Source: a bacterium (GTDB lineage Bacteria > Patescibacteriota > Microgenomatia > JAMCZE01). Taken from it: a stretch of 64,000 bases of DNA. The translations under genes and the position numbers were made by a program. Positions 1 to 64,000 of this stretch are shown here, piece by piece; position 1 is the stretch's first letter; every line of letters begins with the position of its first letter. Below the pieces are notes generated by a model that saw only the letters and a list, made by a program, of their open reading frames with translations, ran no database searches and was not told the DNA's origin. The stretch covers positions 71,484-135,483 of the forward strand of contig JAKBJL010000002.1 of the NCBI GenBank assembly GCA_021836035.1, in the 5' to 3' direction.

Positions 1-662
1 GTTTTTTACCTAAGAGAAAAACTTGGGAATATTTATCTTCACTGGATGTTTTTGGTTACCTTTTAGCGCCACATCATTATGGTACCTGTGATCAGTCACT
101 TCAGGAAAGCATGGCCGCTGGCGTAGTACCTGTCGTTCTGGCGAACCCCATGGAAAGTTATATGGTAAAAAACGGAATTACCGGTATTGTGGTTAAAAAT
201 CAAACTGAATACGTTAGGGCTTTGCATGACTTGTATCGCAACCACAAACTAAGGAAGGTGCTATCTAAAAACGCTAGGCAATACGCTCAGAATTTCTCTC
301 TGGAGAAGATGATCGCAGAGTGGGATAAGGTATTTAAAGAAGCTTTAAGACTGCCAAAAACCCAAAAACGATGGAAAATCAATAGAAAAAACAAATTAGC
401 ACCAAAAGATATTTTTTTGGAATCCCTTGGGAGTTACGGTAAGGTTTTCGCCTCCTACTGCAACTCCAAGACTGACGAGGAAAAAGAGAGAGCTCTCAAA
501 AAAATAATAAAATTGGGGCAATTACCCAGATGGCAATCAGAGACGAAAAGTACGGTGCATAATTTCAATTCTTTTTTGCCTGGAGACAATTACCTAGCTT
601 TCTGGAGCAAAATGATGAGGAAGGCTCAAACCAATTATCAAGCCCAGAATAATAATGTATAA
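1..662 (+). CDS. Glycosyltransferase family 4 (GT-B, group 1), C-terminal part; 5' end outside window
   Basis: The frame is open from position 3 with no stop, so the Met at 111 is internal. The translation ...HHYGTCDQSLQESMAAGVVPVVLANP... matches the conserved C-terminal E-x7-E / 'EAMAaGxPVV' region of GT4 enzymes. Confidence 0.7.
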   Translation, partial: FLPKRKTWEYLSSLDVFGYLLAPHHYGTCDQSLQESMAAGVVPVVLANPMESYMVKNGITGIVVKNQTEYVRALHDLYRNHKLRKVLSKNARQYAQNFSLEKMIAEWDKVFKEALRLPKTQKRWKINRKNKLAPKDIFLESLGSYGKVFASYCNSKTDEEKERALKKIIKLGQLPRWQSETKSTVHNFNSFLPGDNYLAFWSKMMRKAQTNYQAQNNNV

Positions 663-1536
663 CAAGAATTTAGTTAGCGTCGGCATTCCCGCTTTTAATC
701 GTGCCGATAAAATAGAAAGAACAATAGATTCTATCCTTGCCCAGTCTTACAAATATCTTGAGTTAATTATTTCCGATGACGCATCCACGGACTGCACGTG
801 GCAAATCTGCAATGAATATGCCCGAAAAGATAAAAGGGTAAGGTGTTTTAGGCAAAAAAGTAACCTCGGGCTTAACGAAAATTTCAGTTTTCTATTAAGG
901 CAAGGGCGAGGAGAATATTTTTTGTGGATAAACGATGACGATTATTGTCATCCGGATTTTTTGTTGAAGTTAAAGAACGCTTTGGATAAACATCGCAGTT
1001 ACGGTATTGCTATGAGTTCTTTAAAGCAAATATTTGACGACGGCCAAGTGAAAAATGAGATAATTTATAAAGGTAAGAATAACGTTACAAACTATAGTCC
1101 AGGGCAGATTTTTAACGCAGCTATTTTTTATAATCCGCGAATTCACCTTTTTACGCTTGGCCTTTGGCGCCGAAAAGTTCTAGATCAACTTTTTATTCGA
1201 CCACTTCCGGTTACTACTGGAGTTGATAAAATCCTAGTTTGCGAGGCATCTTTCATGACGCGTTTTTATTCTGTCCCAGAAATTCTTTTCTATAAAACGC
1301 TTTATAGGGTTAATATGTTTGAGCGCCCATCCTATGGAGATTACCGAAGATTATATTTGAAGGACAGGGTCAAAATAAACTATACCATTACGCTGATTTT
1401 GTGGCTATTGACATCTCCAAATATTAGCATTCAACAAAAGATATTCTCCTTACCACCAAAGTTATTTTTAATTTTATGGTCAATGAAGTTTGAGCTCCTT
1501 AAGGAGATATTAATTAATTTTAGGAATATTATCTAA
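655..1536 (+). CDS. Glycosyltransferase family 2 (GT-A fold)
   Basis: N-terminal ...SVGIPAFNRADKIERTIDSILAQSY...LIISDDASTDCT... plus a DDD acidic motif (WINDDDY) is typical of GT2. A 4-nt ATGT/TAA-type overlap with the upstream GT4 suggests translational coupling. Confidence 0.75.
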   Translation: MYNKNLVSVGIPAFNRADKIERTIDSILAQSYKYLELIISDDASTDCTWQICNEYARKDKRVRCFRQKSNLGLNENFSFLLRQGRGEYFLWINDDDYCHPDFLLKLKNALDKHRSYGIAMSSLKQIFDDGQVKNEIIYKGKNNVTNYSPGQIFNAAIFYNPRIHLFTLGLWRRKVLDQLFIRPLPVTTGVDKILVCEASFMTRFYSVPEILFYKTLYRVNMFERPSYGDYRRLYLKDRVKINYTITLILWLLTSPNISIQQKIFSLPPKLFLILWSMKFELLKEILINFRNII

Positions 1537-2792
1537 ACCCTATTAATATCCCAATCAAGCTTGGGACGAATTATACCAGGCCAACCAGTATGAACATAAC
1601 GGTGAGCGGTCTTTGGATCATCATTGTCAACAATTTCAAAAGAGAGGGCCTTCGGACATTCGACATTACAACCGCTTACTGGAAAGTAATAATTAATTAT
1701 TGGAGTTATAGAATAAAACCCTGGCGCTAAGAAATTTCCTGGAATCTTGCAAACCGAATTGTAAACACCCGGTATTCTTTGCTTACCTCCGTAAACGGAG
1801 TGTTGGAAATCAAACGATGATAGAAGATGAATTCCTTCTTGAGTTCGAAGATAAAAGCCGGCTGTTGGTCGATAATCACCACGCATAACCCAGTATTGAA
1901 TTTCAATCGAGAATGGATCAGTAATGTTTATCTTACCTGAGACTTGGCCGGATTTATTAAGAATCCTGACTGACTTAAGACGGGCATAGTTATCTCCTGG
2001 AGCTGAATTTTTAGATTTCCATTCTATCTTCGCTTGACTTGATAGTCCCCGTTCCAGATACGTTTCAATTACAAAGTCAGGATTACCAATTGTTACAACT
2101 TTTCCGCCATCCAGTAACATTACGCTATTACAAAGACGTTGAATCGTGGCTACACTATGTGAAACAACCAAAACTGTTCTGCCATCTTTTGCGACCTGCT
2201 CCATTTTTTCCAGGCTTTTTTTCTGAAAAACAACATCACCAGTGGCCAAGACTTCGTCGACAACAAGAATTTCTGAATCAAGATTTGCAGCTACAGCAAA
2301 AGCCAGGCGGGTATACATTCCAGAAGAATAGTATTTAACTGGCGTATCTAAAAAGTTTTCAATTTCAGAAAAGCCCACAATTTCATCAAACTTTCTAGCA
2401 ATAGTTTTTCGGTCCATCCCTAATATTGCCCCATTAAGAAAAACATTCTCTCTTCCAGTTAATTCCGGATGAAAACCGGTGCCAATCTCTAAAAGACTGG
2501 TTAGTCGGCCGGAAATTTCTGCCCGTCCACTAGTCGGGGCTGTGATACGACTTAAAATTTTAAGCAAGGTACTTTTACCCGCTCCGTTTCGGCCAATTAT
2601 CCCCAATATCTCTCCCTGCTTTACCTCAAAAGAAATATCTTTTAGTGCCCAAAACTCATGTTCCTGCAAAACCGGAGCCGACGAATTGGATACGGCTTCC
2701 ATGATGGAATCACGTAATGTATCCTTACGGCGCTTCCCCCCGATAGAATATTTTTTAGAGATCTTATTAACTTTAATAATGGCTTCAGACAT
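1533..2792 (-). CDS. wzt: ABC transporter ATP-binding protein, Wzt/TagH-type polysaccharide exporter with C-terminal extension
   Basis: Walker A GRNGAGKST, ABC signature YSSGM, Walker B ILVVDE and H-loop VVSHS are all present. About 170 beta-rich residues follow the nucleotide-binding domain, as in Wzt proteins with a C-terminal glycan-binding domain. It lies immediately downstream of the ABC-2 permease gene with 2-nt spacing. Confidence 0.85.
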   Translation of the reverse strand: MSEAIIKVNKISKKYSIGGKRRKDTLRDSIMEAVSNSSAPVLQEHEFWALKDISFEVKQGEILGIIGRNGAGKSTLLKILSRITAPTSGRAEISGRLTSLLEIGTGFHPELTGRENVFLNGAILGMDRKTIARKFDEIVGFSEIENFLDTPVKYYSSGMYTRLAFAVAANLDSEILVVDEVLATGDVVFQKKSLEKMEQVAKDGRTVLVVSHSVATIQRLCNSVMLLDGGKVVTIGNPDFVIETYLERGLSSQAKIEWKSKNSAPGDNYARLKSVRILNKSGQVSGKINITDPFSIEIQYWVMRGDYRPTAGFYLRTQEGIHLLSSFDFQHSVYGGKQRIPGVYNSVCKIPGNFLAPGFYSITPIINYYFPVSGCNVECPKALSFEIVDNDDPKTAHRYVHTGWPGIIRPKLDWDINRV

Positions 2793-2794
2793 AT

Positions 2795-3613
2795 TTAAAC
2801 ATAATCAGCAAAGTTGTCTTCAGATCGGGAAAAATAAAATAGTCCAAAGGTAAAGACGATTAAAGTGATTAATAGTGAAATTAACACTAGGCCAAAATCA
2901 ATGTTATTGCTGCCCGCAACTAATGTCCTAAACGTCTCAAAAATACCGGTCAGAGGATTGGCAATCAGAAACCACTTGCGGTAATCGTAAATTATACTTA
3001 GCGGGTAAATTACGGGAGTAACGAAGATCCCAATCTGAACGAAAAAAGGCACAAGAAAACGAATATCACGATAACGGACATTCAGAGTGGCTAAAAATAG
3101 ACCGAGACCCAAAGTATTTAGCGATAGCATAAAGAGAAGCAGCGGAAGGAATAGAATTAACAATGGGCTGGGAATAATTCTATAGTAAATAAACATTAAT
3201 ATTAAAGGTATAAGGGAAACGAAAAAATCGACAACACTGGTCAGTACCGCAGATAACGGGATGAATAATCTCGGAAAATAGATTTTTTTAATAACCGGGC
3301 CCATGAGAACAACACTATTACTCGCCAAAGTTAATCCGCCTGAAAAGAAATTCCATAGGATTAGGCTGGAAAAAGAAAAAAGAGGATAAGGGAGATCTCC
3401 TGACGGAATTTTAGCCAGTTTTCCAAAAAAGATACTAAAAACTGCCGTCGTGACTACCGGTTGAAATAGAACCCATGCAATTCCCAAAAATGTCTGTCGA
3501 TATCGGACTTTTATGTCCCGCCAAACAAATACAAAAAGAAGTTCCCGTGACCGCCAGAGGTCATGAAGATTAATATCCCAAGGGCTTCGTTTTGGTCTGA
3601 TAACTGTGGTCAT
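2795..3613 (-). CDS. wzm: ABC-2 type transporter permease (Wzm/TagG family)
   Basis: The N-terminal amphipathic segment ...LWRSRELLFVFVWRDIKVRYRQTFLGIAWVLFQP... is followed by about 6 hydrophobic helices. The 272-aa size and its pairing with wzt are classic for an O-antigen or teichoic-acid ABC exporter. Confidence 0.8.
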   Translation of the reverse strand: MTTVIRPKRSPWDINLHDLWRSRELLFVFVWRDIKVRYRQTFLGIAWVLFQPVVTTAVFSIFFGKLAKIPSGDLPYPLFSFSSLILWNFFSGGLTLASNSVVLMGPVIKKIYFPRLFIPLSAVLTSVVDFFVSLIPLILMFIYYRIIPSPLLILFLPLLLFMLSLNTLGLGLFLATLNVRYRDIRFLVPFFVQIGIFVTPVIYPLSIIYDYRKWFLIANPLTGIFETFRTLVAGSNNIDFGLVLISLLITLIVFTFGLFYFSRSEDNFADYV

Positions 3614-3849
3614 ATCGGTTAACTTTCTCGTATTAAGTCTAATATTCTCGTGGCTCTAATTTTCCAGGCATATTTCTGATTGATTTCTTTATTAGTAATA
3701 AAACTTAGCATTGCCTAATTGCTGACTATGATATGCCAAGACTTTCGTGATCCGCAACAACCACTTTATCTAAAATTTGCCAATTACCACCTATATTTTA
3801 AACTATTTACCCCCGGATGCCCTTTGCCAGTGCTATCATAAAAAATTCT
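3614..3849 (-). promoter_or_regulatory. AT-rich intergenic region upstream of wzm-wzt; probable promoter/terminator region
   Basis: This is the only non-coding stretch longer than 100 bp in the window, and it lies between the GT4 stop (3850) and the wzm start (3613). No convincing -35/-10 pair or hairpin could be assigned by eye. Confidence 0.25.
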
Positions 3850-5001
3850 TCAATCATACATAAAAAGCCTCAAAAATTTTCCAACACCCTTCAGCAAATC
3901 ATAACTTTTAACTTGTCTGCGCTCGATTTGAGACAGTTTGGTAGATGTTGCGGGCGAGTTAATAAGTTGAATTATTTTCTGAGCAAAGACGGAGGGATCA
4001 CTTGATTTAACAAGACTGCTGCGTTCCATTCCCGATAGTAGATAACGCGGTCCAACAGTATCTGTTGCCACAATAGGAACTCCTATAGCCATTGCTTCCA
4101 AAACCACCCGGGGAAATTCTTCTTCTTTTGAGGGCATAAAAAAAATATCTGCTATGGAAAAATATTTAGATATCTCTCGATTGCTAATTGGGCCAAGCAT
4201 TATAATTTCTTTATTTAAATGTTTTTTGCTCACTTCGGACTTTAAACTTGAGTATAAAGGCCCCCCACCTATGACAATAATAACCACATTTTTGATTCTT
4301 GACATTAACTTTTCGGCTATAGGTATAATCTTGTCGGCACCTTTTCGAGGTGACAACCAATGTACAAATAGCACTATCTTCTTATTCCGAACTCTGAGTT
4401 GTGCTTTTAGTTTATTTTTCTCTAAAGTAGAAAGTCTAGGAAATCTCCTCAAGTTAATCCAGAGCGGAAATATTTTAACTTTAATCTGATTGATATGATA
4501 TGTCGTTATAAAATACTCTTTCATGCCGGGGTTACTTGTGACCAGGAAGGAAACCAAATCCAAATTCAGACGAAAAGCGATTTCTTCCCATATTCTATGT
4601 TTGTGGTGTGAGTAAAACTGGGAGAACCAGAAAAATGATCTACCACCGAAAATTCTGACAATTATTGAGGCTATAATTGAAGAATAAAGAGAATAATGAA
4701 TATAAAAATTCTGATAACCTTTGAACTTTAGAATACTAAAAATGAACATTCTTTCTATAAGATTAAAAGGGGGGATACCAAAATGTGCAAGGTATGCATG
4801 CCCGAAAGGAGGCAGAGCAGAAGAAGGATTTTCCAAATAAATATAGAGATCAGACTTGCTAGACACATTTTCCAACAATTCATATATGTGGAAATAATGG
4901 CTACTAGAGTCAGGATTATATTCTGAAATAACATAACAAATTTTGGATTTCATAATTTTCTTAAAGCGTATAGGGAATATTCTCTGAAGGATATTTTGCA
5001 A
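3850..5001 (-). CDS. Glycosyltransferase family 4
   Basis: The N-terminal KICYVISEYNPDSSSHYFHIYEL and the C-terminal ...FMPSKEEEFPRVVLEAMAIGVPIVATDTVGP... E-x7-E motif are both GT4 hallmarks. Confidence 0.8.
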   Translation of the reverse strand: MQNILQRIFPIRFKKIMKSKICYVISEYNPDSSSHYFHIYELLENVSSKSDLYIYLENPSSALPPFGHAYLAHFGIPPFNLIERMFIFSILKFKGYQNFYIHYSLYSSIIASIIVRIFGGRSFFWFSQFYSHHKHRIWEEIAFRLNLDLVSFLVTSNPGMKEYFITTYHINQIKVKIFPLWINLRRFPRLSTLEKNKLKAQLRVRNKKIVLFVHWLSPRKGADKIIPIAEKLMSRIKNVVIIVIGGGPLYSSLKSEVSKKHLNKEIIMLGPISNREISKYFSIADIFFMPSKEEEFPRVVLEAMAIGVPIVATDTVGPRYLLSGMERSSLVKSSDPSVFAQKIIQLINSPATSTKLSQIERRQVKSYDLLKGVGKFLRLFMYD

Positions 5002-5203
5002 TCTTTCCGAAGAAGATACTGAATATCTCGGCAGTTACCAATGATTGAAATAATACCCAAGTAACCCCCAACAGGGTTTGTTTATATTTAGTTTTAATAT
5101 CCCGCAAGGCAAAAATATAAAATAGTTCTCGATATCGCCAAAGTTCGGACAAATCAATATTTAGTAACGAGGATTGGGGTTTAATAATAAATTCCCTGGT
5201 CAT
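4961..5203 (-). pseudogene. Truncated wzm-like ABC-2 permease remnant (N-terminal 80 codons only)
   Basis: The product MTREFIIKPQSSLLNIDLSELWRYRELFYIFALRDIKTKYKQTLLGVTWVLFQSLVTAEIFSIFFGKIAKYPSENIPYTL aligns over its full length with residues 1-80 of Wzm at 2795..3613 (about 50-60% identity by eye). It stops before any transmembrane helix, and its 3' end is overlapped by the GT4 start at 5001. Confidence 0.6.
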
Positions 5204-5251
5204 TAATTAAGATAAATTATAGCTTAAATATTTTTATATCCAAAATATATA

Positions 5252-5286
5252 TTTACATAAGTATCTTCCCCTGATATTATCATTTC
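5252..5286 (+). promoter_or_regulatory. Sigma70-like promoter for the epimerase gene, probably giving a leaderless transcript
   Basis: -35 TTTACA (5252-5257), an exact 17-nt spacer, an extended -10 TGaTATTAT (TG at 5272-5273, -10 at 5275-5280), and the ATG at 5287. There is no Shine-Dalgarno between the -10 and the ATG, so the predicted transcription start falls at or next to the start codon. Confidence 0.4.
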
Positions 5287-6210
5287 ATGAAAATTCTTAT
5301 CACCGGAGGCGCCGGATTTCAAGGCAGCCATCTTCTGGAGCACCTACTTCCCGGGAACCACCATATTACGATCTTAAATACCTATTCGGAAATCGCGGCC
5401 AGGAATATTAGTCTTTTATGTAAGGATATTAATTGTGTCTGGGGAAGTATTACTGATCCAGAGATAGTAGAAAAAACGATTAGAGGTCAGGACGTCATCG
5501 TTCATATGGCCGCAAGAATACATGTGGGAGAATCCATAAATAATCCCAGTGCCTTCATTGAGACTAACGTTAAGGGGACCCTTAATATTCTAGAGGCAAT
5601 GAGAAATGCCAATAGTAAAGCGCCAAGTTTAATTTATTGGAGTACCTGCGAAGTTTATGGAGCCCCGTTACAAGGCAAATTATCCGAGTGTTCCGAACTG
5701 AGGCCCCAAAGTCCCTACGCCGCCTCAAAAGCGGCTGCTGATCGCCTTTGCTATGCATACTATAAAACATATGGCTTAAATATTACGATCGTTCGACCAT
5801 TTAATATCTTCGGTGAACGACAAAAAATTGGGGTTGGTGGCGCGGTAATACCTACGTTCGTCGAACAAGCTATGAATAATCAACCGTTAACAATTTCCGG
5901 AAGCGGTAAGCAAACCAGAGATTATTTAAACGTCAAAGATGTCATACGCGCTTTTGATATTATTTTGCAAAACAAAAACTTATCCGGCCAGACCATTAAT
6001 TTTGCTACCGGGATAAACACCTCTATTTTAGAAATAGCAAGATACATTGCTAAAAAGTTTAATACCAAGATAATTCATACTAGTCCCAGACCGGGTGAGG
6101 TAATTGCCTTTCCTGCAGACTGCCATAAAGCAAAATCTTTGGGATTTCGACCCAGTATTCCAATTTGGGAAGGTATTGATAACTATATCAATTGGAGATT
6201 GCAGAAATAA
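5287..6210 (+). CDS. NAD-dependent epimerase/dehydratase (extended SDR; UDP-sugar 4-epimerase / NDP-sugar dehydratase-like)
   Basis: Rossmann motif ILITGGAGFQGSHL is present near the N-terminus. The catalytic Y-x3-K YAASK sits at the expected spacing after the S/T residue (WSTCEVYG). The 307-aa length fits the family. Confidence 0.85.
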   Translation: MKILITGGAGFQGSHLLEHLLPGNHHITILNTYSEIAARNISLLCKDINCVWGSITDPEIVEKTIRGQDVIVHMAARIHVGESINNPSAFIETNVKGTLNILEAMRNANSKAPSLIYWSTCEVYGAPLQGKLSECSELRPQSPYAASKAAADRLCYAYYKTYGLNITIVRPFNIFGERQKIGVGGAVIPTFVEQAMNNQPLTISGSGKQTRDYLNVKDVIRAFDIILQNKNLSGQTINFATGINTSILEIARYIAKKFNTKIIHTSPRPGEVIAFPADCHKAKSLGFRPSIPIWEGIDNYINWRLQK

Positions 6211-7396
6211 TTTTTTTACCTCTTTTTTTCCAGGTATATTCTCCTTTAACATCTATAAAAGCCCGACGTGAAATTTTACGGGCAAAATTCTGGTGCCCCA
6301 TAAGAAATACAATTTTATCTGCCAAATCCCGGGGATCATCGGGTTTGGCAAAAATAGCATTCTCTTTATCGTTCAGCACCTCTCTAACTGATGGTAAATT
6401 CGTGGCCAGAATAGGATTACCGCTAGCCATATATTCAAACATTTTTAAAGGGGCCATAGTATACGCATAGTGTTTGTTCCAGGGGAAAGGCATGGCGCAT
6501 ATATCGAAAGCACGCATATATAAATATAGAGTTTTAGGTGGGACATGGCCCAGGAAAAGAGCTTTGGCTTCCGGAATCTCTTCCTCCTCTAGCATTTTTT
6601 GATAGTTAATAATATTTTCCTGGGGCCCACCAACACAGACCAAGAACAAACCGGGATATTTTGGAATCAATAACCCCATCGCTTTAATCAGTTCGGGGAT
6701 TCCTTTTTCCATGCCCGCAGTTACAAAACGACCACCATAACCTACAATAAATTTATCCGTTGGTAAGGATAGTTTTTTCCTGATCCGTGGTTTGGTCGTT
6801 GTAAAATCAAAATCTTCCATGTTAATTCCGTTGGGTAATGTAATAATTTTTTCATTGGGGAATCCCTGCCGCCGATAATAATCGGCAATATTATGATTGG
6901 AGGTTATTAATAAATCTACTCTGTTTATCCCTAATTTCTCAGTCAAATCTTCATACCTGTTTTGTGGTGGGATATGTACTTCGTAAATTACCATGGGCTC
7001 ATAGAATAAACGCGCTATATTTAAAAGGATCAAGGCCTCCTTGCATTCTGTAAAAAGATGAATAATCCGTCTGTTTTTTGACCAGAGATAATAAAGTAGC
7101 GCTATACTGAATGACCAGCTCATGAAAAGATATCTTAAATGAAGGATAATTAGTTCTAATAGTGGTATGCGGGGAAGTTCCAAAGCAAATAATTTTTTAA
7201 TCGGATAAAAGCCTTTTTTAATTTGGTAGTAATCCCAGAAATTAGCTTTTTTCAGTGCAGACACCTGTTTGCGATCAGGAATAACCAATTCTACTTTCTG
7301 GTTATTATCTACATAGGATTTACACATTGAGGCGATAGCGAACGATACGCCCCGCTCCTCCGGCATTCTTATTTTGGTTATGAAAGATATTAGCAT
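6188..7396 (-). CDS. Glycosyltransferase family 4-like (GT-B)
   Basis: The C-terminal half ...GYGGRFVTAGMEKGIPELIKAM...FDICAMPF...MFEYMASGNPILATNLPSVREVL resembles the GT4 donor-binding domain. Its 3' end overlaps the epimerase convergently by 23 nt. Confidence 0.65.
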   Translation of the reverse strand: MLISFITKIRMPEERGVSFAIASMCKSYVDNNQKVELVIPDRKQVSALKKANFWDYYQIKKGFYPIKKLFALELPRIPLLELIILHLRYLFMSWSFSIALLYYLWSKNRRIIHLFTECKEALILLNIARLFYEPMVIYEVHIPPQNRYEDLTEKLGINRVDLLITSNHNIADYYRRQGFPNEKIITLPNGINMEDFDFTTTKPRIRKKLSLPTDKFIVGYGGRFVTAGMEKGIPELIKAMGLLIPKYPGLFLVCVGGPQENIINYQKMLEEEEIPEAKALFLGHVPPKTLYLYMRAFDICAMPFPWNKHYAYTMAPLKMFEYMASGNPILATNLPSVREVLNDKENAIFAKPDDPRDLADKIVFLMGHQNFARKISRRAFIDVKGEYTWKKRGKKIISAISN

Positions 7397-8190
7397 GATG
7401 CACTTATTAAACTACGTCCGCCTCTTAATGCTATCGCATTAAAATGAAAATTTTTAAAAATATCTCTGAATATTTCCAGTGATTTTCCCGTCAAATCTGG
7501 ATGATACTCACCTATATAATTTCGGGCGACCTTCATATCTTTTATTGTCAGAAACGCCCGATATTCTTCTCCCTCAATATCGAATTTAATTATATCCACA
7601 GTCTTTAATTTTAAATTCTTCAATATATCAGTTATTGTTTTACCCCTAACCCATATCGACCGCTGCCCCGCCTCCCTCTTCAAGAGCGATGACGACAAGT
7701 TATTATCCTGGTTTAGATAAAATTTATTATTACCGGATCTGTCGGTAATAGCCCAATTATATGCTTGAGCATTTGTTAACTGTTTTATATTCAACAATAG
7801 CAACTGATAATTTCCGGGGTTGGGTTCAAAACAAATTATTCTCGACTGGGTGAATTTCAGTTTGAAATAGATTACCGATATTCCGATATGCGAACCAAAA
7901 TCAAGAATAATAGGTTTAGAAGCTTTTATGTCATTACGGTAAATTTCTTTTAAAAACACGTCGTCAATAGCTACCAGGTCTGCATCATCTCTTATATAAA
8001 TAAAAAATTTGGTTCCCTTCCAGCACAGCTGCAACTTAACCGGGCTCGAGGTTAAATAGGGTAGTCTTCCCTTAAATAAGGACAGAAAAGACCTAAGGAT
8101 CAATTTGATTTTTGTGGATCTATCCGCACAAAGAAACAATAGTCTCTTGGTTCTATGTAAATTATCAGTAACGTTTTTCAGCAGTTGCAT
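7390..8190 (-). CDS. FkbM-family SAM-dependent methyltransferase
   Basis: ...IILDFGSHIGISVIYF...SRIICFEPNPGNYQLLLLNI...AITDRSGNNKFYL...VDIIKFDIEGEEYRAF... matches the Methyltransf_21/FkbM pattern (DxGAxxG...AFEP...N......KiDvEG.E). Confidence 0.65.
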   Translation of the reverse strand: MQLLKNVTDNLHRTKRLLFLCADRSTKIKLILRSFLSLFKGRLPYLTSSPVKLQLCWKGTKFFIYIRDDADLVAIDDVFLKEIYRNDIKASKPIILDFGSHIGISVIYFKLKFTQSRIICFEPNPGNYQLLLLNIKQLTNAQAYNWAITDRSGNNKFYLNQDNNLSSSLLKREAGQRSIWVRGKTITDILKNLKLKTVDIIKFDIEGEEYRAFLTIKDMKVARNYIGEYHPDLTGKSLEIFRDIFKNFHFNAIALRGGRSLISASC

Positions 8191-8219
8191 TCGTGTTCAA
8201 GAGATAAGATGAACCCTCA

Positions 8220-8864
8220 TTAAATTTTTTTTCCTACAAAAACGATGTCGTCGGCAAACAGATCCGGAAATGATTTTGCTAAAAAGTGGAATTTATCGAC
8301 TGTTAAAGCGTGTACCTCGACATCTGGAAATATGCTTTTAAAAACATTTCTTATAATACTTATTGAAAAAACGTTAAGATGTGTCGGATCGGAAATTGAA
8401 TTCGGAATTTGTCCTTTTAAAAATCTTACTCTTTCTAAAATATGAAAAGCATTCGGTACTGAACCTACGAATATGCCGCCGGGTTTTAGAATTCTAAATA
8501 CCTTCTTAATTACCTCCTTAGGGAAATAAAGATGTTCCAGAATTTCCCCTGCTACTATCACATCAAAGGAATTAGCAGTAAATGGCCAATTTCTGGAATT
8601 TAAATCAAATTGCCTAGTATTTATATATAGATTTTTTTTACAAATAGCTAGTAGTCTCTTATCAATATCTACTCCTAGGACGGTATTTCCTTTAGTAAAA
8701 TATTTCGTCATAGTACCATCACGACACCCAAGATCCAATACTCTTTTACCTCTGCCTATGATATCGGAAAACAATTTTCCGCGCTCTTTTTCAAAATAAG
8801 CAAAATATTCTCGGTGGTTATTCCGATGATGGTACTGATAAATATCGCTAATTACGGATTTCAT
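8220..8864 (-). CDS. Class I SAM-dependent methyltransferase
   Basis: Motif I VLDLGCRDGTMT, motif post-I VLGVDID and motif II/III FDVIVAGEILEHL...LKPGGIFV are all present. Confidence 0.7.
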   Translation of the reverse strand: MKSVISDIYQYHHRNNHREYFAYFEKERGKLFSDIIGRGKRVLDLGCRDGTMTKYFTKGNTVLGVDIDKRLLAICKKNLYINTRQFDLNSRNWPFTANSFDVIVAGEILEHLYFPKEVIKKVFRILKPGGIFVGSVPNAFHILERVRFLKGQIPNSISDPTHLNVFSISIIRNVFKSIFPDVEVHALTVDKFHFLAKSFPDLFADDIVFVGKKI

Positions 8865-8866
8865 GT

Positions 8867-9931
8867 TTATTGTAGGTTATCTACTATAGCGGCGACCAAT
8901 TTATTTTGTGAATAGCTTTCTTTCAGTTTTTTTTGACCTTCCATAACTAAATTCTTAATTTCATTTCGATTTCTCTCTAAACTTTTAATGGCGTTAAAGA
9001 TTTGTTTGATATTCCCCTGCTTACATACATAACCGCCGATTCTATTATTAACAACTTCTCCGGCGCAGCCGGTATCGGTCATGACCACCGGTAAACCGGC
9101 GGCAAGAGCCTCAATAGCACTTAAACCCCATCCTTCATAATTAGAAGTCAACAGGAAGATATCGGACTTCGCCAGGGTCTGTTTAACTTCCAGGCGGTTT
9201 TTCTGGCCAACCAAGAGAACCTTTCCTTCCAATCCTTTTTCGCTGATCAGTCCTTCCAGCTTTGGCCGTTCTTCTCCCTCGCCTACTACCACAAACTTCA
9301 TCTTTGGGTAAGTTTTGCACACTCGTTCCGCCACCCCTATTAATAATGGTATATTTTTCTGTTTAATTAGCCTGGCTACCGTTACAATTTGGTTAAAGCG
9401 CTTTACATGCGGTTTGGACCAAAAGTAGTCGAGGTCAACCGGCACGGGGGCTACGAAGGACTTGTGGCCGTATCCGAGCCTCTTGCTAACCACCCTAACC
9501 GAATCCGCAGAGAGCAAGGTAAGCCTTCCCAGCCAATAAAAGAGATAATTCTGCAGGCTTTCGCGGCGAAAATAAGGGGTCTTAAAATAATCGTTATGAA
9601 TTTGGATATTTAACTTAACCCCCCAGCGGAATTTAGCCAAAACCCCTACCAAAGCGCAGATAAAAGGATCTTGGGTAGAAATTATATCCAGACGGGGTAA
9701 AGCGGTTAATATTTTCAGAGAATCCCCAAGATAATGCCAGCGGCTTAGCGAGTTGGTGGGAATAATATGTAAATTCTCCGCATCGATTCGGGAAAATCCC
9801 GCCAGCTTTAGGGAAAAAACGATAAGGTACAACTCTTTAAAATAATTCGCGTATTCCCGGTGTCTTGCCAGCACGTCGGCGTTTTTACCGGTAAATAAGC
9901 TGGTATCGGTACTGATAAAAACTATCTTCAT
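8867..9931 (-). CDS. Glycosyltransferase family 4, compositionally chimeric
   Basis: EGWGLSAIEALAAGLPVVMTDTGCAGEVV is the E-x7-E motif. The last ~60 codons (8867..~9050) are K/N-rich and about 30-37% GC, while the rest of the gene is about 45-63% GC. Confidence 0.8.
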   Translation of the reverse strand: MKIVFISTDTSLFTGKNADVLARHREYANYFKELYLIVFSLKLAGFSRIDAENLHIIPTNSLSRWHYLGDSLKILTALPRLDIISTQDPFICALVGVLAKFRWGVKLNIQIHNDYFKTPYFRRESLQNYLFYWLGRLTLLSADSVRVVSKRLGYGHKSFVAPVPVDLDYFWSKPHVKRFNQIVTVARLIKQKNIPLLIGVAERVCKTYPKMKFVVVGEGEERPKLEGLISEKGLEGKVLLVGQKNRLEVKQTLAKSDIFLLTSNYEGWGLSAIEALAAGLPVVMTDTGCAGEVVNNRIGGYVCKQGNIKQIFNAIKSLERNRNEIKNLVMEGQKKLKESYSQNKLVAAIVDNLQ

Positions 9932-11751
9932 ATTATCCTCGCGTCTATTTTACCCTGATTATCATAGAATAAATCTATCTTTCGCAACCGGCTATCACCA
10001 CCGCATACCGTGTAGCGCTCCCGATATTGCCCGGGAAAGTAATATGCCCTTATTTTGTCGGAAATACCCAAATAGCGCCGCAGGGACAATTCCGAAATTC
10101 CCCTTTCGACTTTTAAGCAACTATCGGGGGAATAAATTGATTTAACTTTGCCATTGATATTTTTCCAGTTTTGTTCCTTTAGCCAGGCTTGGGTGGTTGA
10201 TGAATAAGTTATTGCGGCGCCGAAAGAATCCCAAGAAATTGCATCATCGTCCAAACCGTTGGACAGATAATTGAATCGGAAAACAGTATTCAGCGTATAG
10301 ACAAGAGACAGCAACCAAATGGCGGCAAACAAAGTAATAATTATGGCTTTAGATTTAAATAACAGTAATGAATCGACAAAGATAATCAGTAACGGCAGAG
10401 TAATAAAAGGCAGGTAATAAGTCCTGACCCCGTTAAGAAGAAATATTACTGCCGAACTGAGGATAAAAATAATTATCAGCAACATATTACCCCCCTGTTT
10501 GCGCGTTGTGCCCATAAGCAGAAATATAATCAGTAAAGAAAAAAGGATAACTCCGTATTGATCAGCTAAAATCAGCGATAAGCGGGTAAGATTGCCGGAC
10601 AAATTCAGGGAAGCCTGTGTGGCCCCCGGATGCGCCGGAGTCTTGAATATCCGGGAGAAAAAGATATCGGTGTATCCCGTTGCAAGATATGCGCCGATGT
10701 TATAAACAATTACCGGGGAAAAGACAGCCAGAGCCGGGACAAACACCCGCAGGCCGTTTTTAATCAGCTCGCGCCTCTTAACAAGAACCAACCCCGCGCT
10801 AATAACGGGAAGTATCACCAGAGCGCTTTCTTTAACCAGCATCGCTCCTCCGAAAAATATCCCGGTTAAAAGTAAATATCTGTTTTCCTTGCCGTTGAAA
10901 AAGCGGAGAAAAACATAGATCGTTATTGTTAAAAGAAAGGTTAAAAACATTTCCCGGTGAAAGATGCGGCTCATAAAAATATGGTAATTATTAACCGCCA
11001 GTAAAGCCGTAACCGCAAAGGCTATAGATTTTTTCTTAAGAATCTCTTCCGACAGAAGATAAGCGAGGGGCAGTAACATTATACCGACTAACGCCGGGCC
11101 AAAGCGAAACATCCAGTCGGATAAGGTAGAAAGCCCCCCGGGCGAAAGAATCTGCATCGTAAAGTGCTGGATATATAAAGCCAGCGGCGGATGGCCGGAA
11201 AAAGAGAGAACCAAAGCTTTGCGACCGGCAAATATTCCGTCCACCAGGTTATCAGCCTGGTAACCGAGGTCATACTCATCACCGTTCAAATCGGGGATAT
11301 TTAACGGCAAAAATATCAGCAACGCGGCGATAAATAATGGCGGAATCAGTAATTTCAGATCCGTCAAGGATACTTTCTCTATTTGATCTTTTTTTCCATA
11401 AAGATACAGGGCCACCAGCGTTGTCAGTATATACATAACCAGCAGTATGAATATGTCGCCGGTCAGATGGTAACCGAAGATAGCTTGCGCTGATCTTCCT
11501 TCATAGAGAACGTTTAAAAACCCCGCGGGATAAGTCAAAAGCAAACTTAACCCGAACGAGATCAGTATTCTTTCCATAAGATCCCGGGACTTCGGGAGCA
11601 AAATCAGACTAAGAGGGTAACCACTGAAGAAAAAAACGAAAAGGAAACCGCTCACCCATCTTAAATACACCAGCCGGCTGTCAAACGACAGCAGAAGCGA
11701 TAGCAGCCCGGAGACTAAACCTGCCAGGAGCAGCTTATTTCTTTTCATCAC
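9928..11751 (-). CDS. Polytopic membrane protein, putative GT-C fold glycosyltransferase (ArnT/PMT-like) with C-terminal extracytoplasmic domain
   Basis: The protein is 607 aa with more than 10 hydrophobic helices in the first ~450 aa. An acidic loop NGDEYDLGYQADN follows the first helices, and a soluble C-terminal domain of about 150 aa follows the membrane part. Confidence 0.45.
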   Translation of the reverse strand: MMKRNKLLLAGLVSGLLSLLLSFDSRLVYLRWVSGFLFVFFFSGYPLSLILLPKSRDLMERILISFGLSLLLTYPAGFLNVLYEGRSAQAIFGYHLTGDIFILLVMYILTTLVALYLYGKKDQIEKVSLTDLKLLIPPLFIAALLIFLPLNIPDLNGDEYDLGYQADNLVDGIFAGRKALVLSFSGHPPLALYIQHFTMQILSPGGLSTLSDWMFRFGPALVGIMLLPLAYLLSEEILKKKSIAFAVTALLAVNNYHIFMSRIFHREMFLTFLLTITIYVFLRFFNGKENRYLLLTGIFFGGAMLVKESALVILPVISAGLVLVKRRELIKNGLRVFVPALAVFSPVIVYNIGAYLATGYTDIFFSRIFKTPAHPGATQASLNLSGNLTRLSLILADQYGVILFSLLIIFLLMGTTRKQGGNMLLIIIFILSSAVIFLLNGVRTYYLPFITLPLLIIFVDSLLLFKSKAIIITLFAAIWLLSLVYTLNTVFRFNYLSNGLDDDAISWDSFGAAITYSSTTQAWLKEQNWKNINGKVKSIYSPDSCLKVERGISELSLRRYLGISDKIRAYYFPGQYRERYTVCGGDSRLRKIDLFYDNQGKIDARII

Positions 11752-12910
11752 TTAAATTTCTAAATTCCCGCAAAACCATTACGGCAATCCGACCCCAGTG
11801 ATATTTCGTCCGGGCCAGTTCCGCACCATTATCGCCCAGGGCAAGGCGGAGATTTTTATCCCTTGCCAACTTTTCGATCGCTTTGGCAAGGTCCTTGGGG
11901 TCGTTTGGCAAAACCAGCAGACCGGTTCGCCGGTCGGTTAAAAAATCCGTGATCCCTCCCACGGGCGTGCCGATTACCGGAAGCCCTACCGCCATTGCTT
12001 CGATAAAGGAAGAGCCGAAACCCTCGTGGCGGGACGGCCGGATAAAAACGGAGCTACGTGAAAGCAGGGCCGGGATGTCCTTATTACTTACTCTTCCTAA
12101 AAAAGTTACCCGGTCGGCAATCCGCAACGACCTTGCCATTTTCTGCAGCTGCTTAAAAAGCGGTCCCTCTCCGGCAATGGTTAATTTCCATTTTAGTCCC
12201 GCCGGAAGAAGGGCGCAGGCTTTAATTAAAATATCGATGCCGTTACGGGGAATAAGCGAGGAGGTAGTCACGATCTCCAGTAGCTTATCTTCACTATTTC
12301 TTACGGGACGAAATTTCTCGATATCTACCCCGTTGGGAATAATCACGATATTTCTTGCTCCCATCCTTTGGGTAATTTTAGCCGAATAACTGCTAACCGC
12401 CGCTACCGTGTCTGCTTTTCTAAAGGACCAGGCGATCAGGGGGGTAATTAAATCAGCAAGTTCCGCGCGCAATTTCATCGGTAGCCAACCCCGAAGAACC
12501 AGCTCTTCCCGGGCCAGCAGCGGGTTCTGGGAAGTTATATATAGCGGAATTCCGGTAAACTTTTTAACCAAAGCTCCGACCTGCGCCTGGGGGAACTCCT
12601 GTTTTGCCCAGACAAGGTCATACTTTTTTAGTTTCGCAAGAACTATGGATAGGGGGGCGGCAAAAAGGATAAACATGATACCGTAGAGATTGGGAATATG
12701 GGGGTAAATTACCCGGTAATAATTTATGTGGGAAAGGCCGGGAAATTCTTTTTTGATCGTGATCTCCGGCCCGGTAACCACCGTCACCGCTTCCAGGTCC
12801 GGAGCTACCCTTTTTAATACTTCCACAAAATGCATTTCCGCCCCACCCAATTTTTCGGGTGTGATATCAGCGGCGATAGCAAGAATCCTCATATAATATC
12901 CAACTACCAA
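11735..12910 (-). CDS. Glycosyltransferase family 4
   Basis: ...RHEGFGSSFIEAMAVGLPVIGTPVGGITDFL... is the E-x7-E motif, and the N-terminal ...GGAEMHF... matches the GT4 N-domain. The likely start is the Met at 12892 (MRILAIAAD...). Confidence 0.8.
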   Translation of the reverse strand: MVVGYYMRILAIAADITPEKLGGAEMHFVEVLKRVAPDLEAVTVVTGPEITIKKEFPGLSHINYYRVIYPHIPNLYGIMFILFAAPLSIVLAKLKKYDLVWAKQEFPQAQVGALVKKFTGIPLYITSQNPLLAREELVLRGWLPMKLRAELADLITPLIAWSFRKADTVAAVSSYSAKITQRMGARNIVIIPNGVDIEKFRPVRNSEDKLLEIVTTSSLIPRNGIDILIKACALLPAGLKWKLTIAGEGPLFKQLQKMARSLRIADRVTFLGRVSNKDIPALLSRSSVFIRPSRHEGFGSSFIEAMAVGLPVIGTPVGGITDFLTDRRTGLLVLPNDPKDLAKAIEKLARDKNLRLALGDNGAELARTKYHWGRIAVMVLREFRNLSDEKK

Positions 12911-12913
12911 TAA

Positions 12914-14281
12914 CTAATTTCTAATCAGGGTCAACGAGCCGTTCGGCAGATAAGTAACGATCTCATCATACGCCGATAATTTTTCGTCTGATGAAATTAC
13001 CCCGCCTTTAATTACCGAAATATTACGGTCGGAGTAGAAGGTTGTGTGCCAGCCTTCAAATTCCATATTCGGTTTTTTAAGTAACAGTAAAACCCTGTCG
13101 GAAATAGCACTGTTTTCCTTAATATACCGCCCGATAACAACCCCATCTTTAAAACGGTCCCCGTTAAGCAGCGTTGCCGTGTATTTAGAGCTTTGAATTA
13201 CCGACAGGGCAATAACCGCAACGGCAAAAAATGCTCCCGCCGGACGGCTTTTTAAAAGCATGCGGCTGATAAAAAACCCCGCGGTAACCGAGATGAACGG
13301 TAATAAATAATAAATTAAATAGTCATGGCGGTTAGCGGCTTCTTCAAAAAGCAGCGGGTGTAAAGACCCGAAAAGCAACAGCATTAAGGGGAATTGATAG
13401 GTTCTTTTGGCAAAAAACAGAAGCAGGCCGGCCAACGAGATCAAAACAAGCGGCTTAGTGAAATACAATAAAATATAGGTTGTTTCCAATTTTAAAAACG
13501 CGAGAAAATCCGGACGGCTGGAGCGGAGGGCGAAAGCGGAGTTAAATCCCCCGCCGGTAAAGGATCCGCTAAGAATAAAGGTTTGGGAAACATGCGCCAG
13601 AAATAACCCTAGCGGCACAATTATCAACCAGACTAACTTTTTCTCAAATTTACGATGAAGCAGGAAGTGGTAAACCAGAAGAGAAACCGGCGTATAGTAA
13701 CCCGGCCAACCGGAAAGGCAACCTAGAATTATTCCGATAATTAACCAGACAAAATTCCGCCTGCTGTTACCTTCGTTCCAGGCGAGATATCTCCAGAGCG
13801 AAAAGAGAAAGAAGAACAAAACCGGTATCTCGTGGACGGCCATTTTCCCGAAGTAAAGGTAAAGCGGCGTAATTATCCAGAAAACGGCAGCAAGAGCGGC
13901 AACGGCGGGGCTATAAAGCTTTTTAACTATTACATAGAGCAATAATACCGTCAAAACGGACAAGATGATGGGTACTAACCGGGTAGATATTTCCGTAATT
14001 CCGAAAAAATAATAGGAAAGAGTCAATAAGGTGATCAACAAACCCGGATGGTGGGTGTGATAGGAAAATTCCGAGGGCGTTACAATTCCGGAGTTTACTA
14101 CCTGCCCGAAACGGGTGACAACCACCCCATAGCGTAAAGTATTTCTGGCAATATTGCCGAAAAAGGCGTTATTGAAGTCGTGATGTCCCCAAAAGGGCTT
14201 GTCCGCCCTATAAAGTAAAGCTATAAAAGCTAAAATAAGGGTTAATAAGAGTATTAAATTATGACGACACAATATCCTCAT
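12914..14281 (-). CDS. Polytopic membrane protein, putative GT-C glycosyltransferase
   Basis: The protein is 455 aa and multi-helical. The first loop, ...YRADKPFWGHHDFNNAFFGNIARN..., carries D/H residues, and the overall architecture resembles ArnT/PMT-type transferases. Confidence 0.4.
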   Translation of the reverse strand: MRILCRHNLILLLTLILAFIALLYRADKPFWGHHDFNNAFFGNIARNTLRYGVVVTRFGQVVNSGIVTPSEFSYHTHHPGLLITLLTLSYYFFGITEISTRLVPIILSVLTVLLLYVIVKKLYSPAVAALAAVFWIITPLYLYFGKMAVHEIPVLFFFLFSLWRYLAWNEGNSRRNFVWLIIGIILGCLSGWPGYYTPVSLLVYHFLLHRKFEKKLVWLIIVPLGLFLAHVSQTFILSGSFTGGGFNSAFALRSSRPDFLAFLKLETTYILLYFTKPLVLISLAGLLLFFAKRTYQFPLMLLLFGSLHPLLFEEAANRHDYLIYYLLPFISVTAGFFISRMLLKSRPAGAFFAVAVIALSVIQSSKYTATLLNGDRFKDGVVIGRYIKENSAISDRVLLLLKKPNMEFEGWHTTFYSDRNISVIKGGVISSDEKLSAYDEIVTYLPNGSLTLIRN

Positions 14282-15398
14282 ATACTTTAAATATTTGCAT
14301 ACTGATATGCTTCCAGGTATAGTATTTTTCTACAAGTTTATAACCTTCCTCCCCCATTTCCCCGCCTATCGGCGATTCTAATATCTTTTCCATTTTAGCA
14401 GCTAAATCTTGGGGGTTACCGGGATCGGTTAAATATCCCGTTTTCCCGTCCTTAATCAACAGACCGACATCTCCGATATCGCTGGCAATTACGGGAAGCC
14501 GGCAGGCCATAGCATCGACAAGTGTCAAGGGAAATCCTTCCGCTGATAATGAAGGCAGAACAAAAGCGTGCGAAGACTTGTATTCCCGGATAAGATCTTC
14601 CCCGTAAAGAGCCGGTTTGATATCTACCTTCTTCTCCAGTTTGGTAGCTGCCACAAGGTCTTTTATCTTAGCTTTTTCCGGACCTTCACCTACCAGAGTT
14701 AAACGAAATCGGGGAAAACGGGAGGCAATATTTTGGGCCGCTTTAATAAGAACCGGGAGACCTTTAACCTCAACAAAACGACCTACCCAGAGAAAGCGAA
14801 AAGCCTTTTTATCCCGGTGCGCCGATAGACTTTTGAATTTTTGCAAATCCACCCCGTTGCCAATGATAAAGGTTTTGCGGGTAGCCACTTTACCGTTTAA
14901 GGATTTTCCCGCGACCGTAATCAAAGCATCATAACGATAAATGTTTACGATAAGATTGCTGAGTATGGCCGGAAGCCCGCTGCGGTTAATTAAACCCGCA
15001 CCCAAACCGCTGCTTCCTAAGCCGTGAAGCGTATAAACGGTCTTTTTGCGCTTCAGCAATCCCAGCAGGGGCAAAAATATTGTGGTCGAATAACTGTGGC
15101 TGTGATAAATATCATAACCGGCAAATAGCGTATAACGGAAAGCGTAAAGGATAAATAAAAGGCGTCCGAAAAACCGGGGAAAAATAAACCGGGGGCCGAG
15201 GCGAAGTACTTTCAGCCTGCCGTTTTCATAAACTTCCCTGCCGGGGTAAATCTTACCAGTTTTATCGGTAAGGTTCGGGACTACGATATCCACCAGGCAT
15301 CCATAATCTTTTACCAGACGCTGTGATACTTCCCAAATATGCGCTTGCCCCCCGCCCCACCAGGGCATCCAGGCGTCAGTCAACATGCAAATCTTCAT
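14259..15398 (-). CDS. Glycosyltransferase family 4
   Basis: The N-terminal MKICMLTDAWMPWWGGGQAHIWEV is a GT4 N-domain motif, and ...SAEGFPLTLVDAMACRLPVIASDIGD... is the E-x7-E motif. Confidence 0.8.
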   Translation of the reverse strand: MKICMLTDAWMPWWGGGQAHIWEVSQRLVKDYGCLVDIVVPNLTDKTGKIYPGREVYENGRLKVLRLGPRFIFPRFFGRLLFILYAFRYTLFAGYDIYHSHSYSTTIFLPLLGLLKRKKTVYTLHGLGSSGLGAGLINRSGLPAILSNLIVNIYRYDALITVAGKSLNGKVATRKTFIIGNGVDLQKFKSLSAHRDKKAFRFLWVGRFVEVKGLPVLIKAAQNIASRFPRFRLTLVGEGPEKAKIKDLVAATKLEKKVDIKPALYGEDLIREYKSSHAFVLPSLSAEGFPLTLVDAMACRLPVIASDIGDVGLLIKDGKTGYLTDPGNPQDLAAKMEKILESPIGGEMGEEGYKLVEKYYTWKHISMQIFKVYEDIVSS

Positions 15399-15425
15399 AA
15401 GCAGCTCAAAGCCAATAGCAAATAG

Positions 15426-16571
15426 CTAACGACTGAATAACGATTTATATACCCTCTCCGTTTCCCGGGCAACTTTCCCCCAGGTATGATTCCGGGCAAA
15501 TTTTAAACCGCTTTGGCTCAGTTTTTGATAGAGATCGTTATCTTTTAATAATTTTTCCAGCTTTTCTGCCAGATCTTCCGGATCTCCCAATTTAAATATT
15601 AACCCTCCGTGACTGGCTGTTTCTATTTCCCTGTTTACGTTAATATCGCTGTTCACAAACGGTATCCCCTGCGACATGGCTTCCAGAGAGACGATCCCAA
15701 AACCTTCGACCGCTGAGGGCAAGGAAAAAATATCCGCCCGGGATATTTCCTTTAGGACTTCCGGGTGGGGTAAATTACCTAAAAATTTGACCCGCTGAGA
15801 AACACCTAATTTTTCGGCTAAATCTTCCATTACCTTCCGCCGCTCCCCTTCGCCGATAATTCGGTAACGAAGATCATATCCGCGTTCCACCAGAATAGCC
15901 AAAGCCCGGATAACCGTGTCGGTTTTTTTATAATTAACCAGTCTTTGTACGGAAATAATAGTGGCCGGATTTCCTCTTGCCTTTTTTGCCTCCTTGGCGG
16001 TTTGCTTAACACCGGGATAAATAACTTCTACTTTTCCCTCCGGCAAGCCAAGCTTTTTAAGTTTATCGTAAGTTTGGTAACTTAAAGCAATATATTTATC
16101 GGCCGGCAAATATACCATTGATTTTTCGATTAAATTAGCCAGGTAACCCTTAATTCTTCCTGCCGCTTTCTGCCAGGTGATAAGCGCTACCACATCCGGC
16201 ACCCAATAAACCAGCTTTTTACCCCTGAGTCTGGCCGCCAGATATGCCGCCGCATAGACATTTCCGTTATTGCCGTCAACCAATTCATAATCCAAGGTCA
16301 GAGCTTTAAAGACTGCGGCAATAATAAAAACAAACCGGTTCAGCAGTTGCCCATAGCGGGTATAGGGGCGATTTAATCCCACCCTAAATATTTCTAAACC
16401 ATGCCAGTTGTCATACGCCGTTGTCCCCGGCAGACGGCAGGTAATCACTTTTATGCCGTGGGTCCGCAATAACAATTCTTGGGCCAGATAATAAGTACGG
16501 GCTTCCGCGCCGCCGGTAACCTTGCCGCTGTCTTCTGTGGGAAAAAATTCCGAAATAAAAAGGAGTTTCAC
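15426..16571 (-). CDS. Glycosyltransferase family 4
   Basis: ...FPTEDSGKVTGGAEARTYYLAQEL... at the N-terminus and ...SAVEGFGIVSLEAMSQGIPFVNSDI... at the C-terminus. Confidence 0.8.
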   Translation of the reverse strand: MKLLFISEFFPTEDSGKVTGGAEARTYYLAQELLLRTHGIKVITCRLPGTTAYDNWHGLEIFRVGLNRPYTRYGQLLNRFVFIIAAVFKALTLDYELVDGNNGNVYAAAYLAARLRGKKLVYWVPDVVALITWQKAAGRIKGYLANLIEKSMVYLPADKYIALSYQTYDKLKKLGLPEGKVEVIYPGVKQTAKEAKKARGNPATIISVQRLVNYKKTDTVIRALAILVERGYDLRYRIIGEGERRKVMEDLAEKLGVSQRVKFLGNLPHPEVLKEISRADIFSLPSAVEGFGIVSLEAMSQGIPFVNSDINVNREIETASHGGLIFKLGDPEDLAEKLEKLLKDNDLYQKLSQSGLKFARNHTWGKVARETERVYKSLFSR

Positions 16572-16921
16572 TTTGGCTTGTTTGCTTTGTTGCCGTTTTC
16601 GAGGGCAATTTTCCGAACTAGCTCCGTAATCTGGTGAGAAAGGTTTTCCATGAGAACATAAGCCCGGAAAATTAAATAGAAAAGGACAATAATGGAAACA
16701 TAAATAACCAGATCCGCTCCCCGCCCGATACCGAAAAGCCGCGCCAACCGCGTTGTTTCTCCCGGAAAAAGAACACCGAAGATAGCCGAGACAAAAACTA
16801 CCGACCAGAAAATAAACTCCTTATATTTAATTTGCCCGCCCCGGAAGCGCAGAAATACCCGGCTTAAGGCAAACAAAAGAAAAAGCAGCAGAATGAGCTG
16901 AATTATGATGATACTGCTCAT
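16568..16921 (-). CDS. Small 3-4 TM membrane protein, DUF2304-like
   Basis: The protein is 117 aa with hydrophobic segments MSSIIIIQLILLLFLLFAL, IFWSVVFVSAIFGVLF and LVIYVSIIVLFYLIF. Its size, topology and position in an operon with a Dpm1-type GT2 match what I recall of the DUF2304 family. Confidence 0.4.
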   Translation of the reverse strand: MSSIIIIQLILLLFLLFALSRVFLRFRGGQIKYKEFIFWSVVFVSAIFGVLFPGETTRLARLFGIGRGADLVIYVSIIVLFYLIFRAYVLMENLSHQITELVRKIALENGNKANKPK

Positions 16922-17679
16922 GTTTTTTGCGCGATAACAAAATTAGTCTGCCCTAATAACCGCCCCAAAAAACGATCCAGAAACTTATCCAACTTATCTA
17001 ATTGCCCGGGATAACGGTTAATTATTTTTTCCCGGACAAAGGGAAAAATCCGGCCGATATAAGCGGGCAGGACACCGCTTCTTCCCGCCTTAAGGATATT
17101 ATAACCGCTGTTGGCGATAAGCGATACAACTTCTCCCAGGCCCTGTCTCTCCAAACCCCGATGGGCACCCGGAAGCCCGAAAATACGATTTAGCAATTCC
17201 GCGGGCGCATATTTATTCGGGAAATTATAAATAAAAAGCAGGCCCCCCGTCTTTAAGACCTTTCGTATTTTTAAAAGGGCCAGACGCCGGTCCTGAAATA
17301 CCCGATAAGCGTCGCCTTTACCTAGATGTTCTAAAACGCCGAACATCACCACGGCATGAAAACAATCTTTGGGAAAAGGCAGAAGACCTCCGTCATAAGT
17401 CTTAAAATACGGCCCCGCCTTTCTCCAAATGGGGTGCGGGGCTACCTCTAGGCCCACTGTCTCCATTCCCAACTCCCGTAATATCAAAACATTCTGCCCC
17501 TCGCCGCAGCCGAAATCTAAAACCCGCCAATCCTCCCCGGGAAAATGCCTCTCCAGTGTTCGTCTGACCTCCCTGGCACTGCGGACATACCTGGATAAAT
17601 ACAGGAAGTTATGTACTGTTTCCCATTCCGAAGCGGTCATCTTTCGGGCGATACTTTGTATCAACTTCCCGTCGGTCAT
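16918..17679 (-). CDS. Class I SAM-dependent methyltransferase
   Basis: Motif I VLDFGCGEGQN and ...FHAVVMFGVLEHL...LKTGGLLFI are present. The start is assigned to the Met of MTDGKL at 17679; the ORF Met at 17727 would overlap the upstream GT2 by 47 nt. Confidence 0.65.
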   Translation of the reverse strand: MTDGKLIQSIARKMTASEWETVHNFLYLSRYVRSAREVRRTLERHFPGEDWRVLDFGCGEGQNVLILRELGMETVGLEVAPHPIWRKAGPYFKTYDGGLLPFPKDCFHAVVMFGVLEHLGKGDAYRVFQDRRLALLKIRKVLKTGGLLFIYNFPNKYAPAELLNRIFGLPGAHRGLERQGLGEVVSLIANSGYNILKAGRSGVLPAYIGRIFPFVREKIINRYPGQLDKLDKFLDRFLGRLLGQTNFVIAQKT

Positions 17680-17680
17680 A

Positions 17681-18370
17681 TCAACGAAATATCCGCAGCA
17701 GCATTTTAAAAGCGACCCGTACGGCATTCAGATTACCGAATCCCTCCTGACCTTTCTGCCGGCTATAATCGGTATAAATCGCCGGGATAGGAATTTCGCT
17801 AAACCGCAAGCCGTTCCTTTTCACTTCCCGGAAAAATTCACTGCTGACTTCCATCCGGTCCGTTTTGATATTAATTAAGGTTAAGGCTTTTTTATTAAAA
17901 GCCCGGAGTCCCGACTGGGAATCGGTCGTCCAAACACCATAGAGCAGATAAGTCAAAATATTGCTTAACCAATTTAAAATCTCCCGGTCTCTGGGCATCC
18001 GGCCGTCTTCGATAAGCCGGCTGCCGATAACCATATCGCTTTGCCCGGAGATTAAAGGCGAAATCAATCTTTTGATATCCGCGGCCCGGTGCTGGCCGTC
18101 GGCATCGAAAGTCACGGCAATATCGAAACCGTTTTTCCGGGCATATTCTAAACCGGAACCGAGAGCCGCGCCTAGTCCCCGGTTAATAATATGGGTTAAC
18201 ACGGGTTTGCCTTTTCTCCGGGCGATGTCCGCGGTTTGATCTCCCGAGCCGTCGTTAATCACTACTATATCCCGGAAACCGTTGGCCGCCAGATCGTCAA
18301 GAACCGCGCCGATTTTTTCCTGCTCATTGAAGGCCGGAACAATAACCAGTATTTTCATCAGCTTACCCAA
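17681..18370 (-). CDS. GT2 polyprenyl-phosphate sugar synthase (Dpm1/GtrB/ArnC-like), soluble form
   Basis: ILVIVPAFNEQEKIGAVLDDL...VVINDGSGDQTADIA...DIAVTFDADGQHRAADI... matches the Dpm1 pattern. The protein is 229 aa with no C-terminal transmembrane helices. Confidence 0.8.
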   Translation of the reverse strand: MGKLMKILVIVPAFNEQEKIGAVLDDLAANGFRDIVVINDGSGDQTADIARRKGKPVLTHIINRGLGAALGSGLEYARKNGFDIAVTFDADGQHRAADIKRLISPLISGQSDMVIGSRLIEDGRMPRDREILNWLSNILTYLLYGVWTTDSQSGLRAFNKKALTLINIKTDRMEVSSEFFREVKRNGLRFSEIPIPAIYTDYSRQKGQEGFGNLNAVRVAFKMLLRIFR

Positions 18371-19473
18371 TACCCCCTGACAAAAAACGTCGTCAATACC
18401 ACTTCCAGGAGCGCGAACAGTATCGCTAACCCGATCTTAAACGGGCGATTTTTTATTAGGGCCAGGCCGATAAAAACGGGAAAGACAGTCAACAGATAGC
18501 GCGGCAGGGAAGAGAGAGTACCGGAAAATACGGGTAAAACGAGAGCCGGCCAGGAGTAAACCAAATAAGATAAGGGCACCTTCCGCCGTACGGTCAGCCA
18601 GGTTAGGATTCCTACGCCGAAAAGAAAAGCGGTAAACTCCAGAACGGCAACCCAAAAATCATAGTGGGTAACACTGGCGGTCAGAAATATCCTCAGATAG
18701 CGGTAAAGGACCTGCGGCGGCGTTACCAAACCGGAAAGGGTATTCGCCCGGGCATTCTTAAACGCTCCCTGGTTAAATAAAAACAACAAGGGGTTGCCGA
18801 ACTGGCGCCAGAGGTAAAACATATAACTAAGAACTCCCCCGGCTGCGATTATTCTCCACCGGTTTAGGGGTTTAAATATTGCCGTCGGGGCGAGAAACGC
18901 CCCCACCAGCCTCACGCCCCCGGCTAATAACCCGGCTATCCCACCAGCGATACCCGGCAAAAAGAAAGCCAGCAGTAACAGCAGTAAAAATAGCGCTTCC
19001 GTATAAACCGCACCGAAAAAAAACGAAGTCGGAAAAGCAAAAAGAAAAATAACCGACCAGAAGGCTACGTTTTTATTCAGGTCCCGGCTGACCAATTTAT
19101 AAAGGAGGATAGCCGCAAGCAATGCGGAGACATTAGCAATCAGCAATCCCGCCAGAAATAAATTACCGGTAAGAAAGGAGACAAGCTTTATTAAAAGGGG
19201 ATAAACCGGGAAAAATACCTGCTCCCCGTTAATCAGACCGGCATAGCCGTGACGGGCTACCGTCAGATAATGAACCCCGTCAAAATTACCCCACTGCCAA
19301 AGCCACTGGGGATAACCGGAAATGATCAGGGACTCGTTAATCAGGGGAAAACTGGCCTTAAATTCCAGAAGACGGAGAGCGATTATTCCCCATAAAAAAA
19401 GCAGCCCGCGCCAGAGAAGGAAAGCAAGTATTACCGGCTTAAGCTCCGTTATTGATCTTTTCATAGACCGCAA
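18358..19473 (-). CDS. GT-C membrane mannosyltransferase, PIG-V/Gpi18-like
   Basis: ...WGNFDGVHYLTVARHGYAGLINGEQVFFPVYPLL... resembles the PIG-V family signature (WD..Y..IA..GY...AFFPLYP). The protein is 371 aa with about 8 helices. Confidence 0.55.
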   Translation of the reverse strand: MRSMKRSITELKPVILAFLLWRGLLFLWGIIALRLLEFKASFPLINESLIISGYPQWLWQWGNFDGVHYLTVARHGYAGLINGEQVFFPVYPLLIKLVSFLTGNLFLAGLLIANVSALLAAILLYKLVSRDLNKNVAFWSVIFLFAFPTSFFFGAVYTEALFLLLLLLAFFLPGIAGGIAGLLAGGVRLVGAFLAPTAIFKPLNRWRIIAAGGVLSYMFYLWRQFGNPLLFLFNQGAFKNARANTLSGLVTPPQVLYRYLRIFLTASVTHYDFWVAVLEFTAFLFGVGILTWLTVRRKVPLSYLVYSWPALVLPVFSGTLSSLPRYLLTVFPVFIGLALIKNRPFKIGLAILFALLEVVLTTFFVRGYWVS

Positions 19474-20500
19474 GTGTCCCGAGCGCCGTTTTTTCCCAAC
19501 TGAACTGTCCGGCTTGGGAGAGACAATTTCGGCTTAGGCTTTGATAGCCTTCGGGTGATAGGCTTAAAACCTGGACGACTTTGGCACATAAATCTTCAGG
19601 GCTTTTGATATCGGCATAAACACCGGCTTCTCCGGCAACCTCCGGCAGGCTGCTGTTCTTTCCACAGACCACCGGACAACCGCAGGCCATCGCCTCAACT
19701 ACCGGCAAACCGAATCCTTCATACAACGACGGTTGGACATAAACCTTTGCCAGGTTATAAAAAACCGCCAGGTCTTCCGGCGGGACAAAACCGGGTGAGA
19801 CGACTTTTTCCGCAATTCCCAAAGCCTCCGCCTCCCTTTTTATTTCCCCCGCCTCCGGAATTTCCAGAGAATTAAAAGACCTTCCCGCCAAAACCAGATT
19901 AACCCCCCGGTATTTTTTTAGACCTATCAGTTTGGCGAAAGCCCGTAACAGACCGGCCAGGTTTTTATTGTAATTGATGTCTCCGACATAAAGAATAAAC
20001 TCCTCAGGCAACTGATATTTATCCTTAACCGCGAACAACCTATCTCCGTCTTTAAGCGGTCTAAAATCCGCACCCGGAGCTTCATAAGTAACAAAGATTT
20101 TATTTTTGGGGAAACCAACCAGGCGGATGATATCGTTTTTAGATGAACGGGAAACGGTAATAAGAGCGTCGGAAAAACGCAGGGAAAATTTTTGGATTTG
20201 CCATTTTAATTTTCCCTTAAATCCCCGGGGGAATCCGGCGGGAAACAAAAGCGGCGTCAGGTCATGAACCGTAACCACCGAATTTTTCCGGATCATAAAC
20301 GGCAGGGTCAAAAAGAAAGTGTCGTAATAGGGAAAATGGACAATATCAAACTTTTTATACGGCGAGGACAGGTAAGAAAAATCGACCAGCTCGATATCGG
20401 CGTTAAGTTTTACTAAGGCTTCAAACAGTCTTTCCGTATAAAAGCCTACTCCCCTGACGGTATTGGCAAGATTCGGCGGCCGGACCAAAGCGATATTCAT
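19439..20500 (-). CDS. Glycosyltransferase family 4
   Basis: ...PSLYEGFGLPVVEAMACGCPVVCGKNSSLPEVAG... is the E-x7-E motif. Confidence 0.8.
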   Translation of the reverse strand: MNIALVRPPNLANTVRGVGFYTERLFEALVKLNADIELVDFSYLSSPYKKFDIVHFPYYDTFFLTLPFMIRKNSVVTVHDLTPLLFPAGFPRGFKGKLKWQIQKFSLRFSDALITVSRSSKNDIIRLVGFPKNKIFVTYEAPGADFRPLKDGDRLFAVKDKYQLPEEFILYVGDINYNKNLAGLLRAFAKLIGLKKYRGVNLVLAGRSFNSLEIPEAGEIKREAEALGIAEKVVSPGFVPPEDLAVFYNLAKVYVQPSLYEGFGLPVVEAMACGCPVVCGKNSSLPEVAGEAGVYADIKSPEDLCAKVVQVLSLSPEGYQSLSRNCLSQAGQFSWEKTALGTLAVYEKINNGA

Positions 20501-21240
20501 AATTTCTCCCGGGATTTAAAATAAGCGATCGGAAAATTCAAAGACGAAAAAAGCGCCCAGATAAAACCCGGAAAACCGTCCAGGAATCCCAGATGGCGGA
20601 AATATATAGTAAAAAAACCCTGCCGGCTGTCAAACAAAGGTCTAACCAGCATATTGGCTAAAAAACCGCCGCTTACCGTTTCCGCCCATAAATCCGTATA
20701 GCGGTTAAAGTGTTCCAGATAGCGGTAGAAGGTTTCATTGGCGTAGTGCAGCAAATCGTGTTTCAAATATCCGGTTTTTCCCGTAACTTCAGCCTGTTCG
20801 TGAACGCTTTTGCAGGGCAGGCGCCCCTTACCGCGGCGGTATAACCTTAAGGTATAGTCGGGATATGCTCCGCCTTTCTTTAAGAACTTTCCCAGAAAAA
20901 AATTACTCCGGGGCAGCCAAAAGCCGTTTTCCGGCGGATCCGCCGCTAAAACGCTGTCGATCTCTTTCTTTAAATCGGGGGTGACCACTTCGTCCGCGTC
21001 CAGCTGCAAAATCCAATCGCCGCGGGCCTGTTCAATGGCCTTTTGCTTATTGAGGTGAAAGATCGGCGGATTATCGGTAACCGTAACCTTGGCACCGTAT
21101 TTTTCGGCAATGGCCACCGTCTTATCCGTTGAGGTACCGTCAACAACGATAATCTCCCCGGCCCAGCCCTTTACCGCCGCGAGGCATCTGGCCAAGTTTT
21201 GTTCCTCGTTGAACGTTGCTAAGACTACCGAAAGCCTCAT
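20497..21240 (-). CDS. Glycosyltransferase family 2, WaaE/KdtX-like (paralog 1 of 3)
   Basis: RLSVVLATFNEEQNLARCLAAVKGWAGEIIVVDGTSTDKT...WILQLDADEVVT... is shared with the GT2s at 41008..41811 and 44385..45281. Confidence 0.7.
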   Translation of the reverse strand: MRLSVVLATFNEEQNLARCLAAVKGWAGEIIVVDGTSTDKTVAIAEKYGAKVTVTDNPPIFHLNKQKAIEQARGDWILQLDADEVVTPDLKKEIDSVLAADPPENGFWLPRSNFFLGKFLKKGGAYPDYTLRLYRRGKGRLPCKSVHEQAEVTGKTGYLKHDLLHYANETFYRYLEHFNRYTDLWAETVSGGFLANMLVRPLFDSRQGFFTIYFRHLGFLDGFPGFIWALFSSLNFPIAYFKSREKL

Positions 21241-22919
21241 ACTATGAATATTACCAAGGTTATGGCCAAAGCGCCAAGCGAAATAAGGTCGGAAAATTTT
21301 CTCACCGGAGTTTCTCCGAATTGGGCAGTCACATCGTGGGTGCCGGCGGGGACGCTAACGAGCATGGTACCGCTGTAATCGGTTCCGTCCGGAGATAGGG
21401 AACTGCCGCTGACGCTTAAACCGGAATCGAGCGGCACAGCTTTGCCGTCCAGATTTACCCGCCAGCCGGGAAAATAAAGCGTGTTTAAACGTAGGGAGGA
21501 GGCGGTGGCTACCGTAATTGTATATTCCTGAAAATGAGAGGTTATTTTGTCAACGATGATTTTCCCCTGTCCCCCGATAAGCTGAGCCCGCTGGGCAACC
21601 GGCGGAAAGGACATTGCCAAACGATCTTTAGGTGTAAATTCACCAAGCTGGGTTCCCGACTCAGCAAAGGAGAATAAAAAGTCATCACGGTAATTTAGCA
21701 CCTCGTTAATGCGCGTATGGTTACGGTTGGCGATAATTACGGCCATAACCAGCAAAACTGCGCCGCCCAGCTGCAGAATCCTTCCGGGTATTTGGCGTAC
21801 CAATAAAGCTCCGAGAATGGCCGAGGAAAAAACCGTTACCCCCAATAGCCTCCAGGGATAATCGATAGTGGATAAGGCGTTCACGTTTTTCCAGAGAAAA
21901 ACGACCGGAGGGATATCGGTCATCAAAATGACGGTTAAACCAAGGCAAAACAAAGCAAAAATAAATAAATATTTATCACCTCCGGTATATATTTTCTTTT
22001 TTAAAATTAAAGCGACGGGTACAACTATGACGGCTAAAAATACCGTAAGAATTTGTCCTAGTCCGATCTGAAAACTCATCATGTCATTTGCCGTCCCGGG
22101 AAAGGAAAAACCATAGCCCCAGGGTGAGCGGAAAAACTGCCAGAAGGCCACCAAGTGCTGCGCGGAGTAATTCATTACCTGATCAAAACGGACATCGGAC
22201 CGCTCCAGGACATCCGGAATATAAATAAAGGCTGCCAGGCAAAACCCCAATAAGGAAAATAGCGCATAATGAAAAATGCCGCTCCACTTCCTTGTCCGGT
22301 ACAAAAGCAACGCGGCATATAAAGATCCCAGCGGTAAAAAGATGAAAGCGACCAGATTATGGGCCAGCATAAGCAATCCGGTAGCGAAAGCGCCGACAGC
22401 TATCCACTTGCGATTTCCCGTCCCGAAGACTTCATCAATGGCTAAAAATACCGGCGGAATAAAAGCGTAGGCAATGCTTTCGGCGTAAGCGGCACGCACA
22501 AAAATCATTAAAAAGCGATAGGGCGCCCAGAGGTAAAATACCGCCCCGACCAGGGCCGGGATTTTTCCCAATTTCTTCTCCAGCCAGAGATAAAAAGTAA
22601 TTCCGGATAAAAGATAGGCGCCGCCCAGAACCGCTTTAAAACTATCAGTAACCGTGAGCCCGAGATAATGCAGTAAAGCTCCCAGAAAGTAGGGTAAAGG
22701 ATAGATATAGGAAAATATTGGTGAACCCAGAAATCCGTTCAAATTCTGCGCCCAACGGACGGGTAACTGACCGTCTTTTAACGCCAGGAAAAAGTTGGCG
22801 ATGCGGACCGTATGGTGCAAGCCGTCATGGCTGGTGTAAAAACCCGGTGTCAGCAAAGCTTTAATTCCCAATAGTCCCAGGAAAAATAGCAGGAAAATAA
22901 TTAAGGTTCTGTTTCTCAT
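21237..22919 (-). CDS. Polytopic membrane protein, short YfhO-related family (PTPS-related-like); putative GT-C
   Basis: The N-terminal ...FYTSHDGLHHTVRIANFFLALKDGQLPVRW... and C-terminal ...YFPGWRVNLDGKAV...HDVTAQFGETPVRKFSDLISLGALAITL are shared with 46704..48443 and 48440..49984. Confidence 0.5.
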   Translation of the reverse strand: MRNRTLIIFLLFFLGLLGIKALLTPGFYTSHDGLHHTVRIANFFLALKDGQLPVRWAQNLNGFLGSPIFSYIYPLPYFLGALLHYLGLTVTDSFKAVLGGAYLLSGITFYLWLEKKLGKIPALVGAVFYLWAPYRFLMIFVRAAYAESIAYAFIPPVFLAIDEVFGTGNRKWIAVGAFATGLLMLAHNLVAFIFLPLGSLYAALLLYRTRKWSGIFHYALFSLLGFCLAAFIYIPDVLERSDVRFDQVMNYSAQHLVAFWQFFRSPWGYGFSFPGTANDMMSFQIGLGQILTVFLAVIVVPVALILKKKIYTGGDKYLFIFALFCLGLTVILMTDIPPVVFLWKNVNALSTIDYPWRLLGVTVFSSAILGALLVRQIPGRILQLGGAVLLVMAVIIANRNHTRINEVLNYRDDFLFSFAESGTQLGEFTPKDRLAMSFPPVAQRAQLIGGQGKIIVDKITSHFQEYTITVATASSLRLNTLYFPGWRVNLDGKAVPLDSGLSVSGSSLSPDGTDYSGTMLVSVPAGTHDVTAQFGETPVRKFSDLISLGALAITLVIFIV

Positions 22920-24370
22920 TCTAAAAATTGCCTGGCATCAAACATCAGAGAATCTCCCAAGAGATGGCGATTATGGTCCGTATCCTCAAAGTATACTCCC
23001 CGGAAATTTTCCCCGAAATAGAGACGGAACATATCCGTCCCGCCGGTAGCGTAGGCCAATTCCCGGGAGGGATGTAATTTATTCCCGGTTAAAGCACAAA
23101 CCGGATTATTGTTATTGCGAAAATAAATATTAGGGTAAAAAACCGGCGACGAACCGCTCAAAACTAAAAGCCGCATGACCCTTTCGGCAGCAACCGCTCT
23201 TTTCACCGACCAATGGTTGGAGATATTGAAATTCAATGCGGAAAAACTTAATAACAGATAGATAAAACAGGCAAGAACGATCATTTGCCGCGAAAGATTC
23301 CGGACCACTACTGCCAGTATCAGGGCTAACCCGCAAAGCGGCAGAGTCAGGCTATAGGCAAACTTGTGAAAGGGATAAAAAGCCACGGGCAAAAGGAAAA
23401 CGACAAAAAAAACCACCCCGAAAATAAGTATGTTCACGGGTTCTTCTCTTATCCGGCGCCATCTGTCGCGGCTGTTTTCCCACATCCGGGCTAAACCTAA
23501 GGAAAGCAACCCGAAGAACCCGGCAAACATTCCTAAAACCCTGTTACCCCATAAACCAAATTCGGTAAAAATCGCCGGGTTAATTAGCAGGGGAAGCTTA
23601 AACAATTTAATGTTGACATAGGCTTCCGGCAACCCCAACCCCCAAAGTCCGTACCAGAAATAATTATTGAGAATTTGCTTCGGATTAAAGTTAAAAGCAT
23701 AAGCTTCCCCGGAAGCAAAACCGAAAAATTTAAGGCGCGCAATTACATATAAAGCAACTACCATCAAAGACGCGCCCAAAAGCGGCCACTTGATCTTTTT
23801 CTGCCATAACCAGTCTGCAAAAAATAAAACCGGCGGGATGACGACCGCCGTTTCTTTAGAGGCTAACGCCAACAGAAAACCAGCTAAAAATAACCAACTG
23901 CCGCGCAAATAAAAAATGACCGTTAAAAGTCCGAAAGTCGCTAAAGCCAATTCCTGTATCTGGGAGAGGAAAAAGAGGCGGTAAAAATGGGATCCCGAAA
24001 AGGCGTAAAAAAAGGATGTTAAAACAGCCAAGCCGTCGTTCCGGCAGAGAAGCTTTACTAACCAGAAAACCAGCAGGATATTAACTAGGAAGAAACCAAA
24101 AGCGATTAGATGATACCCCAGGGGTTGGAGACCGAAGAGATTTTGACCGAGGCGCCAAAACAGCTGCGTCGTCAACGGACGATAAAATTTAAAATCGAGG
24201 ACGGGGGCCTTAAAAATATTAAAAGCGTCACCCAGGCTTTGGCTGTTAGCCAGAAGCATATTAAAAAAATCGTCCTGGAAGAAAAAATTTCCTAATGCCT
24301 GCCGGTAGAATAAGGCGGCAACCGGAAGGAGCAAAACCAGCAGATATTGCGGTTTGGCAAAGGTTTTCAT
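22916..24370 (-). CDS. Polytopic membrane protein, putative GT-C glycosyltransferase
   Basis: The protein is 484 aa and multi-helical. The first extracytoplasmic loop, ...GNFFFQDDFFNMLLANSQSLGDAFN..., carries a DD motif. Confidence 0.4.
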   Translation of the reverse strand: MKTFAKPQYLLVLLLPVAALFYRQALGNFFFQDDFFNMLLANSQSLGDAFNIFKAPVLDFKFYRPLTTQLFWRLGQNLFGLQPLGYHLIAFGFFLVNILLVFWLVKLLCRNDGLAVLTSFFYAFSGSHFYRLFFLSQIQELALATFGLLTVIFYLRGSWLFLAGFLLALASKETAVVIPPVLFFADWLWQKKIKWPLLGASLMVVALYVIARLKFFGFASGEAYAFNFNPKQILNNYFWYGLWGLGLPEAYVNIKLFKLPLLINPAIFTEFGLWGNRVLGMFAGFFGLLSLGLARMWENSRDRWRRIREEPVNILIFGVVFFVVFLLPVAFYPFHKFAYSLTLPLCGLALILAVVVRNLSRQMIVLACFIYLLLSFSALNFNISNHWSVKRAVAAERVMRLLVLSGSSPVFYPNIYFRNNNNPVCALTGNKLHPSRELAYATGGTDMFRLYFGENFRGVYFEDTDHNRHLLGDSLMFDARQFLE

Positions 24371-25140
24371 GAACCTGAGGAAAATATCGGACTATGATAT
24401 ATCCCCCATCGATGGAGAAGATATAAAAACACTTCCCAGCAGCTTTCAAGACCGAACTTCAAACCGCGCCAGCCGCTGATGGAAGATTGCTGGTCGTGAT
24501 AGCGGGTCGGGATAGGGATTTCCCCGATCGCTAGCCCCGCGGCGACCGCCGAAATCGTAAATTGCTGATCGAAAACAAAATCGTTGGAAAAACGCTGAAA
24601 AGGAACTTTCTCCAGGCACTTGCGGCTGTAGGCGCGTAACCCGCTCATATATTCAGACAAATTTTCGCCGAGGATAATATTGGCAAAAAGCGTAAACAGG
24701 CGGTTAAAAAAATATTTTTGCTTCGGCATCCCGCCGGCCAGCGCCATCCCGCGGTTTTTTATCCGGCTGCCGAACATCATATCGTAATCCCCGTTTAAAA
24801 TCGGGTCGACCAAACCCTTGATTTTCGATCCGTCATACTGGTAGTCGGGATGAAGCATCACTACGACGTCCGGATTCCTTTTTAACGCTTCCCAATAACA
24901 GGTTTTTTGATTACCGCCGTACCCCAGGTTATGAGGATGCCTAAAAACCGTTAAGCCCAGTTTTTGCGCCGTCTCCGCCGTTTTATCCTTGCTTCCGTCA
25001 TCAACCAGAATTATTTCGCTTACTAACCCCGCCGGAATTTCCCGAAAAGTGCTCTCGACCGTCCGCTCGGCATAGTAAGCCGGCATAACGACGACAATTT
25101 TCGGTTTCGTTTTTGCCATCTTTTTACTCCATTCTAGCAA
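24367..25140 (-). CDS. GT2 polyprenyl-phosphate sugar synthase (Dpm1/Ppm1-like)
   Basis: KIVVVMPAYYAERTV...IILVDDGSKDKTAETA...VVVMLHPDYQYDGSKI... matches the Dpm1 pattern. It sits immediately downstream of a PMT_2-type GT-C gene. Confidence 0.8.
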   Translation of the reverse strand: MLEWSKKMAKTKPKIVVVMPAYYAERTVESTFREIPAGLVSEIILVDDGSKDKTAETAQKLGLTVFRHPHNLGYGGNQKTCYWEALKRNPDVVVMLHPDYQYDGSKIKGLVDPILNGDYDMMFGSRIKNRGMALAGGMPKQKYFFNRLFTLFANIILGENLSEYMSGLRAYSRKCLEKVPFQRFSNDFVFDQQFTISAVAAGLAIGEIPIPTRYHDQQSSISGWRGLKFGLESCWEVFLYLLHRWGIYHSPIFSSGS

Positions 25141-26725
25141 AATTAAAGGCCGGTGATCCGTCGGGGAAATTGATAGTTTTAAACACTGTTAGTCCCGAAG
25201 CGTTGTCTTTGGGCGAGAGGATATACAGACCGCCGGGATCGCGCCTATCCAGAGAAAACTGATATTTATCAAAGCCGGCGTAAAAATAACCGTTATTCTT
25301 AACTACCGGAGAAACCCGGCCGTAAAAAAGAAAATAAATATAGGGCTGATCGTAAGCGGAAGTGACATAAATCCGGTCGTAATTATTTTCCGTTGCCAGA
25401 ACGTCTTTTACCACTTCCCGGTATCCATACAGCCAGGCGGGAGCGTATTCTACCGGTAAATGCACAAAATACATATGCAAATAATAAAAGCTATTCAACA
25501 ACAGCATTAAACAAACAGACGATATTGCAAAACCCCGAGATAATCTTGGCCAAACCGTAGGCGACAGCACAGAGCTTTTAACCTTTAGCCTGAAGTTTTT
25601 GGCCAAATTAATAGTTTTAATCAACCCGTATCCCGTAATAATCTGGTAAGTCGGCAGATATAATAAAGCCCGGATGGCGTGGGGAGTTTCCGTAGTCACA
25701 GCGGCAGCAGACGGGGCGAGCAAAAACCACCAAGCCAGCGGGAAAAGCCACTTGGGCCTGCGAGCTAATAAAAAATAGCTCCCGGCCAAAAGGAAAGGCA
25801 GCTCCCAAAGATAGAGCATCCCCATATTCGGAGCATGGTGCCGAAAGTTAGCGTCCCCGTTTAGAAACAAAAAGTTAAAATCGAGGTGGTCTAGATAATT
25901 TTTGGCATAGCGCGCCGCTAAAGCCGGCGGATCGGAGGGCCCCGGTCCGGAAAAGATACTGACTTCTCCGAAACGGGCGCCCACGCTTCCGACATGCAGG
26001 GTGTTGCGCACCAGGGGGTAAAGTAAAATGAAAGCCATAATTACCCCCGCAAGGCTTATTTTCCAATGGGTGAAAAATATTTTCCGGTAATAAAAGGCTA
26101 TTCCCGCTAAAAAAAGCGGTACTACCAGGCGGCTGCTGTGATAACAATATAGCGACAGGATAAAAAAGAAAATTGAGAAAAAAAGGGAAAAATAAGAGGG
26201 CAGTCTAACAAACCGGAAAAGGAAAACACTGCCCGCGATAAAAAGAAAAAGTGCCAGATTAGCCTCAAAGGCTCCGCGGCTAAACTGGATCGACCAGGGA
26301 GAAATCGCTAAGAGGAAAGCCGCTAAAAACGGTAGGGCTTGCCATTTATCTCCCCCGGTGTCGTTATCCAAGGCTAGCCACTGCCGCACCAGAAAAAAAG
26401 TCGCTATCACCGCCAGCACCCCCGCCAAGGCCGAGGGAAACCGCACGGAAAATTCGTTTAATCCCTCCAGAGCGATTCCCGGAATGGCGGCATAAATATA
26501 AACCGGCGGCTTGTAATCGTTAAAAGAGCGGAAGGAAACGGGCAGTTTATTCCCATATTCGTCGCTGCCGGTAGCAAGCAAAGAATAGGCATTCCACCCC
26601 AGGGAAGCCTCATCCCAATCCAATCCCGGGGGATTAATCCCCAGCCGGTAAAACCGCAGCAAAAAAGCCAACAGGACAATTAGCGCCAGTATAAATAGAT
26701 ATTTCCCTTTCCCGATTGGTTTCAT
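25124..26725 (-). CDS. GT-C glycosyltransferase, PMT_2/ArnT family (GT39/GT83-like), paralog A1
   Basis: ...LRFYRLGINPPGLDWDEASLGWNAYSLLATGSDEYGNKLPVSF... carries the DE-A acidic motif after TM1. The start is placed at MKPIGKGKYLF (26725) by alignment with paralog N-termini; the ORF Met at 26803 adds a non-conserved 26-aa extension. Confidence 0.7.
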   Translation of the reverse strand: MKPIGKGKYLFILALIVLLAFLLRFYRLGINPPGLDWDEASLGWNAYSLLATGSDEYGNKLPVSFRSFNDYKPPVYIYAAIPGIALEGLNEFSVRFPSALAGVLAVIATFFLVRQWLALDNDTGGDKWQALPFLAAFLLAISPWSIQFSRGAFEANLALFLFIAGSVFLFRFVRLPSYFSLFFSIFFFILSLYCYHSSRLVVPLFLAGIAFYYRKIFFTHWKISLAGVIMAFILLYPLVRNTLHVGSVGARFGEVSIFSGPGPSDPPALAARYAKNYLDHLDFNFLFLNGDANFRHHAPNMGMLYLWELPFLLAGSYFLLARRPKWLFPLAWWFLLAPSAAAVTTETPHAIRALLYLPTYQIITGYGLIKTINLAKNFRLKVKSSVLSPTVWPRLSRGFAISSVCLMLLLNSFYYLHMYFVHLPVEYAPAWLYGYREVVKDVLATENNYDRIYVTSAYDQPYIYFLFYGRVSPVVKNNGYFYAGFDKYQFSLDRRDPGGLYILSPKDNASGLTVFKTINFPDGSPAFNFARME

Positions 26726-26726
26726 C

Positions 26727-27965
26727 TCAATATAAATTAAAATGCGGGTAAATACCCCAAAGACTTGAAAGATATAAAGCGTTAAATAAAATTCCCAGGA
26801 CAATTAGGGATTTGGCAAAAAGCGATAGCCGCGGCCGGAGATTCGGAAGCAGGGCTAAAAAGAGAAAGGGTAAAAAGTCCAGTGCATAGCGATAGCCGAA
26901 CTGGGTGAAACCGACTCCGTAATATAAGAGCGAAGGAACCGCCAGTACTAAAACACTTAGCCAGGCGGAGCGGGAATAAGCTTCCTTTTTAGCACGGAAA
27001 AGCAGGAGAAACAACGGGGAAGTAAACCAGAGGGCCATCCCCCAGCCATCAGCTTTCAGATAGGGAAACTTTAAGACAAAACCACCTCCCGGCGCTAAAA
27101 CCGGATCCGGAGCTTTCAGCAATAAGGAATAAAGATTGGCCGGCAGATGACTAAGGCTCATAAAACCATACCCGGCATTGACATTCATCGGATAATTTTT
27201 TAGCGTCAGATTATAACGGTATCCGGTTTCCCAGGGCGTCCGGAAACGTTTGTAATTATAAGCCCCCAAAATTAAAAGCGAAATAACGACCGGCAAAAAA
27301 AGAAGCAGGACCGCCCGGTAATTAAATTTCGTCCGGAAGATTTCCGCCAGGAAATAAACCAGCGAAAAATATAAAGTCATGCGGGTCAACCCGGCCAGCG
27401 CTACCAAAATCCCGATCAGCCACCAACGCCGACTGCCGAAATACTCCCCAAGCGCGAACAGAACGAAGGTAAAACCCACCGCCTGAACCAGATAAGCGGA
27501 AATATTCACCAGGCCGGCCCCGAAAAGCACGGTGGAAAAAACCAAAAAGAGCGCCAGCCAAAAGCTGTCGCTATCAGAAAACTTTAATTTTAGCGCGAGA
27601 AAATAGGCGGTACAAAAAGAAAACAAAAGCGCTCCCCAGCCTAAAACCTCCTGGAGCTGATTATTCTTTGTCAAGAAAGCCAGCGGCATAAGAAGTATGG
27701 AAGGCCAGGGACCGAAATAAATAAACCGCCTGTCAAAAAACGCGACAATATCCCCGTTCGGAAGCCCCAAAGGAGAGAGCTCCACGCTTCCCTTGAGAAA
27801 CTGCCGGGCCAGAAGCATCAGGTGGATATCCCCGCCGGCTTGCTTTGCCGCTATCGGCCCGAAAATCAAAATCGCGGAAAAAAGAGCAAAATAAAGCAAC
27901 AAAAAGGGCAGCCACCAAACTTTTAAAAAAGCTCTCATGCCCCGCACTCCCCCTTTATTGATCAT
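26727..27965 (-). CDS. Polytopic membrane protein, putative GT-C-like glycosyltransferase
   Basis: The protein is 412 aa with about 10 helices. It has a periplasmic-loop D (NGDIVAFFD) and an ArnT-like C-terminal helix bundle. Confidence 0.35.
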   Translation of the reverse strand: MINKGGVRGMRAFLKVWWLPFLLLYFALFSAILIFGPIAAKQAGGDIHLMLLARQFLKGSVELSPLGLPNGDIVAFFDRRFIYFGPWPSILLMPLAFLTKNNQLQEVLGWGALLFSFCTAYFLALKLKFSDSDSFWLALFLVFSTVLFGAGLVNISAYLVQAVGFTFVLFALGEYFGSRRWWLIGILVALAGLTRMTLYFSLVYFLAEIFRTKFNYRAVLLLFLPVVISLLILGAYNYKRFRTPWETGYRYNLTLKNYPMNVNAGYGFMSLSHLPANLYSLLLKAPDPVLAPGGGFVLKFPYLKADGWGMALWFTSPLFLLLFRAKKEAYSRSAWLSVLVLAVPSLLYYGVGFTQFGYRYALDFLPFLFLALLPNLRPRLSLFAKSLIVLGILFNALYLSSLWGIYPHFNLY

Positions 27966-29481
27966 TGCCCGGTAGAACCTGATATAACTGCAGATAGTCC
28001 CCGCTATTTCCCTGCTGATATTTGGCCAGAAGCTTCACTTTCCAGCTGATGGGAGGCTGGGGCCGTTGATAAACAACAAAAAAAGTGGGCTGGCTCTTTG
28101 CTGCCAGGGCAATCTCCGCGGGCACTTTTTCCGGCAGCGGCCAATAATCTTTAATCCGGACATTCGGATAATCTTTCTGATAAAGCTGCAGGGAATAAGG
28201 CATCAGGCCGAAAGTGCCCTCCGTTCCGATTAAGACTTCGGGGTATTGCTGTGACTGTGCAGTTAAAAAATCCCGGATCTCTTTTACTCCGTAACCCGCC
28301 GGCCAGCCGTTGATATATTGGTGGGAATCGCCGTCAGGGATAGGAGCCCCGGGCGGGTCAGTGACCAGCTTAAAGTCGGTAAATAGTGGGATAAATAAAA
28401 CCCCGGCGGTAATAAGAAGCAGCAGCTTGGGCGGGGACAGAAACTTAATCTTGGGTAAATGACTAAACTTTACTATTCCCGCTGCCGCCAGAACCAAAAG
28501 CGGCGGAGTAAAAGTCAATAAAAAACGCGGAAAAATGCTTTTGTTAAAACTGGCCATCGCGATAAAAAAACAAAGGTAAACGGCAAGTAAGACAAAAGCG
28601 GTAATATTTTTACGCACTATTGCCAAAGCGGCGCCGAATAAAGTGAAAAAAGCTACGGGCACCGTCAGATAACCTATCTGCCAACGTAAGAGCGTAAGCG
28701 CGTTATCGCGAAATAAACTGAAGGGGTGCCTTAAAAATTCCCCGAAGGAAACGACAAATTCCGCGTTCTTTTGGGCAACCATATGGAATAAAGGAAATAA
28801 ACGTAAAATCCCGTAAATCAACTCCGCTTCGAATAATGCCACCCCCAGGAGACCGGCCCAGATCAATAACCGGGTAGGCCGCCGCTCCTTTTGCCAATCA
28901 AAAAATACCAGTAGCAGCGGTTGGAAAAGAAGAAAAAAAAGTGCCGGAGTTTTAGTCAACAAGCCAAAACCGACGGCCCAGCCCAAGAGCAGGGCTGCAT
29001 CCGGACGCAGGCTGCGGGCCAACCAGATGCCCAAAACCAGACTCCAGGTGGCCCACATGGCAAGCATCGTATCCGCCAAACCGAAACGATCGTAAAAAAA
29101 AGTGAAAGGCACCAGAAGGTAAAGCACCGCGGATAAATAAGCAATCTTCCGATCGCCAAAAACCTGGCGGGCCAATAAATAGATACCGACCATGCCCCCG
29201 AACCCGGCAGCAACCGAAACCAAACGCCCGGAAATAACCGGATCGAACACGGGCAGCAGCCTCAATACGCCGGATACCGCCCACATAAAAAGCGGCGGTT
29301 TTCCGTCCACCAGCGGTAAATAGCGTAAAGAGGCATCGTAAGCCATAATCTGGCTCCAGCGCAGATAAATTGCCTCGTCGGTAAATATAGGTATTATTCC
29401 GAGGTTAACCAGCCTGGTAAGAACATAAACGACGCATAGCGCCGCCCAGGCTAAAATTACCGTTCTATATCTTTTCCACAT
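27955..29481 (-). CDS. GT-C glycosyltransferase, ArnT-like (GT83-like)
   Basis: ...LTRLVNLGIIPIFTDEAIYLRWSQIM... resembles the ArnT DEaRYa first-loop motif. The protein is 508 aa and multi-helical with a C-terminal soluble domain. Confidence 0.55.
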   Translation of the reverse strand: MWKRYRTVILAWAALCVVYVLTRLVNLGIIPIFTDEAIYLRWSQIMAYDASLRYLPLVDGKPPLFMWAVSGVLRLLPVFDPVISGRLVSVAAGFGGMVGIYLLARQVFGDRKIAYLSAVLYLLVPFTFFYDRFGLADTMLAMWATWSLVLGIWLARSLRPDAALLLGWAVGFGLLTKTPALFFLLFQPLLLVFFDWQKERRPTRLLIWAGLLGVALFEAELIYGILRLFPLFHMVAQKNAEFVVSFGEFLRHPFSLFRDNALTLLRWQIGYLTVPVAFFTLFGAALAIVRKNITAFVLLAVYLCFFIAMASFNKSIFPRFLLTFTPPLLVLAAAGIVKFSHLPKIKFLSPPKLLLLITAGVLFIPLFTDFKLVTDPPGAPIPDGDSHQYINGWPAGYGVKEIRDFLTAQSQQYPEVLIGTEGTFGLMPYSLQLYQKDYPNVRIKDYWPLPEKVPAEIALAAKSQPTFFVVYQRPQPPISWKVKLLAKYQQGNSGDYLQLYQVLPGNDQ

Positions 29482-30832
29482 TGCTTTGATAAAAATAAAA
29501 CAGCGCCGGCGGAACAGCCAGCAGTAAATATATTATACCCGTCCCGGCGAAACTTTGCGGATTAAGCCGCAAGACGCCCCAATATACGGCATAGGCCAAT
29601 AGTGAGGTGAAAGAAAAGAGCAAAAAAGTTTTCGCCAACCTGCCGAAAGGCAGAAGCGGTATAAAAACCAAACCCCAGAGAACATACCAGTTCCAGTAAA
29701 AAGTGGTCACAAACAGCAAATAAACCAGAATAGCCCGCAAATAGAGGGATAACGGTTCTTCTTTGCCCAGAAAATTTCGCCGCAACAACCAAAGGAAATA
29801 AATTAGAAAACCGGCGGTAATGATTACCCTGCTGCCCGGAATTATGGGGGTTAGTAACATCGGCAGGGATTGCCAGTAAATACCCGAGCCGTAAACCAAG
29901 CGGTCGAGAAAACCCGTTAAACCGTTCCCCAATAGCGCCAGACCGGTAAGATTAGCCGCTAAAAAAGCGCCGGTAAAAGTAATCAACGGTTTCCGCTTTA
30001 GCTCTTTAACCAGCCCGGCAAAGAGAAAGACCGCAAGGACAACGGCGATAAATTTCGCCTGGACCGCCGCTCCCAAGAGCAGCCCGGCCCAAAGGTACTT
30101 TTTCCCCAGATAAAAATATAAACCCGCCAGGAGGCAGAAAAGCATAATGATATCGTTATGCGCCGAGCCGGCAAGTTCCCAAACGAAGAGCGGATTCCAA
30201 CCGACCAATACCAGTCCCTGTTCTACCCGGTCAGGAAAAAAGCGGGATAACGTTTGGAAAAGCAAAATAAGAAACCCGGCAGCAAAAATTATGGCTACTA
30301 ATTTATGGGTAATGACACTGAGTAATAAACTATTGCCGCCGGCCAAACCAGCCAGGGTGTAAAAAAACTGGTTTACCGGCCCGTAGGGATTTACCGTAGT
30401 CTGCCAACTGGCCAGTTGATAAAAAGGGTCCTTGGGATAAGCCGCCGGAGCGGTTACCCAAATGTTCTGGTGATAAACGTTAACTATCCGGTCTTCTAAA
30501 ATGTAATCAAAAATATCCGTGGAAAGCACGGGATAAGAGAAAAAAACAATACCCAGGAAAAGAAAGCTGAAAAACAGAATCTTTTTCGCAGATATCCGGC
30601 AGCGCAGCGCCCGGTAATAAAAATAAAATGCGCCGCTAACCAGTGCGGCAAATAAAGCGGTAGGGACCGTATTTAGGTGAAGGGAAAGCAATAAAGTCCG
30701 GCCGGAAACAAGAAGCGCACCCAGATGCGGATATAATTTTTCGTACACGGCGAGCGCTCTTTCGTCCCGGAAGAGAATTATCCAGGAAAGCAGGGTATAA
30801 AGCGTATAGAATATGGCTAAATAAATACCCAT
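29465..30832 (-). CDS. Polytopic membrane protein, GT87/DUF2029-like putative glycosyltransferase
   Basis: ...LSTDIFDYILEDRIVNVYHQN...VNPYGPVNQFFY... resembles the DUF2029/PimE-type D..Y...NPY motif. Confidence 0.4.
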   Translation of the reverse strand: MGIYLAIFYTLYTLLSWIILFRDERALAVYEKLYPHLGALLVSGRTLLLSLHLNTVPTALFAALVSGAFYFYYRALRCRISAKKILFFSFLFLGIVFFSYPVLSTDIFDYILEDRIVNVYHQNIWVTAPAAYPKDPFYQLASWQTTVNPYGPVNQFFYTLAGLAGGNSLLLSVITHKLVAIIFAAGFLILLFQTLSRFFPDRVEQGLVLVGWNPLFVWELAGSAHNDIIMLFCLLAGLYFYLGKKYLWAGLLLGAAVQAKFIAVVLAVFLFAGLVKELKRKPLITFTGAFLAANLTGLALLGNGLTGFLDRLVYGSGIYWQSLPMLLTPIIPGSRVIITAGFLIYFLWLLRRNFLGKEEPLSLYLRAILVYLLFVTTFYWNWYVLWGLVFIPLLPFGRLAKTFLLFSFTSLLAYAVYWGVLRLNPQSFAGTGIIYLLLAVPPALFYFYQSNVEKI

Positions 30833-32470
30833 TTAAGTTTTGGCAGAAATTTCCCAGATACTCCGGCCGTCCGGGGCGGAAATCGTTTTTAATAATTTTG
30901 CGTCTTTGGGTGTAGCCCCCGGCTCACGCAAATAAAGCCAGCGCCCGTTATCCCCTGACGTTGTTCCGAATAACAGCTTAGCGAAACCGTGAACATACCA
31001 AAAACCGTACCAATCCCGATCCGCGGATCTGGTAGCCCAATATTTCTCCGGAGGATATTGCTCGTAAAAAAGAAAAAAGATATAAGGACGCCCATAGGCC
31101 TCGCTGACGCTGATATGATCATACTCATCAGCGTGCGCGGCAACATACGCTACCGCTTCTTTATAACCGTATTGCCAATCCAGGGCATATTTTTCCGGAT
31201 AAGTGAAATAATAATCCCGAAGGTAAACAAGCAGGGACAAAGCATAGATTACGGCGACGGTCAAACCCAGGGCTCTTTGGAAGCGGGAACTTCCCGCTAT
31301 TTCCCAAATTGCCGCCAGCCCCCAGGCGGCAATTACCGACCATATGGGAAGTACCGGCAGAATCCTTAGAGCGTGCGGTGTTTCCCGCGCAACAGCCGCC
31401 GGTATGGGCGCAATTAACAGCCAGGCAAAAATTACTCCCGTCGCTTTACTCCGCCTCCGCAGGAGATAATATATTCCCGGAATGATCAATAACAAATCGG
31501 CCCAGTACAATTCGCCTACGGATTGGACGGATAACCGCGGATTAACATCACCGTGATAGAAAAGAAAATCACCGCGGAAATGATCAGTATAATGCTGTAA
31601 AAATTCCCAGGTATAAACTACTCTGCGGTTGTGCAGGATCTTAGACCACCAGGTATCGCCGTCTTGTGTGATCCTGGCGTTAGAAAGTTCGATCGGTTTT
31701 AGGTCGTTAAGCCAGGTAACCTCATAAAAACGCAGACGCCCCTCCCGCGAAAATATATGGGGCAACATAGGTAGAAGCAATAAGGCGGTGACTGTGCCAA
31801 AAACAATAAATTGCCGCCGGTTTGACCAAATATTCCGATAAAAAATAAGTAAAAGGGCGGCTATCATTAAGGGTACAAAAACACGGTGGGAATTGAAAGT
31901 ATACATGGAAAGAGCAAAAAAGATACCCGATAAAAGACAACTTAGCCATCCCCGGGTACGAATTGTGCGCAAAAATAAATAAATACCCAGGCCGCTGAAA
32001 AGAGTTGCCAAGTTTGCTTCAAACGCCCCGCGGCTAAACTGCAACGCCCAGGGGGATATCGCTAAAAACAGAGCTGCTAGGGCGGGTAAATATTTATTCC
32101 GCCCCCGGGCCATCGATTTACCACCGTCCAAATAGAGCAATTCCCGGGTTAAATAATAAGAAACCATGACTAAAAGTGCGCCGGCCAACGCCGAAGGCAA
32201 TCTGACGCTGAATTCAGATAGGCCGAGAATTTTTACAAAGAGAGCGTCGAGATAAATATAGCCGGGAGGTTTATAATCACCGAAGGCGATAAAGCGCGCT
32301 ATGGGCAGAAATTCTCCGTGTTCGTCGCGCAGGGTTTGAGAAATCGCGTAAGCGTTATAACCCAGCGAAGCCTCATCCCAATTAAGGCTGGGCGGAATAC
32401 TTCCGAGATCATATAGCCTTAAGACAAGCGCGAGGAAGATAATCAGTGCCGGAAATAATATTTTTTTCAT
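30833..32470 (-). CDS. GT-C glycosyltransferase, PMT_2/ArnT family, paralog A2
   Basis: MKKILFPALIIFLALVLRLYDLGSIPPSLNWDEASLGYNAYAISQTLRDEHGEFLPIARF... carries the family motif. Confidence 0.7.
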   Translation of the reverse strand: MKKILFPALIIFLALVLRLYDLGSIPPSLNWDEASLGYNAYAISQTLRDEHGEFLPIARFIAFGDYKPPGYIYLDALFVKILGLSEFSVRLPSALAGALLVMVSYYLTRELLYLDGGKSMARGRNKYLPALAALFLAISPWALQFSRGAFEANLATLFSGLGIYLFLRTIRTRGWLSCLLSGIFFALSMYTFNSHRVFVPLMIAALLLIFYRNIWSNRRQFIVFGTVTALLLLPMLPHIFSREGRLRFYEVTWLNDLKPIELSNARITQDGDTWWSKILHNRRVVYTWEFLQHYTDHFRGDFLFYHGDVNPRLSVQSVGELYWADLLLIIPGIYYLLRRRSKATGVIFAWLLIAPIPAAVARETPHALRILPVLPIWSVIAAWGLAAIWEIAGSSRFQRALGLTVAVIYALSLLVYLRDYYFTYPEKYALDWQYGYKEAVAYVAAHADEYDHISVSEAYGRPYIFFLFYEQYPPEKYWATRSADRDWYGFWYVHGFAKLLFGTTSGDNGRWLYLREPGATPKDAKLLKTISAPDGRSIWEISAKT

Positions 32471-32913
32471 TTACGCGGCAAAAATATTTTAAATATACCG
32501 TAAACCAACTGCCAAACAGCATAGATTATTACCAGGCCTTCGACAACATATAAAATAACGGCTTCCGCAGAGATATTATTAGGTATCTTAAATAAAGGAA
32601 GCAACGGAACTATCAGTAACACGGCCAAGAGCAACCAGCGTCTATTAAAGACCAGGTAAAATACACCCGCCAGAAAGAAGACCATGCCGATAAAAGAAAA
32701 AGCGCCGGTAATAAAATCCGGCGAGAGATAGGAGAGATAACAGCGCAAAATATTGTCCGGATAGAACAGGAATTTGTTGTGAAAAAGCCGCGTCAGAAAA
32801 GTATGGGCCCGGATACCGTCCGCGGTTTGCGCTTCCCATATTTGGTGGGGAACATCCAGCTTGATCCACTCCCAGTTGCAGGTAAAATCAGTACTCATAT
32901 ACCCGGAAAGCAA
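32467..32913 (-). CDS. Hypothetical small membrane protein (2-3 C-terminal TM helices)
   Basis: The 148-aa product has a soluble N-terminal half and a hydrophobic C-terminal half (IGMVFFLAGVFYLVF..LLLAVLLIVPLLPLF..AVILYVVEGLVIIYAVW). It couples to the downstream PMT_2 paralog by a 4-nt overlap. I recognise no family. Confidence 0.35.
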   Translation of the reverse strand: MLSGYMSTDFTCNWEWIKLDVPHQIWEAQTADGIRAHTFLTRLFHNKFLFYPDNILRCYLSYLSPDFITGAFSFIGMVFFLAGVFYLVFNRRWLLLAVLLIVPLLPLFKIPNNISAEAVILYVVEGLVIIYAVWQLVYGIFKIFLPRK

Positions 32914-34390
32914 TATCGCCGTTTACCATTCTGATCGGTGCCAGTTCTTTCTTCGTGGCTATCCCCATCCAGGAGGGCGTGATAGCCAACGATTTTTCTA
33001 AAGGCCTCGGCCTTGTCGGTTCGGTCTTAAAATCCACGATATAATATTTGTCCAGAAAGCGGGTCAAATTATGCCCGCTTCTCTGGAGAGCGAGCGGGTC
33101 ATAAGGCAAATATAAGGCTAAATACACCGGATTGAGATCTTGGGTAATAAATATCTGGCCGTAGTTACCCTGTACGCGCTTCAGATAGCTGACTAGTTGT
33201 TTGCTGCCGTCCTGCCAGTCGGGAGCATAAGCTTTTGGGTAATGGATAAAATAAATATGCAGGTATACTAAAAAGGCAAAAACAAATAAAACCATAAATA
33301 CGGGCCTGCTTACTAACGGAAATTTGGACAATAAAAACACCATTCCTATTGCCGATAAGATCTGCCAGCCGATTACGGAATCCAGACCTCTTAGCGCGTG
33401 AGGAGATACCCTGGTTAAGGCGACGGGAAGGGCTGCGGAGAGGATTAATAAAATAAGAATTAATCCCCCCCTGCCGCGGCGGCGGAAAATCAGGTATGCT
33501 CCGGCCAGGACAGCGGGCAATTGCCAGATATATAATTCCCCAATCTTTTTTACCGAGTGTCTGCCCTCCTGGTCTCCTTTGAAAAAAAGATAATCGCTGC
33601 TGAAATTGGCGACATAATTATTGACCACGTTGGTCAACAGATCGCCCGGTTCCTGTTGCACGCTCTCCGCGCGGAAACGTGACCCCCCCTCGGGGGAAAA
33701 TACATAGGTCTGTAAATAGGGCCATAATAAAATGCCGGCAAGTAGAATTGCCACTAAAACCGTCTTCCAGGCGGCCAGCAGTTTTCGCGCGTACGCCATA
33801 CTCAAACCTAAAAACACTAAGGGAATAGTAACGGCCGGGCTCAGATAAGTATAAAAACAAAGCACCAGGGAAAAAGCGGAAGCGAAAAGATAATTAATAT
33901 TTTCTCTCACCGCCAGCAGAAAAAATAATATGCCCATACTTAAAAAGAACAACGCCAGGTTGGCTTCAAATCCCGCCCGGCTGAATTGTATATGCCAGGG
34001 AGAAACGGCCAGAAATAAAGCGGACAGCAGGGCCAATTTGGCACGGTAGGGAAACAACTGCCTGACCAAATAAAAAATTAGCGCAACCGTGGCCGTCCCC
34101 GCCAGTACGGAAGGGAAACGTACCGCAAAATCTTTCAGCCCGAAAACCTTCTCCGAGACAGCAACCGCGTAAACATATAGGGGTAATTTAAAATCTCCGA
34201 AGGACTTGATCGTCAACGGGTAAGCTATCCCCCATTCGTCTTTACCCGTCTGCAGAAGGGAATAGGCATTGTAAGCGATAGAGGCTTCATCCCAATAAAG
34301 CGACGGCGGATTAACCGTAAACTTATAAATACGCAAAATAAACGCCAGCAGTACGGTCAGCCCCAACAACAAGCCATAGGTTTTATTCAT
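32888..34390 (-). CDS. GT-C glycosyltransferase, PMT_2/ArnT family, paralog A3
   Basis: ...LRIYKFTVNPPSLYWDEASIAYNAYSLLQTGKDEWGIAYPLTIKSFGDFKLPLYVYA... carries the family motif. Confidence 0.7.
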   Translation of the reverse strand: MNKTYGLLLGLTVLLAFILRIYKFTVNPPSLYWDEASIAYNAYSLLQTGKDEWGIAYPLTIKSFGDFKLPLYVYAVAVSEKVFGLKDFAVRFPSVLAGTATVALIFYLVRQLFPYRAKLALLSALFLAVSPWHIQFSRAGFEANLALFFLSMGILFFLLAVRENINYLFASAFSLVLCFYTYLSPAVTIPLVFLGLSMAYARKLLAAWKTVLVAILLAGILLWPYLQTYVFSPEGGSRFRAESVQQEPGDLLTNVVNNYVANFSSDYLFFKGDQEGRHSVKKIGELYIWQLPAVLAGAYLIFRRRGRGGLILILLILSAALPVALTRVSPHALRGLDSVIGWQILSAIGMVFLLSKFPLVSRPVFMVLFVFAFLVYLHIYFIHYPKAYAPDWQDGSKQLVSYLKRVQGNYGQIFITQDLNPVYLALYLPYDPLALQRSGHNLTRFLDKYYIVDFKTEPTRPRPLEKSLAITPSWMGIATKKELAPIRMVNGDIAFRVYEY

Positions 34391-36045
34391 TTATTTCTCC
34401 CGACAATATAAACCGATTCCTGCCCATTCAAATAATAATACTTTTTCAGAACCGGGGCATCCGGCGGGAACTCGGAAGGTTTACCCACGGCCAATATTTC
34501 CGCATGGTCCTTGATTGTTCCCCAATCAATCGGTTGAAAATAATATTTTCCGAAATGATTGCCGGTTTCCCTGAATCCTCCGGAAACAGTCCCCCCGTCT
34601 TGAGAAAGATAGGTCCGCGGATCGTAGCGGAGGAAAAAGGTAAAAAAATTCTGGGGCTGGCGGAGATTAGTGGAAACTATGATCTTTTGATATTTTCTGC
34701 CAAGGCGATCGGTATCGGCTACGACCTCTTTATACCCGTAAAACCACAATTGCGAATAATCCGCCGGAGCATGAATCAACATCATGTGCAGATACAAAAT
34801 TATACCCCCCATAACCAGAAGGGGGAAAAGGTACCTTAAGCGCTGCAGCAAAAACCGCTCTCCGGCATATTCCCATAATCTGAAAAGGCCGAATGCCGAG
34901 AGCAATTGGTAAGCCGGTAAGACCGCCGTGGTGCGGATAGAACTGGGCGTGGCGGAAGTCACTGCCGCCGGAAGCGGTGCCAAAAGAATCCAACCGCTAA
35001 GCAGCCAGGCCAATTGTTTGTGATTGCGCCAAACATCGAAAAGTCCGATTAAAAGCAGGGGCATTTCCCAAAGATAGAGCAAGCCGATATTAGCAACATA
35101 ATTTACCGGCGGTCCGCTCTCTCCCAAAAAAAGAAAGTCCGGACGGAAATGGGACAAATAACTTACCGCCGCTTTTTGGGCATAGGCCAAAATCTGGGGA
35201 TGGAAAAGAACCAGGGCGTTATTATCGCCTTTTGCTTGGTCATAAAAGCGCCAGGAAAGATTAATTTCCCGGGGTTTTGGATCCTGAAGAATACTGGTTC
35301 CCTGTAAACGCATTTGGCCGGCGGTGGTTGTTGCTAAAAGCAGCGTAGGCAATAACAGCAAGCCGAACAGTAACAGGGGTAAAGATATTTTTTTACGCTG
35401 CGGCCACAGCGTGCGGAAAAAAACCCAAAAAAGCAGGAGAATAAACAAGGGAACAAAAACCCTGGCGGCCTGATATAAATATAGTTCCGTACCGAAAAAG
35501 AGAAAAGCCAGTAACCAGAGGTATAATCTCGCCATTCTAAGACCCCGCAGCCACAACCATAAGCCGGTGGCAGTCATGAAAACGACGCTGCCGGACTCGA
35601 AGGCTACCCGCGTAAACTGCAAATGCCAGGGGGCAATGGCTAACAAGAAGGCGGCCGTGAAGGGAACAACCCAAAACAATTTCGGGTCCGGATTGGGCCT
35701 GCCGAGATACAAGAGCTCCCGTGCAAGCAGGTAAGTGGCTGCAACAGCCAGGACTCCCAAAAGCGCGGAGGGAAAACGTACCGCATATTCAGTTAACCCG
35801 AAAACCGCGACAGCAGGCACTGTCAGATAAATATATAAAGGAGGCTTGTAATCATCATGGGAACGAAAAACCAGCGGCAGAAATTGACCGTACTCATCAC
35901 GACCGGTTTTTAAAATGCTGTAGGCATTCCAGCCGATTGCTGCTTCGTCGAGATTGATGCCCGGCGGAATTTTACCCAATTGATAAAAACGCAGGACAAA
36001 AGCCAACAAAAGGATGAATATGAACAATAATCCTTTTCGGTTCAT
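34387..36045 (-). CDS. GT-C glycosyltransferase, PMT_2/ArnT family, paralog A4
   Basis: ...LRFYQLGKIPPGINLDEAAIGWNAYSILKTGRDEYGQFLPLVFRSHDDYKPPLYIYL... carries the family motif. Confidence 0.7.
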   Translation of the reverse strand: MNRKGLLFIFILLLAFVLRFYQLGKIPPGINLDEAAIGWNAYSILKTGRDEYGQFLPLVFRSHDDYKPPLYIYLTVPAVAVFGLTEYAVRFPSALLGVLAVAATYLLARELLYLGRPNPDPKLFWVVPFTAAFLLAIAPWHLQFTRVAFESGSVVFMTATGLWLWLRGLRMARLYLWLLAFLFFGTELYLYQAARVFVPLFILLLFWVFFRTLWPQRKKISLPLLLFGLLLLPTLLLATTTAGQMRLQGTSILQDPKPREINLSWRFYDQAKGDNNALVLFHPQILAYAQKAAVSYLSHFRPDFLFLGESGPPVNYVANIGLLYLWEMPLLLIGLFDVWRNHKQLAWLLSGWILLAPLPAAVTSATPSSIRTTAVLPAYQLLSAFGLFRLWEYAGERFLLQRLRYLFPLLVMGGIILYLHMMLIHAPADYSQLWFYGYKEVVADTDRLGRKYQKIIVSTNLRQPQNFFTFFLRYDPRTYLSQDGGTVSGGFRETGNHFGKYYFQPIDWGTIKDHAEILAVGKPSEFPPDAPVLKKYYYLNGQESVYIVGRNK

Positions 36046-36746
36046 TAGCCGATAAATCGATATTTAACTAATGTCCAAACGGCGGCAAAACCATCATGCC
36101 AGCGGATTTTTTTGCCTTCGGAAAAACCCCGCTTGCGATAGCTAATCGGTAATTCCCGGATGGGAATTTTCTTTTTTAGCAGTTTTGCGGTTATCTCCGG
36201 CTCAAAATTAAACCGCCGGCTATTAATTTCGATCCCCCTTAAAGACGCCCGGGGAATTAATTTGTAACAAGTCTCCATATCCGAGATCCGGCAGCCGTAA
36301 AGGAAATTGGTTAGCCAGGTAAGCAGCATATTGCCGAATTTATGTCCTGGTACCGTATCCTCATACGGTCCGGTAAAACGGGAGCCGTAGATTGCCGTTC
36401 CGGGCAGGTTTTTTGCCAACGTCACCATTCTCCGGATATCCCGGGGGTCGTATTCCAGATCGGCATCCTGAATAATTACGTGAGTACCGTTAGCATGCCG
36501 TAAGCCGCTTTTAATCGCCGCTCCTTTGCCGTAATTTTGGGCATGATTAACCACAAACAATTTTTTCCGCCGCCGGTAAGCGGCCAAAATTTTATCGGAC
36601 CCGTCGCTGGAACAATCATTCACCGCAATTATTTCCCGGTCCCAACCGTCAAGGTCCAGTGAGAGTAACCGATCAATAACCGTACCGACAGTCCGCGCCT
36701 CATTAAAAACCGGAACAATTACCGAAAGCTTAGAAGAGCTCTTCAT
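36045..36746 (-). CDS. GT2 polyprenyl-phosphate sugar synthase (Dpm1/ArnC-like)
   Basis: KLSVIVPVFNEARTVGTVIDRL...IIAVNDCSSDGSDKIL...HVIIQDADLEYDPRDI... matches the Dpm1 pattern. It lies directly downstream of the three tandem PMT_2 paralogs. Confidence 0.8.
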   Translation of the reverse strand: MKSSSKLSVIVPVFNEARTVGTVIDRLLSLDLDGWDREIIAVNDCSSDGSDKILAAYRRRKKLFVVNHAQNYGKGAAIKSGLRHANGTHVIIQDADLEYDPRDIRRMVTLAKNLPGTAIYGSRFTGPYEDTVPGHKFGNMLLTWLTNFLYGCRISDMETCYKLIPRASLRGIEINSRRFNFEPEITAKLLKKKIPIRELPISYRKRGFSEGKKIRWHDGFAAVWTLVKYRFIG

Positions 36747-37695
36747 TTTTCAGCGGCCGGGCAAAGGCAAAATATTTCCCAACTTCCCGATCGGAAAGGA
36801 TAAATTTTTTTCCGGTCTGTAAACGGCGCCTAAACGCCTGGGGTATTTTAAATATCGCCAGGATTAAACCGTAAACCATCGCCCCGTCCCCTCTTAAAAT
36901 CGCCCTTAAAAGGTGGAAGGGCAGCCAGTAAAAATAGTTGAAAATATATCCCGGATCCGTAATATCTTTCCACACGATTATATTTTGATTACGGAATGCT
37001 ACCGCCCGGCGATAAAAGGGGGAAAAATGTCCCCGGATAGGACCCTCTTCGTGGAAATGGCCTACGACAATCCGCGGATCAAATATTATGCGGTAACCGC
37101 TTTTCCAGGCGCGATAACCTAAATCCAGGTCTTCACCGTAAAAAGGATCAAGTATTGTGTCCAAACCTCCCAAATCCTGCCATTTTCGGCGATGGAAAGC
37201 CCCGCTGCCGCCGTTGGCCCAAAGACTGACCCCGGGCTTAATTTCCCCTAAATTATGCATCAAAAACCCGCGGGCGAATCGGCCTACCGCCCTGCCCCGT
37301 TCCACGATCCTCCCTTTTTCGTAACTGCGATCTAAAAAACCTACGGCAAAAATACGGTCGTCGCCGAAGTCTGCCGGCAGATACTGAAGGAAATTATTTT
37401 CCGGACGAACATCGGTATTTAACAAAACGACAATCTCTCCCCGCGCTTTACTAACTCCCGCATTGACCGCGCTGGAAAAACCGCTATTTTTTTTCTGGAC
37501 AATTAATTTTAAATTCTCAAAGCGTCCGGCCAATTCCCGGACCACTTCCCGGCTATTATCCCGGGAGCCGTCATCGACAACAATCACTTCCGTCTCCGGC
37601 CCGGCGGCAGTTAACACCGCCGGTAAATTTTTCGCCAGCAAGGCGGCACCGTTCCAATTGGGAATCACGATACTAATCGCGTTATTTGCTTGCAC
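36730..37695 (-). CDS. Glycosyltransferase family 2 (WbbL/rhamnosyltransferase-like)
   Basis: ISIVIPNWNGAALLAKNL...VIVVDDGSRDNS...LNTDV...YGEDLDLGYRAWKSGYRI matches the GT2 Glyco_tranf_2_3 pattern. Confidence 0.7.
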   Translation of the reverse strand: MQANNAISIVIPNWNGAALLAKNLPAVLTAAGPETEVIVVDDGSRDNSREVVRELAGRFENLKLIVQKKNSGFSSAVNAGVSKARGEIVVLLNTDVRPENNFLQYLPADFGDDRIFAVGFLDRSYEKGRIVERGRAVGRFARGFLMHNLGEIKPGVSLWANGGSGAFHRRKWQDLGGLDTILDPFYGEDLDLGYRAWKSGYRIIFDPRIVVGHFHEEGPIRGHFSPFYRRAVAFRNQNIIVWKDITDPGYIFNYFYWLPFHLLRAILRGDGAMVYGLILAIFKIPQAFRRRLQTGKKFILSDREVGKYFAFARPLKNEELF

Positions 37696-37709
37696 AAGAT
37701 TTCCGCTGC

Positions 37710-39953
37710 CTACCAGCCCATATTATATTCTACTTTATGTTTCCCCGCGGGCACGATTAAACCGCGGAAATTATAATCGCTTAAATATATTTTGCTCTCT
37801 TTACCGTCAATCATTGCCTGCCAGCCGGGATAAAAACTATCTGTTAAAATAAGAAATGACTCGCCCGGACTCTGCGTAAATATTTCTATCCTGTTTGCGG
37901 AATAATAGCTGATCTCAGCGCGTCCGGCGGTAAATTCCCCCGCCGGCACCGCTTCTTCGATAACCGCGGTGTTTCTTAAATCAACGGTGAACATCTTTTC
38001 CAATACCGCCTGTTTTGAGCCGGCAGTTACGACACTACCGACCATGAATGCCCGGGGAAAGGCCCCGCTATCCTCATAAACTTTTGTATTTCCCTCAGAC
38101 ATTACCTCTTTTAGGTTTATATCGGACAGGGGCCCCAAAGATAAAAGATACCTGACGCCCAGAAGTTTGAGGAACGGGCTCCGATAATTTTTGGGAACTA
38201 TTATGCGGTTAAAGCCCCAGGGAGTATGGATATCGGCCCTGTTTCTTTCTGAAGCTGCCATCAGTTCTCCGTATCTTTTAAGATACAGCGGGTCGTAACC
38301 TCCGGGCATACTCAAGCCGTAAACAGAATTAAAATTAGGCGGAAAGATACGGTCATCAAGGGCTAATATTCTGCTATGATCACTTCCCGTATGCGTTTGC
38401 AGATATCGGGTAATTATAGTATCCGGATATAAGTAAGACCTGTCTGTGAACGGCGTATATTTAGTCCCAAACCTCAGTAAATCGAGCAATAAAATAAATA
38501 TCAAGCCGTACTTGGCAATTTGAGAAAGCAAACGGTTACGAACCGCAAACATGACGACCAACAGGCATAAAAATACGGAAAACGCGAAAAATAAGGCGGG
38601 GAAATAAAGATTTCTTTCGCTAATTAAAAAGTTTCCCGTCCGGTGGTTCAACACCCAAATCCACAGCGCGAGGATGGCCGTGCCCGGAATCGCCAGGGGG
38701 ACAAGGATCATTTTTAAGCGTTTTTTTAAGGTAAATTCGTGTCCTAAAAAATAATCTAACCCCAGCGATGCCAAAACGGCCAAGCTAAAGTCGACAATCA
38801 TGATAATTCTGGAAGGCTGGGCGGTAGAAATAAAAGGCAGGTTTAGCATATAGGGAAGTTTCGCCGGCAGTGTAGGAAGGGCCAGCAATAAAGCCGATAG
38901 ACCAACAACAGTATAATAAAATGTTTTGCGGTCCCGGCGAAAGATTACGGCGAAGATAGCAAAAACCAAAGGAAGCAAGCCGATATAGCCGACAAACTCC
39001 TGGTAATTCCAAACCCCAAAATAATTTAAAGTGGCTGGATTACCAAAGAAATCCGGGGCTACAAACTGAATTAAATTCTGCCATGGTAGAAACCAGTCGG
39101 GCCGCTGCCAATTAGCCTGATCGATATTGCGCGCTGATTGCAGGATAAATTGCAGGGTTGGTATCCATTGGACAGCGGTCAAAAATAAAAAGACCACGAA
39201 ACAAATAGCCAGGAGGGGAATTTTTCTCAGGCTCCCGGTAATCCGGACTTTGGCCAGTATATACAGAAAAGTAAAGGTAATGACATAAAAAGCGGGCTGT
39301 AAATAACCCGCCAATAAACTGGCCGACAAGGCAAAGACCAGTATTGCCGCCCACCTAAGGCTTTTCCCCCCCGCCATGATTTTATCGACAGTAAGGAGTA
39401 TCAGCGGAAGCCATAGGTATGCCTGCACCGTAGTATTCCAAACCAGCCAGGCAATAAAAAAACCGCTCCCGATAAAAACCAGGGAACCGAAAGAGGCGGA
39501 AAAGGGAGTAACACGCTGCTGGCGCAGATATAAATACATAAACACGCCTCCCATTAACATTTGTAAAAGAACCTGCCAACTCCAGGCGTCGGCAAATCTT
39601 AAAAATACATATAAAATATTTAGGGGGTAAAACGGGGCTGCCTGCATATTAGCCAGAAGCGGGGTTCCGGAGAAATTGTAAGGGTTCCAAAGCGGCAATT
39701 GCCCTTTTTTAAGGCTGTCCCAAGCAAGCAGCCGCCAGGGATACTGTTGTCTGACCGCATCGGTAATCTGAAAATTTTTAAACGGAACTCCGTTGGGAAA
39801 TTCACTCTGCCGGGAATCAATCCAGGGGTGATACATTCCCATAATTGTATCCGCGGGAATGGGTAACCTGCCCCGTAGGATAAACGGGGAGAAAAATAAC
39901 AGGATGAATAAGATCACAATACCAAAAGGGAAATTACGCTTAAACGTCTTCAT
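37710..39953 (-). CDS. YfhO-family GT-C membrane glycosyltransferase, paralog Y1
   Basis: The protein is 747 aa with about 12-14 helices. The N-terminal ...MGMYHPWIDSRQSEFPNGVPFK...LWNPYNFSGTPLLANMQAAPFYP and the C-terminal ...FYPGWQAMIDGKESKIYLSDYNFRGLIVPAGKHKVEYNMGW match what I recall of the YfhO signature. Confidence 0.6.
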   Translation of the reverse strand: MKTFKRNFPFGIVILFILLFFSPFILRGRLPIPADTIMGMYHPWIDSRQSEFPNGVPFKNFQITDAVRQQYPWRLLAWDSLKKGQLPLWNPYNFSGTPLLANMQAAPFYPLNILYVFLRFADAWSWQVLLQMLMGGVFMYLYLRQQRVTPFSASFGSLVFIGSGFFIAWLVWNTTVQAYLWLPLILLTVDKIMAGGKSLRWAAILVFALSASLLAGYLQPAFYVITFTFLYILAKVRITGSLRKIPLLAICFVVFLFLTAVQWIPTLQFILQSARNIDQANWQRPDWFLPWQNLIQFVAPDFFGNPATLNYFGVWNYQEFVGYIGLLPLVFAIFAVIFRRDRKTFYYTVVGLSALLLALPTLPAKLPYMLNLPFISTAQPSRIIMIVDFSLAVLASLGLDYFLGHEFTLKKRLKMILVPLAIPGTAILALWIWVLNHRTGNFLISERNLYFPALFFAFSVFLCLLVVMFAVRNRLLSQIAKYGLIFILLLDLLRFGTKYTPFTDRSYLYPDTIITRYLQTHTGSDHSRILALDDRIFPPNFNSVYGLSMPGGYDPLYLKRYGELMAASERNRADIHTPWGFNRIIVPKNYRSPFLKLLGVRYLLSLGPLSDINLKEVMSEGNTKVYEDSGAFPRAFMVGSVVTAGSKQAVLEKMFTVDLRNTAVIEEAVPAGEFTAGRAEISYYSANRIEIFTQSPGESFLILTDSFYPGWQAMIDGKESKIYLSDYNFRGLIVPAGKHKVEYNMGW

Positions 39954-41011
39954 AGCGCAAGCAGTTTCTCCAATTCCCCGAAGAATTTCTCTTTGCTAAA
40001 ATACCCGCTCCTTATGACTGCGCCTGAGGATAACTGCTGCCACAAATCGAAATCTTTAATAAGATTAAGGGTCTTCTCTTTTAATTCTTCCGGGGTTTTC
40101 CAAAGAAAACCGGACTTGCCGTCTTCAATTATTTCCAGTTGCCCCCCGCCGGCAAAACTTAAGGGAACACACCCGGCCGCCATGGCTTCCACAGTAGCGA
40201 TACCGAAATGTTCGGCTTTATCGGGGTATTTCTCCAAGTTCTCTCCATATCCTGCAGCGTGCCAGAATATTTTGGCTTTACTATAATATTCCTGTAAAAC
40301 CGGAAAAGCGCTATCGGCGATAATTTTTATAGGAAAGCCCGTGCTTTTTTTGCGGAGCCGGTCGATTTCCTTACGCGACCCCGCAGTAATCCCCCCGATA
40401 AGCACCAGCCGCCAGCCACGCAGTTTATTTTTATATAAATCCACAAATTCCCTAATCAGTATTTCCTGTTTTTTAGGATTTGCGGGGGCAAAAAACCGCC
40501 CGACAGCAAGAATGATATTTTCCTTAACCCCCGGCCGGAAAGACTCTACATCCACCGGCGGATAAATTACCCGGCTTTGTACATGGTAGCTTTCGTCAAT
40601 ATATTTCTTGGTAAAATAAGAATTACAAATCACCGTATTTATACGGCGCAGTTTTAGCCAATCCAGGATATTTACTCCCTTAGCGGGGATCGGCATCTGG
40701 AAATGAAGTATATTTTTGGCAGCGAAACTTAAGGGGATACTGCCGTCCGAGAGGAACAAAATCAGATCATATGGTCGGGTCCGGGATATCTTCTCACGGT
40801 AATTTCCCCTTTGAGCAAATACATTTTTAACGAATTTTAAACCCGTCAGGTCAAGATTAAAACGATCTTTGATTTGGGAAGTGCTTGCTTCCCCCTCCCC
40901 GAAAATATCTACTTCATCACCGCGGCGTAAAAAGAATTCCGCCGCCGTAAGCATGTACCTTTCGCCTCCCCCCATGGTGGCAACATAAGGAGTGAACAGC
41001 CCGACTTTCAT
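39950..41011 (-). CDS. Glycosyltransferase family 4
   Basis: MKVGLFTPYVATMGGGERYMLTAAEFF... at the N-terminus and ...KAEHFGIATVEAMAAGCVPLSFAGGGQLEII at the C-terminus. Confidence 0.8.
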   Translation of the reverse strand: MKVGLFTPYVATMGGGERYMLTAAEFFLRRGDEVDIFGEGEASTSQIKDRFNLDLTGLKFVKNVFAQRGNYREKISRTRPYDLILFLSDGSIPLSFAAKNILHFQMPIPAKGVNILDWLKLRRINTVICNSYFTKKYIDESYHVQSRVIYPPVDVESFRPGVKENIILAVGRFFAPANPKKQEILIREFVDLYKNKLRGWRLVLIGGITAGSRKEIDRLRKKSTGFPIKIIADSAFPVLQEYYSKAKIFWHAAGYGENLEKYPDKAEHFGIATVEAMAAGCVPLSFAGGGQLEIIEDGKSGFLWKTPEELKEKTLNLIKDFDLWQQLSSGAVIRSGYFSKEKFFGELEKLLAL

Positions 41012-41811
41012 ATTTCCGCCGCCAAGATTTTTTTATCAATATTTCTGTAAGTTTCCGCCAGCGGCTCTTTCCTTTGCAGCTCCCAGAGACGCACATAGAC
41101 GATAAAAAAGGAAAAAACCTGGAAAAGGCCGTCAAGCCATCCCTCGGTACCCTGTCGCCAGGCTTGGTATTTGATAAATCTTTGCCAAAATTCCGTAGCC
41201 ATTATCCGTAACAACCGCCACCAGGAAACGGGCGGATGGTTATTAGCAAAGCGCAATTTGGCTTCGTGATCGGAAAAATTAATGGTTTTAGCCATCATGG
41301 TATAAATATCCCGGTGCGTGAGATGATAAAGCGGCTTATAAAGCTCGCCTATCGGGCCATCCACCCGGGAAGTTTCATGTATCTCGCCGCTCCATCCTTT
41401 GAGCTTATCCTTTTTAAAGAGCCTGGTAAGATAATCCGGGTAACGGTCGCCGTAGCGCACTTCTTTTCCCAGGAAAAAATTTACCCGACGTAACTTATAA
41501 GCACAATATTGGGGGTTCTTCAATTCCTTTTGCATTTCCTCCCGCAACGTAGCTGATACCCGCTCGTCAGCGTCCAGATACAAAAGCCAGTCTCCCCCGG
41601 CTTTTTCTTTTCCCAGGTTATGGCGCTGGGAAAAATCAGTTGAGCTGCTGGGGTAAATTTTGTCGGTATATTTTCGCACGATGTTAAGAGTATCCGCATC
41701 TGCGCCGTTATCAATAACGATAATCTCGTTGGCCCATTTTACCGACTCGAGGGCTGCGGAAATATATTCCTTTTCTTCCGGCCAAAAAGTAAATAAAATT
41801 ACGGTTAACAT
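41008..41811 (-). CDS. Glycosyltransferase family 2, WaaE/KdtX-like (paralog 2 of 3)
   Basis: MLTVILFTFWPEEKEYISAALESVKWANEIIVIDNGADADT...WLLYLDADERVS.... Confidence 0.7.
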   Translation of the reverse strand: MLTVILFTFWPEEKEYISAALESVKWANEIIVIDNGADADTLNIVRKYTDKIYPSSSTDFSQRHNLGKEKAGGDWLLYLDADERVSATLREEMQKELKNPQYCAYKLRRVNFFLGKEVRYGDRYPDYLTRLFKKDKLKGWSGEIHETSRVDGPIGELYKPLYHLTHRDIYTMMAKTINFSDHEAKLRFANNHPPVSWWRLLRIMATEFWQRFIKYQAWRQGTEGWLDGLFQVFSFFIVYVRLWELQRKEPLAETYRNIDKKILAAEI

Positions 41812-43535
41812 TAATTTTCCCTCTCAAAAACCAGAGCGCTTTCGTTCTCAAAAACGATTTTAAACCTTCCGGCTTCTACCATTTTAGCAAAATCGATCGC
41901 TTCGGGCCTCAGGAAGAACAGATAATCATAATTTGCCGACGGCGGAGTAACCGCCCCTACTTGTTGGTTAAAATCCTCTCCGGCCCCGATAGTCCGGCGT
42001 TCGGCAAGAGAGCTAAACCATAGATACCTTCTGTTGAAATCATTCGGGGGTAAATAAAATACTGCCGACGGGGGGGTCTTAGTTTTAACATAATCCACGG
42101 CCGCTAAGACCTTCCGGGGGATGACAATCGGTTCACGGTTGGGTTGCCATCTCGAGGATAATTCTTCCCGATCAGACCATAAGACAAATATTACTAAAAG
42201 TCCCAGCAGCAGAGCTTTGCTTTTCCCGGTCCCTACAGAAATAATTTTAAACACGGCCACCGTGAACATAATCCCCATAAGGGTCGTAAAATAGGGCGTA
42301 AACTGAACCACGTCATAGGCTTTTTTCATCTGGTTAAAAAACAAAGGGATTAGCAAAGAAATGAAACCGGCACATAAAAGAAACGCTTCCGCAGCGGTAA
42401 TCTTGGTAGTTTTTTTAAGGATCGCCACCAGAGATATGATTCCCATGAGCCTTATCCCCAAACTACCTACCAGATAAAAAAGGAGAGCGTAGCTATATAA
42501 AATAATTAAGCGCCAATAGCTGTGGATCAGAAGATATTGATCCCGGGCAATTAAAAATCGGGGCGTATTCAACCGGTCAAGATCAATCATCATTTTATCC
42601 AGGAGCCAAAAGGGTGCGAATTGTAAACCGGCTACTCCCCTGTCTATCGTGAGGAAAAACCATATCCCCATAACTATCCCTCCAAAAATCCCGAACCAGA
42701 GGATTTTTTGATCCCTGCGGAAAATTAATTGCCAGACCCCGGCCAATAATACTGCCGGCAGCATAACAATCCCCCCATAGGCTTTTATGCCGAAGGATAA
42801 TCCCAGAAGCAGCGCCATTAAGACCAAATTGCCTACTCTTCCGGTTTCCTGGTATTTGCTCAACAGGAGAAAAATAACCAGAAACAGTATTAATCCCACC
42901 AGGGCCTGGGGATTAACCATCATTCCCAATAACTGATCGGTCATAAAAAGATTGCTGGCTGAGTGATTGGGGTGCAAACCGAAGCGGTACCAAAATGACG
43001 GATCCAGGGTTCCGAAACCGGTTCCGAAGATGGTAAAAAATATCGCCGTCGCGGCACAAAGCGTGTTCCCCGTCAGCCTTTTAGTCGTAAAATAAACGGC
43101 TGCCGCCAGGCTAACGGATATAACCGCCGGAATAATCCGAAAATATAAGTCCAGCACGGAAAAGGGGGAAACCTTGCTTATTAAAGCCACCCCGGCGTCA
43201 AAGAGATAGTGGTAATTTTTAAGAGGTGTCGTTCCGCCAGCGGCAAAGTTGGTCGGCGGAAAACGGTGCCGCATTTCCGCAATTAAAGACAGATGAACGT
43301 TGCTGTCGTGGAAAAGGACATAACCGTTGAACAGCAAATTTCCTTCTTGGTCTCTTAATCCGCTTCTGGCTATCTCAGAGCCCTGGGCCCAAACCGACAG
43401 CAAGGTAAAAAGGACGGCGATAATAAAAACCATGATTGGCTTGGGACGAGAAGGAAATTTAAAAGCCGATCTTTTGGGAGACGACATAATAGGGGCGGTG
43501 TTTGACTTCATCATAAATTCTGCCGATATATTCAC
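41811..43535 (-). CDS. Polytopic membrane protein, putative GT-C (GtrC-like partner of adjacent GtrB-like GT2)
   Basis: The ORF is 574 aa with more than 10 helices and a ...FHDSNVHLSLIAEMRHRFPPTNFAAGG... loop. The true start is probably an internal Met (for example 43433), because the annotated 5' end overlaps the upstream GT2 by 77 nt. Confidence 0.4.
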   Translation of the reverse strand: MNISAEFMMKSNTAPIMSSPKRSAFKFPSRPKPIMVFIIAVLFTLLSVWAQGSEIARSGLRDQEGNLLFNGYVLFHDSNVHLSLIAEMRHRFPPTNFAAGGTTPLKNYHYLFDAGVALISKVSPFSVLDLYFRIIPAVISVSLAAAVYFTTKRLTGNTLCAATAIFFTIFGTGFGTLDPSFWYRFGLHPNHSASNLFMTDQLLGMMVNPQALVGLILFLVIFLLLSKYQETGRVGNLVLMALLLGLSFGIKAYGGIVMLPAVLLAGVWQLIFRRDQKILWFGIFGGIVMGIWFFLTIDRGVAGLQFAPFWLLDKMMIDLDRLNTPRFLIARDQYLLIHSYWRLIILYSYALLFYLVGSLGIRLMGIISLVAILKKTTKITAAEAFLLCAGFISLLIPLFFNQMKKAYDVVQFTPYFTTLMGIMFTVAVFKIISVGTGKSKALLLGLLVIFVLWSDREELSSRWQPNREPIVIPRKVLAAVDYVKTKTPPSAVFYLPPNDFNRRYLWFSSLAERRTIGAGEDFNQQVGAVTPPSANYDYLFFLRPEAIDFAKMVEAGRFKIVFENESALVFEREN

Positions 43536-44388
43536 CGATTATTCCCAAGATAATCAATTGGCCACCCCCGACAATCAAAATGGAAAGCATGGGTCCGGAC
43601 CAACCCAAAATAGCGGTATGGCTGATAAACTTCTGATAGAAAACATCCAGAATTCCGGCTATAGCCCCCAGGGAAATAAGTAAGCCGAAGATAGTCGCCG
43701 CCCGCAGCGGTACGTAAGAAAAAGAAAACAGGGCATCAAACCCCATAGCAAGCAATTTCCGAAAGGTCTGCGGCGGTTTACCGGCAAACCGCTCCTGTTT
43801 CTCATAAACCAATTCCGTCTGGCGAAAACCGACCCATGCCCGCAGCCCCGCAACATAGCGGTTGCGCTCGGAGAGGGATACTAATATGTCCACCACGGGG
43901 CGGCGCATTACGGAAAAGGCTCCCACATTGGCGGGCATTTTGTATGAAGCCAGTCTGTCCATTAACAGATAGAAGGAACGGAAAAGGAACATTCTTAAGA
44001 GCGGGTCCCTGCGTTTATCATGGGTAGCCAAAACTACATCATAACCTTCGTTCAGTTTGGCAAGCAAGTTGGGAATAAACTCCGGAGCATCCTGAAGATC
44101 TCCGTCCATTAAAACCACTGTTTCTCCGCTGGTATTGTCCAGCGCCGCCGTAACCGCGGCTTCGTGACCGAAATTCCGGGAAAGAGAAACCACCCTGACA
44201 TTTTTGTCTCGTTCATGAATACTTTCCAGTTTAGCCAGCGTTGTATCCCGGCTGCCATCATCTACCGCTACGATTTCATAGCTTTTGCCCAAATCCTTAA
44301 GCACGACACTTACGCGGCGGTAAAACTCCTCCACGTTCTGTTCCTCATTATAAAAAGGCACCGCCACCGACAAGCTTAAATTGTTCAT
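43459..44388 (-). CDS. GT2 polyprenyl-phosphate glycosyltransferase, GtrB/ArnC type with C-terminal TM helices
   Basis: SVAVPFYNEEQNVEEF...IVAVDDGSRDTT...VVLMDGDLQDAPEFIP... matches the GtrB pattern. Two C-terminal hydrophobic helices (ATIFGLLISLGAIAGIL, LSILIVGGGQLIILGIIGEYI) are typical of bactoprenol-phosphate glucosyltransferases. Confidence 0.8.
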   Translation of the reverse strand: MNNLSLSVAVPFYNEEQNVEEFYRRVSVVLKDLGKSYEIVAVDDGSRDTTLAKLESIHERDKNVRVVSLSRNFGHEAAVTAALDNTSGETVVLMDGDLQDAPEFIPNLLAKLNEGYDVVLATHDKRRDPLLRMFLFRSFYLLMDRLASYKMPANVGAFSVMRRPVVDILVSLSERNRYVAGLRAWVGFRQTELVYEKQERFAGKPPQTFRKLLAMGFDALFSFSYVPLRAATIFGLLISLGAIAGILDVFYQKFISHTAILGWSGPMLSILIVGGGQLIILGIIGEYIGRIYDEVKHRPYYVVSQKIGF

Positions 44389-45281
44389 AAAAGCGGCAGT
44401 TTATTTCTTAATTTATAGTACAACTTTTTTAGGGGATTCGTGCTTTTAACCATTAGCCAGTAACGGAAGTCATGGGCGGTCTTTTTCGCCTCTATGGTAA
44501 TCTGGTCCATAAAATCGCCGCTATCGTAGGCGGTAAACCCCTGCATTTCCCATAGCTTAGCAAAAACAATTAAACGATTGGATGCTTGTAATAAAGAAAG
44601 AACCAAGCCATGCAGACCGTCTAAATAACCCTCCCAAAAGAAAAAACGCTTGAAGAACTCATCGGTGGGAAATTTAATAGCGTCCGACCAGACAACCCTT
44701 TCTCCCTTTTCCTTTAAATAGCGGGCATCATCCGTAGTATAGCGGTTCAGGCGGTCTACATACTGGAAGACGGAACTATAATGATTATGAACCAGGTCGC
44801 TTTTCAGGACTCCCGGATTCCCGACTATTTCTATCTGCTCATGAACCGATTTACAGGGATATTTACCCTTCCCCTTTTTAAACAATTTTATCTGGTAATC
44901 GGGGTACCATCCGGAATGTTCTATCCATTTACCGAAAATGTAATTTTTCCGGGGAATCTGATATCCGAAAGATTGCCCGTTACCGCTTATCACCTTCCTG
45001 ATTTCCTGCTCCAGATCCGCCGTAACCACTTCGTCCGCGTCCAGCTGTAAAATCCATTCCCCGCTACAGGCATCAACCGCTTTCTGCTTCGTCCGGTGGA
45101 ACATTTCCTGATGTTCCGTAATAAACACCTTATCGGTAAATTTTTTGGCGATAGCTACAGTTCCGTCCGAAGAGTTTTCGTCAAACAGCACAACTTCATC
45201 CGCCCATTTGACTGATGCCAGGCAGTCGGCAATATTATTTTCTTCATTGCGGGCGGCAATCGCCACCGATAGTTTCTTCAT
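44385..45281 (-). CDS. Glycosyltransferase family 2, WaaE/KdtX-like (paralog 3 of 3)
   Basis: KLSVAIAARNEENNIADCLASVKWADEVVLFDENSSDGT...WILQLDADEVVTADL.... Confidence 0.7.
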   Translation of the reverse strand: MKKLSVAIAARNEENNIADCLASVKWADEVVLFDENSSDGTVAIAKKFTDKVFITEHQEMFHRTKQKAVDACSGEWILQLDADEVVTADLEQEIRKVISGNGQSFGYQIPRKNYIFGKWIEHSGWYPDYQIKLFKKGKGKYPCKSVHEQIEIVGNPGVLKSDLVHNHYSSVFQYVDRLNRYTTDDARYLKEKGERVVWSDAIKFPTDEFFKRFFFWEGYLDGLHGLVLSLLQASNRLIVFAKLWEMQGFTAYDSGDFMDQITIEAKKTAHDFRYWLMVKSTNPLKKLYYKLRNKLPLL

Positions 45282-46729
45282 TTCCGGTATGCCTGATAAA
45301 TCAGATTAAAATTCTCGCGTATTTTTCTTCCGTCCAGTAACCAAATCGCCGATAAGTAAATTATAGCACCGGTAAGGCCCGCCAAAATGAAAGTGAGGTA
45401 GGTAACCGGCAAAAAGCGCCATAATCCCCAAAGCACCGCAGCCATAATAAGGCTGGCCAGGGCAGGTTTAAGAACGTTCCCCAGAAAATTAAACGTGACC
45501 ACCCGTTTGACCAGATAGATAGTCAGAAATATGGTTAAACTGACTACCAGGGGGGCGACGGCTACCCCGTTATACCCGTAGAGGGAAACAAAAAAGATGG
45601 TAAGCGGCCAGATAAGCAATATCCATAAAACCATCAGCCCCAGGGTTTTGCGGACATTGCCGGTCGCGTCTAAAGCATTAACTAAAATCCCGGAAAGCGA
45701 GGAAACCGCCGCCCCGGCCAGAAAAAAATAAAATAGCGGCAAACCCGGAGCCCATTTCTGGTATTTGGGTAAAAGGAAAAGCAGCTTGTCAATCAATACC
45801 GCCATGAGCGTCAGAACCGGAAACATGATCAGGCTCACCCCATATAAAGAGCGTTCAATCCCCGATTGTAATTTTCCCGCCTGATCCTGGACCCGCGCAT
45901 AGGTCGGAAAAGTAACTTTGGTTACGCTGCTGACAATAAAATTAAAAGGGCTATATGCCCACCTTTGCCACCAGCCGACATAACCCAATCCGACGGTTCC
46001 TACGGCAGGCAAACCCGAGAGAAAAACTACCAAAAGATTATCCTTAATCAAAGCCAGGCCGTTTTTGGCTTGATACATAATTCCGAAAGATAATAACCGC
46101 CGGGCCCGGCCCCAAGACAAACCGAAAGACACTTTCCAGGGCGACAGCAAATAATAAAGAGGCAAGCCTGCCAGGGCGGAAATAAGGTAAGCCCAGGAGT
46201 ATGCGGCCACCTGAAACTTATTATAAGCCAAAATCACGACGATCACGCTGAAAACAAATTGCTCCACGAGAGACGGAATAATCTGGGTTTCAAAAGCGAT
46301 TTTCCTCTCCAGGAGTATTGAGGGAATAGATTTCAGGGAAGAAATGAATAAAACCAGGAGAAAGACATAGTAAAGATTAATGCCGTCAGTTCCCAGCCGC
46401 GCAAAGGAAGCAATAAAAGGAGTTAAAAGCCATCCCACGGCGATGACCAGGAAAACAAGAATTTCCTGGAGCGTAAAGACGGTCCGGAGATCATTTTCTT
46501 CCAGGTTTTCGTGTTTCTGCACCAGCGCGGCTCCCAAACCCAGATCAACGAAAAAATTAAAGAAGGGGTAAATGGCGGAGACGGCAACATAAGTACCGAA
46601 GGCCTGCTGGGACAAAAACAATCCCAGAGGAATAAGCGTCAGCATGGTAATGACCTGGTTGATCATCTGCCGGCTTGTCAGGGCGACAATACTCCGGATG
46701 GTTTTATTTTTTATTTCTTCTGATTCCAT
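45278..46729 (-). CDS. wzx: Wzx-type oligosaccharide/polysaccharide flippase (MOP superfamily)
   Basis: The protein is 483 aa with about 12-14 helices. The N-terminal ...RSIVALTSRQMINQVITMLTLIPLGLFLSQQAFGTYVAVSAIYPFFNFFVDLGLGAALVQ... matches the Polysacc_synt family pattern. Confidence 0.7.
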   Translation of the reverse strand: MESEEIKNKTIRSIVALTSRQMINQVITMLTLIPLGLFLSQQAFGTYVAVSAIYPFFNFFVDLGLGAALVQKHENLEENDLRTVFTLQEILVFLVIAVGWLLTPFIASFARLGTDGINLYYVFLLVLFISSLKSIPSILLERKIAFETQIIPSLVEQFVFSVIVVILAYNKFQVAAYSWAYLISALAGLPLYYLLSPWKVSFGLSWGRARRLLSFGIMYQAKNGLALIKDNLLVVFLSGLPAVGTVGLGYVGWWQRWAYSPFNFIVSSVTKVTFPTYARVQDQAGKLQSGIERSLYGVSLIMFPVLTLMAVLIDKLLFLLPKYQKWAPGLPLFYFFLAGAAVSSLSGILVNALDATGNVRKTLGLMVLWILLIWPLTIFFVSLYGYNGVAVAPLVVSLTIFLTIYLVKRVVTFNFLGNVLKPALASLIMAAVLWGLWRFLPVTYLTFILAGLTGAIIYLSAIWLLDGRKIRENFNLIYQAYRK

Positions 46730-48443
46730 AAATTAATACCGCTAACCCTCCCAGGGAAATAAGAGACAGCGTATTCCCCGCAGTTCTTACCGGGGTATTT
46801 GTAAATTTCCCGGCAATCCCATGGTTCCCCGGGGGGACCATAACCGAGATCAGTTTATATTGATTGGCGTCGTTTATCGCTGCCGGCTTATTATCGATCC
46901 AAACTTTCCAACCGGGGAAATCAGCAAGATGGAACTGTAACTGCGCCCCGTAGGCAGAATTTCCGCTCAGCAAAAAACGATCCGGGGCGAATTGGGAGCT
47001 GCTTGGGGTAAAATCGCCGGATAAAATCCGGAATTTTTCGTTCCACGAAGGCGAAACAACCTCGTTTTCATTGATATCCACCAATACGGTTCCGAGGGGG
47101 CTAATTTTGGTAGCAATTCCAAAAGGCAGATACTCAAAAGAGCTGTTGCTGACGTGCCATTTAACCTGTTGGTCGGTTAGGAGACTGTTATCGGTGGCGG
47201 CGGTCAAATATTTTTGGGGTACAAAGAGTTTAGCGTTGTAAAAAAGTAGTCCGGCCAATACTACTATGGCAGTCAGTATCTTGAGATAAAACTTATTGAG
47301 CAGGAGAAACAGGGATCCGGCAAGCAAGGAGGCAAATAAGGCGGTAAACTCTAAAAAACGCCAGGGAAACTGCAGGTACCACAAGGGAGGAAGGTTATCC
47401 CAAATAAAGCCGGAATAAGCGGTGGTCATCCAGGCAGAAAAAATCAACAGCAAAAAGAGAGAAAACAGCAATCCGGCGGCTTTTTTCCGCTTTCTTAACC
47501 ACAACCAGATAGCGGCGGGTAAGGAAAGAAAAGCCAAAATTAAATGCAGCTTGCCGATTTTAAAAGACATCCCGTCCAGGCAGCCCGGCCCGGATCCCCC
47601 GTAACCCCAAAGGCTGTTCCAGAGTTGTTCAGGACAGACAAAATGAATCCGATAAGAAGCCAGGTTTTTAATCAGCAATTGGTCCACTAGGGTATCTTGT
47701 TTTTCGGTAAGCGCGGGCAGCCAAAAAAAAGCCGTCAGCGAGAAAGTAATAAAAGTTAAAAGCAAATAGCTAAAAGCAAATAGCTTGATGTTCCCTTTAC
47801 CGTAAATCAAATATATAAGTACATACCAGAGGGAAAATACACCAAAAAAGGGCAGGAATACTAAATTGTGGGTAATCATGAGAAGTGCAAAAAATATTCC
47901 CGTTAATACGGCCCATTGCCACTTCCCTTCTTTAATTAGCTTATAGGAAGTTAAAAGAATTAAGGGGAGCCAGACAAAGGAGAAGAGTTCCGCCAGGGCG
48001 CCGCGGACGTAGGCGTCCACGGCGTGGTAAGGCGCGTAAAGATAAAACAACGCGGCAACTCCTCCTCCTATCCGACCGAAAAGTTCTTTCGCCAGCAGGT
48101 ACATTGAGACCACCGATCCGGCGAGAGCCAGGAACCAGACAATTTTTGTGGAGTCCAAAAATCCCGTTCCCAAAAACAGGTGTACGGCCTCTCCCAAGTA
48201 GTAAACCAAAGGCGGGTAAAAATTAAAGAGGGGATAACCAAGCCCGAAGCCGAGATCCGGTACCCAACGAACCGGGAATTGGCCGGCAGAGAGCGATTTG
48301 TCCAGCTGCGCGAGACGCGCTACCTGTTGGTCATCATGCATGACAAAATAGCCCTGATGCACCAATGGCTGCCAGGCAAAATAACTTAATACCAAAACTG
48401 CCAATAAAATCCCCAGGCCGCGCTTGTTTAATAGGATATTCAC
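46704..48443 (-). CDS. Polytopic membrane protein, short YfhO-related family, paralog S2
   Basis: ...FVMHDDQQVARLAQLDKSLSAGQFPVRWVPDLGFGLGYPLFNFYPPLVYYLGE... and the C-terminal ...FPGWKVWIDNKPAA...TNTPVRTAGNTLSLISLGGLAVLIYG are shared with 21237..22919 and 48440..49984. Confidence 0.5.
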   Translation of the reverse strand: MNILLNKRGLGILLAVLVLSYFAWQPLVHQGYFVMHDDQQVARLAQLDKSLSAGQFPVRWVPDLGFGLGYPLFNFYPPLVYYLGEAVHLFLGTGFLDSTKIVWFLALAGSVVSMYLLAKELFGRIGGGVAALFYLYAPYHAVDAYVRGALAELFSFVWLPLILLTSYKLIKEGKWQWAVLTGIFFALLMITHNLVFLPFFGVFSLWYVLIYLIYGKGNIKLFAFSYLLLTFITFSLTAFFWLPALTEKQDTLVDQLLIKNLASYRIHFVCPEQLWNSLWGYGGSGPGCLDGMSFKIGKLHLILAFLSLPAAIWLWLRKRKKAAGLLFSLFLLLIFSAWMTTAYSGFIWDNLPPLWYLQFPWRFLEFTALFASLLAGSLFLLLNKFYLKILTAIVVLAGLLFYNAKLFVPQKYLTAATDNSLLTDQQVKWHVSNSSFEYLPFGIATKISPLGTVLVDINENEVVSPSWNEKFRILSGDFTPSSSQFAPDRFLLSGNSAYGAQLQFHLADFPGWKVWIDNKPAAINDANQYKLISVMVPPGNHGIAGKFTNTPVRTAGNTLSLISLGGLAVLIYGIRRNKK

Positions 48444-49984
48444 TGCTCGTCTTTAGCTAACTTCTTATTGTAGGCTTTCAGAAGAAAAAATAATAATCCC
48501 CCCAGGCTTAATAAACTTACTAAATCAGCCAATTGTCTTACGGGAGTTTCCCGGAAACGGGCGTTTATCTCATGTTCTCCCACCGGTATACTAATATCCA
48601 GAAACCCCTCGTTTTCATAACGGATATTTACCGGTGCTCCGTCGACTAAAACCTGCCAGCCGGGAAAATAAATCCTGTTAATCCGCAATTTTAAAGGGGT
48701 ATCAGCAATTACCTGTCGATCGGAAACAATAGTCCCCATGCCCGATAAGATCGTTAATTTACCCGGCGGCAAGGTTAAAAATTCATTCTTCACCCAGCGA
48801 CTCAGGTATTCATTCTTAACCGTGGTCGTATCGTCTTTTCCGGTATAGTAAGTTTCCGGATAAAAGATTTTATCGATTTTATAGCTTTGAAGCCCGTTGA
48901 TTATGATAATACCCATGACAAGCAACACTGCCGGCCATTTTCCCCATCGCTTTATTACCGCACCGGCAAGAACCGATCCCAGAAAAACCGTGACCGAAAG
49001 AAAGCGCCAGGGAAACTGGACCAGCCGGGGTAAAAATCCGTATCGCCAAACAGGAGTAAATAACGGCAGGGCGGGGACAAGCGATAATATTGTCAGCGCA
49101 ATTAAAATAAATAAAGATCGGTTATGGTTCTTAACGGCGATCAGCAATGCCGCAAGGACCGCGAATGGCAAAGCAGGACCCAATAAATAATTAAGATTAT
49201 CCGGGTAAAGAAAATAATTTTTAAACTCGGCAATCTGCACACTTGCGGCCCGGGTATATTGCAGATCATAAAATGCCGGCAGCCAGAAAAACGTTGTTAA
49301 ACCGACGCCAAGCGCCAGGGAAACAACCTCCAGGACAAATCCGGAAACATCCCGGTCTTTTTTAGTTAACGGCTGGAGGACAAAAAGAACGATCAGCGGA
49401 GTGAAAATAAAAGCCAGGACATTATGCGAAGTTATTAAGGCGGCGTAAAAAAAAGCGCCCAAAGCGATATCGACCCCGCGGTGTTTTTCCCTGACGCGAA
49501 AGAGGTAATAAATAATCAACGGGAGAAAAATAAAAGCCAGCGCTTCACCCAACGACCCGCGTTTATAAACGTCAAATACCCGGTAGGGAGCGTAGGTATA
49601 AAGAACGGCCGAAACCAACCCGGCTTTTACACCCCATTTGGAAGCAACCAGACGGTACATGGCAAAAGCAGAGAGCAGAAAGCTTAAGGCAAAAAGCAAC
49701 TTTATCGAATCCATAAAGGAAAAACCCGCCAGATGGATTAATTCACCGATATAAAAAGGCAACGGATAGAGAAAATCCAATACGGGATAGCCATACCCGT
49801 GGTTGATCGTTTCCAGAAAACGCACGGGAAACTGCCCGGTTTTGAGGGTTTCATGAAACGCAAAAAGACGGGTAATCATAAATCCACCGTCATCCGTCCG
49901 AAAAAAACCCGCGGTAAGAATCGGCTGGATAAGCGGAAGCGTAAACAGGAAAAGCAACAGTAAGGGCATCAACTTCTTGATCAT
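48440..49984 (-). CDS. Polytopic membrane protein, short YfhO-related family, paralog S3
   Basis: ...FFRTDDGGFMITRLFAFHETLKTGQFPVRFLETINHGYGYPVLDFLYPLPFYIGE... and the C-terminal ...YFPGWQVLVDGAPV...RFRETPVRQLADLVSLLSLGGLLFFLL. Confidence 0.5.
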   Translation of the reverse strand: MIKKLMPLLLLFLFTLPLIQPILTAGFFRTDDGGFMITRLFAFHETLKTGQFPVRFLETINHGYGYPVLDFLYPLPFYIGELIHLAGFSFMDSIKLLFALSFLLSAFAMYRLVASKWGVKAGLVSAVLYTYAPYRVFDVYKRGSLGEALAFIFLPLIIYYLFRVREKHRGVDIALGAFFYAALITSHNVLAFIFTPLIVLFVLQPLTKKDRDVSGFVLEVVSLALGVGLTTFFWLPAFYDLQYTRAASVQIAEFKNYFLYPDNLNYLLGPALPFAVLAALLIAVKNHNRSLFILIALTILSLVPALPLFTPVWRYGFLPRLVQFPWRFLSVTVFLGSVLAGAVIKRWGKWPAVLLVMGIIIINGLQSYKIDKIFYPETYYTGKDDTTTVKNEYLSRWVKNEFLTLPPGKLTILSGMGTIVSDRQVIADTPLKLRINRIYFPGWQVLVDGAPVNIRYENEGFLDISIPVGEHEINARFRETPVRQLADLVSLLSLGGLLFFLLKAYNKKLAKDEQ

Positions 49985-52353
49985 TTATTTAGCCGGCTCC
50001 TTTTTTGCCGGAATATTTCCCAAAGGATTCCTCCCACGATGACTAACAAACCCAGGGCAGTCAGCAACCCGCCGTAACGGAAACTTTGAGGGTCATAATT
50101 AAATTCGACGGTATGTTTTCCCGCCGGTACGGGTACAGCCCGGAAAGCATAATCCGCCCGATAAATTTTAGTTCCCCGGCCGTCAATCATCGCCTGCCAG
50201 CCGGGAAAATAAGTGTCGGAGAGAAATAGCAATTTGGGCTTGTCCGCCCTGGTTTCAATTACCACTTTATCGGGTTGGTATTTAATAATCTTCACCGAGG
50301 CTGCGCCTCCTTCTGAGGGGACCAGGCCTGGTTCTTCTTCCAGAATCAAAGTGGAACGCAGATTTGCACCCGGACGATAAATTGCTGCGAGAATTTTTCC
50401 CGGATCCTTCTCTACCAGGTAGTTGTCGGCCAGAAAAGCCCGCGGCAGGACAGTTTTGCGCTCGTAGGCTTTCCATTTAAAATTCTGCCAAAAAAGCGCA
50501 TATTTCTGCGGAGAAAATTTCGCCGTTTCCGGTTCCCAATTGGATTGGGGAAAATCATTCTTATCTAAAATATATTTCACTCCCAAAAGATCAAAAAGTC
50601 GGTTGCGGTAAGCATTATCCTGCGAGGGGAAAACGGCATCTGAACGCAAGACCGACCGGGGGAACTTTCCGTCAGCAGCGGAAGCTAACAATTCTCCGTA
50701 GCGCTTGATATAGAGCGAATCCCATCCCTCAGGGGAATAAACAGCGAAATAAGTCGTAAAATTATTATCGATGTAAGCCGTACCGAAGCCGTAAAAACGG
50801 TCTAAACCCGCTTTCTGCTGTAAAAAATTCGTGACCGGATGATGGGGAAAAACAAATTTCTCCGGCGCAAAGGGCTGGTATTTATTAAAAAAATAAGCAT
50901 ACTCTAACACGGCCAGGGTCGTCAAAACTCCGGCGGATAGCCAAATTATTTTCCGGCGGATTTTAACCGCTAGAAACGCTAAAGCCGTTATCACAAAAGT
51001 AGCGCTGGGCAGAAGCAAATTATTACGGGCGATGCGGAATTCCCAGGTGTGGTGCCCCAAAACTACGACCCACAACAGCAAATATGCCAAGCCGACTGCG
51101 GCTATCGGAAAAATAATATTTCTGTCCGTCTTTTGCTCTGTCCACCAACAATGGAAACCGTATGCCGCAAGGACCACCGCCGAGAATTGGAAAATAAAGA
51201 GGCTGCGCGCCGGTACCCCGGTGGCTAAAATAGGAATACGCAGAAGATGCGGCAGATAAACCAGCGGCGCCAAAGCGAAAAGTAAGCCGACAACTCCCAG
51301 GATAAAGAACAATTTCATCTCCTTGACCGCTAAACTCCGGACCGCCCCGATCAGGGTGAAAACAAAGGCGACAACTCCGAAATAAACCTGGAAATCACCG
51401 TACTGCTTGCCCCAAAAATTTCCGCTCGCCGGATTGCCGAAAAAATCCGGAGCCAGAATAGTAATTAAATTAGACCAGGGGAGGATAAAAGGGGCGAAAA
51501 GCTGCCGTGTTGCTTCCCCTTCCCGGGCGGAATGCAGATATATTTCCAGAGTCGGCAGCAACTGGATTGCCCCGATAAGAAAGCCGCATCCCAGACAAAA
51601 AGCAATTTCTCTAAGCGTCAGTTTCCGCAAGAACATATAAGGGACGGCTATTATCAATAAATAGATATAGGTTTGGGCATGCCCTCCGAAAATGGCAAAA
51701 GCGAATAAAAGCGGCAGGAAAAGCAAATAGATTAAGCGGCGTTTGTTACTGTATTGATTGACCACCCAGAGAATCAGCGGTAGAAAAAGCACGACCTGGC
51801 TGATGATCAGTTGCTCGTGCCATACCACCAGGTAGCCGATATTGGCCATGGCAATGCCCCCGAAAACCGCCGCGGGGCGGGAAAGTTTCAGGGAACGGAA
51901 AAAAAGATAAGTAAACACCGTCAGCAAAAAAGGAAGAGATATAACCAGAGCAATCCAGGCCTTAAGGGTAGGTAAGCATAAGAAAAGGACATTGCCCGGA
52001 AAGAAGATCGAAGATTGCAGGTCGGCAATTAAAGGATAGCCGGAAAAATTATAAGGATCCCAAAGCGGCCAGCGGAAATTTCTGATTTGTTCAAAAGCGA
52101 AAACCTTCCAGGGATACATCTGGCGGATCACATCCGCGGCAATTACCGCTTTATGGGTTGTCCAGGAATTGTACCCGGCGAACCCTCCGGAATTCCAGGG
52201 AAAGAAAAAGGAAACCAGCAAATCTCCGGGAAAAGGAAGCAAACCTTTAAAATAAAACTGCCAGAATACGGCCAGATGGGCAAAAAGAATTATCAGTCCG
52301 ACCAGAACTATCTGGTAGCGGCGAACCAGCTTTTTAATAACAGCCATAGCCAT
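49981..52353 (-). CDS. YfhO-family GT-C membrane glycosyltransferase, paralog Y2
   Basis: The protein is 790 aa. ...LLPFPGDLLVSFFFPWNSGGFAGYNSWTTHK...LWDPYNFSGYPLIADLQSSIFFPGN... and the C-terminal ...YFPGWQAMIDGRGTKIYRADYAFRAVPVPAGKHTVEFNYDPQSFRYGG... match the family. Confidence 0.65.
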   Translation of the reverse strand: MAMAVIKKLVRRYQIVLVGLIILFAHLAVFWQFYFKGLLPFPGDLLVSFFFPWNSGGFAGYNSWTTHKAVIAADVIRQMYPWKVFAFEQIRNFRWPLWDPYNFSGYPLIADLQSSIFFPGNVLFLCLPTLKAWIALVISLPFLLTVFTYLFFRSLKLSRPAAVFGGIAMANIGYLVVWHEQLIISQVVLFLPLILWVVNQYSNKRRLIYLLFLPLLFAFAIFGGHAQTYIYLLIIAVPYMFLRKLTLREIAFCLGCGFLIGAIQLLPTLEIYLHSAREGEATRQLFAPFILPWSNLITILAPDFFGNPASGNFWGKQYGDFQVYFGVVAFVFTLIGAVRSLAVKEMKLFFILGVVGLLFALAPLVYLPHLLRIPILATGVPARSLFIFQFSAVVLAAYGFHCWWTEQKTDRNIIFPIAAVGLAYLLLWVVVLGHHTWEFRIARNNLLLPSATFVITALAFLAVKIRRKIIWLSAGVLTTLAVLEYAYFFNKYQPFAPEKFVFPHHPVTNFLQQKAGLDRFYGFGTAYIDNNFTTYFAVYSPEGWDSLYIKRYGELLASAADGKFPRSVLRSDAVFPSQDNAYRNRLFDLLGVKYILDKNDFPQSNWEPETAKFSPQKYALFWQNFKWKAYERKTVLPRAFLADNYLVEKDPGKILAAIYRPGANLRSTLILEEEPGLVPSEGGAASVKIIKYQPDKVVIETRADKPKLLFLSDTYFPGWQAMIDGRGTKIYRADYAFRAVPVPAGKHTVEFNYDPQSFRYGGLLTALGLLVIVGGILWEIFRQKRSRLNK

Positions 52354-54653
52354 AAGAAAAAACCCAGGCCGGAAATAATTGCACCCGCTAAAAACGATAG
52401 CGGACGATAGGCAAATAAAACCATCTGCTCGCCCGCGGGAAGAGCAACCGCACGGAAAGTATAATCGGCCCGCAATACCGTCCAGGGAATGCCATTAACC
52501 TCGGCCTGCCACCCGGGATAAAAAGTATCGGATAAAAAAAGAAGTTTTGGTTTATCTGTCCTGGTTTTGATCATAACTTCTCCGGGTCCGTAAGAAATTA
52601 TTTCCGCAGAAGCAGCGCCGCCCGCTTCCGGTTTAATACCCGGCTCCCCCTCTAAAATTAGGCGGTTATGATAATCAAAAGCCGGGTCATACAATCTTTT
52701 AATTATCTCCCCTTTTCCCCTAATTATCTCATAATTGCCGGTTAAAAACGCCCGGGGCAGGGCGGTTTTTCTTTCGTAGGCTATCCATTTGTCCTGTTTC
52801 CAGGCGAGGGTATAAAGCTCCGCCGGGAATTTACCCCTGTCGGGTTGCCAATCGGGTTTGATATCTTCCTTTTTATCCAATAAGTATTTAACCCCAAGCA
52901 AATCCAGCAGCCTTTCTTTGCCGGGGCTCTCCGACGGGGGCAGCATGGCATCTGCGCGGGAAAAATCCTGCGTCGCTTCGCCCTTTTGGGACGCAGCCAG
53001 TAACTCTCCGTACCGGCGGATATACAACGGATCGTAGCCCTGGGGATCATAGATGCCGTAATAGGTTGCAAAATTAACATCTATTTGCGCCGTCCCCTGC
53101 CCGGCAAAACGGTTAAAACCTGCCGTCTTTTGCAGAAATTGCAAGACCGGATGCTCCGGATAGGCAAATGCCTGCGGCGCAAACGGCTCAATTTTATTAA
53201 AATAACGGGCATACTCCCAAATCGCCAAAGTAAAAATCGCCAGCGCCGCGAAATACCACAATCTCCGAATTGTCCCCGGTATAGCTAAAATAACCACCGT
53301 GAGGATAAATATTCCCGAAGGCAAGAGAAGATTACGGCGCGAAACGGCCAGCTGTTCGCCCCCTTTTATAAAAACAAAGAGCCAAAGTATCAGATAAGAG
53401 AGGAAAAGCAGCAAAAGAGGGCGGCTGATTTCTTTAAGGACCGCCCCTCTCTTTTTGAGCCACCAATTCAAACCGTAAGCCGCGAGAATACAAAAACCGA
53501 ATTGAAAAAGAAAAATCGTCCGGGCGGCGATACCCGTAGAAAAAATCGGGATCCGCAAGATTATGAAAAGATAGGCCAGCGGAGCAAGAGAAAAGGCTGC
53601 TCCCAAAAAGGAAAGCAGCAAAAAAAAGCGCACATTCCGGTCCGATCCGGATTTAACGATTGCCAGCAAAGCAAAGACTAAAGCGACAATTCCGACATAG
53701 GTCAGCGAATTATGATAATCCCAACCCCAGAAATTCCCCGTCACCGGATTGCCGAAAAAATCCGGTGCCAAGATAGTAATTAAATTACGCCAGGGGAAAA
53801 TATGTTCCGCAAATAATTTAGCGGTATTTGCTCCCTCCCGGGCCGAAAAGAAATATAGCTCCAGGGAGGGTCCCAGTTGTATAGCCGCCAGGATCAGAGA
53901 AAAAAAGACCGTAAAAAGCAGCCACTTTATAGGCACCCGGCGAAACAGAGCAAATAAAAATATAATGGCGTAAAAATACAAGGCCGTCTGGGCGTGGCCG
54001 CCGAAAACAGCTAAAGTCAAAACCGGGGCTAAAAGCAGGAGATAAAAATTCCACTGTTTTTCCCGATATTTGTTGACCAGCCATAGACCCAGCGGTAAAA
54101 ATAACAGCGTCTGGGTAATCACCAGCAGCTCATGCCAGTTAAGAAGATAGGTGATATTGGATACCGCCAATCCCCCGAAAGCCGCAGCGAGGGCTGATAA
54201 ACCCTGCGAGCGCAGAAAAATATAAGTGAAGATTCCGAGCAGAAAAAGCAAAGTCAATACCTGTAAAATCCAGGCGGACAGCGGCGGCATCAGAAAATAA
54301 AAAATATTTCCGGGGAAAAACACCGACGACTGGAGATTGGCTAATAAAGGCGTTCCGGAAAAGTTGTAAGGGTTCCAAAGAGGAAAATGTCCTGCCAGGA
54401 TCTGTTCCATCACCAAATTCTTCCAGGGGAATAATGCCCGGATGGCATCTGAAGCGATTAACTCCTTGTGGGTTGTCCAGGAGTTGTATCCGGCAAACCC
54501 CCCGGAATTCCAGGGAAAATAAAAGGAAACCAGCAAGTCTCCGGGGAAGGGAAGCAAACCCCGGAAATAAAACGGGCGGAAGGAGATAATATTTGCGGCA
54601 ACTAAAAAAAGAACCGGCCAGTGCTGCTTAATAAGATTTTTAAGAAAAGACAT
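52308..54653 (-). CDS. YfhO-family GT-C membrane glycosyltransferase, paralog Y3 (recent tandem duplicate of Y2)
   Basis: ...LLPFPGDLLVSFYFPWNSGGFAGYNSWTTHK... and the C-terminal ...FYPGWQAEVNGIPWTVLRADYTFRAVALPAGEQMVLFAYRPLSF.... It is about 70% identical in protein to Y2, with roughly 85-90% nucleotide identity over patches. The start is placed at MSFLKNL (54653) by alignment to Y2. Confidence 0.65.
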   Translation of the reverse strand: MSFLKNLIKQHWPVLFLVAANIISFRPFYFRGLLPFPGDLLVSFYFPWNSGGFAGYNSWTTHKELIASDAIRALFPWKNLVMEQILAGHFPLWNPYNFSGTPLLANLQSSVFFPGNIFYFLMPPLSAWILQVLTLLFLLGIFTYIFLRSQGLSALAAAFGGLAVSNITYLLNWHELLVITQTLLFLPLGLWLVNKYREKQWNFYLLLLAPVLTLAVFGGHAQTALYFYAIIFLFALFRRVPIKWLLFTVFFSLILAAIQLGPSLELYFFSAREGANTAKLFAEHIFPWRNLITILAPDFFGNPVTGNFWGWDYHNSLTYVGIVALVFALLAIVKSGSDRNVRFFLLLSFLGAAFSLAPLAYLFIILRIPIFSTGIAARTIFLFQFGFCILAAYGLNWWLKKRGAVLKEISRPLLLLFLSYLILWLFVFIKGGEQLAVSRRNLLLPSGIFILTVVILAIPGTIRRLWYFAALAIFTLAIWEYARYFNKIEPFAPQAFAYPEHPVLQFLQKTAGFNRFAGQGTAQIDVNFATYYGIYDPQGYDPLYIRRYGELLAASQKGEATQDFSRADAMLPPSESPGKERLLDLLGVKYLLDKKEDIKPDWQPDRGKFPAELYTLAWKQDKWIAYERKTALPRAFLTGNYEIIRGKGEIIKRLYDPAFDYHNRLILEGEPGIKPEAGGAASAEIISYGPGEVMIKTRTDKPKLLFLSDTFYPGWQAEVNGIPWTVLRADYTFRAVALPAGEQMVLFAYRPLSFLAGAIISGLGFFLWLWLLLKSWFAATR

Positions 54654-56833
54654 AAGGTTACCGCCAACCCTACAGTGCTTAGCCACAAGCCGTAACGAAA
54701 ACTGTCCGGTTCGTAGCTAAATACTACCTCATTTTGACCCGGGGGTACAGATACCGCCCGGAAAGCATAATCCGCCAGCAAAATTTTTGTGGCTTTGCCC
54801 CCGACCGTTGCCTTCCACCCCGGATAATAGGTGTCGGAGAGGAAAAGCAAACTCCGGCCGGGGGAGTCGGTCTTTATGGAAACTTTCCCGGGGGTATAGT
54901 TTGTAATTTCCGCGGTACCCGGGCCGATTACCCCGGATAACGGTTCGTTTAGTATCACTGTTTTGCTTAGGTCCGTTGCCCCGGCATAAAAAGTTCTGAT
55001 CGTTTCCTCTTTACGTCTGACCAGATAATTTTCCGCTAAAAAGACCCTGGGCAAAGCTTCCCGATTTTCATAAACGGCTGCTTCTCCCCAATGTTTTAAA
55101 AAATTAAACTGCTCCGGAGGATATTTCAGCAAATTCGGTTTGTCGGTTTCTTGCGGATTTTCGGCCCGGTCGAAGAAGTACTTAACTCCCAATAAATTTA
55201 ATAATTTACGGCGATAGGGGGTATCCGCTTCGGTTAAAAAAATATCCGCCCGGTTTACTTTCTCCGGAATTGTCCCCGTCTCCGCCGAAGCGATCAATTG
55301 GCCATACCAGCGCGGCGATAGACTATCGTAACCCTCCGGACTATAAATCCGGTAGAAAGTAGCAAAATTGGTAGCGAAGCGGGAGGAACCATATCCGAAA
55401 ACCCGGTTATATCCGCCGTAATTTTGCACAAAACCCAGCAGGGGATGACGGGGATAAAAATACTTGCTGTCTCCGAAGGGGCTGACCTTTAAAAGAAAGA
55501 TACCCCCGCTGACCAGCAGCAGAAGAAGCACGGCTCCGGAAAATAATTTCCGGGGAAGTAGCAGGCTGAAGATAAAGAGCAAAAGCCACGCCAGCTGTAA
55601 TAAAGTGTTGCGGACCGCCGTCGACGATTGCCGCCCGAAAAACAGAAGTCCTAACGCCGCTGCTAAAATTATCAGTGTGATGGGAAGAACGCGGCGGGGG
55701 TTTTTCGGCAAAACTTTATTTAATCCCCAGCCAGCCAGAACCGCGGCGGCAAATTGAAAAAGAAAAAGGCTGTTCCAGGGGCCGCCGCTGGAGAGAATCG
55801 GGATACGCAAAAACCTCGGCAAGTAAGCGATCGGATTCCGGAAAGAGAGTAATAAACCGGCTGCGGCTACGGCAGCCCAAAAGGCGATTTCCTTCTGCTT
55901 TCTCAGGGAGAACAACGCGTAAACGGCAAAAATCAGCGGGATAACCCCGAAATAAGCGTTTACCCCGCTGTAATCCTGTCCGCCTTCGTAATTATTGGTT
56001 GCCGGACTGCCCCAAAAGTCCGGAGAAATTATTTGCACCAGGTGCTTCCATTCGACAATTGAACCGTTATAGGCATCATTTGTAGCTTTCCCCTCCCGCA
56101 GCGAGTTTTGGTAAAGCTCGGCTGTCGGCAACAGCTGCACGGCACAAACCATTAGCGTTAATAAAACCGCCGCTGTTAACGGCAGCATTCTTTTTATGCC
56201 CGCCCGGAATAAAAAATAGCTGCCGGCGATGAGAAATCCGAAGACAGCATCCTGCGGATACCCTCCCAGAACGTTCAAAACCAATAGCGGCGAGAGAAAG
56301 GCGATGAATTTTAACCCGCCTATCTTGGTATCTGCGAACTTATCCACCACCAGAAGTTCCAGCGGCAGCCAAATTAAAGGGTGCAGATACACCCCCCAAA
56401 AATAGCGGGTGGCAAAAAAGGCGCAAAAGATCAAAGTCAATGCTCCGAAAAGGGCAGCCGTTTTTGACTGCAGTTTATTTTTAAGAAACCAGAACATAAA
56501 AATGCCCGCTAAAACCGGTTGGGAAAATATATAAATAGACCAGGCAGCTATTGCCGGCAGGAAAAGAAATCCCCAGCTTAGGGGATAAAAAACCGAAGAC
56601 TGGAAATTAGCCAAGAGCGGCTGACCGGAAAAGTTATAAGGGTTCCAAAGGGGCCATGTTCCCTGCCGCAAAAGGGAAAAAGCATATTCTTTCCAGATAA
56701 AAATCTGGCGCAGGGCGTCAACCGCCAGCAATTCTTTATGTGCCACAAAAGGGGTAAAGCCCGGCCAGGAGGGCGTATTCCAGGGGAAAAACCAGAAAGG
56801 CAAAAGATTGGTCTGTAAAGGCAACCAGTTCAT
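54602..56833 (-). CDS. YfhO-family GT-C membrane glycosyltransferase, paralog Y4 (lacks the N-terminal helix seen in Y2/Y3)
   Basis: The protein is 743 aa and begins directly at MNWLPLQTNLLPFWFFPWNTPSWPGF..., which corresponds to residue ~35 of Y2/Y3. The C-terminal ...YYPGWKATVGGKATKILLADYAFRAVSVPPGQNEVVFSYEPDSFRYG... matches the family. It overlaps the upstream gene by 4 nt. Confidence 0.6.
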   Translation of the reverse strand: MNWLPLQTNLLPFWFFPWNTPSWPGFTPFVAHKELLAVDALRQIFIWKEYAFSLLRQGTWPLWNPYNFSGQPLLANFQSSVFYPLSWGFLFLPAIAAWSIYIFSQPVLAGIFMFWFLKNKLQSKTAALFGALTLIFCAFFATRYFWGVYLHPLIWLPLELLVVDKFADTKIGGLKFIAFLSPLLVLNVLGGYPQDAVFGFLIAGSYFLFRAGIKRMLPLTAAVLLTLMVCAVQLLPTAELYQNSLREGKATNDAYNGSIVEWKHLVQIISPDFWGSPATNNYEGGQDYSGVNAYFGVIPLIFAVYALFSLRKQKEIAFWAAVAAAGLLLSFRNPIAYLPRFLRIPILSSGGPWNSLFLFQFAAAVLAGWGLNKVLPKNPRRVLPITLIILAAALGLLFFGRQSSTAVRNTLLQLAWLLLFIFSLLLPRKLFSGAVLLLLLVSGGIFLLKVSPFGDSKYFYPRHPLLGFVQNYGGYNRVFGYGSSRFATNFATFYRIYSPEGYDSLSPRWYGQLIASAETGTIPEKVNRADIFLTEADTPYRRKLLNLLGVKYFFDRAENPQETDKPNLLKYPPEQFNFLKHWGEAAVYENREALPRVFLAENYLVRRKEETIRTFYAGATDLSKTVILNEPLSGVIGPGTAEITNYTPGKVSIKTDSPGRSLLFLSDTYYPGWKATVGGKATKILLADYAFRAVSVPPGQNEVVFSYEPDSFRYGLWLSTVGLAVTLCLFLKILLSSTGRFFF

Positions 56834-58638
56834 TTATCCGTTACTAAGGAAACCAGATCGGTATTCGCCGGTACTTCCGCTTCGATCAGGCGGAAAGCGG
56901 GAGTATTATCAGGATAAGAGATAGTTTGCCAGACTTTCATCCGCGGCCTGACTTCCGCAGGTTTATAACTCCTTTGAAGATCCCCTTTAATAAAACCGGG
57001 CGGCAAATCTTCATCCCAGTCGATAAGCAGCAGGCGCTTAGACGGTGCCTCAAGAAAACGCGAGGCGTCATAAATTTTACCCCAGGCAATCGATCCGGGA
57101 AAATAATAATTCGCAAAACTGCGGACATGAACAAAACCCTCGCTGGTTGCCGGATACCTTACGGCCTCTTGCCAGTAAAGTGCGGGCGGAAAACTCTGAT
57201 AAAAAAGGAAAAAAATGTAAGGCGAACGGTCGGGATGAGGTACCACGACCATATCAAATTCCTTTTGCCGGCTGATTGCCGATTTCACCGCTTCTCTTAA
57301 GCCATAATTCCAGGCTCCGGCGCGCTGGGCCGCTTCCAGGGGTCCGTAATTCCAAATCTCGGGAGATGTTTGGGGGAAGTGCACAAAATAAGCATCCACA
57401 AAAAGCAAATTGCCGTATATATAGGCGCCGCCCAGAAACGCCAGGCCGGCCAAGGACAGAACCCGGGACAAATTTCTTAATATCCGGTAAATAAACAACA
57501 ATCCGTAGGCGGAAATGAGGGGAATTACTCCCGCGGCGAAAATCGACCGGCTGAAATGGGGCGCATCCCGGGTTATGGTTGCCGGCAACGGAGCTAACAG
57601 CAACCACGAAAGTAAAATCCATTTATTAGACAGCCGGCTATTTAACAAACCTAAGATCCCGGCAAGAAGCAAAAAGTAATCGAGGTAATTTAAGTTGCCC
57701 CGATCGGGAAGATTATGTTGAATGTTAGTACCGCCGCCTTCTACTAAAAATTGGGGCGAGAAAAAGTTGAGATAATTATTGGCGGATTGCTGCAGCATAT
57801 AAACCAGTCGGTTGTGAAGCAGGGGAACCAGCGGCTCCAATATTCCGTGCGGTTGACTACGCGGTAAATCAATAATTTTATTTAATTGAGCCCGGTCGCT
57901 TAATAAGCCGATTCCGGAAATTTTCACCACATCCGCCCCGGTTAAAGTGGTCAGTAAACTTAAGGCCCACAAAACGATAAAAACTAGCCCGGTTGTTAGG
58001 CTTAACCAACCCCGCGGCAGATTTTTCCTTTGCAGAAAGAGAAAAATAACCAGGAATGCCGGAATGAAAACATGGCTGGCATGATAGGAAAAAAGGGTAG
58101 CGGCCATTAGTAAAGCCGATAAAACCAGTAAAACACGGTGCCTGTCAGAATCATAAAAAGAAAGCACAGCGCCTAAAAATAAAGCCAAAGCAAAGTTTGC
58201 TTCATAAGCCGCCCTGCTGAAAAAAACGCTCCAGGGCAAAAAAGCGAAAAGGGCTGCCGAAATCAGCGCCAAAATATCCCGGTATTTATCCTCCGGATAG
58301 ATTTTGCGGGCCAGGAAAAAAAGCAGAATAACGCTAAGTACCCCGGAGGTGGCGGATACAAAGCGAACGGCAAACTCCGTTAAAGAAAACAGCTTTACCG
58401 CCGGAATAGTAGCAAAAACGTAAAGCGGCAATTTCCAGTCGCCGAAAGATTCGAGCGACAACGGAAAAAACCGCCCGTACTCATCCCGGCCGGTGGTTAA
58501 GAGGGAATAGGCCGTGTAGCCGATTGAGGCCTCGTCGCGGTTTAATCCTACCGGAACGGTCCCCAGCTCGTAAAAACGCAATAATATAGCCATCAGCAGG
58601 ACTAACCCCAGGGAAAAACCCAGCAATTTTTTGCTCAT
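56830..58638 (-). CDS. GT-C glycosyltransferase, PMT_2/ArnT family, paralog A5
   Basis: ...LRFYELGTVPVGLNRDEASIGYTAYSLLTTGRDEYGRFFPLSLESFGDWKLPLYVFA... carries the family motif. The protein is 602 aa with a C-terminal soluble domain. Confidence 0.7.
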   Translation of the reverse strand: MSKKLLGFSLGLVLLMAILLRFYELGTVPVGLNRDEASIGYTAYSLLTTGRDEYGRFFPLSLESFGDWKLPLYVFATIPAVKLFSLTEFAVRFVSATSGVLSVILLFFLARKIYPEDKYRDILALISAALFAFLPWSVFFSRAAYEANFALALFLGAVLSFYDSDRHRVLLVLSALLMAATLFSYHASHVFIPAFLVIFLFLQRKNLPRGWLSLTTGLVFIVLWALSLLTTLTGADVVKISGIGLLSDRAQLNKIIDLPRSQPHGILEPLVPLLHNRLVYMLQQSANNYLNFFSPQFLVEGGGTNIQHNLPDRGNLNYLDYFLLLAGILGLLNSRLSNKWILLSWLLLAPLPATITRDAPHFSRSIFAAGVIPLISAYGLLFIYRILRNLSRVLSLAGLAFLGGAYIYGNLLFVDAYFVHFPQTSPEIWNYGPLEAAQRAGAWNYGLREAVKSAISRQKEFDMVVVPHPDRSPYIFFLFYQSFPPALYWQEAVRYPATSEGFVHVRSFANYYFPGSIAWGKIYDASRFLEAPSKRLLLIDWDEDLPPGFIKGDLQRSYKPAEVRPRMKVWQTISYPDNTPAFRLIEAEVPANTDLVSLVTDK

Positions 58639-60212
58639 TAAATTCCCTCCAGTTTTACTACGGAAATATTTCCCGGAAAATCTTTCTGCTCAAGAATCTT
58701 CCCCATTCTCTGTAGCCCTTTTTGCCACTCTGCCCTCGCTGCCGGCCTGTCCCTGTCCGGCTCTAAGATTAAATAGTATAACCCTCCGATCTTTCGGGGA
58801 ATTTTAACCTGCTCTCCGATTCCTAACGGCGGTACCGCCACATTTAAATTCTGCGGCGCATAGCCGTAAGTTTTCCGGCCGTACCAATAAAAATCATATT
58901 GCCAGATATAATCATAGACCGGCGGGGTATAGGCAAAAAAAGCAAATTTATTTCCTCCTGCCGAATGGTACACGTAATCTACCACCCGGATTTGGTTGCG
59001 GAGAGTCCCGGTATCCCCCGGACCGGGATTGGTTAGGCCGGCTAAACCTTCGCCGCTGACCAGGCTGGCCGAGAGCCCCCAAATGCTCAGGCCCAGTATT
59101 AAATAACGGGTCAGATTGGCGCTCTGCCAAAGCACGGCAAAGGGGATAACGATTAAAAGGGCATAAACTACCGGTAATCCGGCACGGTACCAAGCCCAAA
59201 GCGGTCCCGGATATAAGCTGAAACCAAGGTAAAATACCGCCAGAACCGTAAGGAGAATTTTTAAAACATTTAAACAGGGTACTAATTTTTGGCGATAAGC
59301 GGTAATCCAACCCCAGAGGGCCAGCAAGGTCACCGGCAAAATAAAATACCAGGCAGATAGCGGCATGGCCATTTGGATAAAATCGGCGGCCATGGTTTTA
59401 GCGCGTTCCCAGAACCGAAGATAGAGAGGCAGGGCTGAGCCGTAAAGGCTGCGGTTCTCGCCGGTCAGAAAATGCAGCAAACTGTTAGCCATTAAAAAGC
59501 GGTGCCGGATATCGAAAATCACCTGGGGTAAAAATGTCAGCAACAGGATACCTAAACCCAGGAAAAAATAGCGGGACTTTAAAGTATTTGTTTTTTTAAA
59601 AATTAACAGCAGCGCCAATATCACCGGAAGAGTAAAAACGGCAAAGCCGATCTCCAACTGGAAAAAGACACCAACCAATAACCACCAAAGCAGCCAAAAA
59701 ACATCCCGCCGGTTAACCATAATTTCGTAGGCGCACCAGATAAAGAAAAAGAACAGATAGGCTAGCGGCAGAGGACTTAAAACCACCTGAGAACCGCCGA
59801 TAAAATGCGGGCTCAGCAGCAGAAAAATATAAGTGGCGACAGCTTCCTTTTCTCCCCATATCCGACGCACGATAAAGTAAGCCGCAACTGTTGCCGCCAG
59901 ACTAAAAATTACCAGATAGAGCATATTAGCTGCGGGATTACCGCCGCTTAAAAGGAACGGCACGGCTAAAAACCAGGTCCAGAGCGGTCCCATCAGCACC
60001 CCTTCCAAACCGCTGTATCGGCTGATCAGGTTGAGCTTATGATCTACAACCAGCTGCTTGACCATGATCATATCCAGGCCCTGATCAAAACCGAAAAAAA
60101 CGCCGTTGTGGATGAGCGGAATAATCCGCAGGAATGCTGCCAGCAGAAAAACAACTATTAAAACAAGTGGTTTAATCTTTGAACGCATAGCAGTCATACA
60201 AATCATTAGCAT
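58638..60212 (-). CDS. Polytopic membrane protein, FGFDQ-motif family (putative GT-C), paralog F1
   Basis: The protein is 524 aa. ...LRIIPLIHNGVFFGFDQGLDMIMVKQLVVDHKLNLISRYSGLEGVLMGPLWTW... is shared with 61061..62581 and 62594..63895. Confidence 0.4.
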   Translation of the reverse strand: MLMICMTAMRSKIKPLVLIVVFLLAAFLRIIPLIHNGVFFGFDQGLDMIMVKQLVVDHKLNLISRYSGLEGVLMGPLWTWFLAVPFLLSGGNPAANMLYLVIFSLAATVAAYFIVRRIWGEKEAVATYIFLLLSPHFIGGSQVVLSPLPLAYLFFFFIWCAYEIMVNRRDVFWLLWWLLVGVFFQLEIGFAVFTLPVILALLLIFKKTNTLKSRYFFLGLGILLLTFLPQVIFDIRHRFLMANSLLHFLTGENRSLYGSALPLYLRFWERAKTMAADFIQMAMPLSAWYFILPVTLLALWGWITAYRQKLVPCLNVLKILLTVLAVFYLGFSLYPGPLWAWYRAGLPVVYALLIVIPFAVLWQSANLTRYLILGLSIWGLSASLVSGEGLAGLTNPGPGDTGTLRNQIRVVDYVYHSAGGNKFAFFAYTPPVYDYIWQYDFYWYGRKTYGYAPQNLNVAVPPLGIGEQVKIPRKIGGLYYLILEPDRDRPAARAEWQKGLQRMGKILEQKDFPGNISVVKLEGI

Positions 60213-61083
60213 AATAAGGAACTATTAAACGCGGCAAACCAAAAGTTTTTATCGCACCTTGCGCTACCGCGGCTAATTTTTTGTTGATCGCCTTTAGGCG
60301 GGAGGCCAGATAACCCAGGGAAAGGCGGCGCCAATGCGGGCGGAAGATTACTTTGGAAAAACCGATGCGCTGAAGATAACTATCCGCTGTCCGGCGGCTT
60401 AAAAAGACCCGGTGCATTTCCATATACCAGGGCCATTTACTGCCCATAAATCTCGCCAGGGGGCTCTCCGGATCAACAGTTGAAAAGGCCAATACTCCCC
60501 CGGATTTTAAATACCGGCAAACTTTTTTTAACTCGGCTACGGGGTCGGCAAAGTGTTCGATTACGTCCCACATGGTAATAACATCAAAACTGTTTTCAGG
60601 AAATACGCCCGAGGCGAAAGGTTTATTAATTAAATCAATTTGGTAGTTCTTCAGGGCAAACTCTACCGCCCAACGGTTGGGCTCCAGTCCCCGGGCGTTC
60701 CAACCGCGATCGCGGGCAATTTTGACAAAAAGCCCGGTATTGGTGCCCACGTCCAACAGCTTTCCCCGCTCCGGGTAAATTTTTTCCAGCTTAGAGAGAT
60801 AAATTTCAAAAGTCTTGCGGCGGGCTTCTTGTTCCGCAAAATAAAGGGGATCCTGGGAAACTTCATAATAGGTACTGATCCGTTCCTGGGATAGGTTTTC
60901 ATTGCTGTAGATCATTCCGCAAAGGTCGCATTTTACAATCGGTCCGTGCATCCCGAAGCCGCAGTTGGTACAGGAAAATTCCCCGGCCTTCAGGGAACCG
61001 GTATTATTAGTCGGAGGATAAATCAGCTTTACCGCCCCTTGGCCGCAAAAACGGCAATGATCAGTTTTTTTCCGTACATCCAT
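60172..61083 (-). CDS. SAM-dependent methyltransferase with N-terminal Cys4 zinc-ribbon
   Basis: N-terminal C-x2-C...C-x2-C (CRFCGQG...CTNCGFG) and a further C-x2-C (CDLCG). Motif I LLDVGTNTGLF. ...FDVITMWDVIEHF...LKSGGVLAFS. The architecture resembles the zinc-binding domain plus Methyltransf_23 of NDP-sugar/polysaccharide methyltransferases. Confidence 0.6.
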   Translation of the reverse strand: MDVRKKTDHCRFCGQGAVKLIYPPTNNTGSLKAGEFSCTNCGFGMHGPIVKCDLCGMIYSNENLSQERISTYYEVSQDPLYFAEQEARRKTFEIYLSKLEKIYPERGKLLDVGTNTGLFVKIARDRGWNARGLEPNRWAVEFALKNYQIDLINKPFASGVFPENSFDVITMWDVIEHFADPVAELKKVCRYLKSGGVLAFSTVDPESPLARFMGSKWPWYMEMHRVFLSRRTADSYLQRIGFSKVIFRPHWRRLSLGYLASRLKAINKKLAAVAQGAIKTFGLPRLIVPYYANDLYDCYAFKD

Positions 61084-62581
61084 AGGCGACTCTCTTCTGA
61101 ACGGTAAATTGCCCGAATCTCTTTTCGGAAATTAAATTGGATTCCCGGTTTTCGCCGTCATAAAACTCACTGACAAACCATCCGGCGATACCTCTTTGCG
61201 GCTCCGCAATAACATACCGCCGGCAAGTCCCCTCCGCCCCCTCGGGTAAACTGCCCGGAAACTGTGGATTATTGCCCCAGGAAAAAGCAGGAAAGTAGCC
61301 GTAGGATTTTCCGTATTGCCGGTAAAGATAAGCCCAGGTGGTTTGAATCTTGAGCGGCATGGAAAGAGTTTTAATCTGGAATTTTTCTCCCGCGGCTTCA
61401 CGGTAAGTATAATCCACAACCGCCCGTTCATCCCGCAGCATCATGCCGTTTTGAACCGCCAATAATCCCCAGACCAGCCCGTTTCTTCCCTGGCTAAGCA
61501 ATAATTTAATATTACCAAGGAGTATGAGGATAATCAGCAAAGTTAAAACCGCTTTATTCCTTATTAGCTTCAACATTAAAAATACCGTAAGGAGGGTAAG
61601 GGGTATGGCAACGCCGATATTGGTCATAAAATAACCCAGGGTGGCAATATTGGCAAAATACAGAACCAGCGGACCGGCAACCCAGACCAGTAAAAAAAGC
61701 ATTTCCCGGCGGTAGCGTTGCTCTTTTAAAGCAAGATAAAGGAGAAGGAAAAAAACCAATGCCGAGAAAAATAAGCTGAAACCAAATAAATTAAGATAAA
61801 TATGCTGGAAATATTTCTCGAGAATGACGGTTAGATGATCGCTTACCCGGTAAAGTTCCTGCCCGGAGGAAGCAAAAAACTTTAACAAGGATACGGTCAT
61901 TCTGAGCGGATACTTAATTTCAGCTAGAAGATAATTTCCGATTGTCCCCCCAAAAACCAGGAGGGAAATAAGCAGCCACTTCCGGTTAATTTCAACAGTC
62001 TTGTGATATAAAAATAAATTGACCGGGGGAATAATCGCCAGGTATATTAAAAAAAATTCGAAATGGATAGCCGTCCCCAGGCCCGCGGCTAACAGCACCA
62101 GGCCCCAGGGTTTGTTTTTTAAAAAGAAAAGCAGGCAGCCGAGGTAAAATATCAAAACGGATATCATTGCGGGTGAAGGATTGGCCGCGTAATAGGAATA
62201 CTGGTATTGCTCAAAGGAAAAAGCATAAAAAAGGGCCGCCAGGAGTCCCGCCTTTTTCCCGAACAAAAGGCTTCCGATAAGATAGACCAGAAATACCCCG
62301 CCGGCATTTAAGACCATAAGCGCGGCAAACGGCAATTGCGGATCGCCGCGGGACAAAGCGTAAAAAGGGCCGATTAAATAATAGTAAAGCGGCCCCTGGA
62401 AGACACCGCTAATATCCGTGGGCGGACCGAGAAGCTTAATACTGCGATCCCCTATCCATTGCCGGGAAACATAAGCATCCCTCGCCTGATCAAAGCCGAA
62501 ATAAATATTGCCCGGGAAGTAGACAAAACGATAGAGCAGAGCGCCAGCAAAAACCGCTAGCAGGATAAGCCAATACTTCAC
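61061..62581 (-). CDS. Polytopic membrane protein, FGFDQ-motif family (putative GT-C), paralog F2
   Basis: ...LYRFVYFPGNIYFGFDQARDAYVSRQWIGDRSIKLLGPPTDISGVFQGPLYYYLIGPFY.... Confidence 0.4.
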   Translation of the reverse strand: MKYWLILLAVFAGALLYRFVYFPGNIYFGFDQARDAYVSRQWIGDRSIKLLGPPTDISGVFQGPLYYYLIGPFYALSRGDPQLPFAALMVLNAGGVFLVYLIGSLLFGKKAGLLAALFYAFSFEQYQYSYYAANPSPAMISVLIFYLGCLLFFLKNKPWGLVLLAAGLGTAIHFEFFLIYLAIIPPVNLFLYHKTVEINRKWLLISLLVFGGTIGNYLLAEIKYPLRMTVSLLKFFASSGQELYRVSDHLTVILEKYFQHIYLNLFGFSLFFSALVFFLLLYLALKEQRYRREMLFLLVWVAGPLVLYFANIATLGYFMTNIGVAIPLTLLTVFLMLKLIRNKAVLTLLIILILLGNIKLLLSQGRNGLVWGLLAVQNGMMLRDERAVVDYTYREAAGEKFQIKTLSMPLKIQTTWAYLYRQYGKSYGYFPAFSWGNNPQFPGSLPEGAEGTCRRYVIAEPQRGIAGWFVSEFYDGENRESNLISEKRFGQFTVQKRVAYGCTEKN

Positions 62582-62593
62582 TAGGCTATTCTA

Positions 62594-63895
62594 TCAGAAA
62601 TTTTTAACTACCTTAATATCCCCGAAAGTTGCCCCGCTTTCAGAGCTTAAATCCCCGGGGAGAAAGAGGGTGTAACGGGAATTAACAGCGCCGGATTGAG
62701 CCTGAGGATCGCGTAGCCAAAACAGGTAGGGAAAACCGTTATTTAATCCCGGTGCCGCCATAACCCCGTAAGTCACCTGGGGGCACTGACAGTTTGCCAA
62801 AACATAATTTACCGCCCGCTCTTTAGAAAGGAGGCTATAGGGATTTGCCGCGACCATAAAACTCCTGAGATTAAGATAAAAAAACACCGCGGCTGCGATT
62901 GGCAATAACGCCCGTCCGACCCCGCTTCCGGCCAGACGACGGGCGAGGGTAGCGTAAATTAAAATAATCGCGGGAAAAGTTAACAAAAAATAATATTCCG
63001 GAACGGGACCGGGATAAAAAGAGAACACTAAAAGCGGGACGGCGATCCAGATTAAATATTCCCGGATGTGCTGCCGGGCCAACCATATTACCGCCGCTAT
63101 CATAATTATCCCCTGCCAGGCACCCGGTAAGCCGAAAATGGCCAAAAAATTCTGGATATTAATCCTGGCCAGGAGCAGCATTTTAAAAATAAACGGATAA
63201 GCTGCGCCCGGCTGCGCGCCCGCCGTAAAAATCTCCCCAAATCTCTGAACCTCCCCGAATCCGTGCCTCAGTTCAAAAAGAAGCGAAGGCAGGATAAGGA
63301 GGATAAAACCGGCTAACCCCAGATAAACCGAGCTACGGGAGGCTTTGAATTTATGGCCCAAGCCCTCCGCAAGAGATACCGGCAACATTAACATTCCGGT
63401 AGGATGAAAATTCCAGCTGACGCCTGATAATAAGAAACTCACGGGGATATTCTGCCGGAATTCCCAGGCTAATAACGCCAGGAAAATCAAGGGATTGGAA
63501 GGCGCGCTACCCCGGTCTACTAAAATAATCCGGAAGGAAAAAATATAGATAAAGAGGGCCCATATCCCGCCGAGCCGATAGATCAAAACCATGCTCCCGA
63601 GAGCGAAAAACATCTGCAAGACATTTCCCGCTAACGGGTTCATTCCCCCCAGAAAATAAAAAACGCTTAACAGGTAATAATACCCCGGGCCGGTAAATAT
63701 CCCGCCGAGGGAAATTTGCTGCCCGATGAGGGAAATTTTATGATCCACTAAAAAACTTTTTATCCACCAAGCGGCAGCTTCCTGGTCAAAATCAAAGCCG
63801 GCAAAGCGCTCAATTTGATAAAAGCGAATAGCTAAACCCAAAGCCATAAATCCGGCCGCCAAAAAAAACTTCAGAAAACGCTTATTTTTAATCAC
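62594..63895 (-). CDS. Polytopic membrane protein, FGFDQ-motif family (putative GT-C), paralog F3; GTG start or 5' end outside window
   Basis: ...IRFYQIERFAGFDFDQEAAAWWIKSFLVDHKISLIGQQISLGGIFTGPGYYYLLSVFY.... The codon at 63893-63895 is GTG. The frame stays open to the window edge (no in-frame stop in 63896-64000), so the true N-terminus is uncertain. Confidence 0.4.
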   Translation of the reverse strand: MIKNKRFLKFFLAAGFMALGLAIRFYQIERFAGFDFDQEAAAWWIKSFLVDHKISLIGQQISLGGIFTGPGYYYLLSVFYFLGGMNPLAGNVLQMFFALGSMVLIYRLGGIWALFIYIFSFRIILVDRGSAPSNPLIFLALLAWEFRQNIPVSFLLSGVSWNFHPTGMLMLPVSLAEGLGHKFKASRSSVYLGLAGFILLILPSLLFELRHGFGEVQRFGEIFTAGAQPGAAYPFIFKMLLLARINIQNFLAIFGLPGAWQGIIMIAAVIWLARQHIREYLIWIAVPLLVFSFYPGPVPEYYFLLTFPAIILIYATLARRLAGSGVGRALLPIAAAVFFYLNLRSFMVAANPYSLLSKERAVNYVLANCQCPQVTYGVMAAPGLNNGFPYLFWLRDPQAQSGAVNSRYTLFLPGDLSSESGATFGDIKVVKNF

Positions 63896-64000
63896 AGTTT
63901 TATGATGCCGACGGCACCGAAGCGGGTTGCCAGAGCATTTGTATCTACTAAAAAATAAGGCAGGATAATCTTGTAAGTTCGGTGGGTGGCAACGGACATG

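Follow-up and report, generated by a model that had tools for sequence, protein, structure and literature searches.

The window analysed here, a 64,000-nt stretch of contig from the metagenome-assembled genome of an uncultured, ultra-small bacterium of the Patescibacteria type, holds one very long minus-strand glycosylation operon of about 47% GC. Its left part carries a Wzm/Wzt-type glycan module. An earlier note, made from the sequence alone, had listed wzm/wzt, GT4 and GT2 genes, an epimerase and two methyltransferases, and Pfam searches gave the same gene content, the epimerase being of the epimerase/dehydratase type. The features are as follows, in window coordinates.

1..9057, no strand: window portion of block B, the block of 37% GC (segment model, step scan, dinucleotide signature)
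1..662, plus: 3' portion of a GT4-like gene of 454 aa, its start lying 702 nt to the left of the window (Pfam Glycos_transf_1; gene call L002 8644-10008)
655..1536, plus: GT2 glycosyltransferase, 293 aa, convergent with wzt (Pfam Glycos_transf_2, 114 bits)
1533..2792, minus: Wzt-type ABC ATPase with a C-terminal glycan-binding domain, 419 aa (Pfam ABC_tran, 77 bits)
2795..3613, minus: Wzm-type ABC-2 permease, 272 aa (Pfam ABC2_membrane, 63.8 bits)
3850..4953, minus: GT4 glycosyltransferase, 367 aa as called in public assemblies (Pfam; L002 gene calls)
4961-5203, minus: 80-aa ORF without assigned function (L002 gene calls)
5287..6210, plus: NDP-sugar epimerase/dehydratase, 307 aa (Pfam Epimerase / GDP_Man_Dehyd)
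6188..7396, minus: GT4 glycosyltransferase, 402 aa (Pfam)
7390..8190, minus: FkbM-family methyltransferase, 266 aa (Pfam Methyltransf_21; NCBIfam fkbM_fam, 83.7 bits, cut-off 37.7)
8220..8864, minus: class I SAM methyltransferase, 214 aa (Pfam Methyltransf_23/11; GC3 0.26)
8867..9931, minus: junction gene, intact in frame and length, for a GT4 (GT-B) glycosyltransferase of 354 aa (Pfam Glycos_transf_1, 132 bits)
8870..9058, minus: codons 292-354 of the junction gene, a C-terminal strand and three helices, of block-B composition (GC, codons, FYMINK, model)
8972..9164, minus: interval containing the composition break (likelihood support; total GC 8989-9068, GC3 alone 8972-9164)
9056..9079, minus: TDTGCAGE, codons 285-292, the family's last strongly conserved stretch (24-sequence alignment)
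9059..9931, minus: codons 1-291 of the junction gene, of the composition of the 47% core (GC3, codon log-odds, FYMINK)
9110..9136, minus: EX7E motif of GT4 enzymes, E266-GWGLSAI-E274 (read from the translation)
9928..11751, minus: GT-C (PMT-like) membrane glycosyltransferase, the gene with which the 47% core begins (Pfam PMT_2/PMT; GC3 0.49)

The genes follow one another closely across the junction. The GT-C gene and the start of the GT4 gene overlap by 4 nt, and block B continues the resident operon, the methyltransferase starting 2 nt past the GT4 stop. In five relatives (L004, L009, L010, L092, and L093) a GT-C orthologue lies directly upstream of the GT4. On the other side, orthologues of the SAM methyltransferase follow the GT4 in L004 (47% identity) and L093 (51%), and an FkbM orthologue stands at the matching place in L092 (41%). 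The 402-aa GT4 has syntenic orthologues in L004, L092, and L093, its best database relatives being only 50-53% identical and from Patescibacteria. The same three relatives carry epimerase orthologues (58-63% identical) at the matching place and orientation; this protein scores 209 bits with the NCBIfam dTDP-glucose 4,6-dehydratase model, under the cut-off of 365. The permease has orthologues 46-55% identical in L004, L009, and L010. For the ATPase, the Wzt_C domain score is marginal (31.7 bits vs. a cut-off of 30.4) and the nearest NCBIfam models, TagH and galactan Wzt, both fall under cut-off.

The GC content is 37.1% over positions 1-9000 and 46.9% over 9001-64000. A composition step had been claimed near 9060 and, indeed, a single-step likelihood scan of the whole window has its optimum at 9057 (log-likelihood gain 156), with a 2-lnL support interval of 8989-9068 (80 nt) for total GC. 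The 60-nt counts behind that claim were reproduced within 1-4 points. The right-hand samples (52-63%) were, however, unrepresentative and too high, the true mean being 46.9%, and the step amounts to about 10 points rather than 20-30. The left part is also foreign to the remaining window by other measures. The nine left genes have a GC3 of 0.26-0.44 and the 39 right genes one of 0.46-0.57, and the synonymous-codon log-odds per codon (+0.053 to +0.163 on the right, -0.123 to -0.045 on the left) form disjoint ranges, so that the two sets of genes are distinguishable by codon usage. The dinucleotide signature distance (delta* x1000) between the two parts is 111, vs. at most 42 for equal-sized chunks of the right part. 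The synonymous-codon and dinucleotide measures are independent of protein composition.

The optimum falls within the junction GT4 gene, directly past the EX7E and TDTGCAGE motifs. A change point calculated from GC3 alone follows codon 290 (window 9062; support, codons 256-320), and GC3 together with synonymous-codon usage places the split at about codons 290-314. Thus, the switch lies inside the gene, as the earlier note had read it, and within about 30 codons of the conserved motif, and its position can be resolved only to codons 256-320. Codons 1-291 have a GC3 of 0.51 and synonymous log-odds of +0.061 per codon, within the range of core genes. Codons 292-354, which correspond to the last ~60 codons previously described as AT-rich, have 30.4% GC (GC3 0.28, GC2 0.22) and block-like log-odds of -0.101 per codon. 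Among the 63-codon windows of right-hand genes, just 0.06% are as left-like as this tail, and no 191-nt window in 9058-64000 is equally AT-rich. In the 39 right-hand genes, taken as a control, GC over the final 64 codons averages 45.7% and is never below 39.1%. Among 24 orthologues, the N-terminal part of the protein has the lowest share of amino acids with AT-rich codons (FYMINK) and its tail the second highest. The gene is therefore a compositional chimera.

The alignment of the protein with 23 orthologues runs end to end, E266 and E274 are invariant (numbered E265 and E273 in the alignment, where the query row lacks Met1), and TarM and BshA are its nearest solved relatives. The AlphaFold2 model has a mean pLDDT of 93.6 and a pTM of 0.87, so the chimeric enzyme is predicted to fold well; the modelled tail consists of a strand (299-302) and helices 307-319, 321-338, and 341-352, with pLDDT of 85-97. 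Similarity between family members falls directly past TDTGCAGE, and maximum chi-square splits fall at query codons 290-308 for nearly all orthologue pairs. The tail is the fastest-evolving segment of the family in all pairs, which blurs tests at the protein level. In a tail-vs.-body neighbour test, the query shows the lowest correlation (rho -0.37), with other members negative too.

With the flanking DNA of the contig included, block B spans window positions -2666 to 9053 (11.7 kb). For the window and its left flank, the best model by BIC has three segments, of 42.4, 37.2, and 46.9% GC, with breaks at -2666 and 9054. The block is thus not bounded inside the window but extends 2.7 kb further left, where a sharp boundary in an intergenic spacer gives way to DNA of 42%, not 47%, GC over at least 16 kb (16.6 kb). 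To its right lie at least 65 kb of 47% GC DNA, including trmD. Delta* of block B is 111 vs. the core and 89 vs. the left zone, whereas core and left zone are only 51 apart; because its distance to both neighbours exceeds their mutual distance, block B is the odd one out. Within block B, no integrase was found with Pfam, and neither a tRNA, an RNA family nor boundary repeats were found. The left flank also holds the deletion scar of an older GT4-Wzt cassette.

An inserted island would be missing from relatives. This was not borne out, since the order GT4, methyltransferase, 402-aa GT4, and epimerase spans the seam in L004, L092, and L093. The conserved order points to replacement of a homologous cassette within one operon, most likely, rather than to insertion of a new island. 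Identity to L004 is alike on both sides of the seam (45-63%), so that there is no phylogenetic asymmetry. Five relatives with an orthologous GT4 have 38-44% GC on both sides, and a GC step at the seam is seen in 0/5 of them. The databases searched yielded neither a donor nor a parental sequence: for the junction GT4 as a whole, the best relative is 54-55% identical, and the tail searched separately gave no match above 41% among 1.84 billion representatives.

We favor the reading, with a probability of about 0.65, that a 37% GC cassette from a lower-GC relative replaced the end of the operon by recombination, leaving an in-frame chimeric GT4. The distal end of the operon would serve a methylated glycan that is exported through an ABC transporter; this module comprises two methyltransferases (one of them FkbM), three GT4s, a GT2, the epimerase/dehydratase, Wzm, and Wzt with its glycan-binding domain. 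DNA of a lower-GC relative with identical gene order would have recombined in its place. One crossover would lie in the GT4, the last conserved gene of the core, within its final 100 codons and at or just past the EX7E...TDTGCAGE stretch, and the other in the spacer 2.7 kb beyond the left edge of the window. The enzyme would then keep its resident catalytic body from codon 1 to about codon 291, the strand and three helices of its C-terminus (about codons 292 to 354) would have arrived with the cassette, and the cassette would be transcribed from the resident operon. The conserved motif may have served as a homology patch, as the last usable stretch of similarity. Genes of 47% and 37% GC would, however, share only short similarity there, and classical homologous recombination exactly at the motif is therefore at most a candidate mechanism. 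The missing donor, the equal identity to L004 on both sides, the fast evolution of the tail, and the 42% GC of the left flank also count against the reading.

That block B is the incoming DNA and the 47% side the native one is likely. The same seam could arise in the opposite direction, if the left 37-42% DNA were nearer native and the 47% array (at least 65 kb) imported or atypical. Every relative with the locus has 38-44% GC, and the 16.6 kb left of the block have 42.4%, not 47%. This is nonetheless unlikely, given the length of the 47% stretch, its housekeeping gene trmD, and the isolated position of block B by delta*.

It is also quite unlikely that there was no transfer and that the distal genes, vertically inherited, drifted to lower GC in place under relaxed or different selection on variable surface-glycan genes. 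Such drift would agree with the gene order kept across the seam, with the equal divergence from relatives on both sides, and with the missing donor. However, the change is abrupt (within the 80-nt support interval) and inside a gene; synonymous codons, dinucleotide signature, and amino-acid make-up shift together; none of the five relatives has the step; and the left boundary, between genes, is equally sharp.

Mis-assembly, the joining of contigs from two related organisms at the conserved GT4 motif, has to be considered for metagenomic data with a seam where a multi-copy gene family is most conserved, and one public contig (ENA k141_956630) stops within the block at window 362. It is very improbable, as the junction is 100% identical between Logan contig SRR13170411_29208 and a k141 contig from MEGAHIT, and 7 contigs from three sources (NCBI, Logan, and ENA) carry exactly this chimeric protein. 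Joining at k=141, a value deduced from the k141 contig name, would need ~141 identical bases, which 47% and 37% GC DNA presumably cannot supply; the frame, length, family alignment, and confident model of the GT4 are intact. Finally, a true boundary at the gene end (8866), with the tail a poorly constrained Lys/Asn-rich segment, would suit the least conserved part of the family but is the most doubtful reading and already disfavored, being 8.9 lnL units worse than the optimum and outside the GC3-only support interval, while the tail's synonymous usage conditioned on amino acids is block-like and no core gene ends below 39% GC.

Cassette replacement from a lower-GC relative would be an event of a known type, the ordinary bacterial route of surface-sugar cassette exchange, here in a poorly studied lineage. 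Cassettes are also replaced by recombination at the galF-gnd locus of E. coli, the Klebsiella K locus, and pneumococcal cps. At the Bordetella wbm O-antigen locus, a published parallel, GC is low, breakpoints are predicted to fall within genes, and a mobile element is absent (PMC3849452). As in O-antigen and capsule replacement, the glycan genes here are lower in GC than their surroundings, breakpoints lie in or beside conserved genes, the adjoining conserved genes stay put, and no mobile element is present. In contrast, the host is an uncultured Patescibacteria-type organism, and the cassette is the tail of a 55-65+ kb GT-C/GT2/GT4 operon rather than free-standing between housekeeping genes. 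Proteins diverge by about 50% from all known relatives.

In Wzm/Wzt glycan assembly, the C-terminal domain of Wzt reads a terminal cap (E. coli O8/O9a); the teichoic-acid exporter TagGH is related. Here too, an ABC-2 permease and a Wzt_C-bearing ATPase adjoin several GT4/GT2 genes and methyltransferases, and the latter could add a terminal methyl cap. Unlike in known systems, NCBIfam matches are all far under equivalog cut-offs, and a Pfam scan of 49 window ORFs (of 50 listed, at least 150 aa) revealed no initiating phosphoglycosyl transferase. We take the envelope of this lineage to be probably without an outer membrane, and the product would therefore, strictly speaking, not be an LPS O-antigen.

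Intragenic recombination has produced mosaic glycosyltransferase genes in Neisseria lgt and in Campylobacter LOS loci. The junction GT4 resembles them as an in-frame hybrid of two homologous genes with the catalytic motif kept; both parental alleles are sequenced there, whereas the parents here are read from composition. Cassette replacement is also favored by an independent pair of relatives, P0015 and P0020, whose DNA is 70-80% identical as far as nt ~780 but only 35-47% identical over the tail and past it, with downstream genes unlike each other; homology is thus lost at about the same codon as the seam.

The GC content of the window changes abruptly inside a glycosyltransferase gene, 8867..9931 (minus strand), whose 354-residue product is called here the junction GT4. 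Sliding-window GC and exact counts give 37.1% GC at positions 1-9000 and 46.9% at 9001-64000. The step near 9060 reported in an earlier note is present and its counts over 60-nt samples are accurate, but its right-hand samples of 52-63% GC correspond to GC-rich spots, and the true difference amounts to some 10 points. When one step is fitted by likelihood across the full 64 kb, the optimum falls at 9057 (log-likelihood gain 156; 2-unit support interval 8989-9068). A step at the end of the gene (8866) is 8.9 log-likelihood units worse than this optimum. Nowhere in 9058-64000 does a 191-nt window reach the AT content of the tail of the junction GT4 gene (codons 292-354, 30.4% GC). The last 64 codons of the 39 genes to the right have a mean GC of 45.7% and never fall below 39.1%, so that AT-rich gene ends are not a habit of this genome.

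To the left, 19.3 kb of additional sequence were obtained by walking through two further loci. Dynamic-programming segmentation of this flank together with the window prefers, by BIC, the three segments listed below.

Compositional segments of the left flank and the window (window coordinates)
-19306..-2667, left zone, 42.4% GC
-2666..9053, block, 11.7 kb, 37.2% GC
9054..64000, core, 46.9% GC

The left end of the block lies in a spacer that separates a radical-SAM/SPASM gene from an FkbM gene. A first recursive segmentation had its top split at 10574, which dynamic programming shows to be spurious: the 42% and 37% zones had been treated as one. To the right of the window, GC remains at 44-50% over 10 further kb, trmD included.

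By every measure applied, the junction GT4 gene is a compositional chimera. GC3 is 0.26-0.44 in the nine left genes and 0.46-0.57 in the 39 right genes; within the junction GT4 it is 0.51 over the body (codons 1-291) and 0.28 over the tail. When only GC3 is used, over six consecutive minus-strand genes, the change point is placed after codon 290 (support interval, codons 256-320). Synonymous-codon log-odds per codon, conditioned on amino acids, range from +0.053 to +0.163 in the core and from -0.123 to -0.045 in the block, without overlap. They amount to +0.061 in the body of the junction GT4 and -0.101 in its tail, and only 0.06% of the 63-codon windows in core genes score as low as this tail. 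Left and right genes are thus completely separated by codon usage, and the proposal that composition switches inside the GT4 gene is borne out by total GC, GC3 and synonymous codons. After normalisation for GC, the dinucleotide signatures of block and core are separated by delta* = 111 (x1000), vs. a mean of 33 and a maximum of 42 for equal-sized core chunks compared with the remaining core. Finally, the fraction of amino acids with AT-rich codons (FYMINK) is 0.283 in the body, the lowest of 24 orthologues (0.342 +/- 0.028), and 0.429 in the tail, the second highest (0.329 +/- 0.066).

From its Pfam domain and its EX7E motif, the junction GT4 is a predicted member of the GT4 (GT-B, retaining) glycosyltransferases. 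The Glycos_transf_1 C-terminal domain scores 132 bits (cut-off 26.4), and the hybrid retains the EX7E motif, E266-GWGLSAI-E274, of which both glutamates are invariant in the 24 orthologues. Sequence matches in the PDB are GT4 enzymes such as TarM and BshA. The AlphaFold2 model (pLDDT 93.6) consists of alternating strand/helix units and three C-terminal helices; the tail forms a strand and these three helices, with pLDDT values of 85-97. The exact protein is present on seven public contigs, and the window sequence across the seam recurs with 100% identity in a Logan contig and in a MEGAHIT k141 contig. In NCBI assembly GCA_027371575.1, the source record, the window lies on contig DAHXMT010000003.1, window position p being position 62740+p there. 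A 172-kb ENA contig, k141_956630, begins at window position 362, within the 454-aa GT4-like gene of the block, and other assemblies read through this position; strain variation or a coverage drop may explain this start.

Genes of the block (ordinal positions refer to transcription order after the junction GT4)
First, start 2 nt past the GT4 stop, class I methyltransferase
Second, FkbM methyltransferase
Third, GT4, 402 aa
Fourth, opposite orientation, NDP-sugar epimerase/dehydratase
Fifth, 80-aa ORF
Sixth, GT4, 367 aa
2795-3613, Wzm, ABC2_membrane permease (Pfam), adjoining Wzt
1533-2792, Wzt, ABC_tran ATPase plus Wzt_C (Pfam)
Converging from the left toward Wzt, GT2
Converging from the left, start outside the window, GT4-like, 454 aa

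As had been noticed from the sequence, the low-GC part carries an ABC-transporter-dependent module, with permease and ATPase genes side by side; the Wzt_C domain is marginal (31.7 bits vs. a cut-off of 30.4). Within the module (1-9057), no Pfam match to a Wzy polymerase or a Wzx flippase is found, and a Wzx-like gene lies far off in the core, at 45278-46729. The Pfam matches of 49 window ORFs include no initiating phosphoglycosyl transferase of the WecA/WbaP type, which may be encoded elsewhere. In addition to the two methyltransferases of the block inside the window, two more FkbM-like genes are located directly left of it, all of them candidates for a chain-terminating modification enzyme. 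Apart from the FkbM domain, NCBIfam gives no equivalog-level name to the block proteins, with scores below the equivalog cut-offs. This gene content suggests a cell-surface glycan as the product of the block, one that would be exported by the ABC transporter and probably capped by methylation.

Even the closest homologues of the junction GT4 have no more than 54-55% identity to it, and every one extends over the full length, tail included. Hence, the tail is the normal end of the orthologue family and not an unrelated piece. A genome-collection scan with the GT4 alignment returned no relative above 51% identity, and most of those returned carry labels of Patescibacteria groups. Upstream, the order PMT_2 - GT4 - PMT - GT4 is common to six loci from relatives (L004, L008, L009, L010, L092, and L093), most of which also share the preceding GT2 - DUF2304 - GT4 - GT4 stretch. 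Downstream, L004, L092, and L093 have a methyltransferase and/or FkbM gene, then the 402-aa GT4, then a reversed epimerase, as in the window. L004 is syntenic for methyltransferase, 402-aa GT4, epimerase and Wzm/Wzt, and L092 and L093 for methyltransferase or FkbM, GT4 and epimerase; other related loci continue with a split GT (169 + 144 aa) and different genes. The idea of an island lacking in relatives has therefore to be given up, since the gene order across the seam is shared and the block is a homologous stretch. The GC step at the GT4 is absent in all five relatives tested, which have 38-44% GC on both sides, and identity to relatives shows no asymmetry across the seam (45-63% at the protein level on both sides for L004). 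Overall, the block does not represent a novel insertion: it is homologous to the corresponding part of a gene order that is widely shared and, in this genome only, its composition differs from that of the genes upstream.

The simplest account would be an allelic replacement by DNA from a lower-GC relative having the same gene order. One crossover would have occurred in the last 100 codons of the GT4 gene and the other in the intergenic spacer 11.7 kb away, and transcription of the resident operon would continue into the incoming genes across a 2-nt gap, with no promoter signal. What makes this direction of transfer likely is the stretch of 65+ kb at 47% GC with trmD; the left flank is at 42%. 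A conserved GT4 motif had been put forward as the recombination junction. It is compatible with the data as the break site and not proven by them, the break being placeable only within codons 256-320, and its role as a homology patch stays conjectural because copies of 47% and 37% GC would share only short identical runs there. A classical integrative genomic island, with which the block has its deviating composition in common, finds no echo in the gene content or at the ends: no integrase, transposase or other mobility gene among the Pfam matches of the block or of the left extension, no tRNA in the window, only chance-level short repeats across both block ends, and block genes present at the same site in relatives (L004, L092, and L093). 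The block also has no Rfam family, and promoter-like and terminator-like sites are at chance level.

Searches for the donor of the proposed allelic replacement gave no parental sequence: the whole junction GT4 retrieved nothing closer than 55% identity and the 402-aa GT4 of the block nothing above 53%. The 3' end of the gene, for which a separate search had been recommended, yielded no donor either; compared with 1.84 billion representatives, the 63-residue tail matched only itself and sequences of at most 41% identity. Between the two segments, the nearest neighbour of the query changes from P0003 to P0009 in the orthologue alignment, with a rank correlation (rho -0.37) that is the lowest of 24, others being negative too. 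This test hints at a difference but has little power, and the phylogenetic signal of the tail is small in the whole family.

Enteric O-antigen and pneumococcal capsule loci have low-GC variable regions exchanged by recombination. In the Bordetella O-antigen locus, low-GC variable regions, recombinational exchange and predicted intragenic breakpoints have been described, with no mobile element (PMC3849452); the block resembles this locus in its low GC, in its breakpoint inside a gene and in having no mobile element. Gene exchange in Patescibacteria has been studied, and the passages retrieved from that work describe no such locus (PMC12455944). The present locus adds a real, well-resolved case of this known process from a lineage that has received little study. 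These ultra-small bacteria, which probably live attached to hosts, meet their hosts and phages mainly through surface glycans, and cassette exchange as in the O-antigen and capsule loci of pathogens would diversify their glycan operons with no mobile element involved. The locus also offers a clean, base-level case of an in-frame chimeric glycosyltransferase, and a warning for annotation: composition-based island callers will cut the junction GT4 in two.

Across this family in Patescibacteria-type genomes, the site just after EX7E...TDTGCAGE (query codons ~290-300) may, with perhaps one chance in three, serve repeatedly as a module joint: the last ~60 residues would travel with the downstream cassette and not with the body. 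Nearly all pairs of the 24 orthologues have their maximum chi-square identity split at query codons 290-308, and close pairs fall into two classes, with body/tail identities of 75-89%/51-79% and 73-78%/26-37%.

Body and tail identities of close orthologue pairs
P0004/P0005, body 89%, tail 79%, joint divergence class
P0009/P0017, body 76%, tail 58%, joint divergence class
P0010/P0021, body 75%, tail 51%, joint divergence class
P0007/P0011, body 78%, tail 26%, tail at saturation
P0015/P0020, body 78%, tail 37%, tail at saturation
P0008/P0010, body 73%, tail 28%, tail at saturation

A comparison of P0015 (locus L099) with P0020 (locus L176) gives DNA identities of 70-80% for the upstream region and the gene as far as nt ~780, 52-65% at nt 780-870, and 35-47% in the tail and the next 490 nt; the downstream genes differ, a split GT in L176 vs. 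a converging opposite-strand methyltransferase in L099. In the control pair, P0009/P0017, identity stays within 58-82% along the tail and past its end. A simple difference in evolutionary rate between body and tail may alternatively underlie these patterns. A scan of metagenome contigs returned only five or six true orthologues, all on short contigs, a narrow sample on which to judge the joint. If the joint is recurrent, surface-glycan diversity in these reduced genomes would come from repeated cassette swaps at one intragenic site, and the role of the C-terminal helices might be to fit the enzyme to whichever partners lie downstream. The joint would then mark a natural place where GT4 enzymes tolerate domain swapping, of use for glyco-engineering and for typing glycan loci in metagenomes.

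In the control pair, DNA homology sets in sharply with the GT4 start codon, identity being 35-42% ahead of it and 58-87% within the gene (L098 1-213 vs. L008 9788-10000), and the 5' end of the GT4 may also be a block boundary in some lineages. In both L008 and L176, the core GT4 genes at two corresponding positions are each annotated as a pair of half-size ORFs, one per domain (N-domain and C-domain); either the genes are truly split or the two loci share frameshifts.

Split GT4 calls
L008, 3485-4548 and 7529-8571
L176, 884-1944 and 5004-6082

A Pfam scan of ORFs, taking in 49 of the 50 of at least 150 aa (plus-strand ORF 11883..12389 was left out), describes one glycosylation super-operon that lies almost wholly on the minus strand and in which the stop and start codons of successive genes overlap. 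Sixteen membrane proteins have GT-C-type matches (PMT_2, YfhO, PTPS_related) and seven further large proteins are without a family. Among them lie numerous GT2 and GT4 genes, a DUF2304 gene, the Wzx-like flippase gene and methyltransferases. This extracytoplasmic glycosyltransferase array is unusually dense for a genome that is probably small. The same-strand overlapping run extends over 55-65+ kb, from window 9928 to 64000 and on to about 73,800 in L094, a contig extending the window. Its sole apparent gap, 32471-32887 (417 nt), is filled by a 148-aa hydrophobic membrane-protein ORF at 32467-32913 (minus strand), with a short dip to 32-39% GC at about 32375-32600.

Left of the window, a deletion scar is visible at 3953-5217 of the extending contig L002 (window about -5393..-4129), where the N-terminal half of a GT4 (246 aa) passes out of frame into a 190-aa Wzt ATPase fragment. 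This fragment, which matches residues 62-245 of the Wzt in the window at 58% identity, carries a Lys-to-Gln change in Walker A and is without the C-terminal domain; the scar looks like the remnant of an older ABC-transporter cassette. The 42.4% GC left zone (4700-21314 of the extending contig L091; window about -2700..-19300) contains more sugar-polymer genes, encoding radical SAM/SPASM, CapK-like ligase, DUF362, UDP-glucose dehydrogenase, MBOAT and DUF2142 proteins. Among the best relatives of the CapK-like protein (60-65% identity) are proteins with Bathyarchaeota and Chloroflexota labels, a hint of cross-phylum exchange.

Follow-up and report, generated by a model that had tools for sequence, protein, structure and literature searches.

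Candidate promoters embedded in coding sequence of an exceptionally long array of glycosylation genes

From position 6188 to 63895, the window analysed here (the whole stretch of DNA, 64,000 nucleotides long) is filled with closely packed genes that all point in the same direction, which raises the question of whether such a run is read as one very long transcript or from promoters lying within the genes themselves. By combining gene-by-gene annotation, structure models and comparison with related loci, we reached a reading that we regard as fairly probable, namely that the array is a share of a 52-gene envelope-glycosylation supercluster with internal promoters and a foreign end at g01–g03.

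Extent and packing of the array

A maximal-ORF listing with junction arithmetic yields 45 ORFs, all on the minus strand (Table 1), in agreement with the strand and span given by a first-pass annotation of this DNA but not with its count of 44 genes. Overlaps of 4 nt occur at 16 junctions and of 1 nt at three, against the at least 15 and three counted earlier, while the remaining overlaps measure 7–85 nt rather than 11–85 nt. Where genes do not overlap, the spacings are 29, 27, 14, 12, 3, 2 and 0 nt, differing from the earlier list only in the smallest, formerly 1 nt, and none exceeds 30 bp. The overlaps of 77, 85 and 47 nt are mostly an artefact of choosing the first possible start: with the calls of the public record or the next ATG, g39 shortens to 781 aa and g32 to 567 aa, and moving g19 to its next ATG turns the overlap into a gap of +1. 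The substantial intergenic regions that corrected starts might have opened, a possibility raised by the annotation, did not appear, as the resulting gaps never exceed about 44 nt.

Beyond the window, the contig of GCA_027371575.1 carries 8 kb more of the array up to a divergent trmD, with seven further co-directional genes past 63895, largest gaps of 69 and 33 nt among them, and a divergent gap of 47 nt that separates trmD from the first array gene. The full array comprises 52 genes over 65.9 kb (extended coordinates 6188–72067). At the opposite, downstream boundary, no terminator-like site was found between the epimerase gene and g01. The window array is not chimeric: the same proteins occur on seven contigs, and the junction between low-GC DNA and the array is seen again in two assemblies, one from Logan and one from ENA.

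Tight packing is typical of the lineage, since of the 881 co-directional junctions surveyed in 78 related CPR loci, 82% are ≤30 nt and 22% are exactly −4. It is the run length, not the packing, that is exceptional; assuming independent junctions, the chance of such a run is 0.82^44 ~ 1.6e-4.

Table 1. Features of the array and its borders, in window positions (extended coordinates continue past 64000)
Feature	Position	Strand	Remark
NAD-dependent epimerase/dehydratase, boundary gene	5287-6210	+	convergent; 23-nt overlap with g01 stop
Array within window, g01-g45	6188-63895	-	45 co-directional ORFs; runs on to extended coordinate 72067
Low-GC tail, g01-g03	6188-8864	-	GC3 like flank 1-6210
g01, GT4	6188-7396	-	low-GC tail
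g02, FkbM methyltransferase	7390-8190	-	low-GC tail
g03, class-I methyltransferase	8220-8864	-	low-GC tail
g04, GT4	8867-9931	-	first gene of native composition, GC3 0.47
g05, GT-C (PMT_2/PMT)	9928-11751	-	12 predicted TM segments
g06, GT4	11735-12910	-	
g07, GT-C (PMT_2)	12914-14281	-	
g08, GT4	14259-15398	-	
g09, GT4	15426-16571	-	
g10, DUF2304 protein, 117 aa	16568-16921	-	3 TM segments
g11, SAM methyltransferase	16918-17727	-	absent from collinear relative
g12, soluble GT2	17681-18370	-	
g13, 8-TM, probable GT-C	18358-19473	-	weak PMT_2 match, E 4.5e-4, below cut-off; absent from collinear relative
g14, GT4	19439-20500	-	
g15, GT2	20497-21240	-	
g16, GT-C, PTPS_related family	21237-22919	-	paralogue of g36, g37
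g17, 8-TM	22916-24370	-	no Pfam match of its own
g18, GT2	24367-25140	-	likely start ATG 25119
g19, GT-C family A	25124-26803	-	likely start ATG 26725
g20, CPR family without annotation	26727-27965	-	at least 296 homologues; no Pfam model
g21, GT-C (PMT_2)	27955-29481	-	conserved partner of g22 in most relatives
g22, MptA/MptB-like GT-C	29465-30832	-	NCBIfam matches below curated cut-offs
g23, GT-C family A (PMT_2)	30833-32470	-	
g24, small membrane protein, 148 aa	32467-32913	-	resembles central part of family A
g25, GT-C family A	32888-34390	-	
g26, GT-C family A	34387-36045	-	
g27, GT2	36045-36746	-	
g28, GT2	36730-37695	-	
g29, YfhO-family GT-C	37710-39953	-	
g30, GT4	39950-41011	-	
g31, GT2	41008-41811	-	
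g32	41811-43535	-	no Pfam or NCBIfam match
g33, GT2 with 2 C-terminal TM helices	43459-44388	-	
g34, GT2	44385-45281	-	
g35, Wzx-type flippase	45278-46729	-	Polysacc_synt_3, E 6.6e-42
g36, PTPS_related GT-C	46704-48443	-	
g37, PTPS_related GT-C	48440-49984	-	
g38, g39, g40, tandem YfhO-family GT-C paralogues	49981-56833	-	37-50% identity
g41, GT-C family A	56830-58638	-	
g42, GT-C family D	58638-60212	-	
g43, methyltransferase	60172-61083	-	
g44, family D	61061-62581	-	
g45, family D	62594-63895	-	
Next array gene, 3' end (PMT_2 GT-C, 473 aa)	63892-64000, start 65313 extended	-	overlaps g45 start by 4 nt; leaves window
Six genes beyond: 495-aa GT-C-like, MptA_B-family, GT2, PMT_2, GT2+GtrA fusion, GT2		-	trmD-side extension
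Sigma-70-like TTCACA-18-TATAGT	8883-8912	-	g04 3' end, 18 nt before g03 ATG, exactly at GC-composition boundary
Weak candidate TGCTAAAAT	14392-14400	-	inside g08, 111 nt before g07
Sigma-70-like TTGACA-16-TACTAT	20606-20633	-	inside g15, about 105 nt before g14 ATG; position only
Candidate TGCTAGAAT	25131-25139	-	g19 last codons, 12 nt upstream of g18 ATG 25119
Sigma-70-like TTGGCA-18-TAAAAT	32486-32515	-	inside g24, 15 nt before g23 ATG; position only
Candidate TGCTAAAAT	41881-41889	-	inside g32 3' end, 70 nt upstream of g31 ATG (41811)
Extended -10 TGCTATAAT, perfect	45360-45368	-	inside g35 (Wzx) 3' end, 79 nt upstream of g34 ATG (45281)
Candidate TGATAGAAT	62588-62596	-	includes g45 stop codon; 6 nt before g44 GTG (62581); position only

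A conserved cluster with a foreign end

The best relatives are Levy-, Gottesman-, Roizman-, Woese-, Shapiro- and Chisholmbacteria, and on this sequence comparison the host lineage is assigned to the Microgenomates (CPR/Patescibacteria). Examining syntenic loci, as the first-pass annotation had proposed, uncovered a collinear cluster whose core gene order is kept in dozens of loci. In one of them (L083), 18 orthologous genes are collinear with the window at 30–81% identity, and tiling of that relative's 116-kb contig (38% GC versus 47% here) raises the number of collinear genes in one direction to at least 33; in relatives, runs of orthologues reach at least 33 genes and 37.5 kb. Judged by gene order, the array is an enlarged form of a collinear cluster that is conserved across the Microgenomates. 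Single cluster genes are inverted in close relatives, as happens to the g32 homologue in L004 and L017, and strict co-directionality is therefore not obligatory. The rarity once ascribed to such arrays does not hold within the Microgenomates, where the cluster is conserved; to our knowledge, arrays of such length and functional uniformity are rare in bacteria generally.

The array is not one evolutionary unit. Per-gene GC3 is 0.26–0.37 in g01–g03 versus 0.46–0.58 in the remaining array genes, and is similarly low in the flank at 1–6210, which carries Wzm/Wzt(+Wzt_C). Genes g01–g03 are compositionally foreign and part of this adjacent low-GC Wzm/Wzt island; they would represent an addition at the array end tied to their neighbour.

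Glycosylation content

All 52 genes (45 of 45 in the window) are glycosylation-related according to Pfam, NCBIfam, paralogy and structure models, which bears out the initial impression of a functionally uniform array devoted almost entirely to glycosylation. They include about 27 GT-C-fold membrane glycosyltransferases, 11 GT2 and 7 GT4 enzymes, 4 methyltransferases, one Wzx flippase, one DUF2304 protein and one small membrane protein; among the array genes we found neither an initiating phosphoglycosyltransferase nor a Wzy polymerase or a ligase. The GT-C families are joined by paralogy and profile–profile links (g19, for instance, shares 30–37% identity with its paralogues g23, g25, g26 and g41), and most GT-C candidates have conserved acidic motifs after TM1, a segment that is missing from the N terminus of g40.

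For two GT-C families without a Pfam model, the fold was shown by AlphaFold2 and Foldseek. The 22 best PDB matches of the g20 model (pLDDT 86) all have the GT-C fold (AglB, ArnT, ALG12, PimE, PglB), as do the 30 best of the g32 model (pLDDT 89.9), among them STT3/PglB at E 1e-8, DPY19, AftA and ArnT. As modelled, both g20 and g32 are GT-C-fold proteins; g32 has a C-terminal extracytoplasmic domain, and the WWDxG motif is absent from this protein. We take g17 as GT-C-like because PMT_2 occurs in some of its homologues, and the distant ones are TMTC-like. The L083 orthologue of g22 carries PF26314 (MptA_B_family), and g24 is conserved in place in the collinear relative (49% identity, 134 aa). 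In that relative the orthologue of g10 directly adjoins that of g12, and by analogy with a GacI/GacJ-like arrangement g10 could serve the soluble GT2 g12 as a small membrane partner; GacJ is presumably linked to DUF2304. The architecture of g33 is like that of a GtrB/CsbB polyprenyl-P-sugar synthase.

Taken by family, the cytoplasmic GT4 and GT2 enzymes would assemble lipid-linked intermediates, GtrB-like GT2s (g33, the GT2+GtrA fusion, and g12 with g10) would load polyprenyl phosphate with sugars, and the Wzx flippase g35 together with the GtrA domain would carry intermediates across the membrane. There the GT-C enzymes, in at least five paralogous families, may extend and decorate an extracytoplasmic acceptor, one linkage each; candidates for this acceptor are a glycopolymer of the wall or membrane and a surface protein. 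[quoted passage not shown]

Promoters, termination and translation

The earlier contention that no stretch could hold a promoter does not stand, as extended −10 motifs lie inside the 3' ends of upstream ORFs, or 6–15 nt ahead of start codons. Searching the coding sequences for sigma-70 motifs, which the annotation had suggested, gave a divided result: a generic scan of the array found no excess over shuffles, whereas extended −10 motifs are enriched at 3' ends. Within the array, 4/9 extended −10 matches lie ≤100 nt upstream of a start versus 8% background. At tight junctions of relatives, with gene starts taken from a crude maximal-ORF caller, 114/371 matches fall within 100 nt, versus 7.7% under a uniform expectation and 5–12% for permuted hexamers, and the distance from −10 to start codon peaks sharply at 6–7 nt.

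At the Wzx-to-GT2 junction, that of g35 and g34, 25/42 relatives have the motif 66–90 nt upstream, and it falls in two different codon registers; synonymous-codon resampling predicts 5.5 ± 2.0 (maximum 13 in 2000 trials). Lineage-wide, the same kind of resampling gives 84 motifs versus 32.2 ± 5.1 expected in ORF 3' ends and a mid-gene depletion (5 versus 18.2 ± 3.7), although significance is overstated to some degree because related sequences are not independent. This array alone shows a weak enrichment (3 motifs versus 0.94 expected in ORF 3' ends). With promoter function read from motif position and synonymous-site constraint, these figures suggest that in this lineage −10 elements are placed in the final ~100 nt of the preceding ORF or, with leaderless spacing, 6–7 nt before the start codon. 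Such promoter-like signals argue against a single giant transcript; between the two options first proposed, one long polycistron and embedded promoters, the comparative evidence favours the latter.

No convincing intrinsic terminator was found at any array gene end, consistent with the view that there is no room for one. Shine-Dalgarno motifs are essentially absent, with similar motifs before 12.7% of starts versus 10% at a control position (8/57 versus 6/57 in the array). From the comparative sequence statistics, transcription would proceed from a trmD-proximal promoter and at least 3–5 internal promoters before g44, g34, g31 and g18, possibly also g23, g14 and g03. Given the lack of intrinsic terminators between genes, the predicted transcripts would be long, nested and overlapping; given the lack of a Shine-Dalgarno signal, promoter-proximal genes would be read from leaderless or very short-leader mRNAs, with downstream genes translated by termination-reinitiation at ATGA-type overlaps.

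Among individual sites, TGCTATAAT in g35 is the best-supported candidate for an embedded promoter. Two relatives also have the motif of the g31 site ahead of the orthologous gene, at distances of 63 nt and about 66 nt, and TGATAAAAT lies 6 nt before the start at the orthologous g19/g18 junction of the collinear relative. The spacing of TGATAGAAT to g44 is of leaderless type and implies a GTG start without a leader, an unusual combination. The copy of TGCTAAAAT in g08 may be a chance match, since it coincides with LAAKME, a common GT4 C-terminal peptide motif. The site at the compositional boundary could provide the low-GC genes g03–g01 with a promoter of their own. At the far end of the array, TGcTATACT occurs in the trmD gap, 15 nt before the ATG of the first array gene.

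Extent and layout of the array

Listing all ORFs of at least 100 amino acids in the window, combined with junction arithmetic, gives 45 consecutive minus-strand ORFs between 6188 and 63895 (g01–g45, numbered from low coordinates, with g01 last in transcription order). The layout described in the first-pass annotation, a co-directional array with near-zero intergenic DNA, is thereby confirmed; its count of 44 genes is corrected. Sixteen junctions are 4-nt overlaps of the ATGA type, three are 1-nt overlaps and the remaining overlaps span 7–85 nt, with 29, 27, 14, 12, 3, 2 and 0 nt as the complete set of positive gaps in the window. The long overlaps are a product of choosing the first possible start and are shortened by public gene calls or by the next ATG; corrected gene starts had been named as a possible source of large intergenic regions, but they open no gap of more than about 44 nt and the array stands.

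Read past the window in the 235,983-bp contig DAHXMT010000003.1 (GCA_027371575.1), where the window occupies positions 62741–126740, the array continues with seven genes encoding, in order, a PMT_2 protein, a 495-aa GT-C-like protein, an MptA_B-family protein, a GT2, a second PMT_2 protein, a GT2 fused to a GtrA domain and a further GT2. Its 5′ limit is a divergent trmD gene, 47 nt from the first array gene. The complete array comprises 52 genes in 65.9 kb (6188–72067 in extended coordinates, which carry the window numbering past 64000), the largest gaps in the seven-gene extension being 69 and 33 nt. At the opposite end, g01 (minus) overlaps a convergent epimerase gene (5287–6210, plus) by 23 nt (6188–6210); we found no terminator-like structure in this 3′ overlap on either strand, and transcription of either gene would extend antisense into its neighbour. 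No tRNA genes were detected with ARAGORN.

A compositional step at the 3′ end

GC3 per gene is 0.46–0.58 from g04 to the first array gene and 0.52 in trmD, against 0.26–0.37 in g01–g03, and it is likewise low across the flank (window 1–6210); the 10 kb beyond the window on the g01 side have a mean GC of 41%. The flank genes encode Wzm, Wzt with a Wzt_C domain, GT4 and GT2 enzymes and the epimerase, with an FkbM methyltransferase and a radical-SAM enzyme farther out. Their shared GC3 range makes g01–g03 compositionally part of a low-GC island of ABC-transporter-type glycan genes, and the array is thus mosaic at its 3′ end. A sigma-70-like site (8912–8883) lies 18 nt before g03, exactly at the GC boundary. 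We also considered the array itself as a 45–50% GC island in a 38% GC genome and ruled this out: the extension and trmD are also at about 47% GC, which leaves the low-GC flank as the odd part.

Taken as a whole (window 1–8866 plus positions 1–10000 of the downstream flank, L081), the low-GC island has a GC of 34–40% and a GC3 of 0.26–0.44 in a genome of about 47% GC, and it carries FkbM-type methyltransferases, joined in the downstream flank by a radical-SAM/SPASM enzyme and CapK-like genes. The island has the look of a module for an ABC-transporter-dependent glycan that was acquired horizontally.

A sharp GC3 step between g03 and g04, in a contig from a metagenome-assembled genome (MAG), would fit an artefact or accidental mosaic, whether a chimeric contig or unrelated islands that share an orientation by chance. 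We find such an origin scarcely credible. The array proteins recur on seven contigs, and these proteins and the low-GC/array junction are found in NCBI, Logan and ENA assemblies; this recurrence in separate assemblies rules out a chimera. The locus can also be assembled from reads of run SRR13170411. Composition is uniform from g04 to trmD, and the segment from g40 to g04, followed by a g03-like methyltransferase gene, is collinear with a relative of very different GC, which together limit the mosaicism to the last three genes.

Conservation among Microgenomates

Relatives of the YfhO-family proteins come from Levy-, Roizman-, Gottesman-, Woese-, Shapiro- and Chisholmbacteria, all within the Microgenomates (CPR/Patescibacteria). 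Annotating 78 related loci (L003–L080) with the window proteins revealed a conserved core order, GT2(GtrB-like)–MptA/B-like–PMT_2–YfhO–PTPS–PTPS–GT2–Wzx, continued after the Wzx flippase gene by GT2–GT2–GT2–YfhO–GT4–YfhO–GT2–GT2, and the window gene order from g40 to g27 agrees with it. The comparison of syntenic loci suggested in the first-pass annotation turned up a collinear cluster in relatives, and the array stands as real, longer than first described, and conserved and collinear in its lineage.

The collinear relative (L083), a 116-kb groundwater contig with a GC of 38% against about 47% for the array, holds at least 33 co-directional genes that run from g40 to g04 and on to the g03-like methyltransferase gene. 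Eighteen of its genes are orthologous to window genes, at 30–81% identity, and its single gap above 41 nt is one of 259 nt before Wzx, with a −10 element of its own inside. The surplus of the window over this relative consists of added paralogues and modules (g28, g26, g16, g13, g11 and extra YfhO and family D copies).

Of the 881 co-directional junctions in these loci, 82% measure at most 30 nt (median −4), so tight packing is the lineage norm and the length of the run is the exceptional feature. Unbroken co-directionality is not essential, as the homologue of g32 is inverted in the close relatives L004 and L017.

Gene content and GT-C families

Pfam scans of the window proteins, with precomputed Pfam assignments for the seven upstream genes, relate every array gene to glycosylation, in keeping with the functional uniformity claimed initially, and show that the array is made up almost entirely of glycosyltransferases, about half of them of the GT-C fold. 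The window portion encodes 23 multi-spanning GT-C-type proteins, 8 GT2, 7 GT4 and 4 methyltransferases, together with single copies of a Wzx-type flippase (g35), a DUF2304 protein with three transmembrane (TM) helices (g10) and a small membrane protein (g24); the upstream extension adds four GT-C-type proteins and three GT2.

The GT-C proteins fall into paralogous families (Table) that are interlinked by profile–profile comparison. Matches to PMT_2, PMT, YfhO or PTPS_related attain the Pfam gathering score in sixteen window proteins. The PMT_2 matches of g13, g19 and g26 are sub-threshold only, g19 and g26 being placed as family A paralogues; g45 is tied to family D by paralogy and profile links, and g17 was assigned to GT-C on the basis of PMT_2 in some of its homologues, its EpsG match being non-significant (E 0.51). 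Acidic motifs (DE, WDE, DD, HD, FDQ) directly follow the first hydrophobic segment in most GT-C candidates, and alignments A1–A4 contain invariant Asp residues.

Table. GT-C families of the array and positions of short sequence motifs.
Feature	Position or members	Strand	Remark
Family A (GT-C)	g19, g23, g25, g26, g41		30–37% identity
YfhO family (GT-C)	g29, g38, g39, g40		31–50% identity
PTPS_related family (GT-C)	g16, g36, g37		Paralogy
Family D (GT-C)	g42, g44, g45		Paralogy
Single PMT_2 members	g05, g07, g21		
Perfect extended −10, TGCTATAAT	45368–45360	minus	79 nt before g34, Wzx junction
Extended −10	41889–41881	minus	Before g31; recurs at orthologous junctions in relatives
Extended −10	25139–25131	minus	Before g18; recurs at orthologous junctions in relatives
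Extended −10, TGATAGAAT	62588–62596	minus	6 nt before g44 GTG; g45 TGA stop supplies 'TG' and first bases
ops-like octamer, GGCGGTAG	11986, 36999, 37284, 60663	minus	Inside coding sequence
ops-like octamer, GGCGGTAG	38820, 61708	plus	Inside coding sequence

Searches of the unannotated membrane proteins against NCBIfam and relaxed Pfam gave no useful match, nor did PDB sequence-profile searches with the g20 and g22 families, and fold comparison was therefore needed. The AF2 model of g20 (pLDDT 86, pTM 0.89) has GT-C enzymes as its top 22 PDB matches in Foldseek, including AglB, ArnT, ALG12, PimE and PglB; its family has at least 296 CPR homologues, annotated as 'hypothetical protein' and with neither a Pfam nor an NCBIfam model. 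For g32, whose family of at least 34 homologues likewise has no model in either library and the same annotation, the AF2 model (pLDDT 89.9) matches STT3/PglB, DPY19, AftA and ArnT, with STT3 and PglB best (E 1e-8 to 5e-7, TM about 0.5) and similar TM-scores for AftA and DPY19. Both families are CPR-wide, and on these models both have a confidently predicted GT-C fold. A PglB-type oligosaccharyltransferase was rejected for g32: STT3, PglB and AglB carry WWDxG in the C-terminal domain, and a WWDxG-like motif is absent from g32. The MptA/MptB-like g22 scores 34.9 bits against an MptB cut-off of 40 and 47.2 bits against an MptA cut-off of 439 (NCBIfam), and its sequence likeness to these enzymes holds at the family level only; PF26314 (MptA_B_family) is carried by its orthologue in the collinear relative and by one upstream gene.

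Two side observations concern individual genes. The small gene g24 (32467–32913; 5249–5653 in L083) encodes a membrane protein of 134–148 aa that resembles the central segment of family A. A distant relative retains it with 49% identity, flanked by a family A gene and a PMT_2 gene; this 134-aa orthologue at the same position rules out a decaying family A fragment, and on this comparison we take g24 to be a genuine small protein and not a pseudogene fragment. In addition, g40 (54602–56833, YfhO family) lacks an N-terminal segment of about 35 aa (TM1 and 'LPFPGD') that is present in g38, g39 and g29, and the C-terminus of g41 (56830–58638), directly upstream of it, is about 14 aa longer than in the family A paralogues, which may reflect an N-terminal truncation or a rearranged junction.

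Candidate promoter motifs embedded in coding sequence

A generic sigma-70 scan (1–60 kb), as had been suggested for the coding sequences, yields promoter-like matches at shuffle expectation, without excess, and is by itself uninformative. The probe used was the motif class seen in the 47 nt that separate trmD from the first array gene, the extended −10 motif TGnTAnnnT with at least five of six matches to TATAAT. In this gap (468–514 of the trmD-side flank L002; extended 72068–72114), TGcTATACT stands 15 nt before the first array gene and, on the trmD strand, TTGAGT-17-TAAAAT stands 9 nt before the trmD ATG; judged by these motifs, the divergent gap appears to hold two back-to-back promoters. 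Of the nine coding-strand motifs in the array, four fall in the 100 nt that precede a start (background 8%), and a fifth lies 12 nt before an alternative ATG of g18, the corresponding spacing at g44 being 6 nt. There, TGATAGAAT may be a single 9-mer that acts as both stop codon and promoter element.

In the related loci, junctions with gaps of at most 30 nt carry 371 motifs inside the upstream gene, and 114 of these fall within 100 nt of the next start, against 7.7% under a uniform distribution; the 19 permutations of the hexamer do so at 5–12%, and the ordered TATAAT hexamer is about fourfold enriched near the next start. The distance from −10 to start peaks at 0–30 nt and, at single-nucleotide resolution, at 6–7 nt (34 of 1,131 genes of relatives under strict extended −10 criteria). 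As this is the canonical distance from −10 to transcription start, leaderless mRNAs are implied.

The orthologous Wzx-to-GT2 junction carries the motif in 25 of 42 distinct relatives, 66–90 nt (mode 78) ahead of the GT2 start. It coincides there with a conserved G-A-I-I/L-Y peptide but is read in either of two codon registers; synonymous resampling with locus-specific codon usage expects 5.5 ± 2.0 occurrences and never exceeded 13 in 2000 trials. Across the lineage, 84 motifs fall in the final 102 nt of upstream ORFs at tight junctions, against 32.2 ± 5.1 expected, and mid-gene segments contain 5 against 18.2 ± 3.7 (about 3.6-fold depleted); selection thus favours the motif at ORF ends and acts against it within ORFs. 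The same 3′-end count in this array alone is weak (3 observed, 0.94 expected), and the promoter claim thus rests on the lineage-level result and on positional conservation. The first-pass annotation saw no non-coding stretch sufficient for a promoter and named promoters embedded in coding sequence as one of two alternatives; the comparative statistics show promoter-type −10 motifs to be under selection at ORF 3′ ends in the lineage, with candidate sites at conserved junctions of the array.

That TGnTAnnnT could be something other than a promoter, such as an AU-rich ribosome standby or S1 site, an RNase processing site or a by-product of peptide motifs, is suggested by the lack of Shine-Dalgarno motifs, which calls for another initiation signal, by the coincidence of the motifs with recurring peptides (GAIIY in Wzx; A-K/R-M in g32, g19 and g08) and by two permuted AT-rich hexamers that are slightly enriched (11–12% against 7.7%). 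We nevertheless consider it very unlikely, given that enrichment follows the order of TATAAT and does not extend to its 19 same-letter permutations, that the Wzx motif occurs in two codon registers and far above what amino acids and codon usage predict, and that the spacing peak is both sharp and canonical; at about 78 nt from the next start, the Wzx motif is also too far away for a ribosome-binding element.

Transcription and translation of the array

Among the relatives, 12.7% of starts have a Shine-Dalgarno-like motif upstream, compared with 10% for a control window; in the array the corresponding figures are 8 of 57 and 6 of 57. At such background levels initiation is not driven by Shine-Dalgarno pairing, and Shine-Dalgarno-driven coupling was dropped as an explanation. 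Combined with the 6–7-nt spacing and the 16 ATGA-type overlaps, this suggests two initiation modes: promoter-proximal genes would use leaderless or short-leader initiation, and the other array genes termination–reinitiation coupling at ATGA-type overlaps.

Terminator-like sites (hairpin plus T-run) on the minus strand exceed dinucleotide shuffles, with 67 against 40.7 ± 6.3 at 20–40 kb and 54 against 38.2 ± 7.4 at 40–60 kb. They are scattered inside genes, with none at gene ends in the scan of 1–60 kb, and the excess probably stems from T-rich transmembrane coding sequence and not from terminators.

Long operons for polysaccharides or secondary metabolites that depend on processive antitermination include the RfaH/ops-JUMPstart O-antigen and capsule operons, the UpxY-controlled capsule operons of Bacteroides, the eps operon of B. 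subtilis with its EAR element and the LoaP-controlled pks operon. The array resembles them in being very long and co-directional, with little intergenic DNA and no internal terminators. Unlike them, it has no NusG paralogue (Pfam detects neither a paralogue nor a KOW domain in any array gene), no leader beyond the 47 nt of the trmD gap and no Rfam match, EAR included, in the window or the trmD-side flank. The ops-like octamer GGCGGTAG occurs six times where 1.7 are expected, a number reached by 2 of 100 shuffles; since no RfaH-like gene is present, this excess is probably due to chance or codon bias, and an ops/JUMPstart function was judged not meaningful for an octamer that is intragenic only. 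Going by the motif evidence, transcription of the array appears to be restarted by internal −10 elements instead of being carried through by antitermination.

Under this restart model the array would be expressed as several nested transcription units, from the trmD-proximal promoter and the embedded ones. A GT2 gene comes after each of the four best promoter candidates, which stand ahead of the first array gene, g34, g31 and g18; this hints at modules in which GT-C genes follow a GT2 gene. The simpler arrangement of one polycistron of about 66 kb, with a single promoter in the trmD gap, non-functional or negligible internal motifs and translational coupling downstream, would suit an array whose 52 genes all point the same way, with 16 ATGA-type overlaps among them, gaps of at most 69 nt and gene ends free of terminator-like structures. 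The plausible extended −10 before the first gene, the generic promoter scan that does not rise above shuffles and the retention of the tight co-directional layout in relatives also speak for it. We think it unlikely all the same. The −10 motifs are kept at synonymous sites of ORF 3′ ends and purged from gene bodies, three of the window sites are conserved at orthologous positions, and no antitermination device of the NusG-paralogue, ops or EAR type was found that might sustain a 66-kb transcript. Moreover, inverted genes and a 259-nt gap that has its own −10 are tolerated within the cluster in close relatives, so downstream blocks must be transcribable independently.

Comparison with known glycan systems and the predicted product

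The CsbB/GtcA/YfhO, GtrABC-type and GacI-J-K-L systems of Gram-positive bacteria are multi-component (three-component) transmembrane glycosylation systems, in which one GT2, one flippase and one GT-C enzyme, encoded by 2–4 genes, decorate an acceptor with a single sugar. Their GT2 makes a polyprenyl-phosphate sugar and is membrane-linked, or else soluble with a small membrane partner; the flippase is of the GtrA or the Wzx type; and the multi-spanning GT-C enzyme has a DxD or modified acidic motif in its first extracytoplasmic loop and acts on LTA, WTA or SCWP (Rismondo, Gillis and Grundling 2021, PMC8035078). Their component classes have counterparts in the array. The putative polyprenyl-phosphate-sugar synthase g33 has the corresponding architecture (GT2 at E 4e-32, two C-terminal TM helices); an upstream GT2 is fused to GtrA_DPMS_TM, with sub-threshold PpgS and ArnC matches; and the soluble GT2 g12 lies near the DUF2304 protein g10, the two being directly adjacent in the collinear relative. 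The flippase class is represented by the Wzx-type g35 (Polysacc_synt_3, E 6.6e-42) and by the GtrA domain of the upstream fusion, and YfhO- and PMT_2-family GT-C genes adjoin GT2 genes as in csbB-yfhO. The array differs in scale, with about 27 GT-C and 11 GT2 genes in one 66-kb co-directional run, in having at least two GT-C families with no Pfam model and in that no teichoic-acid or rhamnan backbone genes were seen in it.

Mycobacterial lipomannan/lipoarabinomannan (LM/LAM) and arabinogalactan are built by PimA/PimB (GT4), Ppm1 (GT2) and the GT-C enzymes PimE, MptA/B/C, EmbA/B/C and AftA-D: GT4 enzymes act first in the cytoplasm, flipping comes next, and a large extracytoplasmic glycan is then built by many GT-C enzymes that use polyprenyl-phosphate-sugar donors, with the MptA/B-type enzymes acting in lipoglycan synthesis. 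The genes are scattered over several loci on both strands. The array shares this logic and includes MptA/B-like genes in g22 and the upstream MptA_B-family member, and the models of g20 and g32 match PimE and AftA, respectively, among other GT-C structures. Its matches nonetheless fall below curated equivalog cut-offs, it contains no genes for DPA synthesis, galactan or mycolate, and it belongs to a CPR bacterium whose genome measures about 1 Mb.

Two other routes of glycan export are partly represented. The Wzx flippase g35 recalls the Wzx/Wzy pathway, but we found no initiating phosphoglycosyltransferase, Wzy polymerase, chain-length regulator or ligase in the array: Bac_transf, Glycos_transf_4, Wzy_C and Wzz have no matches among the 45 window proteins and the precomputed Pfam assignments of the seven upstream genes. 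The Wzm/Wzt pathway is suggested by the low-GC island, with its Wzm, Wzt with Wzt_C, GT4/GT2 and methyltransferase genes and a composition similar to that of g01–g03; the Wzm and Wzt genes, however, lie outside the array, past the convergent epimerase gene, in a compositionally distinct segment.

We propose that the array enzymes would form an extracytoplasmic glycan assembly line fed by polyprenyl-phosphate sugars, akin to a multiplied multi-component transmembrane glycosylation system (PMC8035078). Its other possible model would be mycobacterial LM/LAM synthesis. No acceptor-backbone genes (LTA, WTA, SCWP) were recognised in the array, and the presence of about 27 GT-C genes suggests the building of a whole glycan rather than the decoration of one.

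The GT-C set might instead mainly glycosylate surface proteins such as pili, S-layer or adhesins, by PMT-like O-glycosylation or oligosaccharyltransferase-like transfer by g32, with the array as a collection of semi-independent GT2 and GT-C decoration modules. PMT, PMT_2 and TMTC-like relatives are protein O-mannosyltransferases, STT3/PglB oligosaccharyltransferases are the best structural matches of g32, and both the lack of an initiating phosphoglycosyltransferase, polymerase and ligase and the hint of GT2-to-GT-C modules at the four best promoter candidates would agree with protein acceptors. Yet g32 lacks the WWDxG motif, fold similarity, with a TM of about 0.5 for many GT-C enzymes, cannot tell one acceptor from another, and seven GT4 genes with a Wzx flippase point to a lipid-linked oligosaccharide. 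The YfhO, PMT_2 and MptA/B-like enzymes of characterised bacteria, moreover, act on teichoic acids, wall polysaccharides and lipoglycans (PMC8035078 for the non-mycobacterial enzymes). We regard protein glycosylation as the main role of the set as possible but doubtful.

Returning to the assembly line, its most far-reaching form is one that we offer tentatively and would not yet back as a whole. Here, a conserved line of about 27 GT-C enzymes, several of them in families that still lack annotation, would take up 5–9% of Microgenomates genomes of roughly 1 Mb. It would make a very large extracytoplasmic glycan, either a lipoglycan on the scale of LAM or arabinogalactan or a heavily glycosylated surface layer, and its expression would be unusual, from promoters placed in synonymous sites of upstream ORFs, through leaderless mRNAs and with neither Shine-Dalgarno use nor intrinsic terminators. 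If true, this would probably be central to episymbiotic surface biology and the largest GT-C pathway known outside Mycobacteriales.

Novelty and significance

Precedents exist for large glycan clusters, for promoters inside operons and for GT2/flippase/GT-C systems. What is new is the scale, about 27 GT-C genes in one 52-gene co-directional run when complete genomes of relatives measure 0.76–1.0 Mb; the conservation of the cluster across Microgenomates; the two unannotated, predicted GT-C families of the g20 and g32 types; and comparative evidence for putative ORF-embedded, leaderless-type promoters in a CPR lineage. Our literature search found no description of any of these features, neither of the cluster nor of a CPR promoter or leaderless architecture.

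CPR bacteria are assumed to live attached to hosts, and their surface chemistry is almost unstudied; a conserved cluster of 40–66 kb with about 27 predicted polyprenyl-phosphate-dependent GT-C enzymes points to a complex, uncharacterised envelope glycan and offers the g20-type and g32-type families as gene targets that are widespread and missed by current domain libraries. The array is also a clean test case for the organisation of transcription in genomes with almost no intergenic DNA. Pipelines that call operons by intergenic distance would return one 52-gene operon, which is probably wrong, and the comparative statistics predict transcription starts inside coding sequence and leaderless, Shine-Dalgarno-free translation.

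Many of the Microgenomates-type contigs among the related loci (L003, L005–L011 and others, from binchicken and SRP co-assembly MAGs) are titled 'uncultured Gammaproteobacteria bacterium', which looks like a placeholder or a wrong taxonomic label in the public records.

Follow-up and report, generated by a model that had tools for sequence, protein, structure and literature searches.

The window analysed here, a stretch of 64,000 nucleotides, carries most of a glycan-biosynthesis array that, judged from its sequence, probably forms an extracytoplasmic glycan assembly line. The source is an uncultured bacterium, very probably an ultra-small member of the Microgenomates (Patescibacteria/CPR) to judge from named homologues, all of which are Patescibacteria/Microgenomates. 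From its 23 GT-C-type membrane proteins and the recurrence of such loci across the lineage, we infer that a complex surface glycan is apparently built largely outside the cell membrane. ORF listing and hydropathy reveal 24 polytopic ORFs within 9928–63895, each with 6–14 crude TM peaks and all, like the other array genes cited below, on the minus strand. One is a Wzx flippase, and the remaining 23, of 371–792 aa, sum to 12,812 aa or about 71% of 54 kb, which bears out the count in a first-pass annotation of this DNA. The boundaries given there (9928–63895) were too narrow, since the array extends past both coordinates. It reaches about 8 kb past the window, where four more GT-Cs and three more synthase-like GT2s precede its end at trmD, giving 27 GT-Cs in the whole array and a span, with flanks, of at least 80 kb.

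The array runs head-to-tail and co-directionally, with gene junctions that overlap or measure <30 nt almost throughout, and the same locus is found on seven independently assembled contigs; it is therefore not a chance pattern. Because stop and start codons overlap in one direction, the genes appear to be translationally coupled and are most likely co-expressed. This speaks against a combinatorial or variable decoration battery, in which different subsets of GT-C modules would give the cell varied surfaces, as a defence against phages or for recognising hosts, a reading that we regard as unlikely. Such a use would suit the divergence of the multi-copy families to 24–50% identity, the varying battery composition among related loci that retain a constant core, and an adjoining low-GC ABC-transporter cluster resembling an exchangeable O-antigen-type region. 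However, the paralogues stem from old duplications, not recent ones, and diversity between genomes is no proof of combinatorial use inside one cell. Neither homopolymer tracts of ≥9 nt usable as on/off switches nor simple-sequence switches were found in the array. An assembly line fits better, because the genes are coupled and co-directional and such switches are absent.

By blastp and hhalign, the 23 GT-Cs fall into four multi-copy families (4, 5, 3 and 3 members) and eight singletons, in keeping with the earlier estimate of at least six families. Pfam matches at or above the gathering score are to PMT_2 in eight proteins, YfhO in four and PTPS_related in three; a sub-threshold PMT_2 match is seen in three others, and the five with no Pfam match were assigned by other means. 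All motifs quoted in the first-pass annotation were recovered by sequence search. Since the N-terminal tails ahead of TM1 are K/R-rich, the sequences indicate a GT-C topology with the N-terminus in and loop 1 out, and the acidic motifs, within the 45 residues following TM1, would lie in the first extracytoplasmic loop, as had been predicted. In family B, the part of loop 1 with "DYKPP" aligns with loop 1/TM2 of ArnT, and the family profile matches ArnT (5ezm) at E 0.013. Family, profile and fold evidence thus supports the assignment of the 23 proteins as GT-C-type. That they are instead transporters or other non-GT proteins is extremely improbable: the idea is contradicted by the Pfam family matches and fold comparisons, no supporting point was found, and Foldseek gives no transporter structure a probability above 0.12.

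Family B comprises five proteins with a (D/N/Y)WDEAS, LDEAA or RDEAS motif. PMT_2 is matched by 56830–58638 ("NRDEASIG"; 27.9 bits; 30–32% identity to other members), 32888–34390 ("YWDEASIA"; 46.4 bits) and 30833–32470 ("NWDEASLG"; 42.3 bits, with PMT at 32 bits), and below threshold by 34387–36045 ("NLDEAAIG"; 24.7 bits; 35–36% identity to other members) and 25124–26803 ("DWDEASLG"; 21.2 bits; 35–37%), whose TTG start has probably been called too early. Family D is related to family B at an hhalign probability of 98% and carries FGFDQ in 58638–60212 (PMT_2 35.5 bits) and 61061–62581 (30.4 bits; gathering score 26.1), and FDFDQ in 62594–63895. The latter has no Pfam match of its own and was placed by blastp to 58638–60212 (1.7e-12) and 61061–62581; its NCBI version is 417 aa long. 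The two families that the first-pass annotation could not name are accordingly PMT_2, for the FGFDQ proteins, and PTPS_related (PF10131), for three proteins with ETPVR and/or SLGGL: 21237–22919 (28 bits; gathering score 26.4), 46704–48443 (30.1 bits; gathering score 26.4) and 48440–49984 (5.5e-13), which has a YfhO-like C-terminus (4.5e-9).

The four YfhO proteins share a C-terminal (F/Y)PGW(Q/K)A ... P.G...V.F motif, of which FPGW is common to the three PTPS_related proteins too. They are 37710–39953 (4.6e-19), which comes after the conserved core in relatives, 49981–52353 (6.1e-26; YFPGWQA and PAGKHTVEF), 52308–54686 (41.8 bits; 50% identity to 49981–52353) and 54602–56833 (7.1e-28). The last lacks TM1, which its paralogues have, and its alignment starts at residue 39 of 49981–52353. 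This is one reason to ask whether a sizeable share of the GT-C-fold proteins have no transferase role and are instead flippase-associated (Agl23-like), non-catalytic scaffolds, as PIG-U/GAB1 is in GPI transamidase, or decayed paralogues. Four PMT_2 proteins indeed have their top NCBIfam similarity to Agl23, a "flippase activity-associated protein", and recognisable flippases are too few for seven lipid-sugar synthases. Some members may thus have a non-transferase role, but we consider this quite improbable for a sizeable share of them: the Agl23 scores, at 25–41 bits, fall far short of the cut-off of 126, the GT-C proteins examined all retain a conserved Asp or Glu in loop 1, and every ORF is intact, free of frameshifts and internal stops.

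Among the singletons, three match both PMT_2 and PMT: 9928–11751 (62.9 and 56.9 bits), with an extra N-terminal block of TM helices of about 125 aa and "NGDEYD" in the loop that follows a helix at roughly residues 133–150; 12914–14281 (47 and 39 bits); and 27955–29481 (50.6 and 25.8 bits), with FTDEA and a weak ArnT NCBIfam match. The protein 18358–19473, with NFDGVHYL...FFPVYP, has only a PMT_2 match of its own (4.5e-4) and belongs to a PIG-V-like family in which 30 of 60 representatives match Pfam Mannosyl_trans2 (best 2.3e-13), 10 PMT_2 and 6 GT87. A distant PMT_2/TMTC-like family is represented by 22916–24370 ("FFQDDFF"); it has no Pfam match of its own, some of its homologues carry PMT_2 and remote ones TPR+DUF1736, and its family profile matches family B at an hhalign probability of 91% (E 9e-7). 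The GT-C fold protein 26727–27965 is from a well-conserved, Pfam-less family. The protein 29465–30832 (S.D.F.YI...NPYGP) had been called GT87-like, a label to be replaced by MptA/MptB-like on NCBIfam similarity (MptA-type TIGR03459 1.5e-12; MptB 5.7e-9), both scores being below cut-off; its 454-aa counterpart in the related locus L008 bears Pfam MptA_B_family. The eighth singleton, 41811–43535, is considered below.

The four lipid-sugar synthases proposed earlier are recognisable as GT2s that resemble polyprenyl-phosphate-sugar synthases over their full length. The candidates are 43459–44388 (GtrB/ArnC/PgfS type; PgfS 2.4e-76 over 2–304 of 308 and ArnC 1.6e-49 over 8–312 of 316), with two C-terminal TM helices peaking at residues 226 and 267; 36045–36746 (AglJ/DPM1-like; AglJ 2.9e-25 over 2–217 of 293); 24367–25140 (AglJ/Dol-P-hexose-transferase-like; AglJ 1.1e-17 and DPhHxTase 4.2e-15, near full length); and 17681–18370 (PpgS/GacI-like, a polyprenyl-P-HexNAc synthase candidate; PpgS 2.2e-46 over 3–221 of 226). 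All of these assignments score below the NCBIfam equivalog cut-offs, and some of the GT2s could be ordinary cytoplasmic transferases. A small DUF2304 membrane protein of the GacJ/Rv3632 family (16568–16921; 1.7e-26, 93 bits, full length) is, by analogy, a likely activator of the PpgS/GacI-like synthase, a role described for GacJ/Rv3632 (bioRxiv 10.1101/180810). This gene had been overlooked, as had a conserved small membrane protein, a 148-aa maximal ORF (32467–32913) with no Pfam match and 49% identity (1e-41) to a comparably placed 134-aa ORF of L008. The Wzx/MOP-type flippase for lipid-linked oligosaccharide, also noted earlier, is 45278–46729 (Polysacc_synt_3 6.6e-42; NCBIfam MOP flippase full length), and the only GtrA-type flippase domain seen is fused to a GT2 upstream of the window. 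Cytoplasmic enzymes include the GT2s 44385–45281 (Glycos_transf_2 1.7e-17), 41008–41811 (3.2e-9), 36730–37695 (321 aa; 1.6e-25) and 20497–21240 (6.5e-20), the GT4s 39950–41011 (Glycos_transf_1 5.6e-19), 19439–20500 (1.5e-32), 15426–16571 (7.7e-41), 14259–15398 (1.2e-40) and 11735–12910 (2.8e-43), and the SAM-dependent methyltransferases 60172–61083 (Methyltransf_23 7.6e-25) and 16918–17727 (Methyltransf_11 1.7e-11).

The protein 41811–43535 represents a new family whose closest solved folds, by predicted-structure comparison, are oligosaccharyltransferase (OST) catalytic subunits. It has at least 458 relatives in metagenomes. When 43 non-redundant metagenome loci are centred on this family, the surrounding ±10 kb contain a median of 6 GT-Cs (range 3–10); Wzx is present in 34 and adjacent to the family member in 26. 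A five-gene core of Wzx, the OST-fold GT-C, two GT2s (44385–45281 and 41008–41811) and a GT4 (39950–41011) is complete in 27 of the 43, the 44385–45281 homologue occurs in 42 of 50 related loci, and the cores of L008 and L010 are syntenic. The GT-C battery is thus a lineage-wide trait of Microgenomates-type bacteria and not a peculiarity of the window. The OST-like fold also raises the real, if minor, possibility that the locus is mainly a protein-glycosylation machine. Instead of assembling a wall polysaccharide or lipoglycan, its OST-fold, PMT_2/PMT-like and YfhO/PgfM-like enzymes would then attach O- or N-linked glycans to secreted proteins, for example pilins, adhesins or S-layer subunits. 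The family of protein O-mannosyltransferases is PMT/PMT_2; 43459–44388 has its top NCBIfam match in PgfS, from the Pgf system for protein glycosylation in streptococci; the 48440–49984 C-terminus weakly matches PgfM1/PgfM2; several of the GT2s are similar to AglJ, which acts in S-layer N-glycosylation in archaea; and Wzx matches an "O-glycosylation flippase" model below its cut-off. Yet 41811–43535 lacks a WWDYG motif and an STT3 Pfam match, and its sequence matches none of the PDB chains. PMT_2 and YfhO members of known function have lipid A, teichoic acids and polysaccharides among their targets as well (PMC5836110, PMC8035078), and assembly of a polysaccharide or lipoglycan is what the Wzm/Wzt polymer exporter and the MptA/B-like enzymes suggest. 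The locus contains no acceptor protein gene; in the window and fetched flanks, no candidate acceptor protein, initiating phosphoglycosyltransferase or LCP-type wall ligase was found. Protein glycosylation and an assembly line are compatible.

The steps proposed for the assembly line are drawn from homology and genomic context; what is directly established is which genes are present, the families and folds to which they belong, where the motifs lie, the operon-like packing and the conservation among many related loci. On the cytoplasmic face, DPM1/GtrB/GacI/PpgS-type GT2s, four in the window and three just upstream, would charge polyprenyl phosphate with sugars taken from nucleotide sugars, one of them aided by the DUF2304 partner. 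Some lipid-linked sugars may be extended to oligosaccharides by the soluble GT2 and GT4 enzymes and flipped by Wzx, and the GtrA domain could serve the monosaccharide carrier. On the outer face, each of the 23 GT-C-fold enzymes (27 in the whole array) would move a sugar or oligosaccharide from its lipid carrier to a growing acceptor, the enzymes jointly elongating, branching and decorating a complex polymer. Because Wzy and WaaL are absent (a Pfam scan of 49 ORFs found neither these nor Bac_transf or MraY-type families), the 41811–43535 family, usually next to Wzx, and predicted to have an OST-like fold, is the best candidate for en-bloc transfer or polymerisation.

A possible acceptor is a capped backbone made in the cytoplasm and probably delivered by the Wzm/Wzt exporter and methyltransferases, for which the rhamnan acceptor of lactococci is the model. 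The exporter lies in a low-GC (34–39%) ABC-transporter-type polysaccharide cluster (1533–9931, minus strand; Pfam, NCBIfam and GC profile) with Wzt carrying Wzt_C (1533–2792; TagH/galactan-Wzt-like by NCBIfam), Wzm (2795–3613; Pfam), three GT4s, FkbM and SAM methyltransferases, and an epimerase/dehydratase on the plus strand (5287–6210). The closest logic is found in lactococcal Rha-CWPS, where several GT-Cs work with Wzx and an ABC exporter (PMC10821137), and in mycobacterial LAM/AG, LM/LAM being made by GT-C superfamily enzymes with polyprenyl-P-mannose (PMC3485146); further mechanistic precedent is available (PMC8035078). These systems contradict the earlier statement that known systems use one such enzyme. 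With that, the combinatorial use and the GT87 label set aside, a multi-module extracytoplasmic glycosylation system was the right kind of reading, and its GT-C assignment, topology, candidate synthases and Wzx are supported. The ABC-exporter cluster adjoins the array and lay outside the range of the first-pass annotation.

The minus strand of the window holds all open reading frames (ORFs) of at least 150 aa that were taken as genes, except those at 111–662, 655–1536 and 5287–6210 (ORF listing). In a hydropathy scan, 24 polytopic ORFs were found within 9928–63895, one of which encodes a Wzx/MOP flippase (45278–46729); the remaining 23 are of 371–792 aa each and sum to 12,812 residues, or ~71% of the 54 kb. 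Neighbouring genes overlap by 1–85 nt or are separated by less than 30 nt, with two exceptions of 346 and 417 nt, each of which contains one small membrane ORF. The sequence motifs quoted in the first-pass annotation were all found in the window proteins, and seven contigs, assembled independently, carry the same DNA. Because the motifs are present, the junctions are tight and seven independent assemblies agree, the feature is real and not an artefact. Neither tRNA genes nor Rfam families were found in a search across the window, and homopolymer tracts that could act as phase-variation switches were looked for and not found.

All 23 proteins (named here by their start positions or coordinates) are of the GT-C type, as the first-pass annotation had claimed, each by at least one independent line among Pfam, blastp/hhalign, NCBIfam and fold. 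Eight of them (9928, 12914, 27955, 30833, 32888, 56830, 58638 and 61061) reach the gathering threshold of Pfam PMT_2 (PF13231), and four of the eight also pass that of PMT (PF02366); sub-threshold PMT_2 matches were seen for 18358, 25124 and 34387, which were placed through paralogy or family scans. Four proteins match YfhO (PF09586; 41.8–97.9 bits vs a gathering threshold of 28.5), all with the C-terminal (F/Y)PGW...P.G...V.F motif, and three match PTPS_related (PF10131; 21237 at 28.0, 46704 at 30.1 and 48440 at 48.7 bits vs a threshold of 26.4). Comparison among the window proteins by blastp and local hhalign resolves four multi-copy families and eight singletons: family A, YfhO (37710, 49981, 52308, 54602); family B, “WDEAS” PMT_2 (25124, 30833, 32888, 34387, 56830); family C, PTPS_related (21237, 46704, 48440); and family D, “FGFDQ” PMT_2 (58638, 61061, 62594). 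Two families that had earlier been left without a name are thus PTPS_related and PMT_2. By the same comparison, families B and D are interlinked with 9928, 12914 and 27955, and A and C are linked to each other. Within-family identity is 24–50%, and the duplications are therefore old. The paralogue 54602–56833 of family A begins at residue 39 of 49981–52353 and lacks the first transmembrane (TM) helix, with no longer in-frame start upstream; it may be functional without TM1, or partly decayed. The maximal ORFs of 25124–26803 and 41811–43535 start at TTG or GTG and reach 77 nt into the gene upstream. The former has ~29 additional N-terminal residues compared to most paralogues (alignment A3), the database gene call for the latter is 567 aa vs 574 aa for the maximal ORF, and the true starts of both probably lie farther downstream.

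The remaining assignments depend on wider families. The protein 62594–63895 has no Pfam match and was placed in family D by blastp; its start codon in the database entry differs from that of the ORF used here. The protein 29465–30832 is MptA/MptB-like in NCBIfam (TIGR03459, 47.2 bits vs a cut-off of 439.4; MptB, 34.9 vs 40), and its counterpart in L008, a related metagenome locus, carries the Pfam MptA_B_family domain; it is related to the MptA/MptB polyprenyl-P-mannose mannosyltransferases without being an equivalog. When the Pfam-less proteins were compared with the window families by hhalign as single sequences, no signal was obtained, and deeper alignments or structure prediction were required. 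For 22916–24370, 41 homologues were found besides itself, a few with PMT_2 and the remote ones with TPR/DUF1736 (TMTC-like), and its family profile aligned with family B at an hhalign probability of 91% (E 9e-7). The earlier designation of 18358–19473 as PIG-V-like holds at the family level only: half of the representatives of its family (30/60) match Pfam Mannosyl_trans2 (PF04188; best E 2.3e-13), but the protein itself has no such match at E ≤0.01, its own Pfam match being a weak one to PMT_2. A scan of a genome collection with a YfhO protein gave three distant matches only (Chloroflexota, Gemmatimonadales, Anaerolineae; ≤35–44% identity, partial length), and the named homologues of three other proteins are all from Gottesmanbacteria, Shapirobacteria, Woesebacteria, Curtissbacteria, the “Microgenomates group” or the “Patescibacteria group”. 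On this basis a Microgenomates (CPR) source is inferred, and Chloroflexota, considered at first, was dropped.

A conserved Asp/Glu motif is present in 23/23 proteins, no more than ~45 residues past the first TM helix or, in 9928–11751, its equivalent, where “NGDEYD” comes after an inserted N-terminal helix bundle. A whole-protein positive-inside count, which is crude, was ambiguous, and the charge of the N-terminal tail was analysed in its place: in the 17 proteins with a cleanly located TM1, the tail has 1–6 Lys/Arg and 0–1 Asp/Glu. A PDB sequence search returned nothing at E ≤0.01 for family B, and nothing for 9928–11751 or the 41811–43535 family. The sole PDB match of the family B profile is a weak one to ArnT (E 0.013), in which “KPPLYIY...” is aligned with “KPPFHMW...” of ArnT where periplasmic loop 1 ends. 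In both structure models, TM1 is followed by two short loop helices with invariant residues and then TM2, a predicted order that corresponds to the GT-C_A arrangement, and similarity to solved GT-C enzymes of this fold was found, with AftA, AftB, AftD and PimE among the matches. The N-terminal tail is thus predicted to be cytoplasmic and the acidic motif to lie in the first extracytoplasmic loop. A cytoplasmic motif or a transporter fold would contradict a GT-C assignment; neither was found by N-tail charge, ArnT alignment or modelling.

The protein 41811–43535 stands out among those without a Pfam match. Among its 54 word-indexed matches, including the window's own copy, there is none whose membrane part is covered by a Pfam model. 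The AlphaFold model is confident (pLDDT 91.5, pTM 0.90), and 14 oligosaccharyltransferase (OST) catalytic subunits take the top ranks in Foldseek, with a small lead of the OST fold over PMT and AftA. OST genes in pgl and agl loci adjoin a flippase and cytoplasmic glycosyltransferases, and so does 41811–43535. However, unlike STT3/AglB/PglB it lacks WWDYG (its sequence does not contain even “WW”) and is of only 574 aa, and none of 45 family members matches the STT3 family in Pfam. Identity as an STT3/AglB/PglB oligosaccharyltransferase was rejected, the WWDYG being missing and there being no STT3 or PDB sequence match; the protein is OST-like in its predicted fold but does not belong to the STT3 family. 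We regard the 41811–43535 family as a candidate for en-bloc transfer or polymerisation. In two related metagenome loci (L051 and L057), the family member beside Wzx is 1113–1135 aa, about twice the usual length, which suggests a fusion to another domain or a tandem fusion.

The surroundings of this gene recur in relatives. Two of these, one on a contig from groundwater and the other on a 559-kb contig of the “Patescibacteria group”, keep the order Wzx, GT2, PgfS-like GT2, 41811-family GT-C, GT2, GT4, YfhO (in the window, from Wzx at 45278–46729 through 44385–45281, 43459–44388, 41811–43535 and 41008–41811 to the GT4 at 39950–41011), with extra GT-Cs on the flanks. Near-complete related contigs include Ga0209542_10000005 (956 kb) and JAMCRP010000001.1 (559 kb). 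When metagenomes were scanned with an alignment of the 41811 family, at least 458 relatives were obtained, from which 80 loci were taken; Hainich groundwater samples are among the sources of the related contigs. ORFs were called and searched with family HMMs of the window proteins, and the loci were collapsed at 90% identity to 43 non-redundant ones of at least 12 kb. In these loci, which were selected through the 41811 family and have flanks limited to 10 kb, the number of GT-C genes is 3–10 (median 6). Their density has a median of 3.45 per 10 kb vs 3.6 in the window, where recovery of the 23 by the same HMMs is circular. Wzx is present in 34/43 loci and directly beside the 41811-family gene in 26/43, and Wzx, both GT2s and the GT4 occur together in 27/43.

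The interval 9928–63895 further encodes eight GT2s, five GT4s and two methyltransferases. Four lipid-sugar synthases and a Wzx had been proposed. The flippase is well supported (Polysacc_synt_3, 6.6e-42), and four GT2s on the minus strand show whole-length similarity to synthases, but every score is under the NCBIfam equivalog cut-off and they are accordingly candidates: 43459–44388 (PgfS 2.4e-76, ArnC 1.6e-49, two C-terminal TM helices), 17681–18370 (PpgS 2.2e-46), and 24367–25140 and 36045–36746 (both AglJ/Dol-P-hexose transferase). The 346-nt gap is filled by a DUF2304 protein of 117 aa (16568–16921, minus strand; 93 bits, full length), which the first-pass annotation had not mentioned; a methyltransferase gene separates it from the PpgS-like GT2 upstream. 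Proteins of the DUF2304 family, GacJ and Rv3632, stimulate the GacI and PpgS synthases (10.1101/180810). The 417-nt gap contains 32467–32913 (minus strand), a 148-aa maximal ORF for a small membrane protein without a Pfam match; at 49% identity (1e-41) to a similarly placed ORF of 134 aa in L008 (17896–18300), it is a conserved gene within the battery.

Flanking DNA was read from a matching 236-kb contig (DAHXMT010000003.1, GCA_027371575.1). The array runs ~8 kb upstream past the right end of the window (515–8690 of the right flank, L005) and stops at a divergently transcribed trmD. This extension encodes three AglJ/PgfS/PpgS-like GT2s, two PMT_2 proteins, one MptA_B-family protein and a 495-aa relative of family D with “FFYDQGRD”; one of these GT2s (L005 1246–2418) is fused to GtrA_DPMS_TM, a flippase-type domain. 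The extension brings the whole array to 27 genes of the GT-C type and to as many as seven candidate lipid-sugar synthases. Its flippases are the Wzx in the window and the GtrA_DPMS_TM domain just upstream; no free-standing GtrA was found in the window. Wzy, O-antigen ligase/WaaL, Bac_transf and Glycos_transf_4 (MraY-type) were found neither in the 49 window ORFs nor in the precomputed Pfam annotation of the flanks, and the genes for Wzy and the initiating phosphoglycosyltransferase may lie at another site of the genome.

On the left, GC content falls from 45–48% in the GT-C array to 34–39% left of ~9000 (also at 8000–18000 of the left flank, L006), with the boundary just before the first GT-C gene at 9928. 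The cluster at 1–9000 encodes Wzm (ABC2_membrane, 2.1e-17), Wzt (ABC_tran, and Wzt_C at 31.7 bits vs 30.4; TagH/galactan-Wzt-like), GT4s, FkbM and SAM methyltransferases and an epimerase/dehydratase. Wzm together with a Wzt that has a C-terminal carbohydrate-binding domain marks an ABC-transporter-dependent pathway, here outside 9928–63895, and the low-GC block resembles an exchangeable region of the O-antigen type that has a different origin. Further left, L006 has additional GT4, methyltransferase, radical-SAM/SPASM, ABC and CapK_C genes. Since both flanks carry glycan genes, the glycan gene region spans at least 80 kb. A radical-SAM/SPASM protein adjoins an FkbM methyltransferase at L006 5648–7900, ~3–5 kb left of the window, and CapK_C and DUF362 proteins are encoded farther out; these are possible sugar-modification enzymes of the wider glycan region.

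The best-supported reading of the locus is a glycan assembly line that works outside the cytoplasm. The analysis establishes which genes are present, their families and folds, how they are packed and how far they are conserved, whereas we infer donors, linkages, acceptor and activity from homology and context. GT2 synthases, one with a DUF2304 helper, would charge polyprenyl phosphate with sugars, and soluble GT2 and GT4 enzymes would lengthen some of these carriers to oligosaccharides. The oligosaccharide carrier would be flipped by Wzx and the monosaccharide carrier served by the GtrA domain. With seven synthase-like GT2s, Wzx and GtrA in the array, the GT-Cs would use polyprenyl-phosphate-linked donors outside the membrane, and the 23–27 enzymes would pass sugars or oligosaccharides to one or more acceptors. 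En-bloc transfer or polymerisation could fall to the Wzx-linked OST-fold family, and Wzm/Wzt may provide a capped backbone. With ~7 synthases for 27 GT-Cs, many GT-Cs would therefore share donors. A more far-reaching proposal, which we put forward tentatively and consider rather unlikely, is that CPR bacteria of the Microgenomates type build their main envelope glycopolymer almost wholly outside the membrane by more than 25 GT-Cs, and that the 41811–43535 family pairs with Wzx as an en-bloc transferase or polymerase in the place of Wzy/WaaL. If true, the Wzx-coupled GT-Cs would form a new class, and the envelope pathway would be lineage-defining for these ultra-small bacteria.

The first-pass annotation stated that known systems use one such enzyme, which is incorrect. 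In the lactococcal rhamnose-rich cell-wall polysaccharide (Rha-CWPS), WpsA/WpsB (GacI/GacJ type) make GlcNAc-P-C55, which is extended by cytoplasmic glycosyltransferases on the monophosphate carrier and exported by a Wzx-type flippase; the GT-C WpsH polymerises, and the GT-C WpsJ joins the product to an ABC-exported rhamnan (PMC10821137). This “dual-chain assembly” (Rgp/Wps) is closest in logic, and its component types are all present here: a GacI-type GT2 with DUF2304, cytoplasmic glycosyltransferases, a Wzx-type flippase, GT-Cs and an ABC transporter. However, there are 23–27 GT-Cs and up to seven lipid-sugar synthases here and two or three GT-Cs there, the rhamnose pathway, TagO and LCP ligase are absent from our locus, the Wzx-linked GT-C is from a different, Pfam-less family of OST-like fold, and the host is a CPR bacterium, not a Firmicute. 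Closest in scale is mycobacterial LM/LAM, built by GT-C enzymes from polyprenyl-P-mannose (PMC3485146). In mycobacterial and corynebacterial LM, LAM and arabinogalactan synthesis (MptA/B/C, PimE, Emb, Aft; PpgS-Rv3632-Rv3779), many different GT-Cs act in series outside the membrane on one large glycopolymer, with polyprenyl-P-sugars as donors (PMC3485146). The locus likewise encodes MptA/B-like, PpgS-like and Rv3632/DUF2304-like proteins, with MptA/B scores under the equivalog cut-offs, whereas neither Emb/Aft sequence families nor a decaprenyl-P-arabinose pathway turned up in it. Mycobacteria have a much larger genome, in which the genes are dispersed among several loci, whereas those described here form one array.

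Three- and four-component transmembrane glycosylation systems (GtrABC, CsbB/GtcA/YfhO, GacIJKL, ArnC/ArnT) share the module logic of GT2 lipid-P-sugar synthase, flippase and GT-C, and one GT-C adds a single side-chain sugar (PMC8035078, PMC5836110, PMC11127046). YfhO, PMT_2/ArnT-like, GtrB/ArnC-like and GacJ-like members are all present here, but with many GT-Cs stacked and only one GtrA-type domain, off the window. As for the Pgf protein-glycosylation system of Streptococcus mutans (PgfS, PgfM1, PgfE, PgfM2), 43459–44388 shows full-length similarity to the PgfS model (2.4e-76) and the YfhO/PTPS_related C-termini weakly match PgfM1/PgfM2, with scores far below the equivalog cut-offs (257 vs 500 for PgfS; 18–23 vs 1400–1500 for PgfM1/PgfM2).

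Unusual features are the many GT-Cs packed densely into a single array, the unmodelled GT-C families, the recurrent core of Wzx and OST-fold GT-C without Wzy or WaaL, and the occurrence in a lineage with minimal genomes. A literature search for GT-C batteries in CPR found no description, its coverage being incomplete and the absence no proof of novelty; glycans are not mentioned in a 2024 Patescibacteria perspective. CPR/Patescibacteria have tiny genomes of about 1 Mb. They make up a large share of bacterial diversity and live attached to other cells, yet the chemistry of their surface has scarcely been studied. Glycan genes that take up at least 80 kb, with 27 GT-Cs in one array, and that recur across dozens of related metagenome loci imply that complex surface glycans are central to these organisms, possible roles being attachment to a host, defence against phages or integrity of the envelope. 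The several Pfam-less GT-C families, including the Wzx-linked OST-fold one, are targets for structural and glyco-engineering work. The common picture is corrected in that bacterial GT-Cs need not act singly outside Actinobacteria either.

Two minor observations concern the plus strand. Its AT skew is strongly positive (0.19–0.26) where GT-C genes are dense (20001–36000 and 48001–64000); this is a compositional by-product and no replication signal, and fits minus-strand genes for hydrophobic membrane proteins, whose coding strands are rich in T. A 168-aa plus-strand ORF at 11883–12389, antisense to the GT4 gene 11735–12910, is most likely spurious.
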